Positions 1 through 64,000 of a DNA stretch of 64,000 nt are shown here, in pieces. Origin of the DNA: Spizellomyces punctatus DAOM BR117. Its lineage: Eukaryota. The notes beneath the pieces are model-generated. The model was given only the letters and a program-made list of their open reading frames with translations, searched no databases and was not told the DNA's origin. Made by a program: the position numbers and the translations under genes. The stretch lies in the NCBI GenBank assembly GCA_000182565.2, contig KQ257457.1; one strand, given 5' to 3'. Positions within the stretch are counted from its first letter, which is position 1, and every line of letters starts with the position of its first letter.

Positions 1-428
1 CCACTGTTGCGCCCATGATTGGGGTGGCCAGGATGGAACTGCAAGGAATGATGCCTTTCATGTTTGGAGCGGCTACGTTCTGGTGGGCCATCATTTTGGT
101 GCCTCTCGTGGCAAACTTGCGAGATTTTACTTGGAAATTGTAAGTTGGGCTATGTCGTTCCATTCTTGTCTACATTGTATTAATCACTCGCCGAATCAGT
201 TTCAAGCGCCAGGCCCTCCCTCGCTCCTACCAAATTGTTCAAGAGATTCAGAAATATAACATCCAAGACCACCGACCAAGGGCAGAAGTCTTCCGGAAAG
301 CTGTTACAAAAGTGCGCCAGTTCCAGCGTGTTAAGCGCAACCGCGGATTTGCGTTCTCGCAAAACGAGAGTGGGCAGGCGGCATTGATTAGGTTGTATGA
401 CACAACACGAAGGAAGCCGCGGGGATAG
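1..428 (+). CDS. DRS2: 3' end of P4-ATPase phospholipid flippase (Drs2/ATP8A-like), partial; intron ~140-199
   Basis: Manual translation: ...FWWAIILVPLVANLRDFTWK|intron GTAAGT..CAG|FKRQALPRSYQIVQEIQKYNIQDHRPR...RNRGFAFSQNESGQ..IRLYDTT..*; matches the Drs2 C-tail with the GFAFS autoregulatory motif. Confidence 0.9.
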
Positions 429-675
429 AAAGACTCGAGCTACTTACTGCTCACGAACTAGTTGCGCGTTGTTAGAACTCATAGTCACTAGTTGTTATAT
501 ACTCAAACATGGATTCAAGGGTCTGCCATTCTCAATTGACATGTGAGCTATGTGATATTTCCGCAGCCCACAGCCTCATGACAAGCATAGATACACAAGG
601 CCAGCTGGGTTTTATTTATTTTTGGGCATGGCAGATATCTACAATCCTACATATAAAATTACAGTCGGGATTACC

Positions 676-3600
676 TCAGGAGGTCCCAAACCCGCCATTC
701 TCCAGCACGCAACGACATCCACAACCTGCAGGACACTCTGAGCTTTCATCAAACCACTCCTGCATGTGTGTCGCATGTCCGCCGTGTCGGCATACCAGAC
801 AAAAGTTTGCCAAGCCTTTGCAAGGTAAGCGACAGATCGCGCACCTAATTCCGTATCTTTTGCGATCGCATCGCCAGCAATAGGAGTAGGCATGTTGAAG
901 GCGGGGTTGTCGAGATGATGGGATTAAGCTGCTAGAGCATGTCGGACAAACTATGCCAAAGTCTAGGATAACGAGATTGATATCAGTTACAATCTACTCT
1001 TTGGTTCAAACCCGAGCCAAAAGCGGCAGACTTACCGATACCGGTGTGCTGCTGCTGCGTCCCACCAGGAGCGCCAGCATGCGCAACAAACTTTAGAACC
1101 TCGGCTCTTTGTTCCAAAAGCCCCCATTGATACAGCATTTCCGCATAACACAATCTGTAACGATCATATATTGCTCGCTGTTTTGGATCTAGCAAACCCA
1201 ATCTTTGCGGTGCGGGTAATAGAGCAGGATTCTTTGCATAAGAACGTGGCTGATCTATATCCTCGTTCTCAGTAAGTTTGAGCATTAAGATAGGCGAGCT
1301 TTGATGATGACCATTCGCGCCAGCCAACTGTACGCTTGAGCTAAAATGTGAGCCAGGAGCTATTGAGTCCGCAGTCGGAGCGACGCCAAACTGTCCAGTA
1401 GTTCCAGATACTGCCACGCTCGCCAAGGGTGCAGTCAACGTCCAGCCGACACCTCCAGATGGTATTGGTGATCCCGGCTTGCTCTCACGCGACGGCCACG
1501 GGGCACCCCACGCCTCAGTTGTTCTTTGACGGGTGATGCTGGGTGGCGTCACCGACGAAGCGCGCAGATGAGATGCAATACTACCCGAGACGTGGCCGTT
1601 GCCTGAGAAGGTGCCTCCCCTTGAGGGAATACGCGGGGGAGGACTTGTCGTTCCGCTTCTGACAGCTTGCGCATAGGTTGGATTTCGCGCGTTCATTTCT
1701 CTGTTCCCTGGGACTGGAGACGCTGACGACAAAGGAGCTTCAAACCGAGCACTATCCATATAAGTGCCCAATACGCTATCACTTGCATACGACGATCCCG
1801 CCTGGGGGAATGGACCGGAAGTTGCCGTAGATCCTGAGCAGGGAGTCGGGGCTGACGGAGCGGTGACCTGCTGGGCCAGAGAGTGTGCGTGGCTGTGGTG
1901 GTAATAAGGATGCTCATGGGATCGGCTGACTGTAGGGCCAGCTGTCGTCTCGACGCTGGGGTTTATTCGCGATGTGCCTGAATGGACATCACTAGCATAG
2001 CTTGTTAATTGCATTGCAATTGTGCCCGTCTGTGGGTCGGCTGCCAGGTTGCTGACTGCTATGCCCACTCTTGAAAACGCAGACGCGACAGTTGGTGTTA
2101 CCATTCCAGCAAGGACGGATGTAATAGGGGGACCACTGGAAGGCTGTGGCGTAAAGTAAGAGTTGGACCCAGGGCGGTAATGAAAGTAAGAAACGTCTGA
2201 TCCAGCGGGACTAGGATGCAGCATTTGGTTAATCCGATCAGCACTTACACCCACAGACGTAACCTGTTACCAAAGTAGTGATTGTAAGAGTCCAGTTTAA
2301 GGCGGAAATGCAAACTAATGTCTCTAACCCCTGTTGCCCGTGATGCTTCCGCCTTCTCTCGCGAAAATGGATCGGCAAAGACACATGTCAACAAAGCCAG
2401 AGTCTGTATATCGCCAATTTTTTCCAGATATTTGAACCTGCGTGCAACCATTTTAGTACCACAAACATCATATGCACGTTGACAATAGCGATTGGATCTC
2501 ACAAATCATGCACCATTCTTCTTCCAAACGGATGCCATTGCCATTCCACCTGAGCCCACTGTTCTCGATCATCCCGTTGCTCCAGCCCTGCTCCAGCTCG
2601 TCTTCTCTTATCGCCAGAGCTGTACATCGAACTACGGACGACGATATGCCCGTCCCGAGCAATGTGTGTTTGATCTTTCCGCTTTCCAAGGTCGCGCAAC
2701 CGTCGTCTGCGGCTTCTCCTAGGGTGCTCTTCGGGTAGCAGGGCATCTGGCTTAACAGATGCACATTCAGCTAGTAACAACCCTGCTAAGCTCCAGATAC
2801 GCATGAGGTCAGGTCGATTAGCATGCTGGGCAGCGGAACAGTTTGCGGCACAAATGGCCACTGGGTCATCGCCGTGGAGCCTATAGACAATAATAATACT
2901 TCAGCAATAGATATGGACTTGAGTGACGTCCTGCGGCACTTACGTATAAGCTTTGGCCAGCGTTTCGCTGGTAGGTAACAAGTCGCTCACATCCTTAATA
3001 TGGACGATTGTTCCATAGCTCGAGGGTTCCGGTAAGGGTTCTTGTAACAGTAACGGAGAGCTTGCGGGTATCGGAGTGTCATTTGTCCGATCAACCAAAT
3101 CCGGCCGCCGAAAAACGCTAGCATCAATGGTTGATCCTGTCATAGGTGAGTCGCCTATCGCTTGTCCGCTAAATATTTGAGCGCCACGCTCATCTAGACT
3201 GGAAGCCACGCTTCCATATTCACTCCCGCTTCCGCTCACTTCAGCCGAATTTGCTCGGCGATGCTTTATGGCACGGAGGGGCGACGGTGAGTGTCGCAAA
3301 CTGCCTGAAAACGAATGCCGAGGACTATGCGGTGGTGACCCTGGCGGGGATTCAAACAGCAAGCTCTGTGGACGCGAACCCGCGGAGGCAGTCATGGGTT
3401 GGCTTGAAATTGGGTGTTTGAGCACGTCACTAGGGATAGGCGCCGATGCCACGCCATTCTCGCCGACTGTTGGAACAATAGATATCGATGCGGGTCGACC
3501 TGGGTGTACTTCATTTTTATTGGACGGAAGGCTAAAAGACTCAGTGCGGTGTGAGACTGTTGGTAGACTGCGATGTCCCTTTGGGGAATTGATGGGTGTA

Positions 3601-6600
3601 GTTCTCCCTGCATATGTGGCGGACAAGGCTGATTGCTCTTTCGCCCCTACCTCGGCCCGCTGCGGGTCAAATGGGGTTTGAGACAGGCGAGTCAGTACAG
3701 CTGCAGAAGGATTGGGTGTAACGGACGCGGGAAGCAGTGGGGAGGCAGTGTTGGAGGATATGGAAGAAGGTGGATGCTGATGGAGTCTTGCAAGGAAGTC
3801 TGCGGAAGAAAACAATGCTGGTTGGAGTGAAGCTCCAGGCTAATGATAAGGTGTGTTAGCCCACGCTAACGAAACAACCCGCTCGCGAAAAGCACATTCA
3901 TCACCTTTGGCCTCCAAAACAAACTTGGTGCCGGCGACTCTTCCCCACTTTCATCAGAATCCAACCAGTAGTTCAGCTTTCCCGGGCTTACTCCCTTTCC
4001 GCTTGTTCCCATCTTTCCGGTCTCTAGCCCATCGAGCGCACCTGGTTCGTAGATGTTCCCGCCAGCGATGAACATCTTTGGAAACCTTGCCAGGACAAAT
4101 GCGCGATAATTCTCGTACAGAGGGTATGTCTTTGGTTGAGTTGTAAAGTGCTGGGACTGAAGTACAGGCTGTTGATTTCGCGTAACGAGCGTGTAAGCAG
4201 TGAATTTTGTCGCAGATGGATGCGGAAGAGGGGAGAAAAAGTAGACGAGCTTGCCTAATGGAAGGCAAAGGTTAAAGGATAACGAGCCAATCTAATCTCA
4301 GCATCGTCACCTACCATTTGGCGAGAAGGACGCGCCGCAGAGTCGAGGGAAGGGGACATTGTTATTGTCCTTTCCCACAATGACTTCCTTTAGCAAGCGT
4401 TTCTCTCTCATCGTATTCTTCAGTCGCCCCGGAACAAGCGATACTCCCCCGGCGTCACTCGAGCTGGTAGTATCCGAATCGATGTCATCATTGTCATGGA
4501 GGAGACCCGTCGAAGCGACCGTTTCGCTCAATAAACCTATATCCTTCTCATCGCCAAGCGCCGAGGTGGTAAGCAATTCACTTGAAGCTCTACTTAAGTT
4601 AACTCCTTTTCCGTCCTCTGAGTTAGGGAGGGAAGGAGGCATAGGTGCAGTGTCACCCGCAGTACCAAGTAGGAGATAGCGTACGCATGGTTCTAGACAC
4701 GGAGTCGAGTTTTGAACATAGACATTGGCAATCTGCGCCAATTTCTTGGCTAGGTAAGTTCTATTTGCCATGCTGACCATGCCAGTTTTTTGAATTTCCA
4801 TGATAGGTGCGACGTGATTTGGATATTGGGGTGGGAAACTCATATCGATGCGGAGAAATGCGGATGGGATGGCGGCAAGCGGAGGTTGATAGGAAGCGAA
4901 ATTATCATTGGCACGTTGAAGGGTAATTGTGCAAGTTCGATTTGAGAGGTTGACCTATTGAGAAAGCGTCATCTGAATATTTCCATCAAAATCACCTATC
5001 CATGCAATGGGTAGTACCTTTTCAAAGTGCACCATGGAATACTTTTTAGTAACCAAAGTGATTTCTTCTTCCAAGGTCCTGGGAACAGCCTCCGTTTCTT
5101 CCAATGGCGACTGTATGTTATGGTCAAATCCTCGAGACTCAAGCCAATCTTCAGTTGGATCCTCAGATCGATCTGCACTGGATGAACTTCGGATGGTCAA
5201 GCTTCGACTTTGCCGTCGATGACTATGTGTATGACCTTCCGACACAACGTCATTCTCAGCCTCAGAAAATTTCTTTCGTAGTGGTGCATATCGAGCTGAA
5301 GGCAAATCTAATGCTGACATGCTGCGAGGTAATGGAGTCGTTTCAACGGCTGAATCCGTTGAATCTTCCCGTTCCATGTTCGGTGACAACAGAGGACCTG
5401 GATTATGACCAACAGCCTATAGAAAGATGAGAACACGGTTCCGGTTTCATTCCGGCAGGGGAGAGCGTCCGGATAGATACCTTGGTAAGCTCCGCGTCTA
5501 TCGGCCATAGTCGCAAGTGTTGATCTTTTGACCAAGTGACTAGCTGAAATGCTCTGTCATCTTTGTTTCTATTGGTTAGACTCTAGATTTCCCCAGCTAC
5601 CAAGGGCTCTCCAACTTACCGATCCCAGAATTCTCACCCCCTCGTACACGCCAAACAAACTCGCGAGGAACGTCTGTATGTCCTTCAAATGAGTATACAG
5701 GCGCCACCAGATTATCGCAACTCCATAGAAGAAGATTGGTATCCTTTCTTTGAGGCATTGTGACGATCCCATTTCCAAAGGGCTGAATAATGGAGCTCGT
5801 TTCAGACCATCGGTCCATAAGGGAAATAAAACACAACTGACTTTACCGTGAATCGCGCACGCCATACAGGTGATCCGGTGACTATGGTCGCCTGGCAGGT
5901 TCTTGGTTGCGTAATGTCCCAGAACTACGTCGATCAAGTTAACACTACGTGATCAATTTGCGGTAGCTCATGAACTAAAGTTACCTTCACTAGCCTATCC
6001 TGACTGCAAGTAATGATTTCGTCCTCATTATTCCTACTCCAGTCGATACCGTAGATCTTTGTCATGTGCGCTGTAATGAGTGTCACGGGTGTCGACCCTT
6101 TCTATCAAATATCGATACATGAATCGATAGTACACAGAAGGCCATATGCAAAGGTGAATATACCCGAACATCCCAGATCTTCACGTCGGTATCATGAGAT
6201 GAGGCAAGCAGAGAATCATTCAGACGATTGAACTTGACTTGTGTCGCACCCGCTGATAAAGGAATAGCCACAAACCAGCCGTTGGTAAGCACTTGGAAAA
6301 AGCCTGATACAACAAGAGTCCTCATACCGGTCCATGCACAAAACGAATTTGCCGGTTTGTCCGGATTTTTGCGAAGATCCCATAAATGGACGTAGGTATC
6401 ATACGAACAAGTTGCCAGTAACTCTGGATGGAACGGACTCCAGTTCAAATCAGACACCGCTCGTTGATGTGTACCCAGAATATATTGAATATGCTTTGAT
6501 GACGAATCCGAGCCTGACGGGGTCAAGTTCCACACCAGTGCTTTCTGGTTTGACTGATGATATGGACAATGGCCATTATTCTTCATTTGTTTTACGATAG

Positions 6601-7257
6601 GCAGAAGGTACCAAAGACAAACCGTGGTCGCAATCCAATGCTCTCTAGACTTGTGTGGATTCCACTGTACATCGCTAACTTCCCAATTGGTCATGTGGTG
6701 AATAACACGAGGGGGATCATAGGGATTATCAAGATCTACGATATATAGACCTCGCTTGCTGTAAAGAGAACATAGGACAGGGTCAGATATGCCGGACTAG
6801 GGTGAAAGGGGCTACATTTCTTGTAATCTGATAGTTCCGACACCGTAACGTCGCGACACAGAATGTAGTATAAACTACGAACAAGTCCCAGCCCGTTATA
6901 GATCAGCGTTCATTGAAGCATGCCAATGAATAAGCGCCAAATATCTTTCCCGTCTACTTTTAACACATGACCGACGATATATATTTGAAAGACTCACGCT
7001 GCGAGCACTACATCTCTTCCATTAGGTGAAATGCTCAACGAGGTGACTGGTGGGGCGAGGTGGACCGCTAAGGACTGGTAAAATGTGGTGGAAGATGGTG
7101 CTGATTGCGCCTGCTGTGACGCAGCTTCAGACGACGTGACCGAAGACGTACGGTTATGGCCAGCTGCTGAAGCTGGTCGAGGATCCATCTTGCCTGCACC
7201 ATTTCCTAAATCAGAACGATTCCCAATGCTCAATCCAAGCTCGACCTCTTGAGTCAT
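676..7257 (-). CDS. MTC5: GATOR2/SEA complex subunit WDR59 (Mtc5/Sea3), multi-exon
   Basis: N-terminal WD40 repeats (WEVSDVQWNPH, HQRAVSDLNWSPF, FEGHTDVPREFVWR), RWD-like segment (FPPQYP), NVPFPRLCGASFS motif, YAEMLYQWGL, and C-terminal RING CAICRLPCKGLANFCLVCRHGGHATHMQEWF..ECPAGCGCRC. Confidence 0.9.
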
Positions 7258-7507
7258 GGTCTGATTAGTAATCTGTGTAACATCACAAACCTGGCCACAC
7301 CTCTTGGCAGCCCTCCAGCGAGCTTGGCATCTTTTTGGTCATCCAATCAAGCAATCATCCTCTTACGGACGACGATCGCTTCCATAATACGTTGTGGACT
7401 TTTGCAGCTTTAACGTTCTTCTGCTGTCTTCGCGTTTCGCAACATTTGGGAAGCCTAGCGTTGCGACTCATTGCTAAATCCCCGGTTACCCAGTCACAGT
7501 TTACGAT

Positions 7508-8832
7508 ATGAGCTTCGGAGGTTTCAACGCCAACAGGGCAAAGGTAAGCTGAGGACGAAGAGACGGTGAAGGCTTGAAAATTTATCCTTAAATTCTCGAC
7601 AGCTACGAACATGGTTAAAAAATATCTCTATTCTTTGGTATACAGGTTCAACTGAAGCTTGCCATAAACCGCCTAAAGCTTCTCCAGCAAAAAAAGACCC
7701 AACTGAATCAAGTTGCCAGGAAGGAGATAGCTCAGCTGTTGGAGAAGGGAAAGGAAGATAGTGCTCGAGTCCGAGTAGAGCACATTATCCGTGAAGATTT
7801 TAACATTGAAGCAATGGAGATACTGGAGCTCTACAGCGAACTCTTACTAGCGCGGTTTGGATTGCTAGAGTCGATGAAGTAGGTTACCACTCATTGTTTC
7901 AATTTGAGGTATACAGAGTATTGAGCAATAATTCCTTAACCAAAGGCATTGCGATCAGGCTATAGCAGAAGCAGTCAACACAATCATCTATGCAGCACCT
8001 AGGATGGAAGTTAAAGAGCTCAATTCGGTGCGAGACCAGGTTATTATGAAGTTTGGCAAAGACTTTGCCATGGCGGCTATGGAGAACCAAAATGATATTG
8101 TCAATTCCCGGGTACGTATGAATCCGAGTACTTTGATCTGCCCTATCGTCATCTCATTGCGCTTCACTATTGGCGAAAATTAGATTGTGCACAAGCTCAA
8201 GGTACAAACGCCGGATCCAGTTCTCGTCAACCAATACCTCAAGACCATAGCAAAGGCATACAATGTTCAATGGGACGGTGGTTCAGATGGAGTTCTCGAG
8301 TATGTGGGCTCGATCATTTTTGCGGTCCCTTCGCACAGACAACAAACTAACCACATCACGACGCAGGTCGGTGCCAGCTCCACAGCTCACGGACATTCCA
8401 TACACCTACCCCCAACAGTACGCTCAAACAAGCGCACCCGAAGCCTTTGCCCACCCACAATCGTATCCACAACAGTACCCCCAGCAATATCCATCACAAT
8501 ATCCGCAGCAGCACCCTGATCAAGGATTTCCTGGTGGATTCAAGGATCCCTATGGGCGACCTGCTCCTAGTGCCCCTACGGACTCGTATAATGAGATTCC
8601 TGACTTTCCGGGTGTGCCATTGGGCCATGGCGCTCCAGCACATGCGCCACCAGGTGCAACTGGATTTGGAGGAGGACAGGGTCCTGATATGGGTGCAGGC
8701 GGGGATTCAGAGTCGTTGCCAAATTTTGACGAGTTGACCAAACGTGAGTTCTTGCTGTTTTCAAGCGAATTGAGCGAGGAATTGACGTGGTGTTTGTCTT
8801 TAGGATTTGAAGCTCTGAAACGTCGCAAATGA
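7508..8832 (+). CDS. IST1: ESCRT-III-associated protein Ist1, multi-exon
   Basis: MSFGGFNANRAK|VQLKLAINRLKLLQQKK...ARVRVEHIIRED...EILELYSELLLARFGLLE; C-terminal MIM1-like FDELTKRFEALKRRK. Confidence 0.92.
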
Positions 8833-8974
8833 TCATAACTTACGCCCACCACGTTATCCATATTTTATGGTTTAGCTCATTGGAAATTTGGGTGGTAATG
8901 TTAGCATGTCGGCACTGGAGGCATGTGAGGGCAAAAGATTGCGTGCTATTTATCTATACAAAGGATTTCCTATT

Positions 8975-10384
8975 CTACATCTTGGCGTCTGCTAGATTAT
9001 ACCCCTTCCATCGTTCCGCCCACGCCTTTATCAATTGATGTGCAATGGCATAAGGCGGTGGTATTCTAAGCTGTATATCGTCTCTCTTGGGTGTATCCTT
9101 TGATGATGACTCGTAGGGAGATATTGCGCCCAGAACTTGCTCACGGGTAAACCATTTTGCGTCTTCCAGCTCCTGATCACCCAGGTCAATTTCTTCTGTC
9201 GTGGCCATTCCAATGCAACCCAACATGATCGAATTGGGGAATGGCCAGGGTTGCGAGGAATGATAAAACACGGGTCCAACCTTGACACCCGCTTCCTCCC
9301 ACACTTCACGACGACAGGCTTCCTCCAATGTCTCGCCTCCTTCCATGAAGCCTGCAATGCATGTATACCATCCTGGTGGGAAACGAGACTGGCGGCCAAG
9401 AAGAATCTAACAGAGAGTGTAAACATTAGTCAGATGAACAAGAGTCTCGAACTGGGACGAAGAGATACCTTGTTGGGATCCGTGGGGTGAACAATTGCAA
9501 CAATGACCACCGGATCCGTACGAGGGTATTGGAAATTATGAACCCCAGACAATGAAAGACAAGCAGGTTGTTGTTGCTCATCTACAGCTTGCGCCTCTCC
9601 CTTCGGTTCGGGATCCACCGACGATGCAGTCGCCTTTTGTTGATCCTTACTGGCACGAGGGCAAACTCTCTTGTATCCCGCTTCCTCAGATACAGTCTTG
9701 CGTCCACATCCAGGACAAAACTGGTTGCGGGTATTCCAATCGACAATGGCGCGGGCTTGGGCCAGAATGGCAGTGTCGCGAGACCATGGCAGCTCAGAGA
9801 GTTTTTGGCGCAACGGCGAGTATTGAGCGCCATGGCTTTCTTCAAGTTCTAAGCATCAATCAGATTTTGTCAATGGTATATTGATTGTTTTCTCAAAGCG
9901 TTGAGATGCATTACCTTTATTTATCCGTTCAATGACGCCTTTATCTTGGCTTGTCGGTGTCATGTCCACAGCCCAATAGGCTCTGCCTTTCACAGCCATG
10001 CTTTGCCCGTTCGTCTTTTCGATTTGAAATTCTTCTACCTCCTCTTCTTCGTCGACGCCCAAAAGAGCTACAAAGGCGCCATTGTCAATTGCGCCTTGGA
10101 CGGTTGCAGATGTAAGCCATGCAATTTCCACGCGCTTGGGCGATTCTGAGGGCTTGAGGAGCGGATCAAGGGCCCGTAATGCAATGAAACGGGTATATGG
10201 CGATGTTAAAGAGGCAGCCAAAAAGGTCTTGTTGGAGCGAAGAATGCTGAACCTGAAATTTTTGCCCACGGTCCGTCAAGTCCATTGACAGAATACATTA
10301 ATGCGAACGCCCGAATTGGGAAAGAACGAGTACGCACCTGTTCAGGTTATTCCCAGCGAAAAGGTGTGTGAATGGTTGTGTCAT
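8975..10384 (-). CDS. NPY1: NADH pyrophosphatase (NudC/NUDT12 family Nudix hydrolase), multi-exon
   Basis: MTQPFTHLFAGNNLNR first exon; FCPGCG zinc ribbon; YPRTDPVVI; Nudix box GETLEEACRREVWEEAG; SQPWPFP signature. Confidence 0.93.
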
Positions 10385-11805
10385 TGCAATGTGTTTGGGT
10401 GTTTACACACATGGGAAGGATCTCAGGCTCTGGTTTGAAAACTCTCCACCAAAGCGATCTGTGAGTCACAAGAGTCATGATGCCGTAAGCATGGCGAATC
10501 CGATAGCGAAACTTGAAGCCAAAGCCTCGGATTGTGCAGCTTTTCTAGACTGTTTTTTTCTGGCAGCCAGCGATTATTTTCAGAACCGATTGGAGAAGAC
10601 ATGCGACATCCGCACCACTCCATTGTAGTCGCCATATGCATGCATCATCGCACTTTTTTTTGTTGATAAATCATCCAGATGCTGTCTAATCGTCTCTGTA
10701 AAGGTCAGGTTGAGTCAGACGGCCGTATATGTTCCTGTTGGCTGGAACAGCTCTAGATATCAGCCAGTTGCTGGCAGTTTTTGTGCATTTTGCGGCAGTG
10801 ATTTTCTCTCTGGAAAACGTGCGGAACAGCCGGAAGCCGGCGGAAGGCTTTGCAAAAAAAAAGGGCACCCAAACAGCCCCACGCGCAGGAGCGGAGGGTC
10901 AATTCCCACCACACCCTGGTTCAGAAACGCGCAACAAAAGCCCCCCTTCTCCAAAGCACTCTGTTGTTCTGCGACAAGAACGGTGGATGTAAGTCTCTCT
11001 CGTCCAAAACGCCTTGTCCAGAAACACACACAAAGTCGTAACTGTTTTTGCAGATAAGATCCAAATGAAATTTGGGTCCAGAACCAGAGACCTGGAAACA
11101 TAAACGAAACAAAAATTTCCTTTTATGGCTCCAACGATGACGCAGAATGACGCACGCACGCATTGGAAATTCACCCGAAAACGCGGAATTGGGAACAATT
11201 ACCCACATCCGGGTTGTCGGATTTGGAACGGGTGGAGGCCTTGCATTGTTTTGACATTTGACTCCATTCAAAGAAGGAAACGATGGCAGAGCAACTTGCT
11301 GTGTTGCGGCACGAGTTGCGTTTTGCCAAAAGCTTTGATCGCCCATATCAGCCATATACGCCTTTGGAAAAAAAGCCCTGGTGCCGCACTGCGCAAAAAA
11401 CCAGCAAGCAGCGAGACTCGGCCTAAATAAAACGCAGGAAAATCGGATGCAAAATAAAAAAGAGAAAGCCACTGGTAGGGCTTGTCATCGATGGAATTCG
11501 ATACGCAATGACTCATGAAACGCGTGTTTCCACCAATCAAATAAAGACAATTAAACTAAAATAGGCAATAACTCAAACAGAACGCCATTTCCACCAAATG
11601 TTGCTGATAAACAACTCTTCACAAAATGTCACCAGGTAAAAGAAAAAAAGGGCCAATTTCCAACACACACCATCGATGAGATATCTTTTATCTTTTTCCC
11701 ATTTTTTTTTTTTCTAAAGATTCATTTATAAAGGATTTTTTAGGTAGGATTTCATTTTCCTTTCCAACACAACTACCAACACACACACACGACAACGACG
11801 TAACA

Positions 11806-13347
11806 ATGCTGTATACGGCGGATACGTACTCACCTATTGGGTCGCCTCTCCCCGTGCAGGCCAACCGGCCCACTCCCGCTGACGTGCACCGAATCCTCCA
11901 GCGTGTGCAGCCGCGAGCGACAGATTGTCCGGCCGGTGCACGCTCGCTCCTGTCCCGTTCCCCACCTTCCAACTCGCTGGGCTTCAAGAAACCCACGGCT
12001 CCCCAATATGAACTCGTCCGCAAAGTCCCGTCACCGCCTGGCACTCCTGCGCCAAAACCCACTAGCCCCGTCGTGTCCGCTCGCTCTCCCGTTCGCAACA
12101 GCAAAGGTGACATTGTCCCCTCCTGCCTCAAATCAACTCCAGCTGCTCGCCTCACACCAAGAACAACAACAACGTCACTCACTCGTCCCGCAAACGGACT
12201 ATCAGAACCAACCACAGCAACCGAAAAGAAATCAATCACCTTTGGACAGACGTTGGAGTACGTCTGTCTCTTTGCACGAGGATCATTGGCGTCAGACATT
12301 AACGGATTCGAGCAGTATGGCGTTCAAGATACCGGAGACGTGGACGCAGGCTCATTGTCTGCTTCTTTGGCATTACGTGAAACGTGGGTTATAGCCAACA
12401 AAAACTCCCCAGCTATCCCGTCATTTGGGGCGCAACCCCTTGTGCTCGACAACATCCATCTTGAAGAAGGTCGCATCGTCACTGGAAACGTTCTGGTCCG
12501 GAACTTGGACTTCGGCAAGACTGTCGTTATTCGATATACCATCGACGGATGGACATCAACCAATGACATAAAGGCTGTATTCGCCAATATTGTCAGCCAA
12601 AGCACAATAGATTTCTGCGGGATGGACCGGTTTGTGTTCAAGATTGACTTGAACAGGGAATTTGGAACCTCGGCGGTGAAAGGCAAAGTCGACTTTGCTA
12701 TTCGATATGACGTAAAGGGCGAGTCCTTTTGGGACAATAACGGAGGGCAGAATTATACCGTGGAGCTTTCCAGGCCAACTCATCAGCAAGTCGGATTGTC
12801 AACATCGGCAGGCGAAAGCCGGCCAGGATACACATGGGAACGACCAGTACCAAACCGAGCTCGAGCCGCACGAAATGTCAGACCAAGTCCACCACCAGCT
12901 GCACCAGTACTCATTCCGAGTCACATATGTTCAGCTGCTGCCGTAAACCCCGACGTATCTCCTGCCCCATTTATTCCTGTCGCTCCACCCACTGGAGTAG
13001 CCGCCACCACTTACATGTCGCTGCCTATGACTCCTGCTCAGCGCCGCGAGTCGCGGCGTGCTGTCGCATTGGCAAAGACGAGCACTCTGGCCGATCCTAA
13101 CGCAAAATACTCTCCACCTGCCGCCGAATCGGTTCCCATTCCCATCAACGCCACCCGTCGCTCGCCATCACCGACCTCGTTTTCCGATGCAATAGAAATG
13201 CCGTTTTCCACGTCACCTCTAGAGGCGATGGCCCAAGTTGGCCGCCAAGTCTACCGTGGATCACGGTTGTACGCAGACAGTGACTCTTTTGGAATACCCT
13301 CCTTGGGTTGCTCCCCACCGTCAGCATTCGCCGCCTGCAGAGCGTAA
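11806..13347 (+). CDS. CBM21 carbohydrate-binding protein; probable glycogen-targeting PP1 regulatory subunit (Gac1/Pig-like)
   Basis: GNVLVRNLDFGKTVVIRYTIDGW and FAIRYDVKGESFWDNNGGQNY (CBM21 hallmarks); upstream RVxF-like KKSITF; uninterrupted 513-aa ORF. Confidence 0.85.
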   Translation: MLYTADTYSPIGSPLPVQANRPTPADVHRILQRVQPRATDCPAGARSLLSRSPPSNSLGFKKPTAPQYELVRKVPSPPGTPAPKPTSPVVSARSPVRNSKGDIVPSCLKSTPAARLTPRTTTTSLTRPANGLSEPTTATEKKSITFGQTLEYVCLFARGSLASDINGFEQYGVQDTGDVDAGSLSASLALRETWVIANKNSPAIPSFGAQPLVLDNIHLEEGRIVTGNVLVRNLDFGKTVVIRYTIDGWTSTNDIKAVFANIVSQSTIDFCGMDRFVFKIDLNREFGTSAVKGKVDFAIRYDVKGESFWDNNGGQNYTVELSRPTHQQVGLSTSAGESRPGYTWERPVPNRARAARNVRPSPPPAAPVLIPSHICSAAAVNPDVSPAPFIPVAPPTGVAATTYMSLPMTPAQRRESRRAVALAKTSTLADPNAKYSPPAAESVPIPINATRRSPSPTSFSDAIEMPFSTSPLEAMAQVGRQVYRGSRLYADSDSFGIPSLGCSPPSAFAACRA

Positions 13348-15134
13348 GCATCTAGCATACCCAGCTTCTCATATAGATGGAGAGAATCACTCGTCCGCGA
13401 GGATGCATCTCATAACCTTCCATCCACTCGAGTCTCGCCGCTACCGTGAGGCCCTGAAACAACGTACTATTTGGATCTGATTCATTTATTATTCGCTTCC
13501 TGTACCATACTTGTGTGTTCTTTTGTGTGTTTGGGGAGCCCAGAGACTTTTTGCTTTTATAGTCTTCTTTGTTGTTTTGTGTATAGACCGACTCTTGACC
13601 TAGTTCATGAACATACCCGCACCCTATTGGTGCAAAAATACATTTGAGCTCCGCCTTTTGGCAACTACTAGCGAGTCATGTGTGTGTTTTTGTTGTCGTA
13701 TTAAAAGTTTTGTTGGTCAGCCTCGTTTGGATGTCGACCACTGGGGACAGCCACGGCGGGGACGGGGGGCGGTTGGTGTTTGCGGACCGAAGAACAACGA
13801 TGTTATTGCAGCTTGCGACCAAGCCAGCAGCCTGGCAGCAGGTTGTGGTTTCGTTCCGCCTTCTTTTTAAAAAGAGATTTTTAACTCCAAATATCTCGTG
13901 AGTCACTCGGAAGATGTCGGATCACCCAGGGACACGAGTTCGATACGCGGTGCCCTCGTCGCACTTTTGGGGACGAGGCGCGTTTTTTGGGGGGGTCTGG
14001 GCAGCTTAGGAGTAGAATGGGTTTCGGGTACGGGTGTTGCTGGGGTTCTATGCGTTCTGTAATTGTTTATGCAAGCAGGATAAACAGTATCTGCAGAGTG
14101 GCCATGCCCGCAGGTTGCTACGAAAAGACCCCGTCTACGAGGGGCGATTATTTGATGGTCAGCCAGATCAAAAACCTTCAGGCTGAGCCCCTATCTGCAG
14201 GGCAAACACAAAGCACGTATAGGTAAATTAAAGGGAAATGAACTTCCGATCTTCCATGGTGGCAGAATAGCTTCTAACTCTTGAACTCTGTACTTTCGAC
14301 ATTCATATTCTTTTTGGAAACGGTAGCTAATCCCCCATCAGCGCTGTATAGATCAGAACGTGTCTTTGTCCACCGACAGGTAGGCAAGAAAGGCACGAAA
14401 ACTAGACTACAGACCAATGCTCAAACTCGCAAACATCCACGGCTGATACCGTAGACAGCGCTTGTTTCGCGTTACTGTACCCAAGTAGATTGTAACCTTC
14501 CGGTTTCGTATTTTCAGAGGATGTCCTTCCATATCAACCTCAATTTCTCATCTCTGTGAGCTTCTCCAGTATCATCATTGACGCCAAGTAGACTTTTGGA
14601 TGAACTTGTCGTATTCAAGCAGTTTTATAGATATCGTAGAATAGATGAAACCGTCCGAATGAATAAAGCCACAGTTCTTCGAGAACCACCCTCGAATGTG
14701 AATAAATCATTGCAATTAGTGCTGCCACGTTGGTTGCTGACGAAATGATCCCTTTGATCTCGCTGTGTAAGCACGTCGGAGATCACCCAACCCGCCGATT
14801 TCCACGCGTTTTTCTGTGGATTTTTGTTGGGGGTTAGAAGCAGGAGAAGGTTTAGCGTAACCTTGATTGTGCCTAGTTGTCAGCAATCGGTACAATGGTG
14901 TGTATGTTGCTTCTTTTATGCCTGACATACTTTTTTCTCTTCCTTCTCTTCCTGTTGGAATCGGAAGCTGTTTGACAAGGAGGATGACGAGAGGCATTTT
15001 TCATGGTCGGGGTTTCTTTTTTCTTTCGCAAACCCCGCCCCGCTCGATGCGTACACATAAATAGAGCTCGTTCGACATGGTTTCCCTCCCCCGCCGATAT
15101 CTTGTTTCTCCCGCCCAATTTCTAACCCACAAAG

Positions 15135-16128
15135 ATGGACCGTCGTTACTGCCTTGCTATTTTGCTTTTCATTACCCTTCCGTTTGTCTTTGCTCTTCCA
15201 GCCAGCAACCTGCAAGCAAAACAAAGGCCACCAAAACGCTTCATCGTTCATGGCTCGACACTCAGTGACACTGGCAATGTTTGGAAGCTCACCAACAAGA
15301 CATTTCCTCCCGACACATACCACTTTGGTCGATTCTCTGATGGCCCCATATGGGCAGAATTCCTTTCCATGATTACAAATATCAAAGTTCGGAGCACAGC
15401 GTACGGCGGTTCGACGACAGATAATGCCTTCATCCAGGGATTTGCCAAGGAATTTCCGGTCCCCAGTCTTGCCGACCAGATTGCGGGGACGAAAAGATAC
15501 AAGAGCAAGGAGATTGTGTTTGTCTGGTATGCAAAGCATTGTTTTTTTTGGTAATTTAGAATGTTTTGCATCATAACCCATATTGCCATCTTCAAGGTCT
15601 GGCGCAAATGATGCCTTCCAGACTTGGTTCAAGAATTACAAAAATGTCACTGGGGAAGAATCAGCCGCCAATATTGTAAAGAGCGTCAAACAAATCCGTG
15701 ACAAACGTACGTCTTTTTGTTCTGTACAAACTTTGTCAGCTTCCTTTGTTAAACAAGTATTTTGATGGATAGGTGCACGAGAAATCGTAGTCTTTAACCT
15801 TGACCCTCTGTACCTCTCACCCACTTTTGCCGCACTCCCCAAAGACGCCTACGACTTTTTCAAAACCTTTGTCACGTCCTTTAACAGTGCACTCCAAAAA
15901 GCCGATTTTTCGTCCCTCAAAAAATCAAATGTGCGGATTTTCAACGTACACGATTTTATTATTGACACTGTGTTTCCCCAAGCCATGAACACGACTGGGT
16001 ACTGCTTGACCAACCAGGGTGGATGTGGAGAGGCATGGCAATACGTTTACTGGGACTTTGATGGGCATTACACCAGCTGGGTGCACTCTGAAATCGCAAA
16101 TGAGATGAAAAAGTTTCTTGGATTATAA
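15135..16128 (+). CDS. Secreted SGNH/GDSL-like hydrolase with variant block I; 2 introns
   Basis: Hydrophobic signal peptide; HGSTLSDTGN (GDSL-like), GRFSDGPIWAE, AYGGST, SGAND, WDFDGHYT. Confidence 0.8.
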
Positions 16129-16248
16129 AGGCTGCATACAGCGCCTCCCTTGTAGAAAGTAAAGTATGTACTTAAGAAAGGTGTGCGTTTAAATATACGG
16201 TGCTAGATACAGAGTTTGTGTGCAAACGATGCGGTTTCTGCAACTGCT

Positions 16249-17331
16249 CTAGAAAGTTACGACTGGTAGTCGATAAACTGGGAGACTCCAATACGCTCGC
16301 TTCACTCCCTGCCACACCTCGTCGCCCAACTCATCCATCTTAACCTCTCTATACTCGGTCATCAATCCCATCTCGCCTAGATCCGCCTCTGCAAGCCTGC
16401 ACGATACATCGTGAAAGAACGGATTCGTCCCTGCCAAGCCATTAAAAAAGGAATAGACTCCAGTTTGACTCAGAATGTTTGGAACGTGTTCGTGAAATTC
16501 CTTCAAATCATCGTAATACTCTCCAAAAGTGTCGAAAAAGATGCCATCATATACTTGCAATTGATCCAACACATCCTGCCACCGCCCAAATAGGATACGA
16601 ACGCCCGGCCGTTTATCCCATCCATCTGCAATCATTTTAGCATACACATCTGGATGCGCTTCAATAATAGTGTGCGTGGCAGGTGATCGCTTTTGGAGGT
16701 ATTCATCCACGAGACCTAGCCCGAATCCCACATTGAGAACATGAAGACCTGGTTCCGGAGCAATGACGTTTGCATGGAGTTCCATGAGCGGCGCTTCCCA
16801 TCCCATCATGACGGCATTGTTGTCCGAGTCAAGGAGACGGCCTTCGGAGTAGGTGAGTCGCCGGGCAAGGTAGTTGGCATTTGAAGGATGGGCAGAGGCA
16901 GGCTTCACACTTGTTACAGATTCGTCTTGTTCATGGCTATCTTCTACCTCGTCATCGGGATGCAACCCACCAGCGCCCAAAGCCATCAACAGAAACTCGG
17001 TCCTCACCCCTTCCTCCACTAAATGCTCATAAACGTCCTGAAATCCCCCTTCCAAGGCATACTCGCCAACACTTTTGGCGTTATCATCAATAGAATTCCA
17101 TTGTGCACCCGCTCGAAGAAGTGTCGTCACGGCCTCAAGGTTACCGCGAAAAGCAGCCACATGGAGAGGACTTGCACCAGTACGGTTTGGGTCTCGGTAA
17201 GCCACATCCGCACCTTGAGAAATGTACGTCGAGAGTTCCTGTGCACATGGCGTGGACGGAGACAATGTCGATAGACAGGTGAGGAGGGAAAGCGTTGGTT
17301 GAACGTCGGGCGTCGAGGGATCTGTTGTCAT
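16249..17331 (-). CDS. RMT2: Arginine N-methyltransferase Rmt2 (ankyrin repeat + SAM-dependent methyltransferase)
   Basis: Ankyrin SPLHVAA; VMMGWEAPLM, VLNVGFGLG, HTIIEAHPDV, DGIFFDTFGEYY, YSFFNGLAG; ATG taken at 17331. Confidence 0.93.
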   Translation of the reverse strand: MTTDPSTPDVQPTLSLLTCLSTLSPSTPCAQELSTYISQGADVAYRDPNRTGASPLHVAAFRGNLEAVTTLLRAGAQWNSIDDNAKSVGEYALEGGFQDVYEHLVEEGVRTEFLLMALGAGGLHPDDEVEDSHEQDESVTSVKPASAHPSNANYLARRLTYSEGRLLDSDNNAVMMGWEAPLMELHANVIAPEPGLHVLNVGFGLGLVDEYLQKRSPATHTIIEAHPDVYAKMIADGWDKRPGVRILFGRWQDVLDQLQVYDGIFFDTFGEYYDDLKEFHEHVPNILSQTGVYSFFNGLAGTNPFFHDVSCRLAEADLGEMGLMTEYREVKMDELGDEVWQGVKRAYWSLPVYRLPVVTF

Positions 17332-17479
17332 TTTCAAAGGAATTTGGGACAAAAGTCGCAAGACTGAGTTCAACCCGCCCGAAAACAATTCAACGTGGCA
17401 CAGTCATGTTAATTCCGTACGCGCAGGGTGATGCTCTACACGTCAGCAAGTTTCCTCCCTCCACACCCAAAAGCAAAAC

Positions 17480-17953
17480 ATGACGATCCAACACGATGCC
17501 AAACCCAAACTCATCACAGCGTCCGAAGATCCTTTTCTTCACCCACTGCCGCTAACGCTCCCGGGAACAGATCGGCAAACAGGACTCTGGTACCTCCTTC
17601 CGCACATTTGGGACTCGCTGTGGTTAACTATTCCGCCTCCTGTCCGCGCCACCATAGCGTCCGTATCCGTTCCATATCTCCTGTTTTGCGTTGGAAACTC
17701 ACTTAGCGGTGGAGCGTCTGTTTCTTTTGGCACAAAACTGTGGGATTTGATTCGACTAGGGCAGCAGGCAGGCTTTTCTGCCATGGGAGGCCAGGGAAGG
17801 GTGGGAGGAGATGGCGGTATTGGTGGGTTTGTAGGAGGCGCTGTGACGGCTGGTGCTTGCATATTAGGATTCATGTGGGTGAAAAAGTTTGTAAATGGAG
17901 AGGTGCGGGATGTGAAATCAACGACGCGTGATGGAGGCAGCAAGGACAAGTAG
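17480..17953 (+). CDS. Hypothetical small membrane protein (157 aa)
   Basis: ATG-initiated ORF in A-rich start context, divergent from RMT2 (~150 bp apart); hydrophobic and Gly-rich segments; no family recognised. Confidence 0.55.
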   Translation: MTIQHDAKPKLITASEDPFLHPLPLTLPGTDRQTGLWYLLPHIWDSLWLTIPPPVRATIASVSVPYLLFCVGNSLSGGASVSFGTKLWDLIRLGQQAGFSAMGGQGRVGGDGGIGGFVGGAVTAGACILGFMWVKKFVNGEVRDVKSTTRDGGSKDK

Positions 17954-19913
17954 GCTGGGATTTGAGAAGGGCCGAGTCCTAATTCTTTGAAGCAGATGTG
18001 GTGCTTAGATATAGTGTCGTTTTTTAGCCATGTATATATCATCTTTGGCCTACGTTCATGTTAGTCCATTGCCAAACAAGCACAGCAAGCATTGTGTGTG
18101 ATCCTTGTCGCTACCTTTGAGCTATCCATACACACCATACTGCTCCCGTTCTTTTGTCCTATTTGCATATGGTTTGTGCTGCTGTCTATGGCACAGATTC
18201 TTCGACCGTGGGATTCTTGCCGGGAAACAGTCCCAGCATCCACTTTCTTCGGTTCGGCGCGGTCGCTGGTCAACGAGGGAGTATAGGAACGAAACGCCAT
18301 GGTAAAACGACATGGTTTCTACACTTTTCACCACTTGCGAATGCAATAGTCAGAATAAGCACATACCACACGCACTACACACACCTCAACAAGAAAGCAC
18401 ATACTATCGCTTCATACTCGAGCCCAGCAAACGGGAAACTCACTTTTTCCCACGCGCGTTCCCACTTTCCCACGTCTCCCAACCCGCTGCAAAACCAAGT
18501 GCAAAACACACAAAAACCATCTCGTTTTGCATTCGACATGCTCGCCATGGCCATGCAAAGACAACCGAGTCCCCCAGTCGCCTTGCTGCCCCAACTGAGG
18601 ACCGGAGGAAAGTATAAACAAATGACCGTCTTTCCGGGTCGCGTTTACATAATCTTGTCGTTAGCATCGCCCTTCCAGGAGACATCCGCGGAGAGCTTAG
18701 GGCCAGGAGATTCACCAGGAGGGTCCAACGACGCTCTTGATTGGCCCCCCTGCGTTGCGAAGGAAGGTCATGCAACCGGAAACTTTCGTAAAGTGGAGAA
18801 TTCCGGAGTGGAGGATTTGTAAAAAGCGCAGTTCCCGAGGGTTATAAAAAGGGCAGCATATCTCGCCTCCCCCCGCTTCTTCTTTACGCGGTGGGGTTTT
18901 CTTGTGCTTTGGTTTTTGAGGTGGTATTTGTTTTGTGTTTTGTGTTTTGTGGTTTTATTATCAGGTTTGTGGGTTTTGGTTGGGTTTCTTTCTTGTCTTC
19001 TTTATTTCCTGCCGCGTATTCTAGTCTTCTTGGTTGAACAGGACTGAGTGACCCGCGTTGGGGGAGCGGCACCCACGATCCACCTCGGTGGGAGTGTTCT
19101 CTGGTTCCGGCCAGGGGAAGGGCCTGTTACAATAAAAGGATGAAAATAATGATTCAGTTGCCAATGTGCTTGGCATAAGGAAGAAATATGCAGAAAGATT
19201 CAACGAGCTGTCCTCTCCAAAATCCATCTCCACGTCCAACTATGCATTGTATGGTGTCCAAACGCGCTCGCGACGAGATCATCCAAACGCGCGCATCCAC
19301 GCGTATACATTGCATGGGAGCCGTTCAATTACATTGACTATAGCATTGTTTTGGAGCTGCTTGGACGTCACTTTCTAGACTGGTCGCCGTCGCGCCACAT
19401 ACCCACTTTGATGAAGAGATCCTTTTGTTTATTTTGAGCAAACGCGAGACCGGTAGGGCTTTAGAGGGTGGGTCAATGTGGGAAGAGTGTCAGTATAACG
19501 CATCAAGTTGTGTGCCCGCCGACCAAGCGTCATAGATTGATTCCTTGTCTTTCCAGTATTGTCATTACCAGAGTACGTCTGCTGCGATGCATCCCAATCC
19601 TTTTGACGACGCGTTTGCGTCAACGCATGATGGGGTACAGCTTGCAATGACACCTCATTTTGACGTGGAAAAAGTTCAATAGTTCATGCCTTGTCACGAC
19701 AAATGATAATATGCTGAAAATAATTGCACCTCAAAACTGCAATGAGCCCATTAAAATTTCATTCCATTCCGCTGTGAAAGGTAAAGACTATTATACAGGG
19801 CGTGTGTCCGCAACAGCCAGAACCCCCTCATATCCACCAGCCCCCCCGCTCTCCCACTCCTCGATCTACATACAAACGTATACACAGAAAACGGTTAAAG
19901 AGGAAAGTGCACA

Positions 19914-21951
19914 TTAGCGTGGTTCAGGTTCAATGGTCACTCCGCGTCGAATGGTACCCCATCCAATCAATCTACATCAACGAAAAATGAGCATGTGTAT
20001 CGGCGAATCTGTAAAGCTGAACAATAGAACTCACCGCCAGTGCTTCTCGATACGACGAGATAATGCAATCTTCTCTCCAATCTCAGTGCAAGCCGGGGTG
20101 TTCAATAATATCTTGGCCATGTCCGCCTTTACGCTCAACACACGTCCACCCGTTGAGGTAGAACCAATGTTCACCATGAGAACTTCATGTCGGCTGAGCT
20201 TTTGGACCTTGGTTTGCTTCTTGTCCTCGGACTTCACACCGAGAAGTCTCCGCAAAAGGAAGTAGTTAATCTCTAGCTCGGTGTAGATCGCTGGCAATTT
20301 GCCCACTGCACCAAGGACTTGGCCGACGAGACGGTCGGCACGGCAGAGAGTGGGATCAATTCTTGTACCCACACCTGGAAATAAGGCCAGATGTGAGAAC
20401 GACAAACATTTGAAGGAAAACAACCGTGTTCCAACGCACCAATCAATCCACCAGGTACCGCAAATTTAAGCTCATTGGTCTCTGCCAGCAGTGTCACAAT
20501 TCGAGAGTAGATTGGCTTGCATCGCACCTTTCCATCACTATCCTTGCTGACAATTCCAGGACGAACTTCAATCTCGTCACCGATTTTAAGCACACCACAC
20601 AAAATCGATCCACCTGCGACTCCTCCCTTGAGGTCTGCCACTTCTGCACCTGGTTTATTCACATCAAATGAACGAATGACAATCAATCGTGGGTCGGCGG
20701 TAAAGTCACGGATTGGGATGGGGATTTTCTTGACAATGTATTCATTGATGGCGTCAATGTTGTACTTCAATTGCGCAGAAATGGGAATAATCGGAGCACT
20801 GTCTGCAACAGTGCCTTTTACAAACTTCAAGATGCTCTCGTGATGTTCTTCTGCAGCGGATTCCTTGATCAAGTCAACCTTGTTTTGTAGGATGAGAATA
20901 TGCTGCAGCTTCATAATCTCGATAGCGGCCAAGTGTTCAGAAGTTTGTGGTTGGGGACAAGATTCGTTTCCAGCGATCAGGAGCAGCGCAGCATCCATGA
21001 CTGCTGCTCCGTTCAGCATAGTAGCCATAAGAATATCGTGTCCCGGACAGTCGACAAACGACACATGTCTGTTTCGTGGCACACAACCCTGTCAATTAAT
21101 GCCATAAACGAAAAACACACCGTTGGCCATTCACCTTAGTAGTCTCATTCTTCCCATGCACCCCACCCGATCACAGGGGAATCCCTCCTCCTTATCACTA
21201 CGGTACGATCGATAACATCCCGGACGTGGGCATGCTTCGCTATCGCATTTGAAGATCTATCATAAACCAAGAAAGCATGAGGTTAGATGTTGGTCTAGAG
21301 AAGCAAGGTTCACCGCCCGCGCCTTCCGCTCTCGTATCACCACTGCTTCAGGAGCCATCTGCGTATTATTGACGGCTCTTGCGTCTATCGACATCAAGTA
21401 TCCGACTGGTGCCAGCAAACTGTCTCATCACCGCGTATGGATACGAGATGGTAAGTCGGCGAGAGTAAACGTGTCCGAGCCTTACCTTTGCATTGGCATA
21501 ACCCAGCTTGATGGTAATGTTTCGCTCGAGTTCGTTCTTGAAACGGACCGTTTGCACACCAGATATAGCTTTTACCACAGTTGACTTTCCGTGAGCTACA
21601 TGCCCGATGGTACCTGTGTCAGACATAAAGAAGTGCAGTGAGTACACAAATCTTTCGACTGATCAAGCAATCCCATCCCATCTACATCTTGAAAGATTAT
21701 GCACTGCATCAGGGCCGACCAGCGTATTATTTGCGGCCATGCATAGACATCGTCATGTATATTCCGACTGGTGCCAGCAAAAAGACTCATCAGAGCGAGT
21801 GCATCTTCCCCAAGTCTGTCTACCCATCCATGCCATCCCCTCCCATTTGTTTCTCACGAGAAAGCTTACCGATATTGATGGTAGCTTGTCGAGAAATGAC
21901 TTCTGGGGATAGAGGATTGAGTTGCGTTACGTCAATATCTATAGCCGCCAT
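19914..21951 (-). CDS. GCD11: Translation initiation factor eIF2 gamma subunit, multi-exon
   Basis: [71 protein letters not shown]. Confidence 0.97.
21341..21440 (-). ncRNA. Intronic box C/D snoRNA (eIF2-gamma intron 2); predicted guide for 18S Gm562 (yeast numbering)
   Basis: Box C GUGAUGA (21425-21431), guide GCUGGCACCAG complementary to 18S CUGGUGCCAGC, D' CGGA, box D CUGA (21348-21351); flanking complementary CTCGTAT/ATACGAG stem. Confidence 0.8.
21699..21804 (-). ncRNA. Intronic box C/D snoRNA paralog (eIF2-gamma intron 1); same 18S guide
   Basis: Box C UGAUGA (21787-21792), identical guide GCUGGCACCAG-U-CGGA, box D CUGA (21709-21712); terminal stem ATGCACT/AGTGCAT. Confidence 0.8.
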
Positions 21952-23259
21952 GTTTGCAGTGGTTCTTTGTCAAGTTGCAGGGATAAATGTGGTAGCGATC
22001 CGCCCGTCTGATTCTTTCAATGTTCCAATGCGTTTATATAAAGAGTCCCAAGAAAGAAAGTAATGCCAACTGCTGTCAACTGCCGTGATCGTCGCGGGAA
22101 AGTCGTTGAAAAAAACTGCAAAGTTCCCTTCCCCACCATCGCCGTTCCCCAACTGCAAAAAACTGGGACAAGGTCACGTGTCCAGAGTCACCATAGGAGC
22201 GAATGAGTCATGTATTGCCTAAGCAGTAACCATGTGACTTTCATGCGCCTCAAGTTCATTATCCCTTTTTTGATGTGCGCTTGACTACTAAGCCACTTAA
22301 TCCCCAAACTGGGCCTTCCTTTGGAGGTGGGCGACCTCTTGGGCAAGTCAACCCACGCCAACGCACGGGAAAAACGCAACGACGGGGATTGTTGGCGATT
22401 TGGTCTTTACGCCTTTTGCAAACCTGTCAAAGTGAACCACCCTCCTCGGTGGGCACGGCTACTCGGCGTCGTTCTTGTCCTTCAAAATCATTTGCATTTT
22501 TTGAACCACACGCCTCAAGTTATTACTTTTTGCGAGAGTGTTTGGATTGCCGACATTTGAAGCGCAGCAACTTGAGCTCACGCAAGCAAAGGTTTGCAAA
22601 ACAATGTGTGGTTTGATGGTCGTCAGTCTATCTAACAGGGACAATCTCTTCTTTCTTGGCTGCGCTGTCTAATCTCTTGATTTGGGTGACAACTTGAACA
22701 GGAGTAGAGCGTGGAAACCTCATTGAAACCTTCCAAAACGTTACTCAAAGATAACAAGACTGGTGCCCTTCTACTCTTTGCTACGGTAGGTTGACCACTC
22801 TGCTTATGGTCAAGTGCTGCGCTGGACCTTGAGCCATTCATGGATGGGAACTTGCAAGATCTGAGGTCTTGTGGCCGTGATACTCATTTTGTTTCTTGTT
22901 TTTCCTATCCCAAAGGAGTCACCCTTGCACAATCTGGGGGCCAAGAAGAAGATACCGGTGCGTTGAGTGTTGTCGCGTAGACACTGTGGAGACTCGTAGT
23001 GTCATGTCGAGAGTTGCCATGGCATGAGAGACAGCATGACTGACATCCGCTTTGATTTACTAGCAGCCGTATCGAACCTTGAACCGTTCTTGCTATTTCT
23101 CGCCAGGCACAGGAGCTACTGGTGTCGGCTCGTACGCTGGTCCTGAGTGGGCCCTAAATAATGCTGACCACCCGTATACCCCGCGCCGAGAGTAAAGGCG
23201 AGAGTTACCAACAGCGTATGATTATTTGCTCAAAAGACGGGTCAAAAACTGCTACCATC

Positions 23260-26200
23260 ATGCATACTGTCAATCCAAATATCGTCCCAGTTGCGGCTGC
23301 TGCGGCCGGAACCGCGCCTGCACACGTGGACCACGCACCAGTACCAGCCCGAAGAAAGAAGGTTGGTCCCGACTGTAAAGTAGCAGATATCATGTATAAA
23401 GAATGATGGCCATTAACGAGTCTGTCTTGAAAAGAACAAGAAAAAGGGAAAGGGTACGACACATTCCCCCACATATCAATCAACCCACTCAACTCCAAAT
23501 GGCACGTCGGAACATATTGACTATGAGGATGATGAAGATGACTATGTATACGATGAAATAACAGAGAATCGCGGACGAGGCGAGCACCGTGGATCTATAG
23601 CTAGCTCAACCCATCCAAATTCACTGTCACCAGATGATGACGGACTTTTGTCCGACGCCGATGGTGGAAGTCCTTCGTATAATCCCGCCTCTGAATCGAA
23701 AAATAAGAAGAAAAAGAAAAAAAAGAGACATTCGGACACGTCACATCATCGGCACAATGATATCTGGTACAAGTCAGATGCTGAAGAGAAACAGCGGATA
23801 CGTGAATTTTGGTTACAGCTCGGGGAGGACGAGCGACGCGCGCTTGTCAAACTGGAAAAAGAGGCGGTCCTGAAAAAAATGAAGGAGCAGCAGAAGCAGA
23901 CATGCTCGTGTTCAGTATGCGGGCGCAAACGGTTGGTATTTTGGTTTGCACTTCTTATAGTGGGGATGAGTGCTCATTTTATTAAAATTTCCTTCAGAAC
24001 TGTAATTGAGGAGGAGCTGGAGATCCTTTACGATGCGTATTACGAAGAGCTTGAAAATTTTGCTAATGATCAGAGCGGGAAAGCTCCATCCGGTCCTTGT
24101 ATGTTTTCTCTCGAATTTTACACATGAGCCTTGTTTTTCATTTAATATGTGTGTCCAGCTGCAACTCCCATCGGACATACACCGTCACCTTCCCGATCAC
24201 CACCATCTCATCGAATTCAACATATTGAGGAAGATGAGGAAGAGGATGGAGAATATGATGACGATGACGAAGAAGAGGATGACGATCATGACCCATCTGA
24301 GAGTATCTTCGAATTTGGCAGCAGCCTCACAGTGAAAGGTTAGCCCGCTTGTCCGATAAGTCTTCAAATAAATTGCGCACTCACCCTTTTAAGCAGGTGG
24401 AATACTGACAGTAGCTGATGACTTTCTTAAAAATGACGGAAGAAAATTCCTCGATTTGATGGAACAGCTGGCTGAAAGAAAAATCAGGCAGCTCGACGAT
24501 GAGATGGACCGAGGTGGAGATAATAACGGCGATTGGGATGATGGCGAGTATGATGATGAGGATTATGATGAAGACGAGGAGGAGGTACAGATGGGCACAT
24601 TTATCCGTCGTGGCGATGGGAGTGACTAATGATATGTCATCTAGGACACCATGACGGAAGAGCAACGCATGGAGGAGGGCCGGCGCATGTTCCAAATATT
24701 CGCAGCAAAGATGTTTGAACAGCGAGTGCTACAAGCATATCGTGAAAAGGTTGCGCAAGAAAGGCAAATGCACCTTCTAGCAGAGTTGGAGAAAGAGAAG
24801 GAGCAGCAAGCAATGAGGGAGCTTGCCCGTCAGAAGAACAAGGAGAAAAAGAGGCTCCAGAAAAAGTTGGTCTTTCTTGTGCGCTGATTTCGAAAAGTTG
24901 CTTGGCCCTAATTACTGCAAAAATCAAAATCACAGAGCTCTAAAGCAGCAAAAGGAGGAGGAGAGACTAGCGTTAGAGCGGAAAAAGCAAGAAGAGGAGG
25001 AGCGACTTCGAGTGGAAAAGGAGGCGAAGGCGGAAGCGGATCGGTGAGCGCATTATCGGATATTACATGGTGGGAAAACCTAGACTGATCCCTTCGTACG
25101 TAGCTTGAAACGAGAAGCCGAGCGAGCAAAGCGTGAGGAGGAACGGGCAAAGCGGGAAGAGGAAGAGCGCAAGAAAAAGGAAGCCGAGCGCACGCGAAAG
25201 GAAGAAGAGAAGCGCAGGCAGCGCGAAGCAGAGGAGAAAAAGCGCCGCGAGAAGGAGGAGCGTGAACGACAGGAACGAGAGCGACGAGAACGTGACGAGC
25301 GTGAGCGCAAGGAAAAAGAGGAGCGCGATAGGCGAGAGCGTGAGCGAAAAGAGAGAGAAGACCGGGAGAAGAGAGAAAAGGAAGAGAAAGAACGAAAAGA
25401 GCGGGAAGAGCGCGAACGCAAGGAGAAGGACGAAAAAGAGAAACGGGGGCGAGGAGAGGCGCGCCCGCGGCAACAAGTTGTTGTTCAACAGCAGCCGAAG
25501 ACAGCTCGACCTGTATCCGCCAAGCCGTCCCCTGGTGGTCTACCTTCAAAAGTTGCATCTCACGCGCCTACTACAACTCCAGCGTACCGTCCAGGTCCGA
25601 TTGGGCGACCAGCTACTGTTCCCAATACCCGGCCACCTTTGGCGAGACCCCAGGCCATTGGGTCAGCTATTGCACAGCCAACGGCAGGTGGTTCCACTAT
25701 TCGACCACACAGTACCCAACCTGGTTATCAAGGGCAACAAAGTTCACAGAAAACTATTCCTGTCCAAGCGCAGCAAATTCCTGGTATGCGACCACCGCCT
25801 TCACATTCGCACCATCCACTATCGATACATAGTCGACCAGCAGTAGGTCAACAGAACGCAGTATCTCAGCCAGGATTTGCACATCCGGGTTCACGTCCTC
25901 TACACATGTTTGGGCAGCCTACACATATGAATGCCTTGCATCAAGCAAATTTGGTACACGGTCAGCCGACACAGGGAGCAGCGCTAGCATCTTCACCACC
26001 ACCGCCAAGTACGATAGGTACACAGAGCCTGGAACAAGCCGACGCAAACGGAATACCTCCGTCTCGGCTGTTCAGTGGCGCCAGCTTCCCGGCACTTCAC
26101 TGGTCGGCAACGGATGGCATACCCGCAGCGCAGATTGGGGCGCTTGGAGATCCTGCAAGAGCCATTCTTGCGCACAGCAAGCCACCTGTACCGATTGGCA

Positions 26201-27005
26201 CCGGGCCGCGTACGGACGCGCCAGTGAACGGTATTGCTCCAATCGGAGCGAACAAGGCTGTGACGAGACCTGCACCCATCCGACGACCGTCAGCTGTCGC
26301 GCCACCTGCTCCTGTTCAACCTAGTCGAAGTGGCTTCCCGCGTTTGGAGGACGATGAGCCTGTAGCTGGGAGCGCTGTGCTTGGCGGTGAACTGTTAAAA
26401 GATGATGAACGCATTGGCGGAGGTGCTGCCTGGAGAAAACCTTCCTCTGCAGGTATCCCTTCCATTGGACCTAATCACGGAGCTGGTGGACCTGATCCTT
26501 TTGGGCAACCTACATCTGGAGCACCTGGAGTTCTTGGAGTTGTGAATGGAGCAGCGCCGGGACCAGCAAGGATGTTTGACGGATATGGACCGTTTGGTGG
26601 GTGGGATGTGCCTTCAACATTAGGTGGAGGATTGGGAGGTAAGGTTTCTGCATTGCCCTCATATTGTCTCCTGTAGCCTGTTGCTGATTGTGATATTTGC
26701 TGCAAGAAGATATATCACGAACCCAACCATCATCTGCGAATGTTGCAGCCACCAGTGCACTCCCATCAGCTATCGGCCGCGGTGTATCGAATATGCTACC
26801 TCCTGGCCCCGGCATGGGACTACCCTTTTATCCGTCAACGTTTATGGGTGGATCAGCGGTAAATAGTGGACAGCCAGTTGGTAGTCCCCCCACTACGACG
26901 TCAGCCGCTACTCCTGCTAGTACCATGATTGGCCGACCTGGACACCTCCCACAGCCAGTATCTGTGCACGGGCCAAGAAGTGCATGGAACGGTGGACGTG
27001 AGTAG
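23260..27005 (+). CDS. NST1: Stress-response protein Nst1, multi-exon
   Basis: [20 protein letters not shown]...[81 protein letters not shown]; long E/R/K helix. Confidence 0.9.
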
Positions 27006-28107
27006 TTACGGGAATGTTGTGAGGATGATCTTTTATTCTGGAGTCGTCAGAGGATTGTTAAGTATGTGTTACCGGTCTAGGATACTTTTAAGACAAGCGA
27101 TGACTCGCGCACGTCAGTAGTTGCAAACCGGCTACACATCCTCCCCGCAAAGAGATGGGGGGCCTAATGAGGGCCAGATGTAGATGAGGAGTATGGAGAC
27201 GGCGGGGGCAGAGGGATATGGGGGAGTGCGGTGAATCATTTTTTTTTCAGACTTCTGTGATTTTTTTTTTTGCCCTTTTTTACTTTCGGGTGTAGTTGAG
27301 GTTGGAAGTTGGGGATAGTGTTTCTTCCTCTTTTTTTGTTTTTTATGGAGGATCATGACGGAAATGAATATGCATACGCTATGTGATGAGAAACATTTCA
27401 TTTTCTGCAATCCCAACCATTGCGTTTTTGAAAAGCAAATGATGAACAAAAGGGCAATGGCACGGAACAACAACGAGAATCACACAGAAAGTTATGCTTG
27501 ACTTTTCTAAACGCTTTTTGACGGGATTTACTGCATTGCCGTTATTGTCGTTGACATCTGTTATTCCAAAATTGACGTGATCGAACGCATATTACGTGGC
27601 CGAACCTCAAAAGGGGGGCTCGGAACCGCGCGAGCATGTTGGAGGGGGGCGGCCTCATTTCAAACCTGTTTTTTTTTTTTTTTTTCCAACGCTCTTGGCT
27701 GGCTTCTCTTTTGGTAGCTTTTGATCGAGTTATCGCTGTGCTGCAACACACAAGCGGTTAGGGTTTCTCTAGCCTGCTGTCGTGACTATCCCCACCTTTA
27801 CTGGTCGCGTTTATGGGCGAGTGTACCTGAACAAAAAAGAAAAGGGACTTGTTTTGAGGCTGTCAGCGCCCGTTGCTGGTTGAAAGCCTTATTTTTCTAA
27901 AGGCTTTGAGTTGCCCTTCCCCCAGGTGAAGTTTTAGGCATATTCCATCAAAAACACTTCACACGTTCGTTGCTGACTGTCTTGCCGCGCCAGGGGGTTC
28001 ACACTGCGATTCGATATTCCCGCGTCGGTTTCGCCTTTACGTTTGGGCGGGCGACCAACGCCCTTCCAGAACCGGTTTACCATCCTTTTTCACTGTGACG
28101 TGACCTA

Positions 28108-31100
28108 ATGTTCCGTCCGCACTCGGACCCGCTAGCTCTCCCTTCCCTTCCGATTCCACCGCCTCGTACTTTTTCTCGCAATAGAGCAAAGAGTGCAGAG
28201 GTTTGGGTTGACGTCCAGCGACGACTTGGCGGGGGAGACCCGGAACCGTCACCACCATTACTCTTTCCAAAGCTGGGGAGCGTTGGACACGAGATTCGAG
28301 AACCACAAGCACCTCCCATAGCGCCGTTAGCATCGCCGCTCCCACCACCTCCTTCACCTTCTCCGCCTCTCAGTATCAACTCGCTTATCGATGACTATGA
28401 CAGGTCTACAGAAAGCTCTGGCACTGAAAATGAGGGAGATGTCTTTTTCACCCCAAGAGACGACCTTGCAACTCCCAATGTAACGAAATCACATCGGCGA
28501 GATTCCTACTTTCACATGGTCATACCGGCTTGCACATCATCATGTCGGGGAGGTCAACGCTCATGCTCAGATATTGGGCGAAAACTACCTAATCCCGAAG
28601 CGCAAAGTGCTCACCGACGAAGATTTGCGTCCGATGATCTCCCCTTGTCATCGCAGACACCGGATGACGAGCGATGGAATCGTTTGATTGGAAAGATGGA
28701 AGCATGGATGGGCATGCTGGATTCTTTATCTGAAAAGTCTGTCCTTCGCGGGAGGTCGCCTACTCCCCGGAAAAGATCACCACCACCGCATCATCCTGAT
28801 GGCATACAAGTTCGGTCTGGTGAGGACAACAGAATACACATCGACATTGATCCCGTGGAGTACTTGATTTCTCACAATAGAAGAAAATCTCCACAAACTG
28901 GGCAGAGAGACATTCAGAGTGAGAGTGTGGAGCACAAGGCCGTGATGGAGTGCTCTGAGGAAACACGATCCGACCAGGGATACGGGTCAGGAAATTCGTC
29001 GTTGGATAGTCCTGGGCCTCCTTTGATTACCATTATTGATGGGCGGGAACGCGAAAAGATCGATGGCGTAATGCATACTGAACCCTCGCTGCTTCAGTCA
29101 ATGGCTACAGATAGGTTTGCCCCTCCCCGTATGGCACGTACCCGGTCTGATACAGCATCCACCGACCGCACGATTGTTCCAGCTTCCCCCAGTGCACCAC
29201 AGGATAGCTCATGCCAGCCACCCGTTCCCCCAGTGAATCCTGCTCGTCGCATGTTGGAGATGTTTCCCCCTCCCTTTCAAGATGCACATCCAACTTCCAC
29301 ATCACCACAAACGCCCAGTCCATTCCTTCGAGAAGGGGAGCAACTGGTTACTTTATTTGATGAACCGGATGGGGCGCATAATATTCTGTTCGAGTACATT
29401 ATGGATACTGGAAAGGGAACTGTGACCAAATGCTTGGTGGGTGCAACGAGAACAAAGTTAATCGAGTATTTGACTGCAGAGGCTGGTAAGTTCTGATGCC
29501 GTTTTCGCTCTATTGGTAAGTGACGCGAGATCTGATTGCTTTTTATTCTGCTGACTGTTGCTGCAGATTATGAGTTTCTTGCGGATTTTTTTGTGGGCTA
29601 TCGTGCATACATGTCGGCGATGCAACTACTTAAGCTCTTGATCCTACGATTACGGTGGGCGCTACAGAATATCCATAGTGCCATCCATACACGAGCCCTG
29701 AACGGGTAAGTGAATACCGTGATTTTAACTGTTACGGATAAGTCAGTGGATATGAACTCTATATGTGGCCACTAGGACGTTCATTGCCCTCCATCATTGG
29801 TTGAAATATCATTATGACATTGACTACGCGCCATCAAGTACATTGCGATTCACCCTATCAACATTTATTATCAAGTATTTGGAAAGTCACACCGCCATTC
29901 AAGAATCCCCACTGTATTCAAGAACGGTGGAGACATTGAAAGCGCTAATACAAGAGGGCAAGGCGCGGAATCTGGTCATCAACGACAGGGCCGATGCAAT
30001 ACGTGGGAACAAGGAAAAAGCCATCGAGACAAAAGGGCAAACTGAGCTTCGTAAAGTTTCGCCTCCTCTCCCCCTACGTGGGTCCAACATATCCTCTGCG
30101 ACAACGAATAGGTCTCGTAGCTCGGAATATACCCCTGCGTCAGAAACATTCAAGCGGAAGAAACGATCCATCTTTCGTCGCCGCAAGCATCGCAACAATA
30201 TTCTCGATCCAGAGACAGATTCTGCGTCTCCAGGATCACCGCCTGCTTCGTATCGCTCCTCAGCAACCGGTTCTTATCGGCCTTTTATCATGAACTTTCC
30301 TCCTGACGAAACTGCACGGCATTTATGCGTGATAGAACAGGAATATGTTCGAGGTATCCAATGGACCGAATTGCTGAACGCTCGAGACTGGACAAAGAGG
30401 GAGGTTGGAAAGGCCGACGGAGTCTGGAGAGTAATTGATAGGTTCAACAAGGTAGCATGCATGTGAGTTTGTATCAAGGATGTTTCCTCATTCGCTCATG
30501 ATAATCATGTATTCTCAGACATGTCGGTGGGTAACCATTGAAATCAATCGGACAACCGACGTGGAGGAAAAGGCAAGAGTGATTGAGACTTTCATCCGAA
30601 TTGCTCAGGTGGGGTATTGAGGGGTGATCAGCGTTATTTGACAGGAGACTGATTTTGGACTTTTAAAGACTTCTCTGGCATATTGCAATTTTTCGACCCT
30701 ACTATCCATCTTGCTGGCCCTTCAAAACGCGGCCGTGGAAAATCTAACCAAGATCTGGTCCCAAGTCAGCTTGTCTGCCAAGGATACTCTCCGGTCCCTC
30801 CAAGACTTTGCAACCCCCTTTCGAAACTTTCGCGCCATCCGTTCTGCACATGTACGTTGTACCGAGGGTGTCTCTATCGATGCTTGGGAAGGAGAGGACC
30901 AAGTGCAACTCCTCGGCCTGGACGTCCCACGAAAAAGTACAGGCAAAGGGAAAGGAAAGCCACCAGAGCGATATGGTGCTGTTCCCTTTCTGGGATTGAT
31001 ATTGAGTGATTTGGTCTTTAACGAGGAAATAGACTGGTTTTTGGAGCCTTTTGGAGGTGACCAACCCGCGACGTCGGGCGAGCCAGGCGGTTCAACGGAA

Positions 31101-31262
31101 AGACAACTGATCAATGTGCAACGCGCGAGAAGGCTGGCAAGGATTGTAAAACATTTTAGGGCCTTTCAGCATCCGCTGCGTAGGTACGAAATTGATATTG
31201 ATGAGAATCTATGGAACAGCCTGGTTGCTTTGGATGGAATTTTGGAGGATGGTAGGGCGTGA
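28108..31262 (+). CDS. Ras-family guanine nucleotide exchange factor (REM + CDC25 domains), multi-exon
   Basis: GATRTKLIEYLT|..FLADFFVGYRAYMS (REM); ARHLCVIEQE, VIDRFNK, NFSTLLSILLALQ, VPFLGLILSDL (CDC25). Confidence 0.85.
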
Positions 31263-32197
31263 ATCTTTTCTTTTTTTTGCATTGGCGGCGAGTTTTGCAT
31301 TGTATATCCCTCGTTGTGCGTATATTGTTTTCTTTTACGTAGCATATTCTGTTTTTGTATATATGAAAGTAGTGTTAGATGCGAGTGTTAGTCACTTTTA
31401 GTACACATGAGCGAAGGGGCAGGAAGTTACCATGTGCAATCATCTGTGATGGTAAAAGTTGAATTGTCAAGAGATTTATGATGGGTTGCAAAGGACTGTC
31501 GACTTTTTGCGCTAAAGCACTGGAGGTTACGCTGTCAAAAAGAAGCATCACTAGCATTCTAAGCATTCTGCAGTTAATGCACAAGTCTTGTCGCTTGCGA
31601 GGTTGATTTCTTTTTCGTAACTTGCAGCGAGGGCGAAATGACTGCTTCAAGCCGTTTTATTTTACAGCATCCAGGCATGAGTGGGCACATACAATTGATT
31701 CAGGGCGAAACCTTGAGAGCGGATGTAGAATCGTGCTGGAATCGATCAAAAAGAGACATATTCATCCTGCTGCTCTGATGTCCTTGTCTGCATATCTTTC
31801 TACTCAAAGCACGTTGATTTTGGCTATCTACATACATGGGCGACAGCCAGATATAACTCAGGAATGATCCTGCGCCCTTACCAGTACCATAAATTTCTGT
31901 AAACACCCAAAGAATACACACAGCTGTCCCGATGACAAGTATAATTACTGCCATAAGATGCTTCGTGCGATAGCATGGTTTAATATCAAGACATGACATG
32001 CACTTTTTCAGTCAAAGCTTTGACTTTTCCTTCAACGGCCTCGCTGCTCCTGGGCCGTCAACTTTTGTTGAGCCCTAACTGTAGTATGTTGAAATGTCAT
32101 CCGAGACTTGTTGCCATGGTAATTAGTGATTAGGAAATGGAGGTGACTCTCTTCTCCCCAAACGAATTACCCTATGCGATCACACTCCCCATTCTCC

Positions 32198-33490
32198 ATG
32201 AGCATCAACAGAATTACGCTACGATGGTTGCAGTCAGCCATAATGACTACGGCGTCCAGGAAGCAAAGTATCGGCTGCGCGTTCTGTAGATCACCCATTG
32301 TCCGTAAACCACACGCAGCTACCTTCCAAACCTCGGCAGGGCTTCTGGCTAGAAAGGCTCGCGGCGTGCAAAGCGACGAAAAGCCTCGAGTGACAGACTA
32401 TAGGATTGACGAGCTTGCTGATGAGATTTTGGATGAGATTTTTGATAAGGCACCCAGGAAAAAACAGTCCGGGGAACGGAAGACAGCGGTAGATCCCAAC
32501 GACGAACCTTGGGATAGGTCCTCCTTAGGACGCGAAACTGAAGCTAGCAAACTATCAGGGGAAAGGGTGGATGTCAGAGGTGATATTAAGGAGGAGGCTT
32601 CTAGAAGCGAGAAGTTAGATCAGAGTGCTGTCGACCCGCTCGCCAAAGGCAGCGACGCCCTCCCACGTTCTCAGTACGCTCAATACGGCATCGAATCCGC
32701 CGAGGACCGAGAAGCACGCCGTACCATCGAGCAAAAGTACTATGACGTGAATGAGCCTGAGCGAGGATCGCTGTCTGACGACTGGTATGTGGACGAAGCG
32801 TACAATATCGCAGGGGAAGCGCCAAAGCCGTCCGATTTTGTCCCTCGATGGATGCGTGGCATTGAGATTGCCGAACAGCGTAGTCAGGGTATAATTGAGG
32901 AGGAGGAGATAGATACGAATGGGCCATTACGACTACAGCAGGTCGTGGATGTGCTCCGAGAAGAGAAAGGGACGAATCTTGTGGCAATTGATATGCGTAA
33001 CAAGTGTGATTACGCGGATTATATGATCATCGTAGAGGGGAGGTCCAAGAAGCAGATTTATGCCCTCGCAGACGCTGTTCGACGAAAGGTGATTGTGAAA
33101 TGGTTGGTTTACCTCGTTTTTGCTGTCGTTTGTAACTTTTTGTAATCTCAGGCTAAACATCAAGTTGGACTGGACCCCTCAATTCCACATAATCTCACTA
33201 TTGAAGGAACAGATTCAGAAGACTGGATGGTTCTGGACACTGGCCGCTTCATAATCCACTGCTTTACTCCCGAAGCAAGGGCGCGATACAATTTGGAAGG
33301 ACTATGGACGGCCATCAAAGATCCTTTGCTTGCATTGGTTCGAGATGCTGATATAGAACAGCAGCAACTTGCTGAAGCAGGAAGAGGATGGGATTCCCGT
33401 CCACGGGAAGAGTTTAGAATCAAGGACATTGAGAGGAGGCATGTACCAGGAGAGGAGGAAGTTGTTGAGCAATTCAATGCACAAAGATAG
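32198..33490 (+). CDS. Mitochondrial ribosome silencing factor RsfS/Iojap (MALSU1/Atp25 N-domain-like); 1 intron; alternative ATG at 32174
   Basis: Arg/Ser-rich presequence-like N-terminus; LVAIDMRNKCDYADYMIIVEGRS; DWMVLDTGRFIIHCFTPEARARYNLEGLW. Confidence 0.85.
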
Positions 33491-33974
33491 AAATATAGCA
33501 CTATTTAAACATGGATTGCTATCCTTTCCCTGTGCATCCATTATTCTCATGTTGTTTCCGTCTGCCTTGCATTCCTTCATCGAATTTAAAAGCATTTGGA
33601 TGTCATCGATCCATTACGTAACCCACCAGGGACAATGAAGAACACCCCTGTGTGTCACTCCCGTGGATTGGGAGCCCTTGGGGCCTCTCCGAGTTTTCTT
33701 GTTTCTCGCATTTGACATTTGTGTGCACTTTCAAACGGAGACGGCTGCTTCATACTGTAGCTTGACCAGCTTTTGTGGTCGCGGTCCATCTTTTTGAGGA
33801 TTGGTATTCGACCTGTTTGCCATACGCGCTCGCAAGAGTTGATCTTGCGCACAAACAGACACCCAGGGCTCTCGTCTCCTTCCAACGAGTAGTGCTCTCG
33901 CTTCATTTGCGGGCGCAGACGCATTGATATCACCTACTTCTTGCTACGCGTGCAACCGGGCTGCATTTGTCAAC

Positions 33975-36062
33975 ATGATACGAGAGGTTGGTTTTGGCAC
34001 TGTGGGGTGGTGCGATCTTTGGAAAACCTTTGGTGCTAACCCGAATGTTCCTAGGCTCTTCACCGATATATAACGCAGCCCATTGCGGGTCTTCTGGAGC
34101 CATATGTACGAATGGGATATGAGGGCCTTACGTCCAACAAAACGCAACGTTTCGCGCTGAATACTGCGATATTTGGTGTCGTGTTTGGGGGGCTTCTGGG
34201 AATGGCTTTGGCGATTTATGGACTATTCTACTGGATATATATACCGCAGGTCTCTCACGTCATTCCGGTATATATGCAGTATGGGTAGGTTCCGAATTTC
34301 ACTGTGTGATGGATGCCATGATAGTGACGAAAATTCATGATTAGAGGGCCAGGGGAAAAGATGCAACCCTCTGCGTACGTGGATTTCACTGGGGCGAACT
34401 CGAGGCAACAGGTTTGTTTTACAGATCAAGCTGGAAAAATCCTTCCAAGTTGTAGATGGCTGATAATGGTCTACACAAGTCTGCATACCTTACTCCAGAT
34501 CAACATTACGACCTTGCTCTCGAACTTGTCGTACCAGACTCGAACAACAATTTTGAGCTGGGAAACTTTATGATTTATATCGATCTTCAAACAAAGGATA
34601 ACAGGACAACGGCATCGAGCAGTCGCTCGGTACGTAGTGGGGCATAATGTGGAAGGAAGCCTCGAAATAACTCAACTTTCATTTTGCTCTTTCCAGGCCA
34701 CGTTGGAGTACAGAACTCCATTGTTAAAAACGATGCTCACAGTTGTGAAAGGGGTGCCACTGGTTTTGGGGCTGACAAGTGAGGCTCAGACGGTCAAAGT
34801 TCTACTGTTGGAAAAGTACGAGGAGAGCGAGGTTGGAACGCGCACGTCCGCTCTATATACTGTTCTACTCTAACAACGTTCCCTTGTGGGGATAGGCATA
34901 TCCAATTCACCATGCTCTGATCCGACTGTCAGATAATCGCTTGCAACTATACCAAACTAAACTTCACGTCGATGCCAACTTCCAAGGTCTGCGATTCTTC
35001 ATGTATCATTGGCGCGCCACCACCGCTGCAGTATTTGTCAGCGTCTTCATGTTCTGGGAGACAGTCTTTGCGTTTACGCTCTGGAGGCTTTTCTTGTCCC
35101 TCTTCAAGCAACGAGCGGACACCGCGAGCGGAGAAGAAATTGATTTGAACGGTACCAGCGAAAAACTCGGGGCAGATATGGAGGATGTGGAGCGATTTAG
35201 CGCGGATAAGGCAAGCGATGAGGACGACAGGATCTATGTTCCCCGCAGCGTGGTAGGGCAAGCAACCCATCTCCCATCTTCACCCCGGTCCATGTCTTCT
35301 GCCCCATCATACCACTCTGGAGCAGTCCCTATGGGCTCACCTCCCCAATATGCAGCCAGCCCTCCAGGCTTTGAAGATCGTGGGAGAACATCACCCATAC
35401 GACTCCATACAGGATCACCCTACTCGTCGGCTTATTCTTACGCCTTCCCATTCAGCAGCGCTGGAGGGTTGAATGGCCCGGCAGGTGCAGGGATGTTACC
35501 TTTTACGGGGTACTCTTCCGTCTCAGCATTACGCGCGGCTGCAGTGACGGCTGCAACATCTACTGGATCTGGTGTGTATACTGCTCCCCCACCAGCACAC
35601 TATATGCCCCAACCGTCGCCTTCCATCCAACCTCAACGTGCACCGACTCCAAGCACGACGGCCGAAGCCGTTGCTCACAACACGCTTCTCAGCCCCGTGC
35701 TTTTAAGCCCAGAACTCCAGACCCTAGCCGCCTTACGGGACGCTAACCCCGGTATGAGGGAATCGTATCCACCTGGCCTCAGATATAGACGCAGGACACC
35801 CGATGGCCGCTACGAGACCATTGAGAAAATTGGTGACGTGGATCCGGAGGACATTGTACGAGGAGTCGTTGTGCGTCTGGATGATGCGGAAATGGAGCAG
35901 ACAGTTCCTATTATCTCTGCTGCTGCCGAAGGTGGGGAGCATCGCAGCGAATCGGGTGTGGTGCCTGTTGGAGGTGAGCCGAGCAGGGTCGACGATGAGA
36001 TGGTGTCCTCAGACCTCCCGAGGGAATGGTGTGTTGTTTCCGACGAGGAAAAGGATGCGTGA
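33975..36062 (+). CDS. Seipin (BSCL2/Fld1) lipid-droplet biogenesis protein, multi-exon
   Basis: TM1 ending YWIYIPQVSH..PVYMQY; YDLALELVVPDSNNNFELGNFMI; ANFQGLRFFMYHW followed by TM2. Confidence 0.9.
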
Positions 36063-36791
36063 TCAAAGTATTCTTCTTATGTATCATATTGCTTTGTATT
36101 TCTGTGTATGCTTTATTTTTTGGTACAGGCTGGGTTGGGTACTTGCAAAATATATTATTCTGCTTTATGGTTGCAGTTCTTTGATATAGTATAACCCTTA
36201 CAGCCTGACGTTGAGCACGCGGCCAGATTACTAGTCTTCACACATGATCATGTCCTTCATGTCCTGTCGGAGAAGCCAATGACTCCTATAATTATATCCA
36301 AAGGGTAAAACTTGTGCAGGATGTGGATCGTCATCTTTGCTGGAAGGCCAGAGGCGAAAGACATCAACAAATGGTCGCAAGGCATCAGAAGAAATATAGC
36401 AACTCACGGGAAAGTGCGCAACCATTCAATCTATTCACTTTCCATTTCCTGATGTACATGGCTGTAGGGAAGATATGCCCAATCAGGACAATTCTGCCAG
36501 GCATACGCTGTGAGGCCATCCCACTCTCCTGCAATCCAGCAGGTCAGACCGCAAAAGAAATCAACCGTGCAAAGGTATGCATCTTTTCTGCTCGTGGCCC
36601 CGCTTCCCATATTCCTATACATCGTTGTCCACATTGGCTTGAGTTCCTGTCGCAGCAGTGACCATTTTGGTTTGAATTCATTTCGTTTTGGAACAATGCG
36701 AGGCATGTTGCATCCATTGAAGAATATGTGGGTGACAAATTCAAAGTGGTCGAGAATGCATCATGATGTGCGCACACATCCCAATTGCTAT

Positions 36792-36992
36792 GGTTAGGGT
36801 TAGGGTTACAGGGTGTCCCCACTGGGTTATTTTTCTCAAGTGTTCAGATTTGAAAGCAACCTTAATTAAAGTTGTTGAGAATGGTCTAAAATGAGGGAAT
36901 ATACAATAAAATAGCAAAGAGTTCAGTGATTTTTTAAAAACTTCAAGATTAGAGTTAGGGTTCCCTAACCTTAACCCTAACCCTAACCCTTA
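36792..36992. repeat. Interstitial telomere-like repeats, including an inverted TTAGGG/CCCTAA junction
   Basis: GGTTAGGGTTAGGGTTA at 36792; TTAGAGTTAGGG-TT-CCCTAACCTTAACCCTAACCCTAACCCTTA at 36949-36992. Confidence 0.85.
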
Positions 36993-37494
36993 GTTGCTCC
37001 TGTCGGACTGCACTATGATGGCGGGGTTGACCCATAAACTGATTGTCTTGTTACATTGGAAATTGCAACTATTCTAGTGCATTTGGTAGGATTTCGCAGA
37101 TGCGTTTGCCTATTCTCCTGGCATTTGATTTCTCAGTACGAATCTGAAGTGGTGCAGGAACGGTGCTGTGCAGCACGCTGAGATTTCTGAATATTCCCAC
37201 CCTAGTGCCCAATCCGGTTGAGCATGCTGCTTTAGTTATATCTGGCTCATCGAATGATTGGATCCTTTCATATGAATTGATAGCATAGTGATCGTGACTA
37301 TAGTAAGCAACGTCCTAATATGTGGAGGATATTTAGGTCATTGCGCATAGGGTTGTTTCAAAGATAGTCATCTTTCACCCATTCCCCCTATTTCGTGTGT
37401 TTATCCGACTTTGTTTATGTAAAGTATGTATGAGGTTCACATCTAGTCTACAATCTAAATTATGTCTAAACCGCTAGTCCACATCTAAATCTAT

Positions 37495-40400
37495 TTAGAT
37501 TGTATGCGCTACGAATGACTGTAGATGGTACAAATGCACCCATTTACGCAAGGACTCAAAGTTGCTCTTGAATCCTCCATATCCATCCAAAAAGGCTCCC
37601 ACATACTGCTCCGTTAGTTCCGCTTCGTCTACCAATTCAGCGGAGGCCGCTATAGACCATGCTGCCGTCCCTAAATCGAACCTACAATCTCCAAAACCAG
37701 CGCTGCCCCAATCCACCGCTCCCACTGCGCGCCATTTTGTTAATGATGTTTGGTCTTGAACAAAGAGCACATTGGCCAGGACGGCATCACCATGCAGGAA
37801 TACTAGTTTGGAGTTGCTGTCGTCCTTTCGGCCATATTCGTCTGGAGGATATTGCGCATAATGGATATGCTTTTGATCCCTTCTTCGCGACTTGTGTGAC
37901 CAAGATCCCGCGTAATATTGTCGTTGACAAAATCCAGGCTGGCCTTCAACCAGTCTTGAGGACTGCTACTCGCGTGAATGCCACTGTCAGCAGGAAGTCC
38001 GAGGACAGGAACTCCTGTGAGCTCCCAATTGTGGATGATGCGAAGAGCCTCACCAAACTGGTACGCAATATGAAGGCGGGCTTCCGAAGATCCAGCTCGT
38101 ATCCATCCGTCCGCCCCATTGTCGCCATCCACTCGCGAAACGATAGAGTGTCTTTCAATAATGGCGATGGGCGTTGGAATAGAAAGCGACTCGTTCGAAA
38201 TCTTGGAAAGAGCCATGAGAATGCCATGCTCTTGTTCTATTTCGGCCGCAGAAGTCTCTGAGATTGGTTGCTTAACAACTAGCCGAGCACGAGGTGCGTC
38301 GATAAGGAACATTAAGGAATTTAGCCCCGCAGTATTCCTCTGGATGTCAAATTGGGAACCAGCGTGCGCAATGACGGCCGACAGAACAGCGTCGGAAAGT
38401 TCATTTCCAAGTGATGCTGCTCCATGGATTTCGGATGAATGAGTGCTTGTTGATTTGATGATACTACTAATACGTAATGCGAACTCTTCATCCCTGGGTA
38501 TATCATGACCCCCGTTATGACGAAGATGAGTCAATTTCGTGGCCTCATAACGGCCGGCGAGAAGAGTATGGAACTCCTCACGTTCTCTTTCGCCAGAGAT
38601 ATGGATCGACGGAACTTGCCATCCACTCGTTGCTGTCTCAGTCCAGGCAGAGGGTACGTGAGGCGATGATAACGGAAGTCCAGAGAAAAGGATGCTGAAA
38701 TTCCACTTGCGAGGGATGAGCGACTTTTCAGCCATTCGATCCATCAGTTCGACCACCATTGCTCCTTGAGAAAAGCCCAGTAGCGCATGGACGCGACCGT
38801 GCTTTTCGATCTCTGTCAGAACAAGGTGTGCTGTCTGAAATGCATCATCTTCCGTGATGTTGCCGTCGGATGGAAACCAGGAGTATCCTGTCATATTTGG
38901 GTAATAAATGCGAAGTTCTGCAGAAGCAAAGAAATTATGAGAACTTCGGATTACGTTCAATTCACTATTGTAGGTCCATGAACTTACGAGACGAAAATCC
39001 TTCGAAAGGACCTTGAAGGTAGATGAGTTCGACATCTGAGCCTAATGCCACAGATATTGCAGAAAGTTGATGGGCAAGATGGGCCGGATTCGACCCTTGC
39101 CCATGGAGACAAAGAATACGTATAGATTTCGGCGGGTTGTGCAAACTGTTCATCGAGGACTTCACAACATTAGCATTGTCCACCATCCGTGTGATGGCAA
39201 GAGCCATCTGCTCTAATGATGGCGCCGTAAACATCGTTTCGTGATTGAATCGATCAAGATCAAATTTTCTCCTAATCCTTTGAAGGGCGATAAATGCGTT
39301 CATCGAGTGACCGCCGAGCGAGAAGAACGACGAGGTGGGGGAAATCTGACCGGCGTCGGATTTAAGTACTTCAGCCCAAATCGACGCTAACTGCTCTTCA
39401 ATTGTTGTCAATGGGCGGGAACCTTGATTTGATTGGATATCCAGCTTTGCAAGGGCCGATCTGTCCGTCTTACCGTTGATGTTGACAGGCATCTCGTCCA
39501 ACGCTAGAAAAATAGAGGGAACCATGTAATGCGGGAGGCATTGTTGCGCAAATTGACGAACGCTCTCAACGTCTAGGTTTCCGGGCGTTACGAAGGCAAC
39601 CAGGTATTTCTGGTCTTTTACGATCACGCATGAGCTCGTGACTTCGGGGTGTCGCAAGATGGAGCCAGCAACCTCGTCCAACTCAATCCGATAACCATTG
39701 AATTTTATCTGGTTATCCTTCCGTCCGAGAATTTCGAAATCGCCGCTTGGAAGTATACGCCCGAGATCGCCAGTCATGTACATTCGGCCCGGATTGAAAG
39801 GATTGGGAAGGAACCTGGCGGCACTTTGCTCGAGTAAATTCACATATCCGGGGGCGACACCTATTCCACCAACGTACATTTCGCCTACTACCCCCACAGG
39901 AACTCTTCCGTTCTGATCCAACAGATAGCATGAAGTATTCGGCAGCGGCCTGCCTACCGTCACCGTAGCGCCGGACTTGAGAGTTCCCATATGACTAAGA
40001 ATTGATATTTCCGTGGGGCCGGTGACATTAATGAACCGCACATGTGGCGCCCATAAATCTTTAAGGGGTTGGGGACACATTTCCCCACCTACAGTCACAT
40101 ATTTCAAATTAGGATAGTCCAGTGGTGAGCCAAGGGTGGAGAGACCAGTTGGCGTCATGAACAACGCTGAGACTTTTTTGATTGATTCGCGAGCATCCTC
40201 TTCCCGTATCACCAAAGTGGCCCCATTACATAAAGCAGACCAAGTTTCGAGCTGGCACGCATCAAACCCGATTGCCATGAATTGCAATACCCGCGCTTTC
40301 TCATGATATCCGCTTTCACGGGACCAGGCAAAAATGGCATTGGCTGCACCGCCATGTGGTACAGGTACTCCTTTCGGTTTCCCGGTGGAGCCCGATGTGT

Positions 40401-43400
40401 AGACCACCATAAACGTGTCGGCTTCCTGTACGTGTGGTGCACCCGTTTGACGGAAGGTAGATCGTGCAGTCGTTGAGTCTACTGGCTTTTGTGTGGGACA
40501 TCCGCAAAACGTCGATGCTGTTCGCTTTGCCCACTCCCAGAATGATTTGCGCGGTTTGCGAGATGTTTCAACTTTTTTGTTTCGTGGGGTATCAGTCGAC
40601 ATCGTTGGAGAACATGGATAAGCCCGTTTATCTCCTCCTGAGCGACCTTTAAACATCTCAGCGTTGCCTTTTCCTTCCTCGACGAGTGTAGTCTGACTAT
40701 GTGCATCACTCAAGCTGTGTTCGACATAAATCACTGGGATATCCAAGTTCAGGTCGTGCACTGCTTTCGCATCAGCTTTCCTCGACACAATGCAACTGGC
40801 GTTCGCATCTTCCACCATAAACCTGATGCGCTCAGGCGGAAATTTAGAGTCGATCGGCAAAATTGCCCCGCCTGCCTTCAAAGCTCCCAGCAGTGCAACA
40901 GGGAATTCCAGGCAGCGCTGCATGATGACTGCAACACCGGAACCCGCCTTGAGTGTCCCAATCAAAGCCGCGATGGCATCTCCCCGTTCATTAAGCTCCC
41001 CATATGTCATATAGTCATTCCCATATTCAACCGCACGCCACTCAGGATGCTTTCTTGCGTAGGATTCAAAAGCGTGATGTACTATGGGGAAAGGGATTTC
41101 GACATGCTCGCCGTAGGAAAACTGGTCTATTAGCTTAACCTGCTGTGGCGATAGGTCCCAGAAGGCGCTACGTGCGTTCGCTGTTGGTCCGGTTATGTTA
41201 TCCACAAGCTGCGTCATCGTGTAGTTGAATTCGTCAACAACCATTGAAGCTTGTGACCTTCCCATCCTCTCATAAAAAGCAGAAACGCGTAGCTCTTCCC
41301 CTAGCGGCGATAGAATAAGCTCGAATGAATAGTCGGAGAACGTTCCGTTGTTCCGGGGGTTCTTCGACGACAGTTTGAAACGACTATCCTTGGTGGTATC
41401 GGCCTCTCCGCTGTTGGGTATGTTTTGGAATGCGAACAGCGTGTTGAAGAGTTTGTTTTCTGCTGTTACCTTGCCCCAGCTTTGGATATCCACTAAACTA
41501 GCATGCCCAAAGGAAAGCATGGAGGCATATTCATCATGAATGCCCTTCAAGACGTCAATCACGCTTCGGTCGTCGAAGCGCACCCGACATGGCACCGTGT
41601 TGATGAGTGGTCCAACAATCCTAATTGGAGTACATACATGTAGATAATTAGCTACGATTCCAATTTCAATAAGAGAAAGTGGAATGCAGATGTAAAAACG
41701 TACTCATTCGCGCCCTGTACTGATATATCCCGTCCAGAGAGAACCTGACCAAAAATGATATCGCTTGTTCGCAAGTATTTACGAAGTGTGAACGCCCATG
41801 TACATTTGAGAATCGCCGCAACTGTGACGCCAGCCGTTCTTGCAGCCTCCTGTAGCTGAGCCATTGATAACGGACATGCAACGTCAATTGGAGCGTCCTC
41901 ATCCAATGGGCAGCCCCCTAATAAAAGCTCTGGTGCCGCCACAGTATCCACGAGGTAATCACGCCAAAAGGTTTCAGCTGCGTCCAGATCTTGTGAGTAT
42001 ATGTAATCGACGGCGGTACGGAAACTCGGTCGTTTGGTAAGTGGCAACCCATTCACCGCTTTCAAGAAGTCGTGAGTAATCAGTGGCATTGAGAAACCGT
42101 CATATAATGCGTGATGTATCGTCATTAAAACATGATACTCTTCGCGAGCACGAACTAGCGTCAGTCGCACCCATTGCTTATCCGAAACTTTGAATCCGCG
42201 CTGTTTGTCTTGCTTCAAGAAGTCCGATATATCCGTAGTAGCAGCTTCCTCGAACAAGGGTTGGGCTTCATGCAAAACAATTTGACATATGCCATCCGAG
42301 GTCGATGCAAAGGCAGTACGCAGAATGTCATGAGTGGCGACGAGAGTGTGGAAAGCTTTGCTTAGCGCCGATGGTTCAGTCACACCAGGTGCCACATCGA
42401 GAAGAACCTGGTTAACGTACGCTCCGGGATCACGCATCGTTGTCATCACCATGCCGGCCTGCCCGGGCATTGGCGGGAATGCATCGAACTCGCCATTTAG
42501 CCGCACGGAGGGTGCCCAAATGTTTGCGATTTCCTCGTACGCCCTTTGACTGATGATGCTGTGTTAAAACCCATACACACAGTAAGATCAATAAAACGTG
42601 ACAATACCTGATCTTCGCAGCAGGCCAGGTATGAGCTGCCTTCGCGACCTCTGTTTCGCTAGGGGACTCTTCAAAATATGAAGCGAGGCGGGCTAATGTA
42701 GGGGTTTTGAATATCTGCTGTGTAGTTAGGATGATCCCTTCCTTCTTACACAGGGCGACAAGGCGCATCGCTGACATGGAATCACCCCCGAGCTCGAAGA
42801 AGGAAGTGTTTCTACTAATTAGCTCGAGCGGTTTGTTCAAAACCTTAGCCCATAGGGCAGCCATCTTGATCTCCATAGGAGTGGCAAGGTACGCACGCTC
42901 CATCTTGAGCTCAATTTCAGCCAGGGCTTTCTTATCAGTTTTTCCATTCACGTTGGTTGGCATCGCGTCCAATCCGCAATACACAGCTGGTCTCATATAG
43001 GGCGGTAAATTCTCGTCCACTACCGCGCGTATCTCTGCAATAATAACATCGGATGGGGTGAAGAAGCCAGCTAAATACGTGCCATCCTTCACAATAACAG
43101 CTGCTGTAGCAACCCGCGGATGTTTAATGATAGCTGCCGCCACTTCGTCCAGCTCGATGCGATAGCCTTTCAATTTTACTTGGTCATCTTTACGTCCAAG
43201 CAACTCATATTTACCATCGGGCAAGACTCGCCCGAGATCCCCTGTCTTAAACATCAAAGGCCCGTGATGGCGTAAATCATGAGGAACGAATCGCTCCGCA
43301 GTCAGTTGCGGTAAATTAACATAACCGTGTGCGATACCCCAACCACCCGTATACAACTCGCCAACGACTCCCACCGGGACTGGCCTCATTCGTTCATCCA

Positions 43401-46400
43401 GGACATGCGAGCATGAGTTGGGGATGATTCTGCCCAGAGTAATCGGCTCTTCAGGGAATAATCTGCCAATATGCGCCAAGATTGACACCTCAGAAGGTCC
43501 TCCACCATTAATGAAGACGACATGTTCCGACCACAGGTCTTTCAATTCCTTCGAGCATGCCTCTCCAGTAACAACCATGTTCCTCAGGTTAGGGAACTCG
43601 GATGGTGAACCTAGCTGAGACAAACCAGTCGGCGTAATCATAAGTGAATCCACGTTACATAGCGTATCCATCACCTGATCGTACAAAACGAGCGTCGAGC
43701 CACTGCTGAGCGCTGACCAGGTCTCCCATGCACACGCATCAAAACCGATAGCCATAAACTGAGCCATACGAGATCGTTCATGACAACCAAGGAGAGGGGC
43801 ACAAAACAGGATAACATTCATGGCGCCAAAGTGAGGTACAATTACGCCTTTAGGGTTTCCCGTTGATCCTGAGGTGTAAACGACCAAAAATTCATCGGCA
43901 CCAGTTGGCATATGCTTCTCCATACGTTCAAAACCATGTCGATCTTTTGATCTTCTATCCACATATACGACGGCCCTATCCAGGCTAAAAGGTCTATCGC
44001 CTTGCCCTTCTTGCATGACGATAGCGCATACATCCGAGTCTTGCAAGATATAGGTGATTCGATGTTCGGGGAACTTGGCATCGATCGGAACAACAGCGGC
44101 ACCAGTCTTTAGAACGGCTAGTAGGGCAATAGGAAATTCAAGACAGCGCTGCATAATAACAGCAACACGTTTTCCAACACGTGCACCCAGAGAAGCGAGT
44201 TGACCGGCAACTGCTTCACCGCGCTCGTTGAGCTCGCCATATGACAAGCACTCGCCTGCGTGTTCAATAGCAATCCAGCTAGGGTGCTGTTTACTACGAG
44301 CTTCAAAATTCTGGTGAACTACTTCGTGTGGATCCACCTTCGGCCCCACGCAGAGTTTCTCAAGGGCAAGGGTTTGCGAAGGAGACAATTCCCACATGTC
44401 TTCAGCCTTCATCATACAGTTGTCTTGAATTGTTGCTTCTACAAGCCTGCTAACTGTGAAATCGAATTCGTCCAACAACATAAACGCTTGAGATTCCTCC
44501 ATATTCCGAGATTGATAGAAGCCGCTGATACGGAGGATCTTATCTTCTGGATGGAGAACTAACTCGAAGGGGTACTTCGACATGGACCCGCCGGAAGTGC
44601 TCGCAAAATCGGGTGTCCGCATGATCTGCTCCACTGCATGCTCGTTTTTCACAGGAAGGTTTTGAAAGACAAATAGGGTTTGGAAAAGCGAAACATCTGC
44701 TTGGACCCCAGCGTACCGTTGGATGTCCACTAGACCCGTATGCGTGTGAGGTAGCATTTTGGTATGGTCTGCTTGCAAACATTTCAGAATGTCCAAAACA
44801 CTACTCGAATCAGAGACATTGATGCGGCATGGTACTGTATTGATTAAAGGTCCAACAATCCTAGCAGCACAGATGTTAGTTCTCATGCAGCACCAGCAAT
44901 GGAACCACCTCGGAACTTACGCCTCTACACCTTCCACAGGGATATCACGTCCGGAAAGCACTTGACCAAAAATCACGTCATCTACACGCAGATACTTCCG
45001 TAGGGTAAACGCCCAGGCGGCTTTCAACAGCACAGCCATTGTGACTCCCGCAGAGCGCGCGGAGGTTTGAAGAACGTCGGTAGAAGTAGAGCATTGATGG
45101 AAAATGGGTGATGGCATTTCATCTTTAGCGGGAGCTCCACAGCGAAGGTTCAAAGGCGACGGACGAACGATGTCCGAAAGGTAGGCGCTCCAAAATTTCC
45201 GGCTTTCAGCCATATCCTGAGCAAAAACATAGTCCACGACAGTGCGGAAACGAGGCCTATCGAGGAGCCTTTCACCGACGTATGCTTTGATGAGGTCATC
45301 GCATATAATAGGCAATGACCATCCGTCATACAAACTATGGTGAATCGCCATCACCACGAATTGCCTAGGGATGGGTAGGGACGAAGATACCAACGCTAAG
45401 CGAACCCAATGAGTGTCTTGAAGAGTAAAACCACGCAGCTTATCAGACTCGAGATATGTGGTGAGTTCCGGTACACTGACGATATCCACCGTTGCCGTGG
45501 ACTCGCCATGTGTGATCTGGCACAGACCCGCGGTCGAGGTCGAGACAAAGGTGGTTCGCAATATGTCGTGCTGCTTTATGACCACCCAAAATGCCGTTTC
45601 CAGTTGGCTCACAGATATTGTACCCTCTACTTCGAAAATAATATGAGCAAGGTACGAAGAATTGTCTTGTAATGTAGCTGCAATCATTCCACTTTGCAAC
45701 GGTGTGGTAGGAAACACTTCGTACTCGTTCCGGATGTTTAGCTTTGGCAAGAAGTCCGTTGTGATTTCAGCCAAAGTCTCGCGGCTGAAGAAGCAACAAA
45801 TACACGGTGAGTTTGTGTATGTCATAAGGTAATGAATGGTATGACTCCCACCTGACACAAGCAACTGGCCAAGCTATTGGAATGTACTCCGTAGAGACGG
45901 ACTTGAGTATCGCTGCCATGTCCGCCAACAGAGGTTTTGAAAAGATCACCGTTGAAGAAAGACTGGAACACCCGTGTTTCTTGGCCTTCGCGACCAAACT
46001 GATCGCAGATAACGAGTCACCACCAAGGGCAAAGAAGGAGCTATCCCTTCCAATGAGCTGGATCTGCACTCCAAGGATCTCGGACCACAATTTTGCCAGT
46101 TGCCGTTCAGATTCGGTTTCAAGGTCATCTACTTGCATGCGCATATCAAGCTGTGCAAGTGCCTTCTTATCGGCCTGTGGGATGCCAAACAATACTTCAG
46201 AAAAACAGTCCAAATAAAAATGCTCGTATCTGCACCAACCTTTCCATTCGCATTTGTCGGCATGTTAGTCAGGCCATGAAAAACGGCAGGCATCATATAC
46301 CTGGGGATTCGGCTAGCAAGAATGTCGCGCAATTCTTGCACATCAACCGTGTCCGGTGTGAAAAATCCAACCAGATAAGAGCTATCCTTCACGATAGCAA

Positions 46401-49400
46401 CCGCTGCGCTCACTTGAGGATGTTTCATCATTGCGGCAGCAATTTCGTCTAATTCGATGCGGTATCCCTTGAACTTCACCTGATCATCTTTGCGGCCAAG
46501 TATACCAAAACTCCCATCCGAAAATATGTACCCCATATCTCCTGACTTGAACATTCGCGAATCAGGAATGAACGGGTCCGGTAGGAACCGCTCCTCGGTT
46601 AGCCTCGACAGATTGCTGTATCCAGGGGAGATACCGACACCGCCGATATAAATCTCACCCACCACCCCAATTGGAACTTGTCTGTGTTGAGCATCCAATA
46701 TATAGCAACTGGAGTTCGGAATTGGCCGGCCAATTGTGACTTCGTCGTCTGGTTTGAGCAAAGCAAGGTGCGATATGACGGAAACCTCAGATGGACCGTA
46801 TATATTGTTGAACACAACGTGTGTTGCCCATATGTCCTTCAGCTCTCTTGGACAGTGCTCGCCACAAACCGTAACCGCTTTTAAACAGGGGTAATCTTCG
46901 GGCTTTCCAATCTTCGAGAGTCCGGTGGGGGTAATAAAGAGTGTAGTAACGGAAGAAATAGTTTTGAATGCATCTTCTTCACGCAGGACAAGAGTTGCGC
47001 CATGATTCAAAGCGGACCATGTTTCCAATTGGCATCCGTCAAAACCAACCGCTAAGAACTGAGCAATTCGAGAACCTTCCACACATCCGGGATGGTTACG
47101 GTAGTGGTTTATTACGTTTGAAACACCAATATTAGGAACGGGAACACCTTTTGGTGCGCCAGTTGATCCAGATGTATACAAGAAGAAAAAGGTGTCTGAT
47201 CCAGTAGCGCAGTGTCGATCTGCTGGCGTGAAGTGCCGGGGAGAGGATTGAAGTTGCTTCATGTCGACCCATAAGAGTTCAATATCATGGAGTGACAGTG
47301 CTTCTATCTTCCCTGTGCATTGGGTCGAAAGGATTAACGTAGCTTGTGAATCACGCAGAATATACTGAATGCGGTCCGCCGGAAACTGGGCGTCCAACGG
47401 GACGAACGCCGCGCCAGTTTTCGCTACTGCCACCATCGACAATGTGAACTCGAGGCTTCTGGACAATACAATGGCCACACGATGATCCTTAGTCACTCCC
47501 TTCGACGCTAGCTGCGCGGCCAGCGTGGTGCTGAGACTATCTAGCTCGGCATAAGTCAAGAATTGATCTCCATACTCCACGGCCCGGGTTTCTGAGCACT
47601 CCTGCATGATCTTTCGGAAACCATCAATCACAACGTCATATGGTAAAGAGACTGTCCCTCCGAAGTTAAACTGTGAGATCAATGAGGATTGATGCTCAGA
47701 TAAATCCCATAGCGAATCATCCTTGATGCTAACATTCGCAGACGCTACGAGCTGGGAAATTGTGAAGTCAAATTCATGCAGAAGGCATCCGATTTGGTTG
47801 TTGGCGACAATCTCAACGCTACTTCCTGAAATAGTTATGAAAAATCGCTCGCTATCCCCAAATTCGCGGGAAATCACGACTGTAAAAACAGAGGACTGTG
47901 CGTCCGATGGATTCGTGTCGGAATAGGTTCTAGTAGTGGGCTCGGGTGTATCGACGTAAACCAGTGTCGTGTCGCCGCAAGCCTGCCCCGTACGTTCTTT
48001 ATTCGCACTGTGATAACAATGTCGAATAGCTGATAAATCAAGATTTGCAGTTTTTCGCCGAATGCGATCAATATTTTCATCGACGAATCTCAAGAAATCA
48101 GCAATGGTCTGTTCCGAATCAGGAAAGCGCACCCGACATGGGATAGCAAACGAAGCGCCATTGTTTCCCCTAAACAAATTTGGTGAATGAGAATCATAGC
48201 TATGGGAACCGCAGTTTCCATTTAGACTTACGAAAATACAAGATCGGGATCGCCGAAAATGATATCGTCAGCGCAAAGATATTTGCGCAATGTCGCGGCC
48301 CAAGCTGCTTTGAATAAAGTAGGCAAGTGTACTCCGATCTGCCCGGCGAATGAACGCAACTTGTTGGCACTGGTCTGCAACGGGATAGTGAACGACTGGG
48401 GTTCATTGTTATATGCGGACAGGTATTTGGCGTTGTGCGGCCGAAGCTCAGCTTGCCCGAAGGGAGGTCGCGAAGATAGTCTTCCAACAAAGCGGTATCT
48501 GAAGGCTTTACTTCGGCAGTAGATACAGTAGGCAGAATAAACGGAGTTGCAGCTCTTATGGAATTCTCTAGCAGTGTCTGGAGCTGATCTTGCATACTCT
48601 GGATAGTGGCCTCATGGAAGAGATTCTTATCGTAGTTGAAGAACCCCATTAGTGCTCCGTCGGGGCTCTTCGTATACTCAATTAACATCTCGAATGGGGC
48701 AAGACCTTCGGGCCGCTCATCTGGTTGATGTCTCGACAGAAGATGAGAGTTTTGCTCAACCAACATAAACGTGAAGAACGGATGTCGTCCGGGTAATCGA
48801 GAAGGCATCTCCGTGGTAACGACTTCTTCGAAAGGAAGAAGCTGGTTGTCGAATGCCTCCAAAATGGTACCCCTAACAGCTGCAACCACTTCCGAAAATG
48901 TATCCAATCCGGTGAGATCTGTGCGTAAAACCAGCTGTGGCAATTATGCAGTTAGCAAGAATTTCCCTTGAATGTAAGCACAAGGAGATTCATACCGTAT
49001 TCACGAAGAATCCAACAATGCCTTCCAACTCTTTCACTCCCCGGTTTGCACTCACAGTACCGATACAGATGTCCAAGCTTCCAGTGTAAGAGGCAAGAAT
49101 TATTTTTAGAGCACTTATCATAACCATGAAAACGGATGCGTTTCGAGAAGTAGCATATTCCTCAAGTTGGGAGGCCAGTTTTGCCGGAATGGAAAAGGCG
49201 GCGCTGCCACGTAAGATTTTATGGACTGAACCAGAATGCACTTTGTCATATGGGAACTGCAAGACCACAGTGTTCGCAAGCTTCTCTTTCCAGTACGCCG
49301 ACTGTTTTTGAAATATAGTATTGGGAATAGTCTTTTCCCAAGCGACATAATCCGCGTATTGATAAGGTACCGACAAGTCCCTCCTCTCGCAAAGAGCGGT

Positions 49401-52400
49401 GAGCTCCTCTTGTACAAGGTTGATACTCCACCCATCGAACACGATATGGTGAACCCCTAGAACTGGGAAAGTATTCCGGAACAATGTGAGCCAGCCGATT
49501 GAGAAATACTGATACAATCGATCACTTACCCACGACGCAACTAAGAGTATCCAGCTCAACCACCGAGAAACGCGCAACTGGCCCGTTCTTCAGATCAAAA
49601 GGCGTACTGTATTCGTGATTTATTATTGAACAGATTACATTGGCTTCACTCAAATCCAAGGAATTGATGACCCGGATATCGGATGCTGCGGCTTCTAATT
49701 CGAGTACGTGAACTTCAAGATTCCCATCGTTGTCAGTCCCAAAGGTGCTATTCAAACTGTCATGTCGTTGTTGCAGTTCTCTGATGGCATTTACAACTTC
49801 GGATGAGGTATGGCCTTCTATAGGAAAGGCTTGCACAATGTGATAATTGCAGCTTTCGGGGTTCTGTAGTTGATAGAGCCACATACGCTCCTCATGCGGA
49901 GAAGCGCCTCTAACATCCGCTCGCGGTTGCAGTGTGATTTTCGGCAAACTTACACTATCAGTGTCAGATCGAACGGCTTCAATGCGAGCAGCGAGTGCCG
50001 AAATAGTTGGACAGTCGAATACATCCGCCAACCGCAGTCCCACGTAGTTCATATCAGTCTTCAGTCTTCCCAAGACTTTTGCCGCCGCTAGAGAGTTCCC
50101 GCCGACTTCAAAAAAATTGGTACGGACATCAATCTGATTGCCTGATTGCAAGACTTCGTTCCATAATTCAGCAATACGTTTTTCGGTATATGAGTTGGGT
50201 AAATTTTGATCTCCGGCGGCTTTCTCGATTACTGGTGCGGGCAACTGTGCCTTGTCCAACTTTCCATTACGGGTCAGCGGTAAAGACGGCAATTGAATAA
50301 AGGTTGAAGGTACCATATACGGAACGAGGAATTGAGCACAGTGCTGCCGAAGATTTGACGTGTCCATTTGCAAGGCAGTTCCTTCTATTAAAGTCCTCAT
50401 CACTACGTAAGCAACGACTCGATCCTCTCGCAACTGTACAGTAACGGCTGCAATATCGCGATGAGCGGCTAGTACTGACTCGATCTCCCCCAGTTCGATA
50501 CGGTAACCGCGAAGTTTGACTTGCGAGTCGATTCGTCCCAGATGTTCGATGCTACCATCAGAATGCATTCTGACCAAATCATTAGTCTTGTAGAGTCGCT
50601 CCAATGCTTCGTCTCCGGTACAAAGATGATTGCAAAGGAACGTCTTTGCGGTCAATTCTTCTCGATCTAGATATCCTCTTCCGACCTGCACACCAGCTAT
50701 GTACAGTTCGCCGGGCAACCCGATTGGTACGGGTTGGAACGTTGAGGGATGCAGTACGTAATGTGCCAGATTTGGGAGCGGATATCCAATGCAATTCAGA
50801 TAGGTATCTTGCGATAGTACGGTAACGGACGTGAAGACAGCGCACTCGGTCGGACCTTAGAGCACAAGTCGTTAGAGTCCAAGGTCAAATTTCGCAAACC
50901 TGATCATGCAAGGCAAAGCTACCGTATGCGTTCACTATCTTAATTCCCGCTTTCATGAAGGAGTTCACAGTCGAGCGAAGATACCCTTCCCCGCTGATAT
51001 GGATTGTGCGTAGCGTCTGTGCGGCTCTGATGGGATCCAATAGAGGCATTGCGCTCGGTGTTAGTCCCATGACGTCAATCTGATGCTTTTCTACCAATGC
51101 CGTGAGATCCTGCAAAAGATCCTGTTTACTGACAACGTAAAGGGTGGCGCCATACGTGAAGGGAATAAGAAGATCAGCGATGCTAACATCTAAAGCAGAA
51201 TAACAGTTGCGTTACATCGGATGGGAAGTCACATAAAGCGATTTTGTTATATGAACTCACCAAACGTATACTGAAAGAATCCTAGGTATCTAGAAACAGA
51301 ATCGATAAAGTCCGGCATTATCGTCTTTGCCATGTTGAAGGTACATCGATGGTCCAATAAGCACAGCCTTCGGAGTTCCCGTTGTGCCCGAGGTGAACAG
51401 GCAGTAGGCAAGGCTTTCCGGTTTCAAACCAACCTCGGCGTTATCAATGTTCTTGGAAGGTACTCTCTTCAGATCTCGCTGTAAGTGGTCATCATCCCAA
51501 TTTAATTGTAGCAAGTGCGCGAACTCTTGGCGCCCTTCGCCGACGAAATGATGCAACTGTTGATCCTCAGTAAAAAGAAACCGAATTCTCGTATCCTTCA
51601 CCATGTGCAACATCCTTCCTGGGGGAGCTTCGGTATCTAATGGTACATAGGCACCACCAGCTTTCCAGATCGCGAGAATGGAGATGGCAATACGGTGGCT
51701 TCTTGACAAGCAAATACCGACGATTTCTTCCCGTTTCAGGCCTTGGGAGCGTAGATATCTCGCCAGTTTATTTGCCTCGTCATTAACTTGTCCATAAGTT
51801 AGCGTGATGTCTCTGAAGATCACAGCCGGAAAATGTGGTTTCTTCGCAGCCGTGCTTTCGAATATACTATGAAGGAGCGCTGATTCATCTAAGTGTCGCC
51901 TCCCACAGTTAAAATCGTGAACCACAAGCTTTCGTTCCTCAGCAGGCATGGTACTACTCAAGGTGTCAAGCGAATCCGTGTCCGATTGCATTGCAATTAC
52001 AGTTAGAATTGATTGCAACTGTAAGAGAAGCCTTTCCACTGTTCCCCTCAAGTACAGGTTGCCATCAAATTGAACAGTCCATTCAATAGCTCCTTCCTCC
52101 TCACATGTGAAATGGAATATCATCTCCAGCGGAGATAACCGGTCGTCCACGGGCATCGGACCCTTGTGCGCAGCTGGGGACTCGAAAGTACTCTGGAGGA
52201 CTTGTCCGGTACCAGTCAGTTCAATCAGCATGAACTGGTGCAGAGGGTGACGACCAGGTAAACGTGGCGGGTTGACGGCTGCGAGGACGTCGGAGAACGG
52301 GAGTTGCTCATTGTCAAAAGCGTCGAGACATGTTTTTCTGGCTCGATCCAGGACATCATTGAAATTCTTGCAGTCAGATATGTTTATACGGAGAGCTAAC

Positions 52401-53427
52401 TTGTTCCTCACGTGGTCGGATGTTTCCACGGTTGAGACTGAGCCAATACAGATGTCCTCGCTCCGCATCCATCGGCTCATAAGCACATTCAATGCACTGA
52501 GAATCACAACAAAGGGGGATGTCTGTTTCGTTGAGGCATAGTAGACAATGGCGTTCGATAGCTCCAAGGAAAAACTGAATTGATGATATCTCATCGACGG
52601 GATATGTGCCTCTCCGTTGTGCGCTTTATCAGTTGGAAAAGGGCAGGAAGGCGCCTTTTTCAACTGCTCCGCCCAATACGCCGTCTGCACTACCGAGGAG
52701 ATGAGAGACTCGCATGTAAGCTGCTCAACATTGGGGAGCATCATCTTGGTCAGCGTAGCGCGTAATTGCTGGGCACAAGACTCTGCCGTGTCCGGGAAGG
52801 TACAAGGATCGACCGAGATACGGCCGGTGAACGCGGCGGATGCTGAATCCAAGATCTCGAGGCGGATGTCGGAGTCCGATGGGAGATGTGATGACAAGCT
52901 GCAACGTGCGAGTCATGAGAACAAGCTAGGTCAACAAGCAGCCATTAAAACGAACCTTGCATCGCGGAGAAGAACGGTAAGAGAATGGGGAGTCTCAGAA
53001 ATAAGTGCAGCCGTCTTTTTTGCGATTTGCTTGATCGTCCATCCGACCGTAGCTTGCATGTTGAGTGGTTCGCACTGGACTACCTGTGGCTTTGTGTCGA
53101 TCGAATCGGTAGCAAAGCGCTTGATAAGGGTGATGGAGAGAGGTCTCTCGTGCTGGCGGTTCAAAACAATGACCAATGCCGCCAACGCATAGATGAGAAG
53201 ATTGTTGATTTCATTCGTACAGTCCTTCTTGACGCGAAGTTCGCTCAGGATATCGGAGGTAAGCGTGAAGTCGGCTTGTAAGGGTGCAATCGGGTGCGAT
53301 CTTTTTCGCATAAAGGAGTTATGGGTCATTAGTAAATGCAATAGGTCAAAGCGCATTAATCGTCATACCCAGCGTCCGAAGCTGCGTCGATCTCGACGTC
53401 GAGTGCTTCAAAGCCTTTGGGCGCCAT
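37495..53427 (-). CDS. Multimodular NRPS: halfC-A1-T1-C-halfC-A2-T2-C-A3-T3-C-A4-T4-FSH1 hydrolase-APH-like phosphotransferase; ~13 introns; apparent frameshifts (possible pseudogene or assembly errors)
   Basis: Four A3 motifs (FTSGTTGTPK, YTSGSTGAPK, YTSGSTGNPK, YTSGSTGKPK); four T motifs (GGNSL, GGDSL, GGDSM, GGHSM); three HHxxxDG (HHIVFDG, HHSLYDG, HHALYDG); ILCLHGQG..GFSQG..GGHDIP; HGDAVLAN..DWG; most exon junctions restore the frame with GT-AG introns. Confidence 0.9.
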
Positions 53428-53599
53428 AATGGCAGATGAGGTGCTGTAGGGAAGGACTTGGCTCGTTGAATGACGGACAGTGTGCCAGGACTTCAAGTTA
53501 AATCGAACGGACTGTCACCATCACGGCCGCCCAAGCGCAGTTTTTTTTTTTTGTCCTTGGTTTTTTGATTTCCTTTCTTTGTGTGCTTTATCGTTGTAG

Positions 53600-53975
53600 G
53601 TTAGAAGAGTATAGCAGTAGGGCAAATTTGCCCCGGCGACCTACCGGACAGTCATAAGCATCTTTCGATTCAAATTTCGCTTTCTCTCCTGGCTTCAACC
53701 GTATAATGGGCAATGCATCATAAAGAACCCTTGGATAACTCTCTACAATTGAATTCTCTTCAATATCCCATCGAGCCCCCTCCAAGAAAATTCCATTGAT
53801 GTAAGCGCCTTCTTCCGGCCGTACCCCAGCACTGCGGGTAGGCCGTACTTGAAACTCAAACGTCAACAAGTCGATGGGAATGGTGTACTTCCGGGCATAG
53901 TTTTGCAAGCATCCCGTAAGAAAACTTTGGGTGAAAAAGAATGCACTGAGCCAAAAGACTGTCTTCTGCCAGCAA
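53600..53975 (-). pseudogene. Isolated fragment of a dynein heavy chain C-terminal domain (axonemal type)
   Basis: VFWLSAFFFTQSFLTGCLQNYARKYTIPIDLLTFEF..GAYINGIFLEGARWD..YDCP; no other dynein exons on either side. Confidence 0.85.
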
Positions 53976-54469
53976 AAAAGACCAAAAAGCCCATCGAAGT
54001 ACATCGGCTGAAGATGGAGTGTCGGAGTTGCCGCGTGGACTTGCATGACTGTGCCACACCGAAAAGCTCGCCTTATTTAATTAGCTGTCCGTCCCCAGCA
54101 AATTAAGTGGCTTAGTCCCGCGATCTGCCAGCTTTGATCGTTTTGCACCCCATGTGAGCAATCACTTTTGATAAGTTGGGGCTGCTCAGGCACCGCGCAG
54201 CCCATTCCCCGGTCAGCAAAACCTCCGGAAAAGTGCCGTTTTTTTGGATGTTGGCGGAATCTTTGCCATATCGCATTTGCTCCATGAGAATGTCGACCTT
54301 CTTCTACCCAAATTTACCAAATTGCCTGTTTGAATGTATTCGTGGCTGCAACAGAAGCTATTGGAATGGGCTAAAAATGTCGACCTGTTGCTCGTCTCTC
54401 TGCTTGTGGTTCCTCTTCTTTGGGATCCCCTCAGTGCCAGCAGAAGGGTGACCCATCCTTGTTTCTGCA

Positions 54470-57400
54470 ATGGGCGAGACAAACGAAAGCAACTCGGCGT
54501 CTGCTCCAATGCTTCGCAAGGAACTTCGTCGCCCATTCTTGTCCAATGTCTTTCTCTCCTGGATCGACCCGTTCGTGAGACTGGGATATAAGAAGGCGCT
54601 TGATGAACAGGTTTGCCTTGATTATACTTGCTAACGATATAATACCGCTATTTCTTACCGCAGTCTTCATCGTAGGATCTTGGCTCACTTCCGAAAAGCC
54701 AGCAGGGTTTGTGCAATTGATCTTTGTTACGTTCATGTCGCTCGGTGGATCTGTTCGAATTGATTTTGTCTGTGATGCTAGCCGTCTCAGTCGCTAACGA
54801 CCTCAGTAGTTTCTGGGAGCAGTACAAACGTTATACGGACCCTTTCGAAAATACTTTATGCACGCCACCAAGCCTCACGAAGTCGCTCGCTCTTCTCTAC
54901 GCACCAAGATTGTAAGCCGTACAGCAACACCTTGCACACCCTGTACCTGTAGTAATCTATTCATGCTCATCACAGGGTATTGATTGCCCTCCTCCGTGCG
55001 ATTGCTCTTGTCATCACTCTCGGGCTTCCTTTTGTCATGATTCCGCAAGTGTTGCAATATGTGAATCCTCAACCTGATGGCCCCAAGCTTTTCGTCGAAT
55101 CTGGTGTTGCGATTGCATTCATTTTGTGCGCCCTCCAACTCGTCTTATCCCTGTGCTCAAATGGGGTACAAATGCTCGGGCTCGACCTTACTGTGGAAGC
55201 GACCGCAGTTTTGACTGATGCATTGTATGAGAAAACTCTTCGCCTCTCTCATAAAGCCCGCCTACAGTTCCCTGCTGGTCATATCATCACTCTCATCAAT
55301 GCCGATGTCACCAAAGTTGCTACGTACTCGAACTTCATTAATCCAATGTGGACTGCTCCGGTGCATATAATTGTGTGCTGCGTTTTGCTTGGGAAACTAT
55401 TGGGTCAAGTGGTCTGGGTATCCATCGGCCTGTTTGCTATCTTCATTGGTCTGCAAACACCATTAGGCGCAGGCTTTGGGAAGGCCGTGGGGGGCTACAT
55501 GAAATCCATGGATGCGCGTATCAAGCTCCTTCGCGAGTTCCTGTACGGTGGGTGTGTCTCCTGGTAGATGCCCGCTTTTGGTTGGTGTTTCTAAGCTTCT
55601 GCATATGTGCTTTACAGGCGTCAAAGTAATCAAATACGCCGCTTGCGAAGACTACTTCTTTAAAAAGATTTCGGCAGCGCGCAAGATTCAGAATAAATCC
55701 TTCCGGTTGTTCTGTACGGTGATTTTCTGGCTAAGCAGCGTCAAGCAACTGCAGCAGGTCCTTGTGCCCGTCATCACGTTCGTCGTTTTCGCGGCAGTCG
55801 GAGGCGATATGTCTGGTTCCGCTCCTTTCTCCGTGCTTGGTCTATTTTCCACCCTTGCCACTCCTTTCTCCGACATTACCGATGTAGTGGCGTGAGTATG
55901 CGATCAATTCCTTAACATATATGATTTGATGATTTGACCCTGGATATTTGTTGGACAGAAATCTGAGTCAGTTCCTGGTGTCCATGCGACGCATTCAGTC
56001 ATTGCTGCTTGCGGAGGAAGTCGAGCCATCACATCTCACGGGCCGCCTGGAGAAGGTTAAGAATATAGATGACGCAATTACGCTGCAAAATGCCTGTTTT
56101 TGCTGGGAATCGTCAAAGAACAGTGAGTCCGAAGCAGATGCAAAACCCCCATCGACTTTCCAACTACGAGATATGTCTATCAACATCCCGCGAGCCAGTT
56201 TAACCGCCATTGTAGGCGCTGTTGGAGCAGGAAAATCTTCTTTCTTTTCCGCTCTCGTGGGAGATATGCGTAGAACTGATGGCGAAGCCAATGCATATGG
56301 AACCATGGCCTATTGTCCCCAAGAACCTTGGATTATAACCGGTACCATCAAGGAGAATATCCTCTTCAATTCGAATGTGACGGACGAACGGCTTTCGAAT
56401 GCTTTCTCTGTGTGCCAGTTGAATCGTGATCTGCAATTGCTGTCACATGGTGTCGATACACAGATTGGGGAGAAAGGTGTTAATCTGTCTGGGGGTCAGA
56501 AAGCTCGAGTTGCGCTTGGTATGTGATCTCACGTTGGAAGACAGACGGATTTTTATGTCCTGGACTGAAAGTCTCATCGTTGATTTGCAGCACGTGCCGT
56601 ATATCGAGATGCAGATATATACCTCTTGGACGATCCAATCGCGGCCTTGGATGCACATGTCAGCAAAGAAGTGTTCGAGAAAACCATTTGCGGAGCTCTG
56701 CGAGGAAAAACTGTTTTGCTAGCGACGCATCAGCTACATCTTTTGCCAGAAGTGGACCACATCATTGTTCTTGAGCATGGAAGGATAGTTCAAGCGGGCA
56801 CGTTCCCGAATTTGATGAGCGACAAAAATGGATTGCTCGCTCAGATGATGAAAGATTTCCATGTCGCTGAGGTGACTGCCTATGAAGACGCAGAAGAAAA
56901 CGATGATGTAATCGAGACAAAAGATGAGCTAAATACGGCTCCAGCTACAACCCCATCTTCAAAGGCCCAAGGAATTGTTGCGGAGGAGCGTAAGAAGGTA
57001 AGAGACGTTGCCTTACTGTGATTTTACCGAATGAGTCCGACAATGTCGCATCCGCCTTGTAGGGACAAGTAACGGGTGCCACAATTGTATCCTACTTTAA
57101 AGCCGGAGGAGGGATCCCTTTCGCCTTTAATGTCATTTGCTCTACCATTCTCCTCATCGTTGCAAGCAGTGCCGTGCTTCTATCTCTTTCGTGGTGGTCA
57201 ACCAATCGCTTTGGTTGGACTTCCTGGCAGTATATTGGATTTTACGCAGGGGTGGGCGTATTTTCCTCGGCCATGAGCAGTAAGTAGTTATGTTTGCAGA
57301 GTGCACTATACCATGGTCTCTCTTACCGACACAACCACTTTCCAATCGTTGCAAAGTGTGTATGAGTGGAGCCATCGCTTATGGGGGTTATAAAGCGGGA

Positions 57401-59114
57401 CGTGCATTCCACCGATTGGCTATGAATGGTCTTTTACAGGCCCCTATGAGTTTTTTTGAAAGTCAGCCTGTCGGCAGGATTATAAGTCGCTTGACCACTG
57501 ATGTTAAAGACGTGGTAAGTTCTGAATTTCTACTAAAAGTGGGCGCGACTAAATGCTTTTGCATTGGGCATGCAGGATCTTAATTTTCCAAATACATTTA
57601 TCGACCTCTTTGCAACTGGCACAAATGTCATTTCCACCCTCATCGTTATTGTATATGCCAATCTCCTCTTACTCGGTGAGTGAAAGCAACCAAAAAAAGT
57701 TGCAGGATCTAATTGTCTCTCCCAAATAGTTTTACTTGCGGTGCTAGCATTCTTGTACTTCCTTCTCTTCCGCTACTATCAATCAAGTTTCCGCGAACTA
57801 AAGCGCCTGCAATCTATCATGAGGTCACCGCTCAGTGCACATGTATCAGAAACGCTGAACGGACTCTCGACGATCATGGCGTATAAAGTACATGACAAAT
57901 TCATTGCCAATCAACGTTCGAGGACGGATCAGAGTAATCTATCCACTCTTTTCTATAACGCGACTCGACTATGGTTTTTGTTAAGGCTTGAAATACTGTC
58001 AACGTCGGTTGTCTTGGTTTTGGTTTTGGTTGCTCCCTTGAAGATTACGGACTCTAGTACCATGGCTGTGTCTCTTACATCGGCCATCTCGCTTGGTTCC
58101 GTGCTCATCCAGTTCTTTATCAATCTCGGGCGAGGCGAAGCGATGGTAGGTGAACTGAGTACGCAAGTAAAGGAAAAAGGGGCGGTCATATTGACGCTTT
58201 CCCTGTTTGTCTTCCCCCAGTTCAACGCTATCGAACGTCTCAACTACTACGCTAACGAATTACCCCGGGAGGCTCCTTCTGAGTTAGATAGTGATCCCAA
58301 AGGTTCCACTTGGCCATCCGCGGGAGCTATCGCTTTCAAATCCCTCCAACTAGGTTATGAATCACGCCCCGATCATCTTGTCATCAAGCACCTTGATCTC
58401 AGCATCAGACCCGGGGAGAAGATTGGCATTATTGGACGCACGGGATCAGGGAAATCCACTTTGGTGACTGCGTTGTTTAGGATCATAGAAGCGTCGGATG
58501 GCCTCATCGAAATAGATGGCCGGGATATTGCTAGTGTAGGTTTGAGGACGCTGAGGAAGGGGTTGCAAATGATCCCGCAGGAACCGACGTTATTCTCCGG
58601 GACTTTTCGTAGTAACCTTGACCTGGAATCTCGTTATACGGATGAGCAGATGTGGCAAGCTCTAGACCTGATAGGTCTGAAAACCTACATCTCCTCTCTG
58701 CCGGAGAAACTGGATGCACCCCTTACAGAAGGCGGCAGTAACCTTTCTGTGGGACAACGTCAATTGCTTTGTCTCGCCAAGGCGATCCTGGCAAATGCAA
58801 AGGTGTTGGTGATGGATGAAGCAACTGCTGCAGTTGATGCGGATGCGGATAAGAGGATCCAGCAATCGATCGCAACCACTTTTAAGGACACGACTGTGAT
58901 CAGTATAGCGCACCGTCTCAATACAATTGCTGGCTTTGATCGGGTGCTGGTGTTGGATGAGGGGAAAGCGGTCGAGTGCGATGCTCCCTGGACATTATTG
59001 GAAAGGAAGGGGTCAGTGTTTGCGGAGCTGGTCGAGGCTACAGGATCTGCGAATGCCACAGCGGTGAGAGAAATTTCACATGCTGCATTCCAACAATTGG
59101 GGTCAAAAAGATAG
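54470..59114 (+). CDS. ABCC/MRP (Yor1-like) full-size ABC exporter, TMD-NBD-TMD-NBD, multi-exon
   Basis: NBD1 GAVGAGKSS, LSGGQ, LLDDP; NBD2 GRTGSGKST, LSVGQRQ, VMDEATA; FFESQPVGRI; first exon MGETNES..LSWIDPFVRLGYKK. Confidence 0.95.
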
Positions 59115-60356
59115 ATGGTGTGCAGCAAATAGAACAATATGGAACTCTGTATTGTGGGCAATGATTACGTCGTATGCCGGGGATACAATCTGCATTTTGC
59201 GTCGCAAACCCAATGGATGTGCGATGAATGCCAAGGGAACATGGTCCGATTTCCCAATAGCTCTTTAAACCCAGCAAGAACTGCCAATTTAGCGTGGAGT
59301 ATTATACTGAGCTTTTCTCAAGGTCAGCGTTGGCCAACTTTGGGGTTAGGGCAGAGGTACAGGTGTTGCACCATCTGATCTTTATGTCATCAGAATATGC
59401 GACCATGTTACATCCTCTATCTGCGAAAAGGACCGGCTTTTCTTTTCCAAGCTGCGCTTTTATATTTCTCATCGTCTTTGGCGATTAACACGATCGGCTG
59501 ACAGAAGCAGCAGGAACAGTGCTGCCATACCTGAAAGACTTTTAAAGAGTAAATGCAAAACATGACAATCAGCCCTCAACACCCGATCTTCGGCAGATTT
59601 TGGGATGCAACGTTATATTTTACCAAAACCCAGAGGTCGCTTTACGTCTCCCCTTATATTGTTTGAAAGGTGGTCTGTCGATCGAACGTACCTCCTAAAT
59701 ATATTTCAGAAAACTTTGGCTGGGGTTTCCAAGAACGGGACTAGTCAACCAGAAATTATCTTAAAAGAAAGTACTTGTCGCTTAGATCCAGTCTGTGTTT
59801 TCCTGTTCTTTTTTTGCCGGAACTTTTTGAACCCCCTTTTTTATGCTCAGGAACTTTACTATAACCTTCTACAGTATATATCATATGTTTGGTGGCCCGT
59901 CCCCAGGGTTTCGCAAACTTTCAATCTATTCCAGTTCTCCCATCATCTCCTCAAGTCGCCTCGGCTTAGGTTCGATGCAAGGTGACTTTGGGCAGCATGT
60001 GCGAAGCCTCCCAAGAGCGTTTCTTAAATTCCCTTACTACTAGGCTAAAGTATCCTAATGCTGTGCTACGGAAACCTCGATATTTCCGAAATTCCTTTAT
60101 CTAAGTAAGCTAAAGCAACCTGGCTACACTTGGAGCTCGCCTTATAATCAAAGTTCCAGCTCATCCCCACTGCTTCTTTGACATAACCTTTGCACAGCGC
60201 AACCTCATAACATATCTCTTAATGACTGTCGCCTCTCATGATGTAAAGCAATACATTGACAGAAGATATCAAAAAGAAAAAAGCACCATATAACGAAACC
60301 ATGTCCACATATAGTCGCGATATCGCGCGTCCGCAAGACTGAACCTAGCATCTCAA

Positions 60357-63300
60357 TCAGCCGAACACATCCGTCGCATATCTGACCCCTTTCAATTCTT
60401 CAAACCACTTCTGCGCCTCTTCCTCGCCAACCCCTTTCATCTCCCTATAGATCCTGATAAAGGTCTCCCTTACGCTCTTGGCTAACTTGCTCGCACTACC
60501 ACATACGTAGAACCTCGCACCGTCAATAAACATCTCCTTTAGCTCCTCACGGTCAGCATACATGGCTTCGTAGACGTATTTATGCTGTGTAGGACGATCG
60601 GGGTATGAAGAAGGTGATGCTGGTGGTGTGGGAACACCGCTTCCACGTGAGAAACAGGGGCGGACTTGCACGGCGCCTAGTGCTGTCCACCGTTGAAGTT
60701 CGTCTCTGTATATGAAATCCTCCTCTGCATTACGGCAGCCAAAATAGAGTAAAGCTTTTCCTACCTCTCGACCACAGGCGACCATGGCCGCACGTTCCTG
60801 AATGAAACCCCTCATTGGGCTGATCCCACTCCCCGTCGCGACCATGATAATAGGGACGGTGGGGTCTAGGGGCAAGTGAAATTCTGCGGCGGAAGGACGC
60901 ACGAAGCAGGCAACCATCTCTCCCGGACTGGTACGAGAGAGATAGGTAGAGGCCACCCCGAGCTTTGTTTCGTGCCCCGAAATCGCGGGTGATTTCAGAA
61001 CGTCAATTGTTAAGGTCACATGAGAAGGGTTCCAGAGTGGCGAAGAGGAGATTGAGTATTGGCGCATTCGCATGGGTGGTAACATGGAGAGGAACTGGCC
61101 GAATTCCAATGGATGAGCAGGGTACAGTTCCAGTAGATCCAAAACCGACACGCGTTTGTTAAGGATCTCGGTATTGTAGTCTGCATCGTTGAAGCGACTA
61201 AAGGCAGATTGAAGCTCCGCAGGTGCAAGGAGACGAAGAGTGTCCAACTGGCGGCGGGTTGCCGGCTGATTTAGCTCGACGTAGCCGCCTAAAACGGTAT
61301 GAACCGGAATAGGCAGATTGGTGGGCTTGGAAATGAACTACTCTCAGATGACAAGAGAGAAAAGAAAAAAGACGACTTGGGCCCGTACCAAAAAAGTCCT
61401 CTTTTCGGTCTTTATCATGATGTTGGCATCAACTGGGAGTTTAAAGCGATACAAAACTCGTTTAACGTCGTGGATCGGATTAACAGGCATTACCCCCAAG
61501 TAGTCGCCTAGCCACCAGCGCTATTAGCTAGGTCTAAATCGTTTATTAATGACGACAACAAACTCACCAGCACGATAAGTCATACCCTCGGGGAGTTTGA
61601 TTTCTAAATGCCTTTTGGGCATCCCGCCGCATTTCAAGACGTTCGAGGTCAACTCTCGATTGTCAACTACAGCACCGTATTCAAATTTCTGGTGACTCAA
61701 GACCGTAGCTCTGTTGCTGCTCAACACTTGCACTTGGAACGTGGACGTTACGTTGGCCGCACTGCCCGCGTCAACATCATCGGCTGTAGAAGTTCCCTGA
61801 GTAGACTTAGAACCCGCCCCGAACTTGTCTTGCATCATACACCAAAATTTGTTTTCCCATTCATCGAATTCGCCAAAAAAATCTCCAGCAGCGTCAGCAC
61901 AGCCTCGATATAGTAGTCTCTCGGCCCCTACCAATGACGGGATGCATCTTAATAGTGGTATTCGAAAGTCTAATTTTCTTTATACGTCTCTTCGGCGTTC
62001 ATTTCGCCCGGCACTCACCTTTTTCATGTAACGTCTCGTCGATCAATATGGGGATTCGTTGGTATGTTTGAGCCCAACCTGTGTGTCCACATCCAAAAAC
62101 CGCGTACTTAACCCCCTTTAGCGTATCTGAGACTGACGGACCAGTGAGCCAAGCCACAAACTGGCGGGCATTATCAGGGGGTTGGCCTTCGTAAGATGAG
62201 CAGATGATTGCCACTGGATTTGTAGATAGGAGAGCCTCAGTTGCAGAGTCCAGTGTGGCCGTAGTGGCGGAAAAGCCATAGTTTGAAGCGTCAGAGGCCA
62301 GCCGATCGGCAAAAGATTCACAAGAACCTGAACATAGAGTTATGGTAGAGTACAGTAGAATAGGTAATAATTTCTAGCGCAGGTGCGTACCAGCATTAGA
62401 TCCAAATAAAATGGTTAACTTCCGTTCTCCGCCTTTATCCTGAGATCCTGTGATGGTTTCCTTCAACAAGACCTCCGCCTCTTTAGCCGCCTTGTGCCCG
62501 ACGATATCAACCGATAAAGCCCTTGGCGCCCGTACATTCTTCCTCACTCTCGCCTTCATGTAAAAATCGTTAGGTTTGATTGTCAACGTCTGCCTGATCC
62601 TCAAATCGTAAGCTGGGTCGGCCTTTTCCATATCAAACTTCTGCAAAATCATGGCGACGGTCAGCAAGCTCTCCTGCCAAGCGAACGAACGTCCGATGCA
62701 GGCCCTAAGACCACTGCCAAAAGGCTTCCACGAATTAGGCGGGAGTGCTTCGAACTTTCCCTCGAGCATGCGTTCAGGCCGGAATTCCTCAGCATCTTCT
62801 CCCCACACTTTGGAATCTCTATGGAGTTTTCCTATAATAACGCTAATAACATCATGTGCGCCTACTTCGTACTCGCCGTTCTTGAAGATGTAATTTGTCC
62901 GGCCTTCTGTCGCTTTGACCTTGCGTGTGAAGAAAGGCGCGGTTGGTTGCAAGCGCAGGGTTTCTTTCAGCACTGCGTCGATGTACGGGAGTTTGAAAAT
63001 ATGGTCAAGCGTAACGGGCTCGCCGCCCGTTACCTGGTCCACTTCAGATTGCGCCTTTTGTAGCGCGTAGGGATTGCTAAGTAGGTAATAAAATGCGAAC
63101 GAGAGCAAACCGGACGTAGTTTCGTGCCCTGTGGCAACGAAGAGCGTGTAGCTTCATTCGTTATACTCTGCAAGGTACAGTCGAGGACATACCGGCAACT
63201 AAAAATGTAACCATCTGAAAACGAATGTTTTCTTTGGACAACTGTTGGCCTGTTGCCTTGTCCCGACCTGAACCATTGATTGGTGACGAATACGTAACTG

Positions 63301-64000
63301 CATTCGTATCTAGTTAACCAGACATCTTTCTAGCAAGTATATTTACCGTTCAGCATCATGTTTAGCAAATCCTTAGCATCGGTGGGTTGCTCTCGTCTTG
63401 TCTTTACAATCTGATCGCAAAGTTCGTGAATATACGCGATATCTTGGTGAAACTTACGCGTGGTACGAAACATAAGGCTTTGCTGGATAGGGACACGCTG
63501 CGAACGATGGCCGGCTTCGAGGAGAACGTTTACCATGGCTTCAACAAAGGGGTGCTGCGGAAAAAGTAACACTCGATGGGACTAGCTATTGACGCATCAC
63601 GGAAGCGTACAGAGACCCACCATTTCTTCGGTATAAAAAGAGTTGAACCGATAATCGAACGAACATAGAGCTAAGGTGTCGAGCGTCAATCTATATGGAA
63701 GAGTAAGTCCCAGCGTTATCATTGACCAAAGCCTAACCCACTTCCGCAACGTGCCTGGTGAAATCGTGAGCAGCATTGATCCTATAATCCTCTCCGAATC
63801 TTTCCCACTTTAAAATCAGCTGGGAGGCAATGTCGTGCATGTTTGGAAAAAGCGATCTAAGCTTAGCCGGGCTGAAAGCTGGCATCAAAATCTGGTGCGC
63901 GAGCGCCCAATTCTGTATTATGGCAGTCAAATGAGCACCAGTCAGTTCACTTCTTTCCCTTGGACAAAGCCTTGTCTGCCACTTACAGGCTCATCGTTAT
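60357..64000 (-). CDS. Self-sufficient cytochrome P450-NADPH reductase fusion (CYP505/CYP102 BM3-like); 5' end lies outside the window
   Basis: AGHETTSG, KETLR, PFGSGLRACIG (heme Cys); flavodoxin FGSNAG, SSYEGQPPDNA; RQYSISSS, GSGISPMRG, YFGCR, RYATDVF. Confidence 0.95.

Follow-up and report, generated by a model that had tools for sequence, protein, structure and literature searches.

Both of the small RNAs described here lie in the eIF2-gamma gene, which occupies the minus strand of the window (the whole 64-kb stretch of Spizellomyces punctatus DNA that was analyzed). The product carries the domains PF00009, PF03144, and PF09173, and its best named match is from Phlyctochytrium arcticum at 97% identity; the closest named eIF2-gamma protein record is without the exons that flank the two long introns. 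By translation and an in-frame join, exon 1 (21870..21951, with the ATG at 21951) is followed by exon 2 (21486..21613), which encodes a loop motif of ten residues, and by exon 3 (21135..21256). Intron 1 (21614..21869, GT..AG) is 256 nt long and hosts snoRNA copy 1, and intron 2 (21257..21485) is 229 nt long and hosts snoRNA copy 2. Since intron 3 is only 66 nt, the description of the first two in the initial annotation as unusually long (~230 to 250 nt versus ~60 to 80 nt) is borne out. Moreover, the splicing of introns 1 and 2, and with it the three exons, is confirmed by a cDNA-like contig from run X5 (938 nt, depth 430, no differences) that skips exactly 21257 to 21485 and 21614 to 21869. 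A single 262-nt contig (21463 to 21724) was obtained from each of runs X6 and X7; it corresponds to unspliced exon 2 with its flanks, and neither mature snoRNA nor splicing is visible in it. Stretches that X5, X6, and X7 leave uncovered are uninformative. One further contig falls within intron 1 and, at 190 nt and a depth of 3.5, is longer than the snoRNA and shows no mature RNA.

Each of the two long introns contains one box C/D snoRNA of ~90 nt, an assignment that is confirmed at the level of sequence. All elements of the proposed twins lie on the minus strand, within introns that the X5 contig skips. Copy 1 (about 88 to 90 nt, 21708..21795) and copy 2 (about 90 nt, 21346..21435) are supported by matches to the Rfam models Afu_190 and snR40, respectively, and by conservation against the close relative X11. 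Sequence and Rfam alignment place box C (UGAUGA) at 21787..21792 in copy 1 and at 21425..21430 in copy 2, and box D (CUGA) at 21709..21712 and 21348..21351. The D' guide, as defined with RNAduplex, occupies 21768..21780 in copy 1 and 21406..21418 in copy 2 and is followed by box D' at 21763..21766 and 21401..21404, which reads CGGA in both copies where homologues and the snR40 model carry CUGA. Box C' is tentative in each, and the candidates are UGACGA (21750..21755) and UGAUGU (21391..21396). A hairpin then abuts box D. In copy 1 (21713..21738, by folding), the arms GGCCG (21734 to 21738) and CGGCC (21713 to 21717) enclose a 16-nt loop with the motif AAUAAUACGC at 21722..21731, and in copy 2 (21352..21378, by both minimum free energy [MFE] and centroid folds), an 8-bp stem of GAGCCGUC (21371 to 21378) and GAUGGCUC (21352 to 21359) encloses an 11-nt loop with the same motif at 21361..21370. 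Finally, each copy is flanked by an external stem in the MFE fold. Copy 1 has 7 bp between AUGCACU (21798..21804) and AGUGCAU (21699..21705), and copy 2 has an inverted repeat with 19-nt arms of 79% complementarity (21440..21458 and 21320..21338) around an 8-bp core of CUCGUAUC (21440 to 21447) and GAUACGAG (21331 to 21338).

The two copies are identical in boxes, guide, and spacing, in that they have in common box C, the 13-bp D' guide, box D', the loop motif, and box D, and boxes C through D, both included, span 84 nt in copy 1 and 83 nt in copy 2. The sequences of the external stem and of the hairpin stem differ between them. The window contains exactly two occurrences of the 13-mer GCTGGCACCAGTC versus 0.05 expected from shuffles, and none of 100 shuffles contained it at least twice. 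The exact 10-mer of the loop is likewise confined to the two snoRNAs within the window; one-mismatch matches to it elsewhere were discarded as chance (5 found versus 2.4 expected). The whole-RNA fold energies of the single copies were not unusual, whether computed with flanks (z = 0.27 and -1.57) or for the cores (z = 0.46 and -0.92). Conservation of the motifs was found in X11, a relative of roughly 93 to 95% identity. Of 17 intron changes, none falls in copy 2 versus 6.7 expected (P = 0.0002); of 21, two fall in copy 1, in each case in the spacer that separates box C from the guide (P = 0.01). The surrounding intron sequence, by contrast, is rich in changes. In the 761 nt compared, the longest change-free run is 21341 to 21451, and 21684 to 21777 is also among the top three, the third being exon 1.

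How the guides would act is predicted by the rule that the nucleotide five positions from box D' selects the target. That nucleotide (C21771 in copy 1 and C21409 in copy 2) pairs with the second G of 18S CUGG, which in longer context is the second G of CUGGUGCC. In a complete 18S sequence, taken like all those used here from an unrelated eukaryote and not from S. punctatus itself, the 13-bp duplex at -3..+9 is the best site for both copies, at -25.6 kcal/mol (copy 1) and -26.4 kcal/mol (copy 2) by RNAduplex, and the next best sites reach -18.7 and -21.0 kcal/mol. The sequences compared included CCAACAGCG and CCACUAGCG forms of 18S. The target named in the initial annotation, yeast Gm562, agrees with the literature. 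The snR40 D' guide directs 18S Gm562 in yeast, as shown experimentally (PMC4344503), the same site is the predicted target (Gm557) of Afu-190 from Aspergillus fumigatus (PMC2377427), and the snR40 family, found in 71 organisms, has 18S-562 as its top predicted target (PMC5824354). Therefore, both the snoRNA family and its target are already known. We consider the snoRNA identity of both copies and their 18S target very probable.

Whether the window RNAs belong formally to a described family is a separate matter. An Rfam search of the window at gathering thresholds gave no match. In E-value mode, Afu_190 (RF01498) matched copy 1 over the full model length at 21.1 bits (E = 0.11) and copy 2 at 17.1 bits versus a gathering score of 35, and snR40 (RF01201) matched copy 2 at 20 bits (E = 0.35) versus a gathering score of 50; these two models were the only ones with weak full-length matches. 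Because the scores fall under the gathering thresholds, the window copies can be called only snR40/Afu-190-like, a label that rests on guide and architecture and not on certification by the models. Three metagenomic homologues (loci L102, L012, and L074, at 48.6, 44.2, and 43.6 bits) do exceed the Afu_190 threshold, and like the window copies they carry a hairpin next to box D, its loop reading (A)AUACGC or AUUACGC. This common architecture provides an intermediate linkage to the family. The assignment of another homologue, L052, to snoZ221/R21b was rejected (29.4 bits versus 44, with a different family consensus guide), and a search of the literature on snoR21/Z221 found nothing useful. A literature search on chytrid snoRNAs yielded unrelated work only.

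The window RNAs resemble Afu-190, an RNA of ~110 nt on northern blots, in the guide core GCUGGCACCAGUC, in the predicted target, and in having a single functional guide (PMC2377427). They differ from Afu-190 in being present as two copies and in lying within eIF2-gamma introns rather than beside an Aha1-type gene, and they are without both of the elements, GACUUGUACUC and AGCUUUGC, found in Aha1-linked members. With snR40 (family CD_43 of the fungal snoRNAome), the window RNAs share a D' guide to 18S G562 and, by alignment, the distance from CCAGU to box D'. The snR40 guide also reaches Gm1271, however, and 25S Um898 is the site served by the D guide of snR40 (PMC4344503). In contrast, the guide in the window is perfect for the 562 site only, and a hairpin takes the place of the D guide.

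The hairpin recurs beyond the window. The initial annotation had noted different stems around one loop, and that arrangement is present in the two copies and recurs in homologues of other lineages, whose stems are again unrelated. A stem that abuts box D and encloses UACGC was found in all 10 rows tested, and the stem sequences were unrelated. Four stems were unusual against shuffles, those of copy 2 (8 bp, P = 0.004), L090 (9 bp, P = 0.002), L013 (7 bp, P = 0.022), and L102 (7 bp, P = 0.034), and the other six were not (copy 1, 0.20; L020, 0.31; L074, 0.33; L012, 0.75; and two rows of L086, 0.19 and 0.17). Single-sequence folding of the last 45 nt gave P values of at most 0.03 in only 4 of 12 rows. 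When the snoRNAs and, separately, the hairpins were aligned with MAFFT, the alignments were anchored on UACGC and CUGA and left the stems in different registers, and therefore the evidence for the stems consists of per-sequence helices and shuffles. Of the tested homologues, three adjoin an Aha1_N gene, L013 adjoins a gene that matches a Malassezia protein at 96% identity, and L086 adjoins an RNase Z-like gene whose best named matches are diatoms. Overall, the UACGC core is present in 14 of the 64 rows examined; among these 14 are both window copies as well as loci that have four different neighbor genes. None of the 110 metagenome loci had an eIF2-gamma match beside the snoRNA (tblastn, E value of 1e-3), so these loci give no support for a conserved residence in eIF2-gamma.

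What the loop might bind is suggested by 18S itself. The proposed pairing of AUACGC with 18S GCGUAU gained support by comparison and was less secure within the window. In eight of eight eukaryotic 18S sequences, GCGUAU is present a single time, on the 3' side of the target G at a distance of 33 nt, and the best site in complete 18S falls at +26..+40 for seven of nine loops. Moreover, complementarity is extended at the same place in L013 (11 bp), L090 (9 bp), and L102 (8 bp), and L090 has a second 18S-complementary block of 11 bp at +42..+52. The window copies form just 7 contiguous bp (copy 1, in which AUACGCU is complementary to +32..+38) and 6 contiguous bp (copy 2), at -10.2 and -8.3 kcal/mol. 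The loops find an equally good site in an unrelated 2.6-kb LSU fragment (-11.4 kcal/mol for copy 1 and -8.3 kcal/mol for copy 2), a match at the level of chance, and the best site of the copy 1 loop in 18S lies elsewhere, at +173. Copy 1 also matches the 5' region of 18S over 9 nt (AUGCAUGGC), a match that was set aside as it is missing from copy 2 and within chance (estimated at about 0.15). On balance, pairing of the window loops with 18S appears slightly favored.

The best supported reading of the loop is that of a putative accessory guide. In yeast, accessory guides stimulate methylation, and they include one presented in a loop (snR70) and others in an unused second guide region (PMC3116282). 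Like those of snR70, snR75, snR76, U18, and snR13, the window loop is a conserved element outside the boxes and the methylation guide that is complementary to rRNA near the methylation site and that is placed in an unused second guide region or loop, and described interactions span 4 to 11 bp (PMC3116282 and PMC5389607). The window element differs in that its loop belongs to a hairpin abutting box D and in that its rRNA site is 33 nt away, across helix 18, whereas described accessory sites are immediately adjacent to the methylation site. The extra pairing noted for snR40 itself concerns the 1269/1271 region (PMC3116282).

We propose that the eIF2-gamma introns encode two paralogous snoRNAs of the snR40/Afu-190 kind that combine a D' guide to 18S with a hairpin loop serving as an accessory guide, and we give this reading as a whole a probability of roughly 60%. 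By analogy to intronic snoRNAs without a terminal stem, the eIF2-gamma pre-mRNA would be spliced, each snoRNA would then be trimmed from its intron, and the external stems would bring boxes C and D together. The D' guide would form 13 bp with 18S such that box D' is five pairs away from the helix 18 nucleotide equivalent to yeast Gm562, the second G of CUGG, and the snoRNP methyltransferase is predicted, by comparison of family and target, to 2'-O-methylate that G. The 3' half probably has no methylation guide. Instead, a hairpin that seems to begin about 10 to 12 nt past box C', and whose 3' strand runs directly into box D, would present the loop (A)AUACGC(U) to GCGUAU, most likely as an accessory guide. 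The snoRNP would thus hold the rRNA at two places that flank helix 18, and loop pairing would either stabilize docking or keep the 18S segment unfolded until release.

Alternatively, the RNAs might be real methylation guides in which the hairpin is merely architectural, shortening the unused second guide region and keeping the spacing from C' to D, with the loop motif conserved for a reason other than 18S, such as contact with a snoRNP protein or assembly. Most Aha1-linked homologues keep the hairpin with short, unconserved loops, and thus a hairpin can exist without an antisense loop. Fixed geometry also fits an architectural role, as box C' and the hairpin are separated by about 10 to 13 nt in the lineages read and the end of UACGC is 8 to 9 nt from box D, nearly invariant, in six sequences. 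Moreover, the 18S duplex of the window loops is weak and not unique, and contiguous pairing at the +33 site explains neither the conserved AAUA 5' of AUACGC nor the UACGCAA variant of L019, L020, L052, and L090. A purely structural hairpin does not predict, however, that chytrid, Malassezia-like, diatom-like, and Aha1-linked loci should all keep a core of 5 to 6 nt within freely varying stems, a pattern that points to a sequence-specific partner. Nor does it predict that the complement of the core should lie 33 nt from the methylation site in all eight 18S sequences or that L013, L090, and L102 should extend complementarity in the directions predicted by 18S. We consider an architectural hairpin unlikely.

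Less probable still, the loop might be antisense to some other RNA, be it another site in rRNA or a pre-rRNA spacer, an snRNA, a snoRNA, or an mRNA, with the 18S match a coincidence. A 6-mer complement within about 60 nt on either side of the target would arise by chance about 3% of the time by our estimate, the conserved bases flanking the core do not fit 18S, and the rRNA examined covered SSU, 5.8S, and only part of the LSU. Longer complements were absent from these SSU, 5.8S, and partial LSU sequences, however: no complement of at least 7 nt to AAUACGC was present in any rDNA sequence examined, and complements of 7 to 10 nt to the loop and complements to the UACGCAA variant were absent from eight rDNA contigs. 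Furthermore, the extensions in L013 and L090, including the second block of the latter, share one 18S stretch, and we regard another RNA partner as improbable. Finally, that the loop is an active or decayed canonical D guide for a second methylation around 18S +33..+38 is very improbable, for while hairpin-less L052 has AAUACGCAAU and then a box-D-like CCGA, and in hairpin-less L069 CUGA starts at the C of UACGC, both of those elements stop matching 18S past 5 to 6 bp, and in the window the 5 to 8 nt directly upstream of box D lie in an intramolecular stem, which leaves the fifth position unable to pair with 18S.

A bolder form of the accessory-guide proposal is that the hairpin loop is ancient, predating the fungi, and serves this snoRNA family as a second antisense element that added a chaperone role to methylation. 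The loop was seen in the chytrid, in a Malassezia-like basidiomycete, at Aha1-linked ascomycete-type loci, and at diatom-like loci. Moreover, 18S nucleotides 26 to 32 (AUAUGCU) pair with the AGCGUAU segment, in what we take to be helix 3, which closes the 5' domain, and the copy 1 loop reads AUACGCU. Perhaps, then, the loop imitates the 5'-terminal 18S strand that normally pairs with AGCGUAU. We hold this ancient-element proposal as a whole only tentatively, as a possibility with the odds against it. Were it true, the D' guide and the loop together would let the snoRNP clamp helix 18 on either flank and control when the 5' domain closes, and the chaperone role would later have been lost in most Aha1-linked lineages.

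Since the kind of snoRNA, its target, and the principle of extra base pairing are already in print, the advance is modest. The snoRNA content accounts for two unusually long introns in a conserved eIF2-gamma gene, and a family with a proven yeast target is extended to a chytrid and to metagenomic loci that, by their neighbor genes, look like those of basidiomycetes and diatoms. With one conserved loop, many stems, and an rRNA site that brackets helix 18 of the decoding center, these RNAs also offer a natural test of accessory guides. Ultimately, if the loop pairs, the family would illustrate how a methylation snoRNP can in addition keep a small-subunit folding intermediate in place.

Introns 1 and 2 of the eIF2-gamma gene each carry a box C/D snoRNA of the same layout on the minus strand (copy 1, 21708-21795; copy 2, 21346-21435), as the initial annotation proposed. 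Both run from box C (UGAUGA) through a short variable spacer to UUUGCUGGCACCAGU and CGGA, then a candidate box C', ~11-12 nt of variable sequence, and a hairpin whose 3' strand continues into CUGA. The copies match half by half as direct repeats (56 nt at 75% and 36 nt at 78% identity), offset by 361-362 nt. The window contains the 13-mer guide core twice, where 0.05 is expected, and the 10-mer loop motif in the two copies only. The copies are flanked by different inverted repeats, each present in the minimum-energy fold: AUGCACU/AGUGCAU for copy 1 and CUCGUAUC/GAUACGAG, extending to 19-nt arms, for copy 2. Whole-molecule fold energies were nothing unusual for either copy. Copy 1 alone has AUGCAUGGC (21739-21747, minus strand) directly 5' of the hairpin and running into it; its 9-nt complement in 18S (GCCAUGCAU) lies close to the 5' end, a match within chance.

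In-frame translation of exons 1 (21951-21870) and 2 (21613-21486) gives the start of the protein, including the GHVAHGKST loop, and the frame continues through exons 3 (21256-21135) and 4 (from 21068), all on the minus strand. The family assignment comes from a 208-residue piece, which resembles eIF2-gamma proteins (PF00009, PF03144, PF09173); among named records it is closest to one of Phlyctochytrium arcticum, at 97% identity. Introns 1 and 2 (256 and 229 nt; intron 3 has 66 nt) are confirmed by a single contig of sequencing run X5 (938 nt, depth 430, 0 differences) that skips both exactly, and because the contig is spliced, it suggests that X5 is cDNA. The P. arcticum record (350 aa) begins MGRMRLL, at a point within exon 3 of the window gene (protein P0001; exons 1-3 span 21135-21951, minus strand), and therefore lacks the residues of exons 1 and 2, including the GTP-binding P-loop; that gene call was probably misled by long snoRNA-bearing introns. 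Two soil metatranscriptome runs from separate studies contain an identical 262-nt contig (21463-21724) in which exon 2 is unspliced and bordered by intron sequence. It differs from the window once (A>C at 21478), and on the minus strand its start falls within the copy 1 loop.

Absence of conservation in relatives, together with absence of stable ~90-100-nt RNAs, had been named as evidence that would refute the pair. In a close relative, X11, a single contig spans the stretch and differs over 759 nt by 42 substituted letters and 12 gaps. Copy 2 (90 nt) contains 0 of the 17 intron 2 changes (6.7 expected, P=0.0002), and copy 1 contains 2 of the 21 intron 1 changes (7.2 expected, P=0.01), both in the spacer from box C to the guide. 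The longest change-free run, 21341-21451, spans copy 2 and its stem arms, and the third longest is 21684-21777. Both copies are constrained between the window and this relative.

The guide also points where the D'+5 rule had placed it. Its best site in a complete eukaryotic 18S is a 13-bp duplex (-25.6 and -26.4 kcal/mol; next best, -18.7 and -21.0), in which the second G of CUGG, the equivalent of yeast Gm562, is paired to C21771 or C21409, the fifth position counted upstream from CGGA. The window CGGA occupies the exact position of CUGA in the snR40 model and in homologues. In the proposed Rfam check, neither copy matched at curated thresholds; the sole snoRNA matches of the window in E-value mode, all below threshold, were Afu_190 (copy 1, 21.1 bits, E=0.11; copy 2, partial, 17.1 bits) and snR40 (copy 2, 20 bits, E=0.35). 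In yeast, Yang et al. showed that the snR40 D' guide directs Gm562 in helix 18 (PMC4344503), a fungal snoRNAome study gives 18S-562 as the best predicted target of the snR40 family in 71 organisms (PMC5824354), and Afu-190 was cloned 8 times, measured at ~110 nt by northern blot, and assigned Gm557 (PMC2377427). The family, its 18S target, and the accessory-guide principle are already published. The window RNAs would work like snR40/Afu-190, with the same guide and target, but they fall under the Rfam thresholds and reside in a different host gene.

A metagenome scan with a pattern of box C plus guide core found at least 110 loci; from the 110 listed and the window, 68 distinct candidates were extracted, with L068, L093, L101, and L104 dropped as probable chance matches. 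None of the 110 listed loci has eIF2-gamma as host. An Aha1-type (Aha1_N-domain) gene adjoins the snoRNA at no fewer than 61 loci (61/110 among matches listed), with 55-85% identity to the L074 exon, self-match excluded. The Afu_190-type snoRNA and an Hsp90 co-chaperone gene are conserved neighbors. Among matches listed, box D' is followed by GACUUGUACUC and box C' by AGCUUUGC at most Aha1-linked loci, where a hairpin that is short and variable precedes box D by 0-7 nt. At Aha1-linked loci such as L023, L055, and L078, the interval from box D' to box C' holds a conserved UUGUACUC(AU) with complementarity of up to 10 bp to 18S (AU)GAGUACAA, ~50 nt upstream of the target G. This element may serve these lineages as a different accessory guide.

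Three Aha1-linked loci above the Afu_190 threshold, L102, L012, and L074, share the window architecture: a 7-bp hairpin against box D, unbroken in L102 and with one bulge each in L012 and L074, presenting loops AAUACGCUA, AUAAUACGC, and AUUACGC, respectively. The arrangement recurs with unrelated stems in four more places among matches listed: L013, whose neighbor shares 96% identity with a Malassezia caprae protein; L090, beside a related methyltransferase gene; L020, next to a gene for a class II tRNA synthetase; and L086 (206-739), where three tandem copies spaced ~210-225 nt lie upstream of an RNase Z-like gene whose closest named matches are from diatoms (60-66% identity). Judged by sequence, L086 retains the guide outside fungi, together with the UAUACGC loop and the hairpin against box D. 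In each of the 10 rows tested, a helix encloses UACGC, and the last base of its 3' strand directly precedes CUGA. Scored per row against shuffles, stems were 8 bp in copy 2 (p 0.004), 9 bp in L090 (0.002), 7 bp in L013 (0.022) and L102 (0.034), 6 bp in two L086 rows (0.19 and 0.17), 5 bp in copy 1 (0.20) and L020 (0.31), 4 bp in L074 (0.33), and 3 bp in L012 (0.75). MAFFT alignments did not bring the stems into one column register. Since the stems have no sequence in common, the covarying hairpin described from the two window copies is upheld and reaches well past them. L052:4265-4353 and L069:865-981 have no hairpin, and their UACGC lies immediately next to a box-D-like element, which is CCGA in L052 and, overlapped by the motif, CUGA in L069. 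This hints that the loop may have descended from a true second guide.

The loop probably contacts 18S as well. The proposed partner of AUACGC, GCGUAU, occurs once in 18S, 33 nt downstream of the target G, in 8/8 Rfam-confirmed contaminant eukaryotic rDNA contigs, which were found in prokaryote assemblies by a pattern scan from two window motifs and are not the chytrid's own. Of 9 loops, 7 form their best duplex with a complete 18S at +26..+40; the exceptions are copy 1 (best site +173, -12.6; local site, -10.2) and L090 (+44..+75). The window loop matches contiguously over AUACGC(U), 6-7 bp, and matches lengthen elsewhere in rRNA-predicted directions, to 11 bp in L013 (18S CCAAUAGCGUA), 9 bp in L090, 8 bp in L102, and 7 bp in L086. 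Against pairing, an unrelated LSU fragment contains a site at least as favorable in energy as those of the window loops, and the conserved AAUA and a UACGCAA variant do not fit the 18S site; a complement of at least 7 nt to AAUACGC is absent from the 8 rDNA contigs. The 24-nt loop of L090:1456-1566 (minus strand) has one 9-nt block complementary to 18S +33..+41 and another, of 11 nt, complementary to +42..+52; the blocks are in swapped order and therefore form no single continuous helix with 18S.

In the published main texts searched, we found no description of the chytrid pair in eIF2-gamma introns, of a hairpin-presented loop against box D, or of the wide distribution of the UACGC hairpin loop. 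The closest precedent for the 3' half of the window RNAs is the conserved "extra base-pairing" element of van Nues et al., which lies in an unused second guide region or a loop (snR70), forms 4-11 bp with rRNA beside the target, and raises methylation two- to five-fold (PMC3116282; PMC5389607). By the established D'+5 rule and the yeast snR40 experiment, the window snoRNAs would direct methylation of the target G, and by analogy the hairpin loop is most likely an accessory guide of this type, which would pair with the 18S segment near that G. The segment facing the loop also pairs with 18S nt 26-32 (AUAUGCU with AGCGUAU), a pairing that we take to be helix 3, just after helix 18. Because its 18S segment has this second partner, the loop could, as a further effect, delay helix 3 closure.

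Follow-up and report, generated by a model that had tools for sequence, protein, structure and literature searches.

The question raised by this locus is whether the chytrid Spizellomyces punctatus DAOM BR117 carries a gene cluster for a peptide product and, if so, which of the neighbouring genes belong to it. According to PMC7466969 and PMC2823734, secondary metabolism is usually held to be scarce in chytrids; our literature search found no chytrid NRPS with an assigned product and, covering main texts only, no publication on this NRPS locus. In the window (the whole analysed stretch of contig KQ257457.1, 64,000 nucleotides), an earlier note had proposed a three-gene cluster of an early-diverging fungus, consisting of a four-module NRPS, a divergent ABCC exporter and a P450-reductase fusion. 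The protein matches agree with a chytrid host, and all three genes are real and lie where they had been placed, as seen from Pfam matches on the open reading frames and from the exons, which agree with the public proteins P0361, P0121 and P0241. The genome is already annotated and the genes are already public, and it is the functional statements that we infer. The reading that we prefer, with a probability of roughly 0.55, is that a resident and expressed NRPS likely makes a linear tetrapeptide, which is released by an FSH1 domain in cis, was phosphorylated in an ancestor and is exported by the ABCC, the P450 being a mere neighbour. The features are as follows, in window positions.

36789..36990, no strand: short telomere-like inverted repeats, (TTAGGG)2-3 ... 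(CCCTAA)3-4, separated from the 3' end of the NRPS by about 500 bp
37498..37965, minus strand: APH kinase C-lobe, in a frame other than that of the annotated NRPS end (Pfam profile positions 160-230, E 1.6e-9)
37806..54004, minus strand: NRPS gene, public model P0361, 5027 aa, 17 exons (Pfam and exon map)
38466..39130 (approximate), minus strand: FSH1 serine-hydrolase domain, presumed to serve chain release (Pfam; split by the intron 38916-38988)
51407..55408, no strand: ChIP-seq peak of run X18 (antibody not identified) over the 5' parts of the NRPS and ABC genes
51950..53299 (approximate), minus strand: degenerate N-terminal condensation-like domain (Pfam and alignment with C2-C4)
53643..53959, minus strand: near-identical copy of a dynein heavy-chain exon (Pfam Dynein_C, E 6.5e-40), with its source gene elsewhere in the genome
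54470..59111, plus strand: short ABCC, TMD-NBD-TMD-NBD without TMD0, SPPG_05362 / P0121, 1299 aa, 12 exons
60360..63885, minus strand: P450-reductase fusion of the CYP505/CYP102 type, annotated as a short 'variant' of 992 aa, P0241 (Pfam)

On the minus strand, the open reading frames from 37498 to about 53362 match Condensation, AMP-binding, AMP-binding_C and PP-binding of Pfam in four C-A-T rounds, followed by FSH1 and APH. The public model P0361 is 99% identical to the window and maps as 17 exons from 54004 to 37806, which gives the order dynein exon copy, degenerate C-A1-T1-C2-A2-T2-C3-A3-T3-C4-A4-T4-FSH1-APH (N-lobe). As in other modular type I NRPSs, the A3, A8 and A10 motifs (TSG[TS]TGxPK, GRxDxQ[VI]K and NGKxD) are found in all four A domains (AMP-binding matches at E 1e-39 to 5e-64), the carrier serines lie in GGNS, GGDS, GGDS and GGHS at residues 1151, 2401, 3437 and 4548 with four Pfam PP-binding matches, and HHxxxDG occurs three times between modules (HHIVFDG at 1346, HHSLYDG at 2606 and HHALYDG at 3642). 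The four-module synthetase claimed before is therefore confirmed, with every module complete and its core motifs intact, and apart from the kinase frameshift described below its coding sequence of about 15 kb has no stop or frameshift against the public model. The GC content of the NRPS is 0.486 against 0.49 in the left flank, its introns measure 57-83 nt except for the first (133 nt, bounded by the dynein-exon copy), and those of the ABC gene measure 54-80 nt; by GC and intron sizes, the NRPS is a host-like gene. The four complete A-T(-C) modules behind a dead C remnant would assemble a linear tetrapeptide, which is the most likely product; since fungal NRPSs need not be colinear, the tetrapeptide is only what we infer. 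Stachelhaus codes read from motif anchors were rejected, as their positions were off by at least one without a reference alignment.

Pfam detects none of the usual release domains (TE, R, terminal C) in the NRPS, and FSH1 occupies that position. FSH1 (PF03959) was matched on two exons with Pfam E-values of 8e-16 and 1.4e-5, and a search with the family profile retrieves yeast Fsh1 (1ycd; E 4.5e-16, aligned along chain residues 7-239 of 243). In addition to this whole-fold match, the GxSxG nucleophile and the catalytic His of the family are present: S4706 in GFSQG is kept in 23 of 25 aligned homologues, H4790 in all 25 and H4794 in 24, and D4716, a candidate for the triad Asp, is among the residues kept in 23-25 of the 25. 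When the FSH1-APH reading frame was compared as one sequence with solved structures, only spurious repeat-protein matches came up. The T-FSH1 ending recurs among NRPS homologues: FSH1 was found in 14 of 16 proteins picked from 90 homologue matches, 13 of these 14 also having carrier or NRPS domains. We propose that FSH1 would free the peptide from the last carrier, the role presumed for FSH1-type hydrolases that fungal PKS clusters encode as separate proteins, and the T-FSH1 ending would then be a further way in which NRPSs release their products.

In the tree of A domains, A2-A4 fall within a clade of 25 leaves (support 1.0), and their clade mates are four Polyrhizophydium, one B. dendrobatidis, two Globomyces, 11 Aphanomyces and four unlabelled domains; none of the 57 bacteria-labelled A domains lies inside it, and the B. 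dendrobatidis domain (P0009) is sister to A2. A2-A4 thus group with Rhizophydiales chytrids and the oomycete Aphanomyces and not with bacteria, and the synthetase appears to belong to a eukaryotic NRPS lineage of chytrids and Aphanomyces, a lineage whose typical ending is T-FSH1. If upheld with full sampling, this grouping would be another case of gene sharing between two unrelated zoosporic groups. Chytrids and the group of Aphanomyces both include animal pathogens. A more far-reaching reading can be built on this tree, namely that a eukaryote-specific NRPS lineage with FSH1 in cis in place of a TE was passed between chytrids and Aphanomyces, that Spizellomyces added the kinase fusion for on-line release and phosphorylation, and that the ABCC is its pump on a bidirectional promoter. 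We regard this chain of steps as tentative and, taken as a whole, rather doubtful; if it is true, the kinase frameshift of DAOM BR117 would be a recent loss of phosphorylation in one strain.

The transporter gene beside the synthetase is colinear with SPPG_05362 / P0121 and has the two ABC_membrane and two ABC_tran domains (Pfam) of an ABCC; among solved structures it is closest to ABCC2/1/3, YCF1 and ABCC4 (E about 1e-200 to ABCC1-4), it aligns with ABCC4 from query residues 23-1289 to chain residues 18-1289 of 1325, and among the solved matches listed all 60 are ABCC (ABCC1-5, 8, 9, YCF1, plant ABCC and CFTR). The description of this ABCC as divergent has to be withdrawn, given those E-values and its identity of 46-56% to dozens of chytrid ABCCs. 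The core synthase and the transporter gene are physically adjacent, as in a cluster, and since the divergently transcribed short ABCC would be, by its position only, the likeliest exporter, the NRPS and the ABCC are probably a two-gene NRPS-exporter pair. Among the 120 ABCC matches listed, none is on a contig whose length equals that of a contig with a listed NRPS homologue from Polyrhizophydium, Globomyces or B. dendrobatidis, and this indirect evidence points weakly against a conserved pairing in relatives.

Both genes of the pair are expressed. Run X1 carries the label 'DNA?' and was recognised as cDNA on alignment; its contig depth is a poor measure. It shows GT-AG joints at 7 of the 16 annotated NRPS introns and at all eight ABC introns inside the read-aligned stretch. 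The NRPS is transcribed and spliced, and so is the ABCC in the same single cDNA run. In the RNA run X17, of which about 6% was sampled and which looks 3'-biased, depth is 0-2 over the NRPS body and the 5' part of the ABC gene and 11.4 at the NRPS 3' end. The ChIP-seq run X18 (antibody not identified) has a depth per strand of 34-59 at 51407-53407, a dip to 9-13 at 53408-54074 and 19-34 at 54075-55408, over a background of 0.5-2.2 at 37400-50739. A possible co-regulation of the two genes would be based on their splicing in this one cDNA run and on the one ChIP peak that covers both 5' ends.

The space between the two genes is less simple than the head-to-head arrangement with a gap of about 1 kb that had been described. 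The divergent adjacency holds, but the gap is not empty, as the Dynein_C fragment lies inside it and is taken by the public model as NRPS exon 1; the annotated start codons are 466 bp apart, or about 1.1 kb with the dynein exon taken as noncoding. RNA reads and contigs match the dynein copy only over 53643-53959, run into unlike sequence on both sides and differ from it in 3 to 7 letters (10 of 12 X17 reads differ at 53659), and alongside these paralogue reads, X1 and X2 also have contigs (records 5 and 12, to 53731) that are exact across the borders of the copy. The X1 contig record 5 (52446-53731) is unspliced across three annotated 5' introns, a form that meets a stop codon, and because these introns are retained, the true protein start of the NRPS may differ from the annotated one.

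Next to this 5' end, the first C-like domain bears on the chemistry of the product. Its Pfam Condensation match is restricted to profile positions 194-455, it aligns over 235 aa with C2 in the C-terminal half of that domain at 33% identity, and 'MQATV-G' aligns at the HHxxxDG position of C2-C4; a motif search of NRPS residues 1-1345 found no HHxxxDG. The N-terminal C domain thus appears to be a catalytically dead remnant, in place of the competent starter C domain of lipopeptide synthetases, and because HHxxxDG has been lost from it, the suggestion of an N-acylated product is unsupported.

At the other end, the kinase is broken. The NRPS frame holds the APH N-lobe (profile 2-119), while the C-lobe (160-230) is read in another frame, the change being a 1-nt frameshift at about 37842-37870, so that the APH family (PF01636) is represented by a catalytic loop and a metal-binding D and not by a complete fold in a single frame. 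The C-lobe motifs are intact in the reading frame 37498-37965 (minus strand), as FLHGDAVLANVLF (HGDxxxxN) and VDWGSAGFGD (metal-binding D), and the fragment P0364 of a relative is colinear from frame -3 into -2 at 63% and then 76% identity with no room for an intron. A 50-nt GT-AG intron joining the two frames was considered and rejected, since P0364 reads through and the cDNA contig is unspliced there. The X1 cDNA contig (record 1), which covers 37400-38917 without a gap or a differing letter, carries the same frameshift, and X17, at depth 11.4, has no inserted or missing letter in that bin. An APH-type small-molecule kinase behind the hydrolase would have phosphorylated the product of an ancestor; since the frameshift lets the protein stop just behind the N-lobe of the kinase, DAOM BR117 probably makes an unphosphorylated product. 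Of the phosphorylated peptide proposed earlier, the fusion of an APH kinase to the synthetase is therefore correct, but the activity is cut off in this strain. The fused kinase is without counterpart among the 14 FSH1-bearing proteins scanned (APH in none). Against NCBIfam, P0364 scored E 0.0077 for capreo_Cph and 3e-9 for APH(3'), both far below the curated cut-offs, and an ESM Atlas search gave a best score of 0.80, below the counting level, with a bacterial alpha/beta-hydrolase plus APH cluster as its one lead.

Signs of decay could be seen in three features, namely the inactive leading C domain, the frameshifted kinase and the dynein exon inserted at the 5' end. We consider it unlikely that the locus is a decaying relic, that is, an old acquired NRPS without a product that lies beside the ABCC by chance. 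Such a relic would fit the degenerate C domain, the APH frameshift that is present in the cDNA, the foreign exon at the 5' end, the three 5' introns kept in the cDNA contig and the very low X17 depth over the NRPS body, but it would hardly be expected to keep about 15 kb of coding sequence without a further stop or frameshift, all four A domains intact together with the four carrier serines and the catalytic motifs of three C domains, and at least seven introns correctly spliced. In addition, the kinase break appears to be recent, since the C-lobe retains 76% identity to that of the relative and its catalytic motifs are kept.

The remaining gene, the P450 fusion, has p450, flavodoxin, FAD_binding_1 and NAD_binding_1 domains (Pfam), one exon 100% identical to P0241, the heme motif FGSGLRACIG and the I-helix AGHETT. 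The protein is of the CYP505/CYP102 type, which is defined by a heme Cys motif and by the fusion of the P450 to an FMN/FAD/NADPH reductase, and its best solved relatives are full-length P450-CPR fusions (9wuc, E 5e-219) and the heme domain of P450 BM3 (E about 3e-94). The start of P0241 lies about 103 residues later than in orthologues, and because these N-terminal residues are missing, a longer form beginning past base 64000 may exist. The heme domain is 44-50% identical to sampled Dikarya fusions, labelled 'bifunctional P450:NADPH-P450 reductase / fatty acid hydroxylase', and 45-48% identical to fusions from bacteria, the compared proteins being listed without CYP numbers; a CYP family requires more than 40% identity to named members. 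Orthologues in S. 'palustris', Rhizophlyctis rosea and Powellomyces hirtus are 53-84% identical, and the protein looks like a widely kept fatty-acid-hydroxylase type.

We find it quite unlikely that the NRPS, the ABCC and the P450 fusion act together on one product, such as a hydroxy-fatty-acyl or oxidised peptide. P450-CPR fusions can belong to clusters of Dikarya, as FUM6 does to the fumonisin cluster, and this precedent, the adjacency of the three genes within 26 kb and the telomere-like block at 36.8-37.0 kb as one border would favour such a cluster. The sole candidate C-like domain for attaching an acyl group is the one without a catalytic HHxxxDG, however, and as lipoinitiation falls away, so does the biochemical link between the P450 and the NRPS. 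The P450 gene is moreover convergent to the ABC gene, with 1.25 kb and no recognised domain between them, its heme domain is equally near to bacterial and Dikarya fusions, and the two genes differ in their closest relatives among the matches listed: S. 'palustris' (89%), R. rosea (63%) and P. hirtus (56%) for the P450 reductase exon, and Gaertneriomyces (80%), with no S. 'palustris', for the ABC gene. The earlier note is thus supported at the level of the CYP505/CYP102 type but unsupported on cluster membership, and the P450 fusion appears to be an ordinary conserved chytrid gene that is merely adjacent to the NRPS-ABC pair. As for the border, the left flank holds housekeeping genes (eIF2-gamma, NST1, Ist1, NUDIX, RasGEF, RsfS and seipin), and TTAGGGTTAGGG with at most one mismatch has seven matches in the window (mean 0.17 in 100 shuffles, none of which reaches 7), six of them at 36794-36992 as inverted 17-nt arms and the seventh at 59340. 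The telomere-like repeats beside the housekeeping genes are therefore real, but tiny, and Tandem Repeats Finder gave no telomeric array (0 of 3 rows). Small open reading frames of the gaps at 36.2-37.3 kb and 59.0-60.4 kb matched no Pfam family (14 frames, E <= 0.01).

It is very unlikely that assembly errors gave rise to both the frameshift and the dynein exon and conceal a gene whose kinase is unbroken and whose 5' end is ordinary, for although the frame changes at a short A-run (GAAAGG), a typical place for sequencing errors, and the independent DNA run X18 has a depth of about 1-2 per strand there, the X1 contig built from its own reads, the X17 reads and the exact X1 and X2 contigs across the dynein-copy borders all speak against it. 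S. punctatus is culturable and genetic transformation tools exist for it, so that a transcribed four-module synthetase beside an exporter provides a directly testable entry point.

The locus resembles several known systems in parts, its tail of a hydrolase and a kinase being an unusual feature. First, B. dendrobatidis has an NRPS with an A-T-FSH1 ending (BDEG_03514, T-C-T-A-T-FSH1; Bushley & Turgeon 2010, PMC2823734), and this terminus is common to the S. punctatus NRPS, which is 44% identical to the homologue P0009 in the last module. In contrast, the S. punctatus protein has four full modules (5027 against about 1000 aa) and additionally the fused APH kinase and the degenerate leading C domain. 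Second, LovG reportedly has a thioesterase role, as Xu et al. are said to have described in 2013. The free-standing FSH1-type hydrolases FUS5 and FmFpy3 are compared with LovG in PMC10512364. Like the S. punctatus domain, these are alpha/beta serine hydrolases of Pfam FSH1 that are encoded together with a carrier-dependent megasynthase without a TE of its own, with release of a thioester-bound product as the presumed role; FSH1 is fused in cis after the last NRPS carrier in S. punctatus, whereas FUS5 and FmFpy3 are separate genes beside a PKS. Third, the ABCC shares its four-domain layout without TMD0 with the short exporters ABCC4/MRP4, colinear over 1267 residues, but it is one among many chytrid ABCC paralogues and the likeness is one of layout.

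The viomycin and capreomycin phosphotransferases are APH-family kinases encoded within peptide-antibiotic clusters, and they have the Pfam APH fold and the HGDxxxxN and D..GD motifs in common with the S. punctatus kinase. They are separate resistance genes, whereas the S. punctatus kinase is synthetase-fused, eukaryotic and frameshifted here, and it is assigned no further than Pfam APH, above the level of the viomycin/capreomycin family. CYP505A1 (P450foxy) and CYP102A1 (P450 BM3) show the same P450-flavodoxin-FAD-NAD fusion and heme Cys motif as the S. punctatus P450, which aligns over its full length with solved fusions; this likeness, drawn from sequence, is at the level of type and not of a formal CYP name. 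Finally, Mortierella is said to have bacterial-like NRPSs, as Wurlitzer et al. reportedly described in 2021. These and the S. punctatus NRPS are both early-diverging fungal synthetases whose nearest non-fungal relatives are bacterial C-A-T synthetases, and Mortierella and Modicella proteins match the S. punctatus NRPS at 32-39% identity. The four Mortierellomycota A domains lie outside the chytrid-Aphanomyces clade; FSH1 is listed for none of the four proteins, and TE/alpha-beta-hydrolase Pfam families are listed for P0099.

The NRPS gene on the minus strand is real and expressed, and it encodes a four-module synthetase with an unusual tail of an FSH1 domain and a kinase domain, the functions of which are all predicted ones. 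The NRPS, ABC and P450 genes are already publicly annotated, and each public protein maps onto the window exon by exon, which bears out both the overall observation of the earlier note, that three such genes lie together here, and its assignment of the DNA to an early-diverging fungus (Spizellomyces punctatus, a chytrid). The ABC exon at 57684-59111(+) matches SPPG_05362 of S. punctatus strain DAOM BR117 at 94% identity, intron sequence at the ends of the stop-to-stop query accounting for the shortfall. The reductase exon at 60360-61337(-) is 100% identical to a protein of this strain encoded on the same contig (1,427,627 bp), and the FSH1-APH ORF matches the C-terminal end of P0361, the public NRPS protein of 5027 aa, at 99% identity. 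The cluster had been called undescribed, and indeed no paper on the locus was found in the main texts of the literature, but its genes were in the public annotation. The interpretation given in the earlier note was partly right. The neighboring features are as follows.

36789-36990: telomere-like repeats in head-to-head orientation, (TTAGGG)n opposite (CCCTAA)n, whose 17-nt arms are perfectly complementary and separated by 163 nt
54470-59111, + strand: ABC gene, 12 exons, encoding a short ABCC
60360-63885, - strand: P450-reductase fusion with heme and I-helix motifs, convergent to the ABC gene

When the minus-strand ORFs were compared with Pfam, the domain order began with a partial Condensation domain, continued as A-T-C-A-T-C-A-T-C-A-T and ended with FSH1 (PF03959) and APH (PF01636), the last two within a single uninterrupted ORF. 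In P0361, the A3, A8 and A10 motifs are present in all four A domains, the carrier serines in all four T domains, and HHxxxDG in three C domains, so that the proposed four modules are confirmed; neither E domains nor the dual E/C motif was found in this protein by motif check. In its C-terminal half, the leading C-like domain shares 33% identity with C2, and the alignment places 'MQATV-G' in it at the position of HHxxxDG in C2-C4. It does not qualify as a starter C domain, and the suggestion of a possibly acylated peptide has lost its basis. A4 contains an extra segment of some 90-100 residues (about 40425-40734(-) in the window, about 4075-4178 in P0361), which is absent in A1-A3 and most homologues; matches of other A domains to the A4 query are confined to 1-125 and 212-534. 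At 41903, inside NRPS exon 15, one base is absent from one low-depth contig (depth 2.9) of the DNA run X2, which is probably an error of that contig.

The 5' end of the public NRPS model may not be the real one. A 162-codon ORF between the NRPS and ABC genes matches Dynein_C (Pfam, E 6.5e-40), and the model begins inside it, at 54004, with a dynein-exon copy (53643-53959(-)) as its exon 1. RNA reads and contigs match from 53643 to 53959 only and run into unlike sequence beyond both borders, where the read continuations keep the dynein reading frame (judged by eye); the stretch is thus a near-identical copy of one dynein heavy-chain exon. The RNA reads over the copy differ from it in several letters (at 53659, 10 of 12 reads of the RNA run X17), and the parent dynein heavy-chain gene elsewhere in the genome is the source of most of them. 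A window-identical contig of the cDNA run X1 is unspliced from 52446 to 53731, across three annotated NRPS introns, and the listed cDNA joints confirm at least 7 of the 16 NRPS introns, the first three not being among them. Judging from the sequence, ATGs slightly upstream of 53299 would yield an NRPS protein without the dynein piece.

At the other end, the public model stops at 37803-37805, past the APH N-lobe, and the C-lobe lies in another frame, in an ORF at 37498-37965(-) that contains the catalytic loop FLHGDAVLANVLF and the metal-binding motif VDWGSAGFGD. A 190-aa fragment from a relative (P0364), which reads '...GVKSMSIMRDIFNQMGENNSKLVFLHGD...', follows the window in frame -3 as far as 37845 (63% identity), then in frame -2 from 37842 (76% identity). 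A missed 50-nt intron joining the two frames is ruled out, as this alignment leaves no space for it. The frame change sits at a short A-run. Since an X1 contig assembled from its own reads spans 37400-38917 with 0 gaps, and X17 (depth 11.4) has no inserted or missing letters at the frame-change bin, the kinase is truncated in DAOM BR117; the ChIP-seq (DNA) run X18 is too shallow at this bin to add much. The C-lobe is well kept, which argues for a recent break. Regarding the earlier idea of a phosphorylated product, an APH kinase domain is indeed fused to the NRPS, but it is cut by the frameshift and so disabled in this strain.

The NRPS gene is a long-standing resident rather than a recent arrival, as indicated by intron size, GC and GC3. 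Its first intron, bounded by the dynein-exon copy, is 133 nt, and the remaining ones (57-83 nt) are similar to those of the ABC gene (54-80 nt). Its GC is 0.486 compared with 0.49 in the left flank, and GC3 is 0.49 and 0.51 in two of its long exons, 0.52 in the last ABC exon and 0.55 in the last P450 exon. Homologues were searched with the last NRPS module as the query among proteins of 501-1596 aa, giving at least 120 matches. Among these, the best came from Polyrhizophydium stewartii (48-51%), Globomyces, B. dendrobatidis and Aphanomyces (A. astaci, A. stellatus and A. euteiches, 45-58%), and bacteria ranked next (28-41%). A FastTree was built with 137 A domains from the 120 matches and P0361 (137 of 233 domain rows, pieces not spanning the C-terminal 250 query positions being dropped). 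In this tree, a 25-leaf clade with support 1.0 unites A2, A3 and A4 with 7 further domains from chytrids, 11 from Aphanomyces and 4 without a label, and it contains none of the 57 bacteria-labelled ones; A1 clusters with unlabelled and bacterial domains (support 0.8). Because sampling was biased towards module 4 matches and the root is a midpoint root, we regard a chytrid-Aphanomyces NRPS lineage as likely, and any transfer may have gone either way. NRPS transcripts of A. euteiches were described as unrelated to those of Phytophthora (Gaulin et al. 2008, PMC2248709), and no paper joining Aphanomyces, NRPS and Batrachochytrium was found in the main texts of the literature.

The NRPS is probably paired with the ABCC. 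First, the two genes are divergent, head to head as noted earlier (there at about 1 kb); their annotated starts are 466 bp apart, a distance that grows to about 1.1 kb should the dynein exon be non-coding. Second, both are spliced in the X1 cDNA, with 7 and 8 listed joints, respectively. Third, X18 has a single peak, at 20-50x background, that covers the 5' parts of both genes and dips in the middle, and this confinement to the 5' ends may reflect a promoter-associated mark. X17 has next to nothing over either gene body (about 6% of the run was read, with an apparent 3' bias). Read mapping covered one 20-kb stretch, with the P450 gene outside it. Weakly against a unit, the NRPS homologues and ABCC matches of Polyrhizophydium, Globomyces and B. 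dendrobatidis lie on contigs of differing size, among the matches listed. Over 1267 residues the ABC protein aligns colinearly with ABCC4, and the 60 solved matches listed for it all belong to subfamily C. It is not the divergent ABCC that had been claimed: among the matches listed, its identity is 46-56% with dozens of chytrid ABCCs and 80% with a Gaertneriomyces protein.

The P450-reductase fusion is present as described, and solved self-sufficient P450s and BM3 align with it over the full length. Its proposed role in the cluster was not supported, and the gene is most likely a bystander: it converges on the ABC gene, and the close relatives of the two come from different species among the matches listed, a weak hint that they are inherited separately. 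The heme domain of the fusion shares 84% identity with that of S. 'palustris', 63% with R. rosea, 53% with P. hirtus, 44-50% with the eight Dikarya fusions sampled and 45-48% with four bacterial fusions. The public protein is a short 'variant' that leaves 63885-64000 unused; its orthologues are longer by about 103 residues at the N-terminus, and the start of a longer form may lie past the window end.

The telomere-like repeats that had been noted are real, far above chance and about 500 bp beyond the NRPS 3' end, but short. Their 17-nt arms are GGTTAGGGTTAGGGTTA and its complement, and an extra TTAGAGTTAGGGTT adjoins the CCCTAA run head to head. The block may be what is left of an old chromosome end, or else a small element that has telomere-like ends, the repeats being too short to decide. 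An additional telomere-like 12-mer, TTGGGGTTAGGG, is present at 59340-59351, in the interval that separates the ABC gene from the P450 gene. The left 36 kb of the window holds ordinary genes (eIF2-gamma, NST1, Ist1, NUDIX, RasGEF, RsfS and seipin). Downstream of the NST1 domain match at 23417-24124, the segment 24001-26000 has strong purine skew (AT skew 0.27, GC skew 0.14) and short GA-rich tandem repeats, and probably codes for a charged stretch of low complexity.

No TE, R or terminal C domain was found after T4 by Pfam, and by analogy the FSH1 domain would release the peptide from the NRPS. Its GFSQG nucleophile and HxxGHxIP histidines are kept in 23-25 of 25 aligned homologues, and the family profile matches solved yeast Fsh1 (1ycd) over the whole chain (E 4.5e-16). 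When all 1.84 billion representatives were searched with the FSH1-APH ORF, 90 matches were obtained, the longer ones (up to 6600 aa) aligning at their C-termini. Sixteen of the 90 were scanned for domains: FSH1 was present in 14, and 13 of these also had carrier or NRPS domains, in proteins of up to 4728 aa, so the T-FSH1 ending, as predicted from sequence, is not unique to this NRPS. For 23 T-FSH1-type representatives compared with 77 labelled sequences, the best scorer was in every case S. punctatus, another chytrid or Aphanomyces; for two of them (P0394 and P0399), the second-best was bacterial. The APH domain was found in none of the 14 scanned FSH1 proteins, and among the proteins examined the FSH1-APH fusion was seen in P0361 and the P0364 fragment only. 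In the ESM Atlas, an Actinomycetota cluster of 533-aa proteins combines an alpha/beta hydrolase with an APH domain; it scores 0.79, under the cut-off, and may at most point to where the pairing of hydrolase and kinase arose. An A-T-FSH1 end like that of the S. punctatus NRPS was already noted for an NRPS of B. dendrobatidis (Bushley & Turgeon 2010, PMC2823734). The FSH1 hydrolases of Fusarium PKS clusters, likened to LovG (PMC10512364), are free-standing, whereas that of S. punctatus is part of the NRPS itself.
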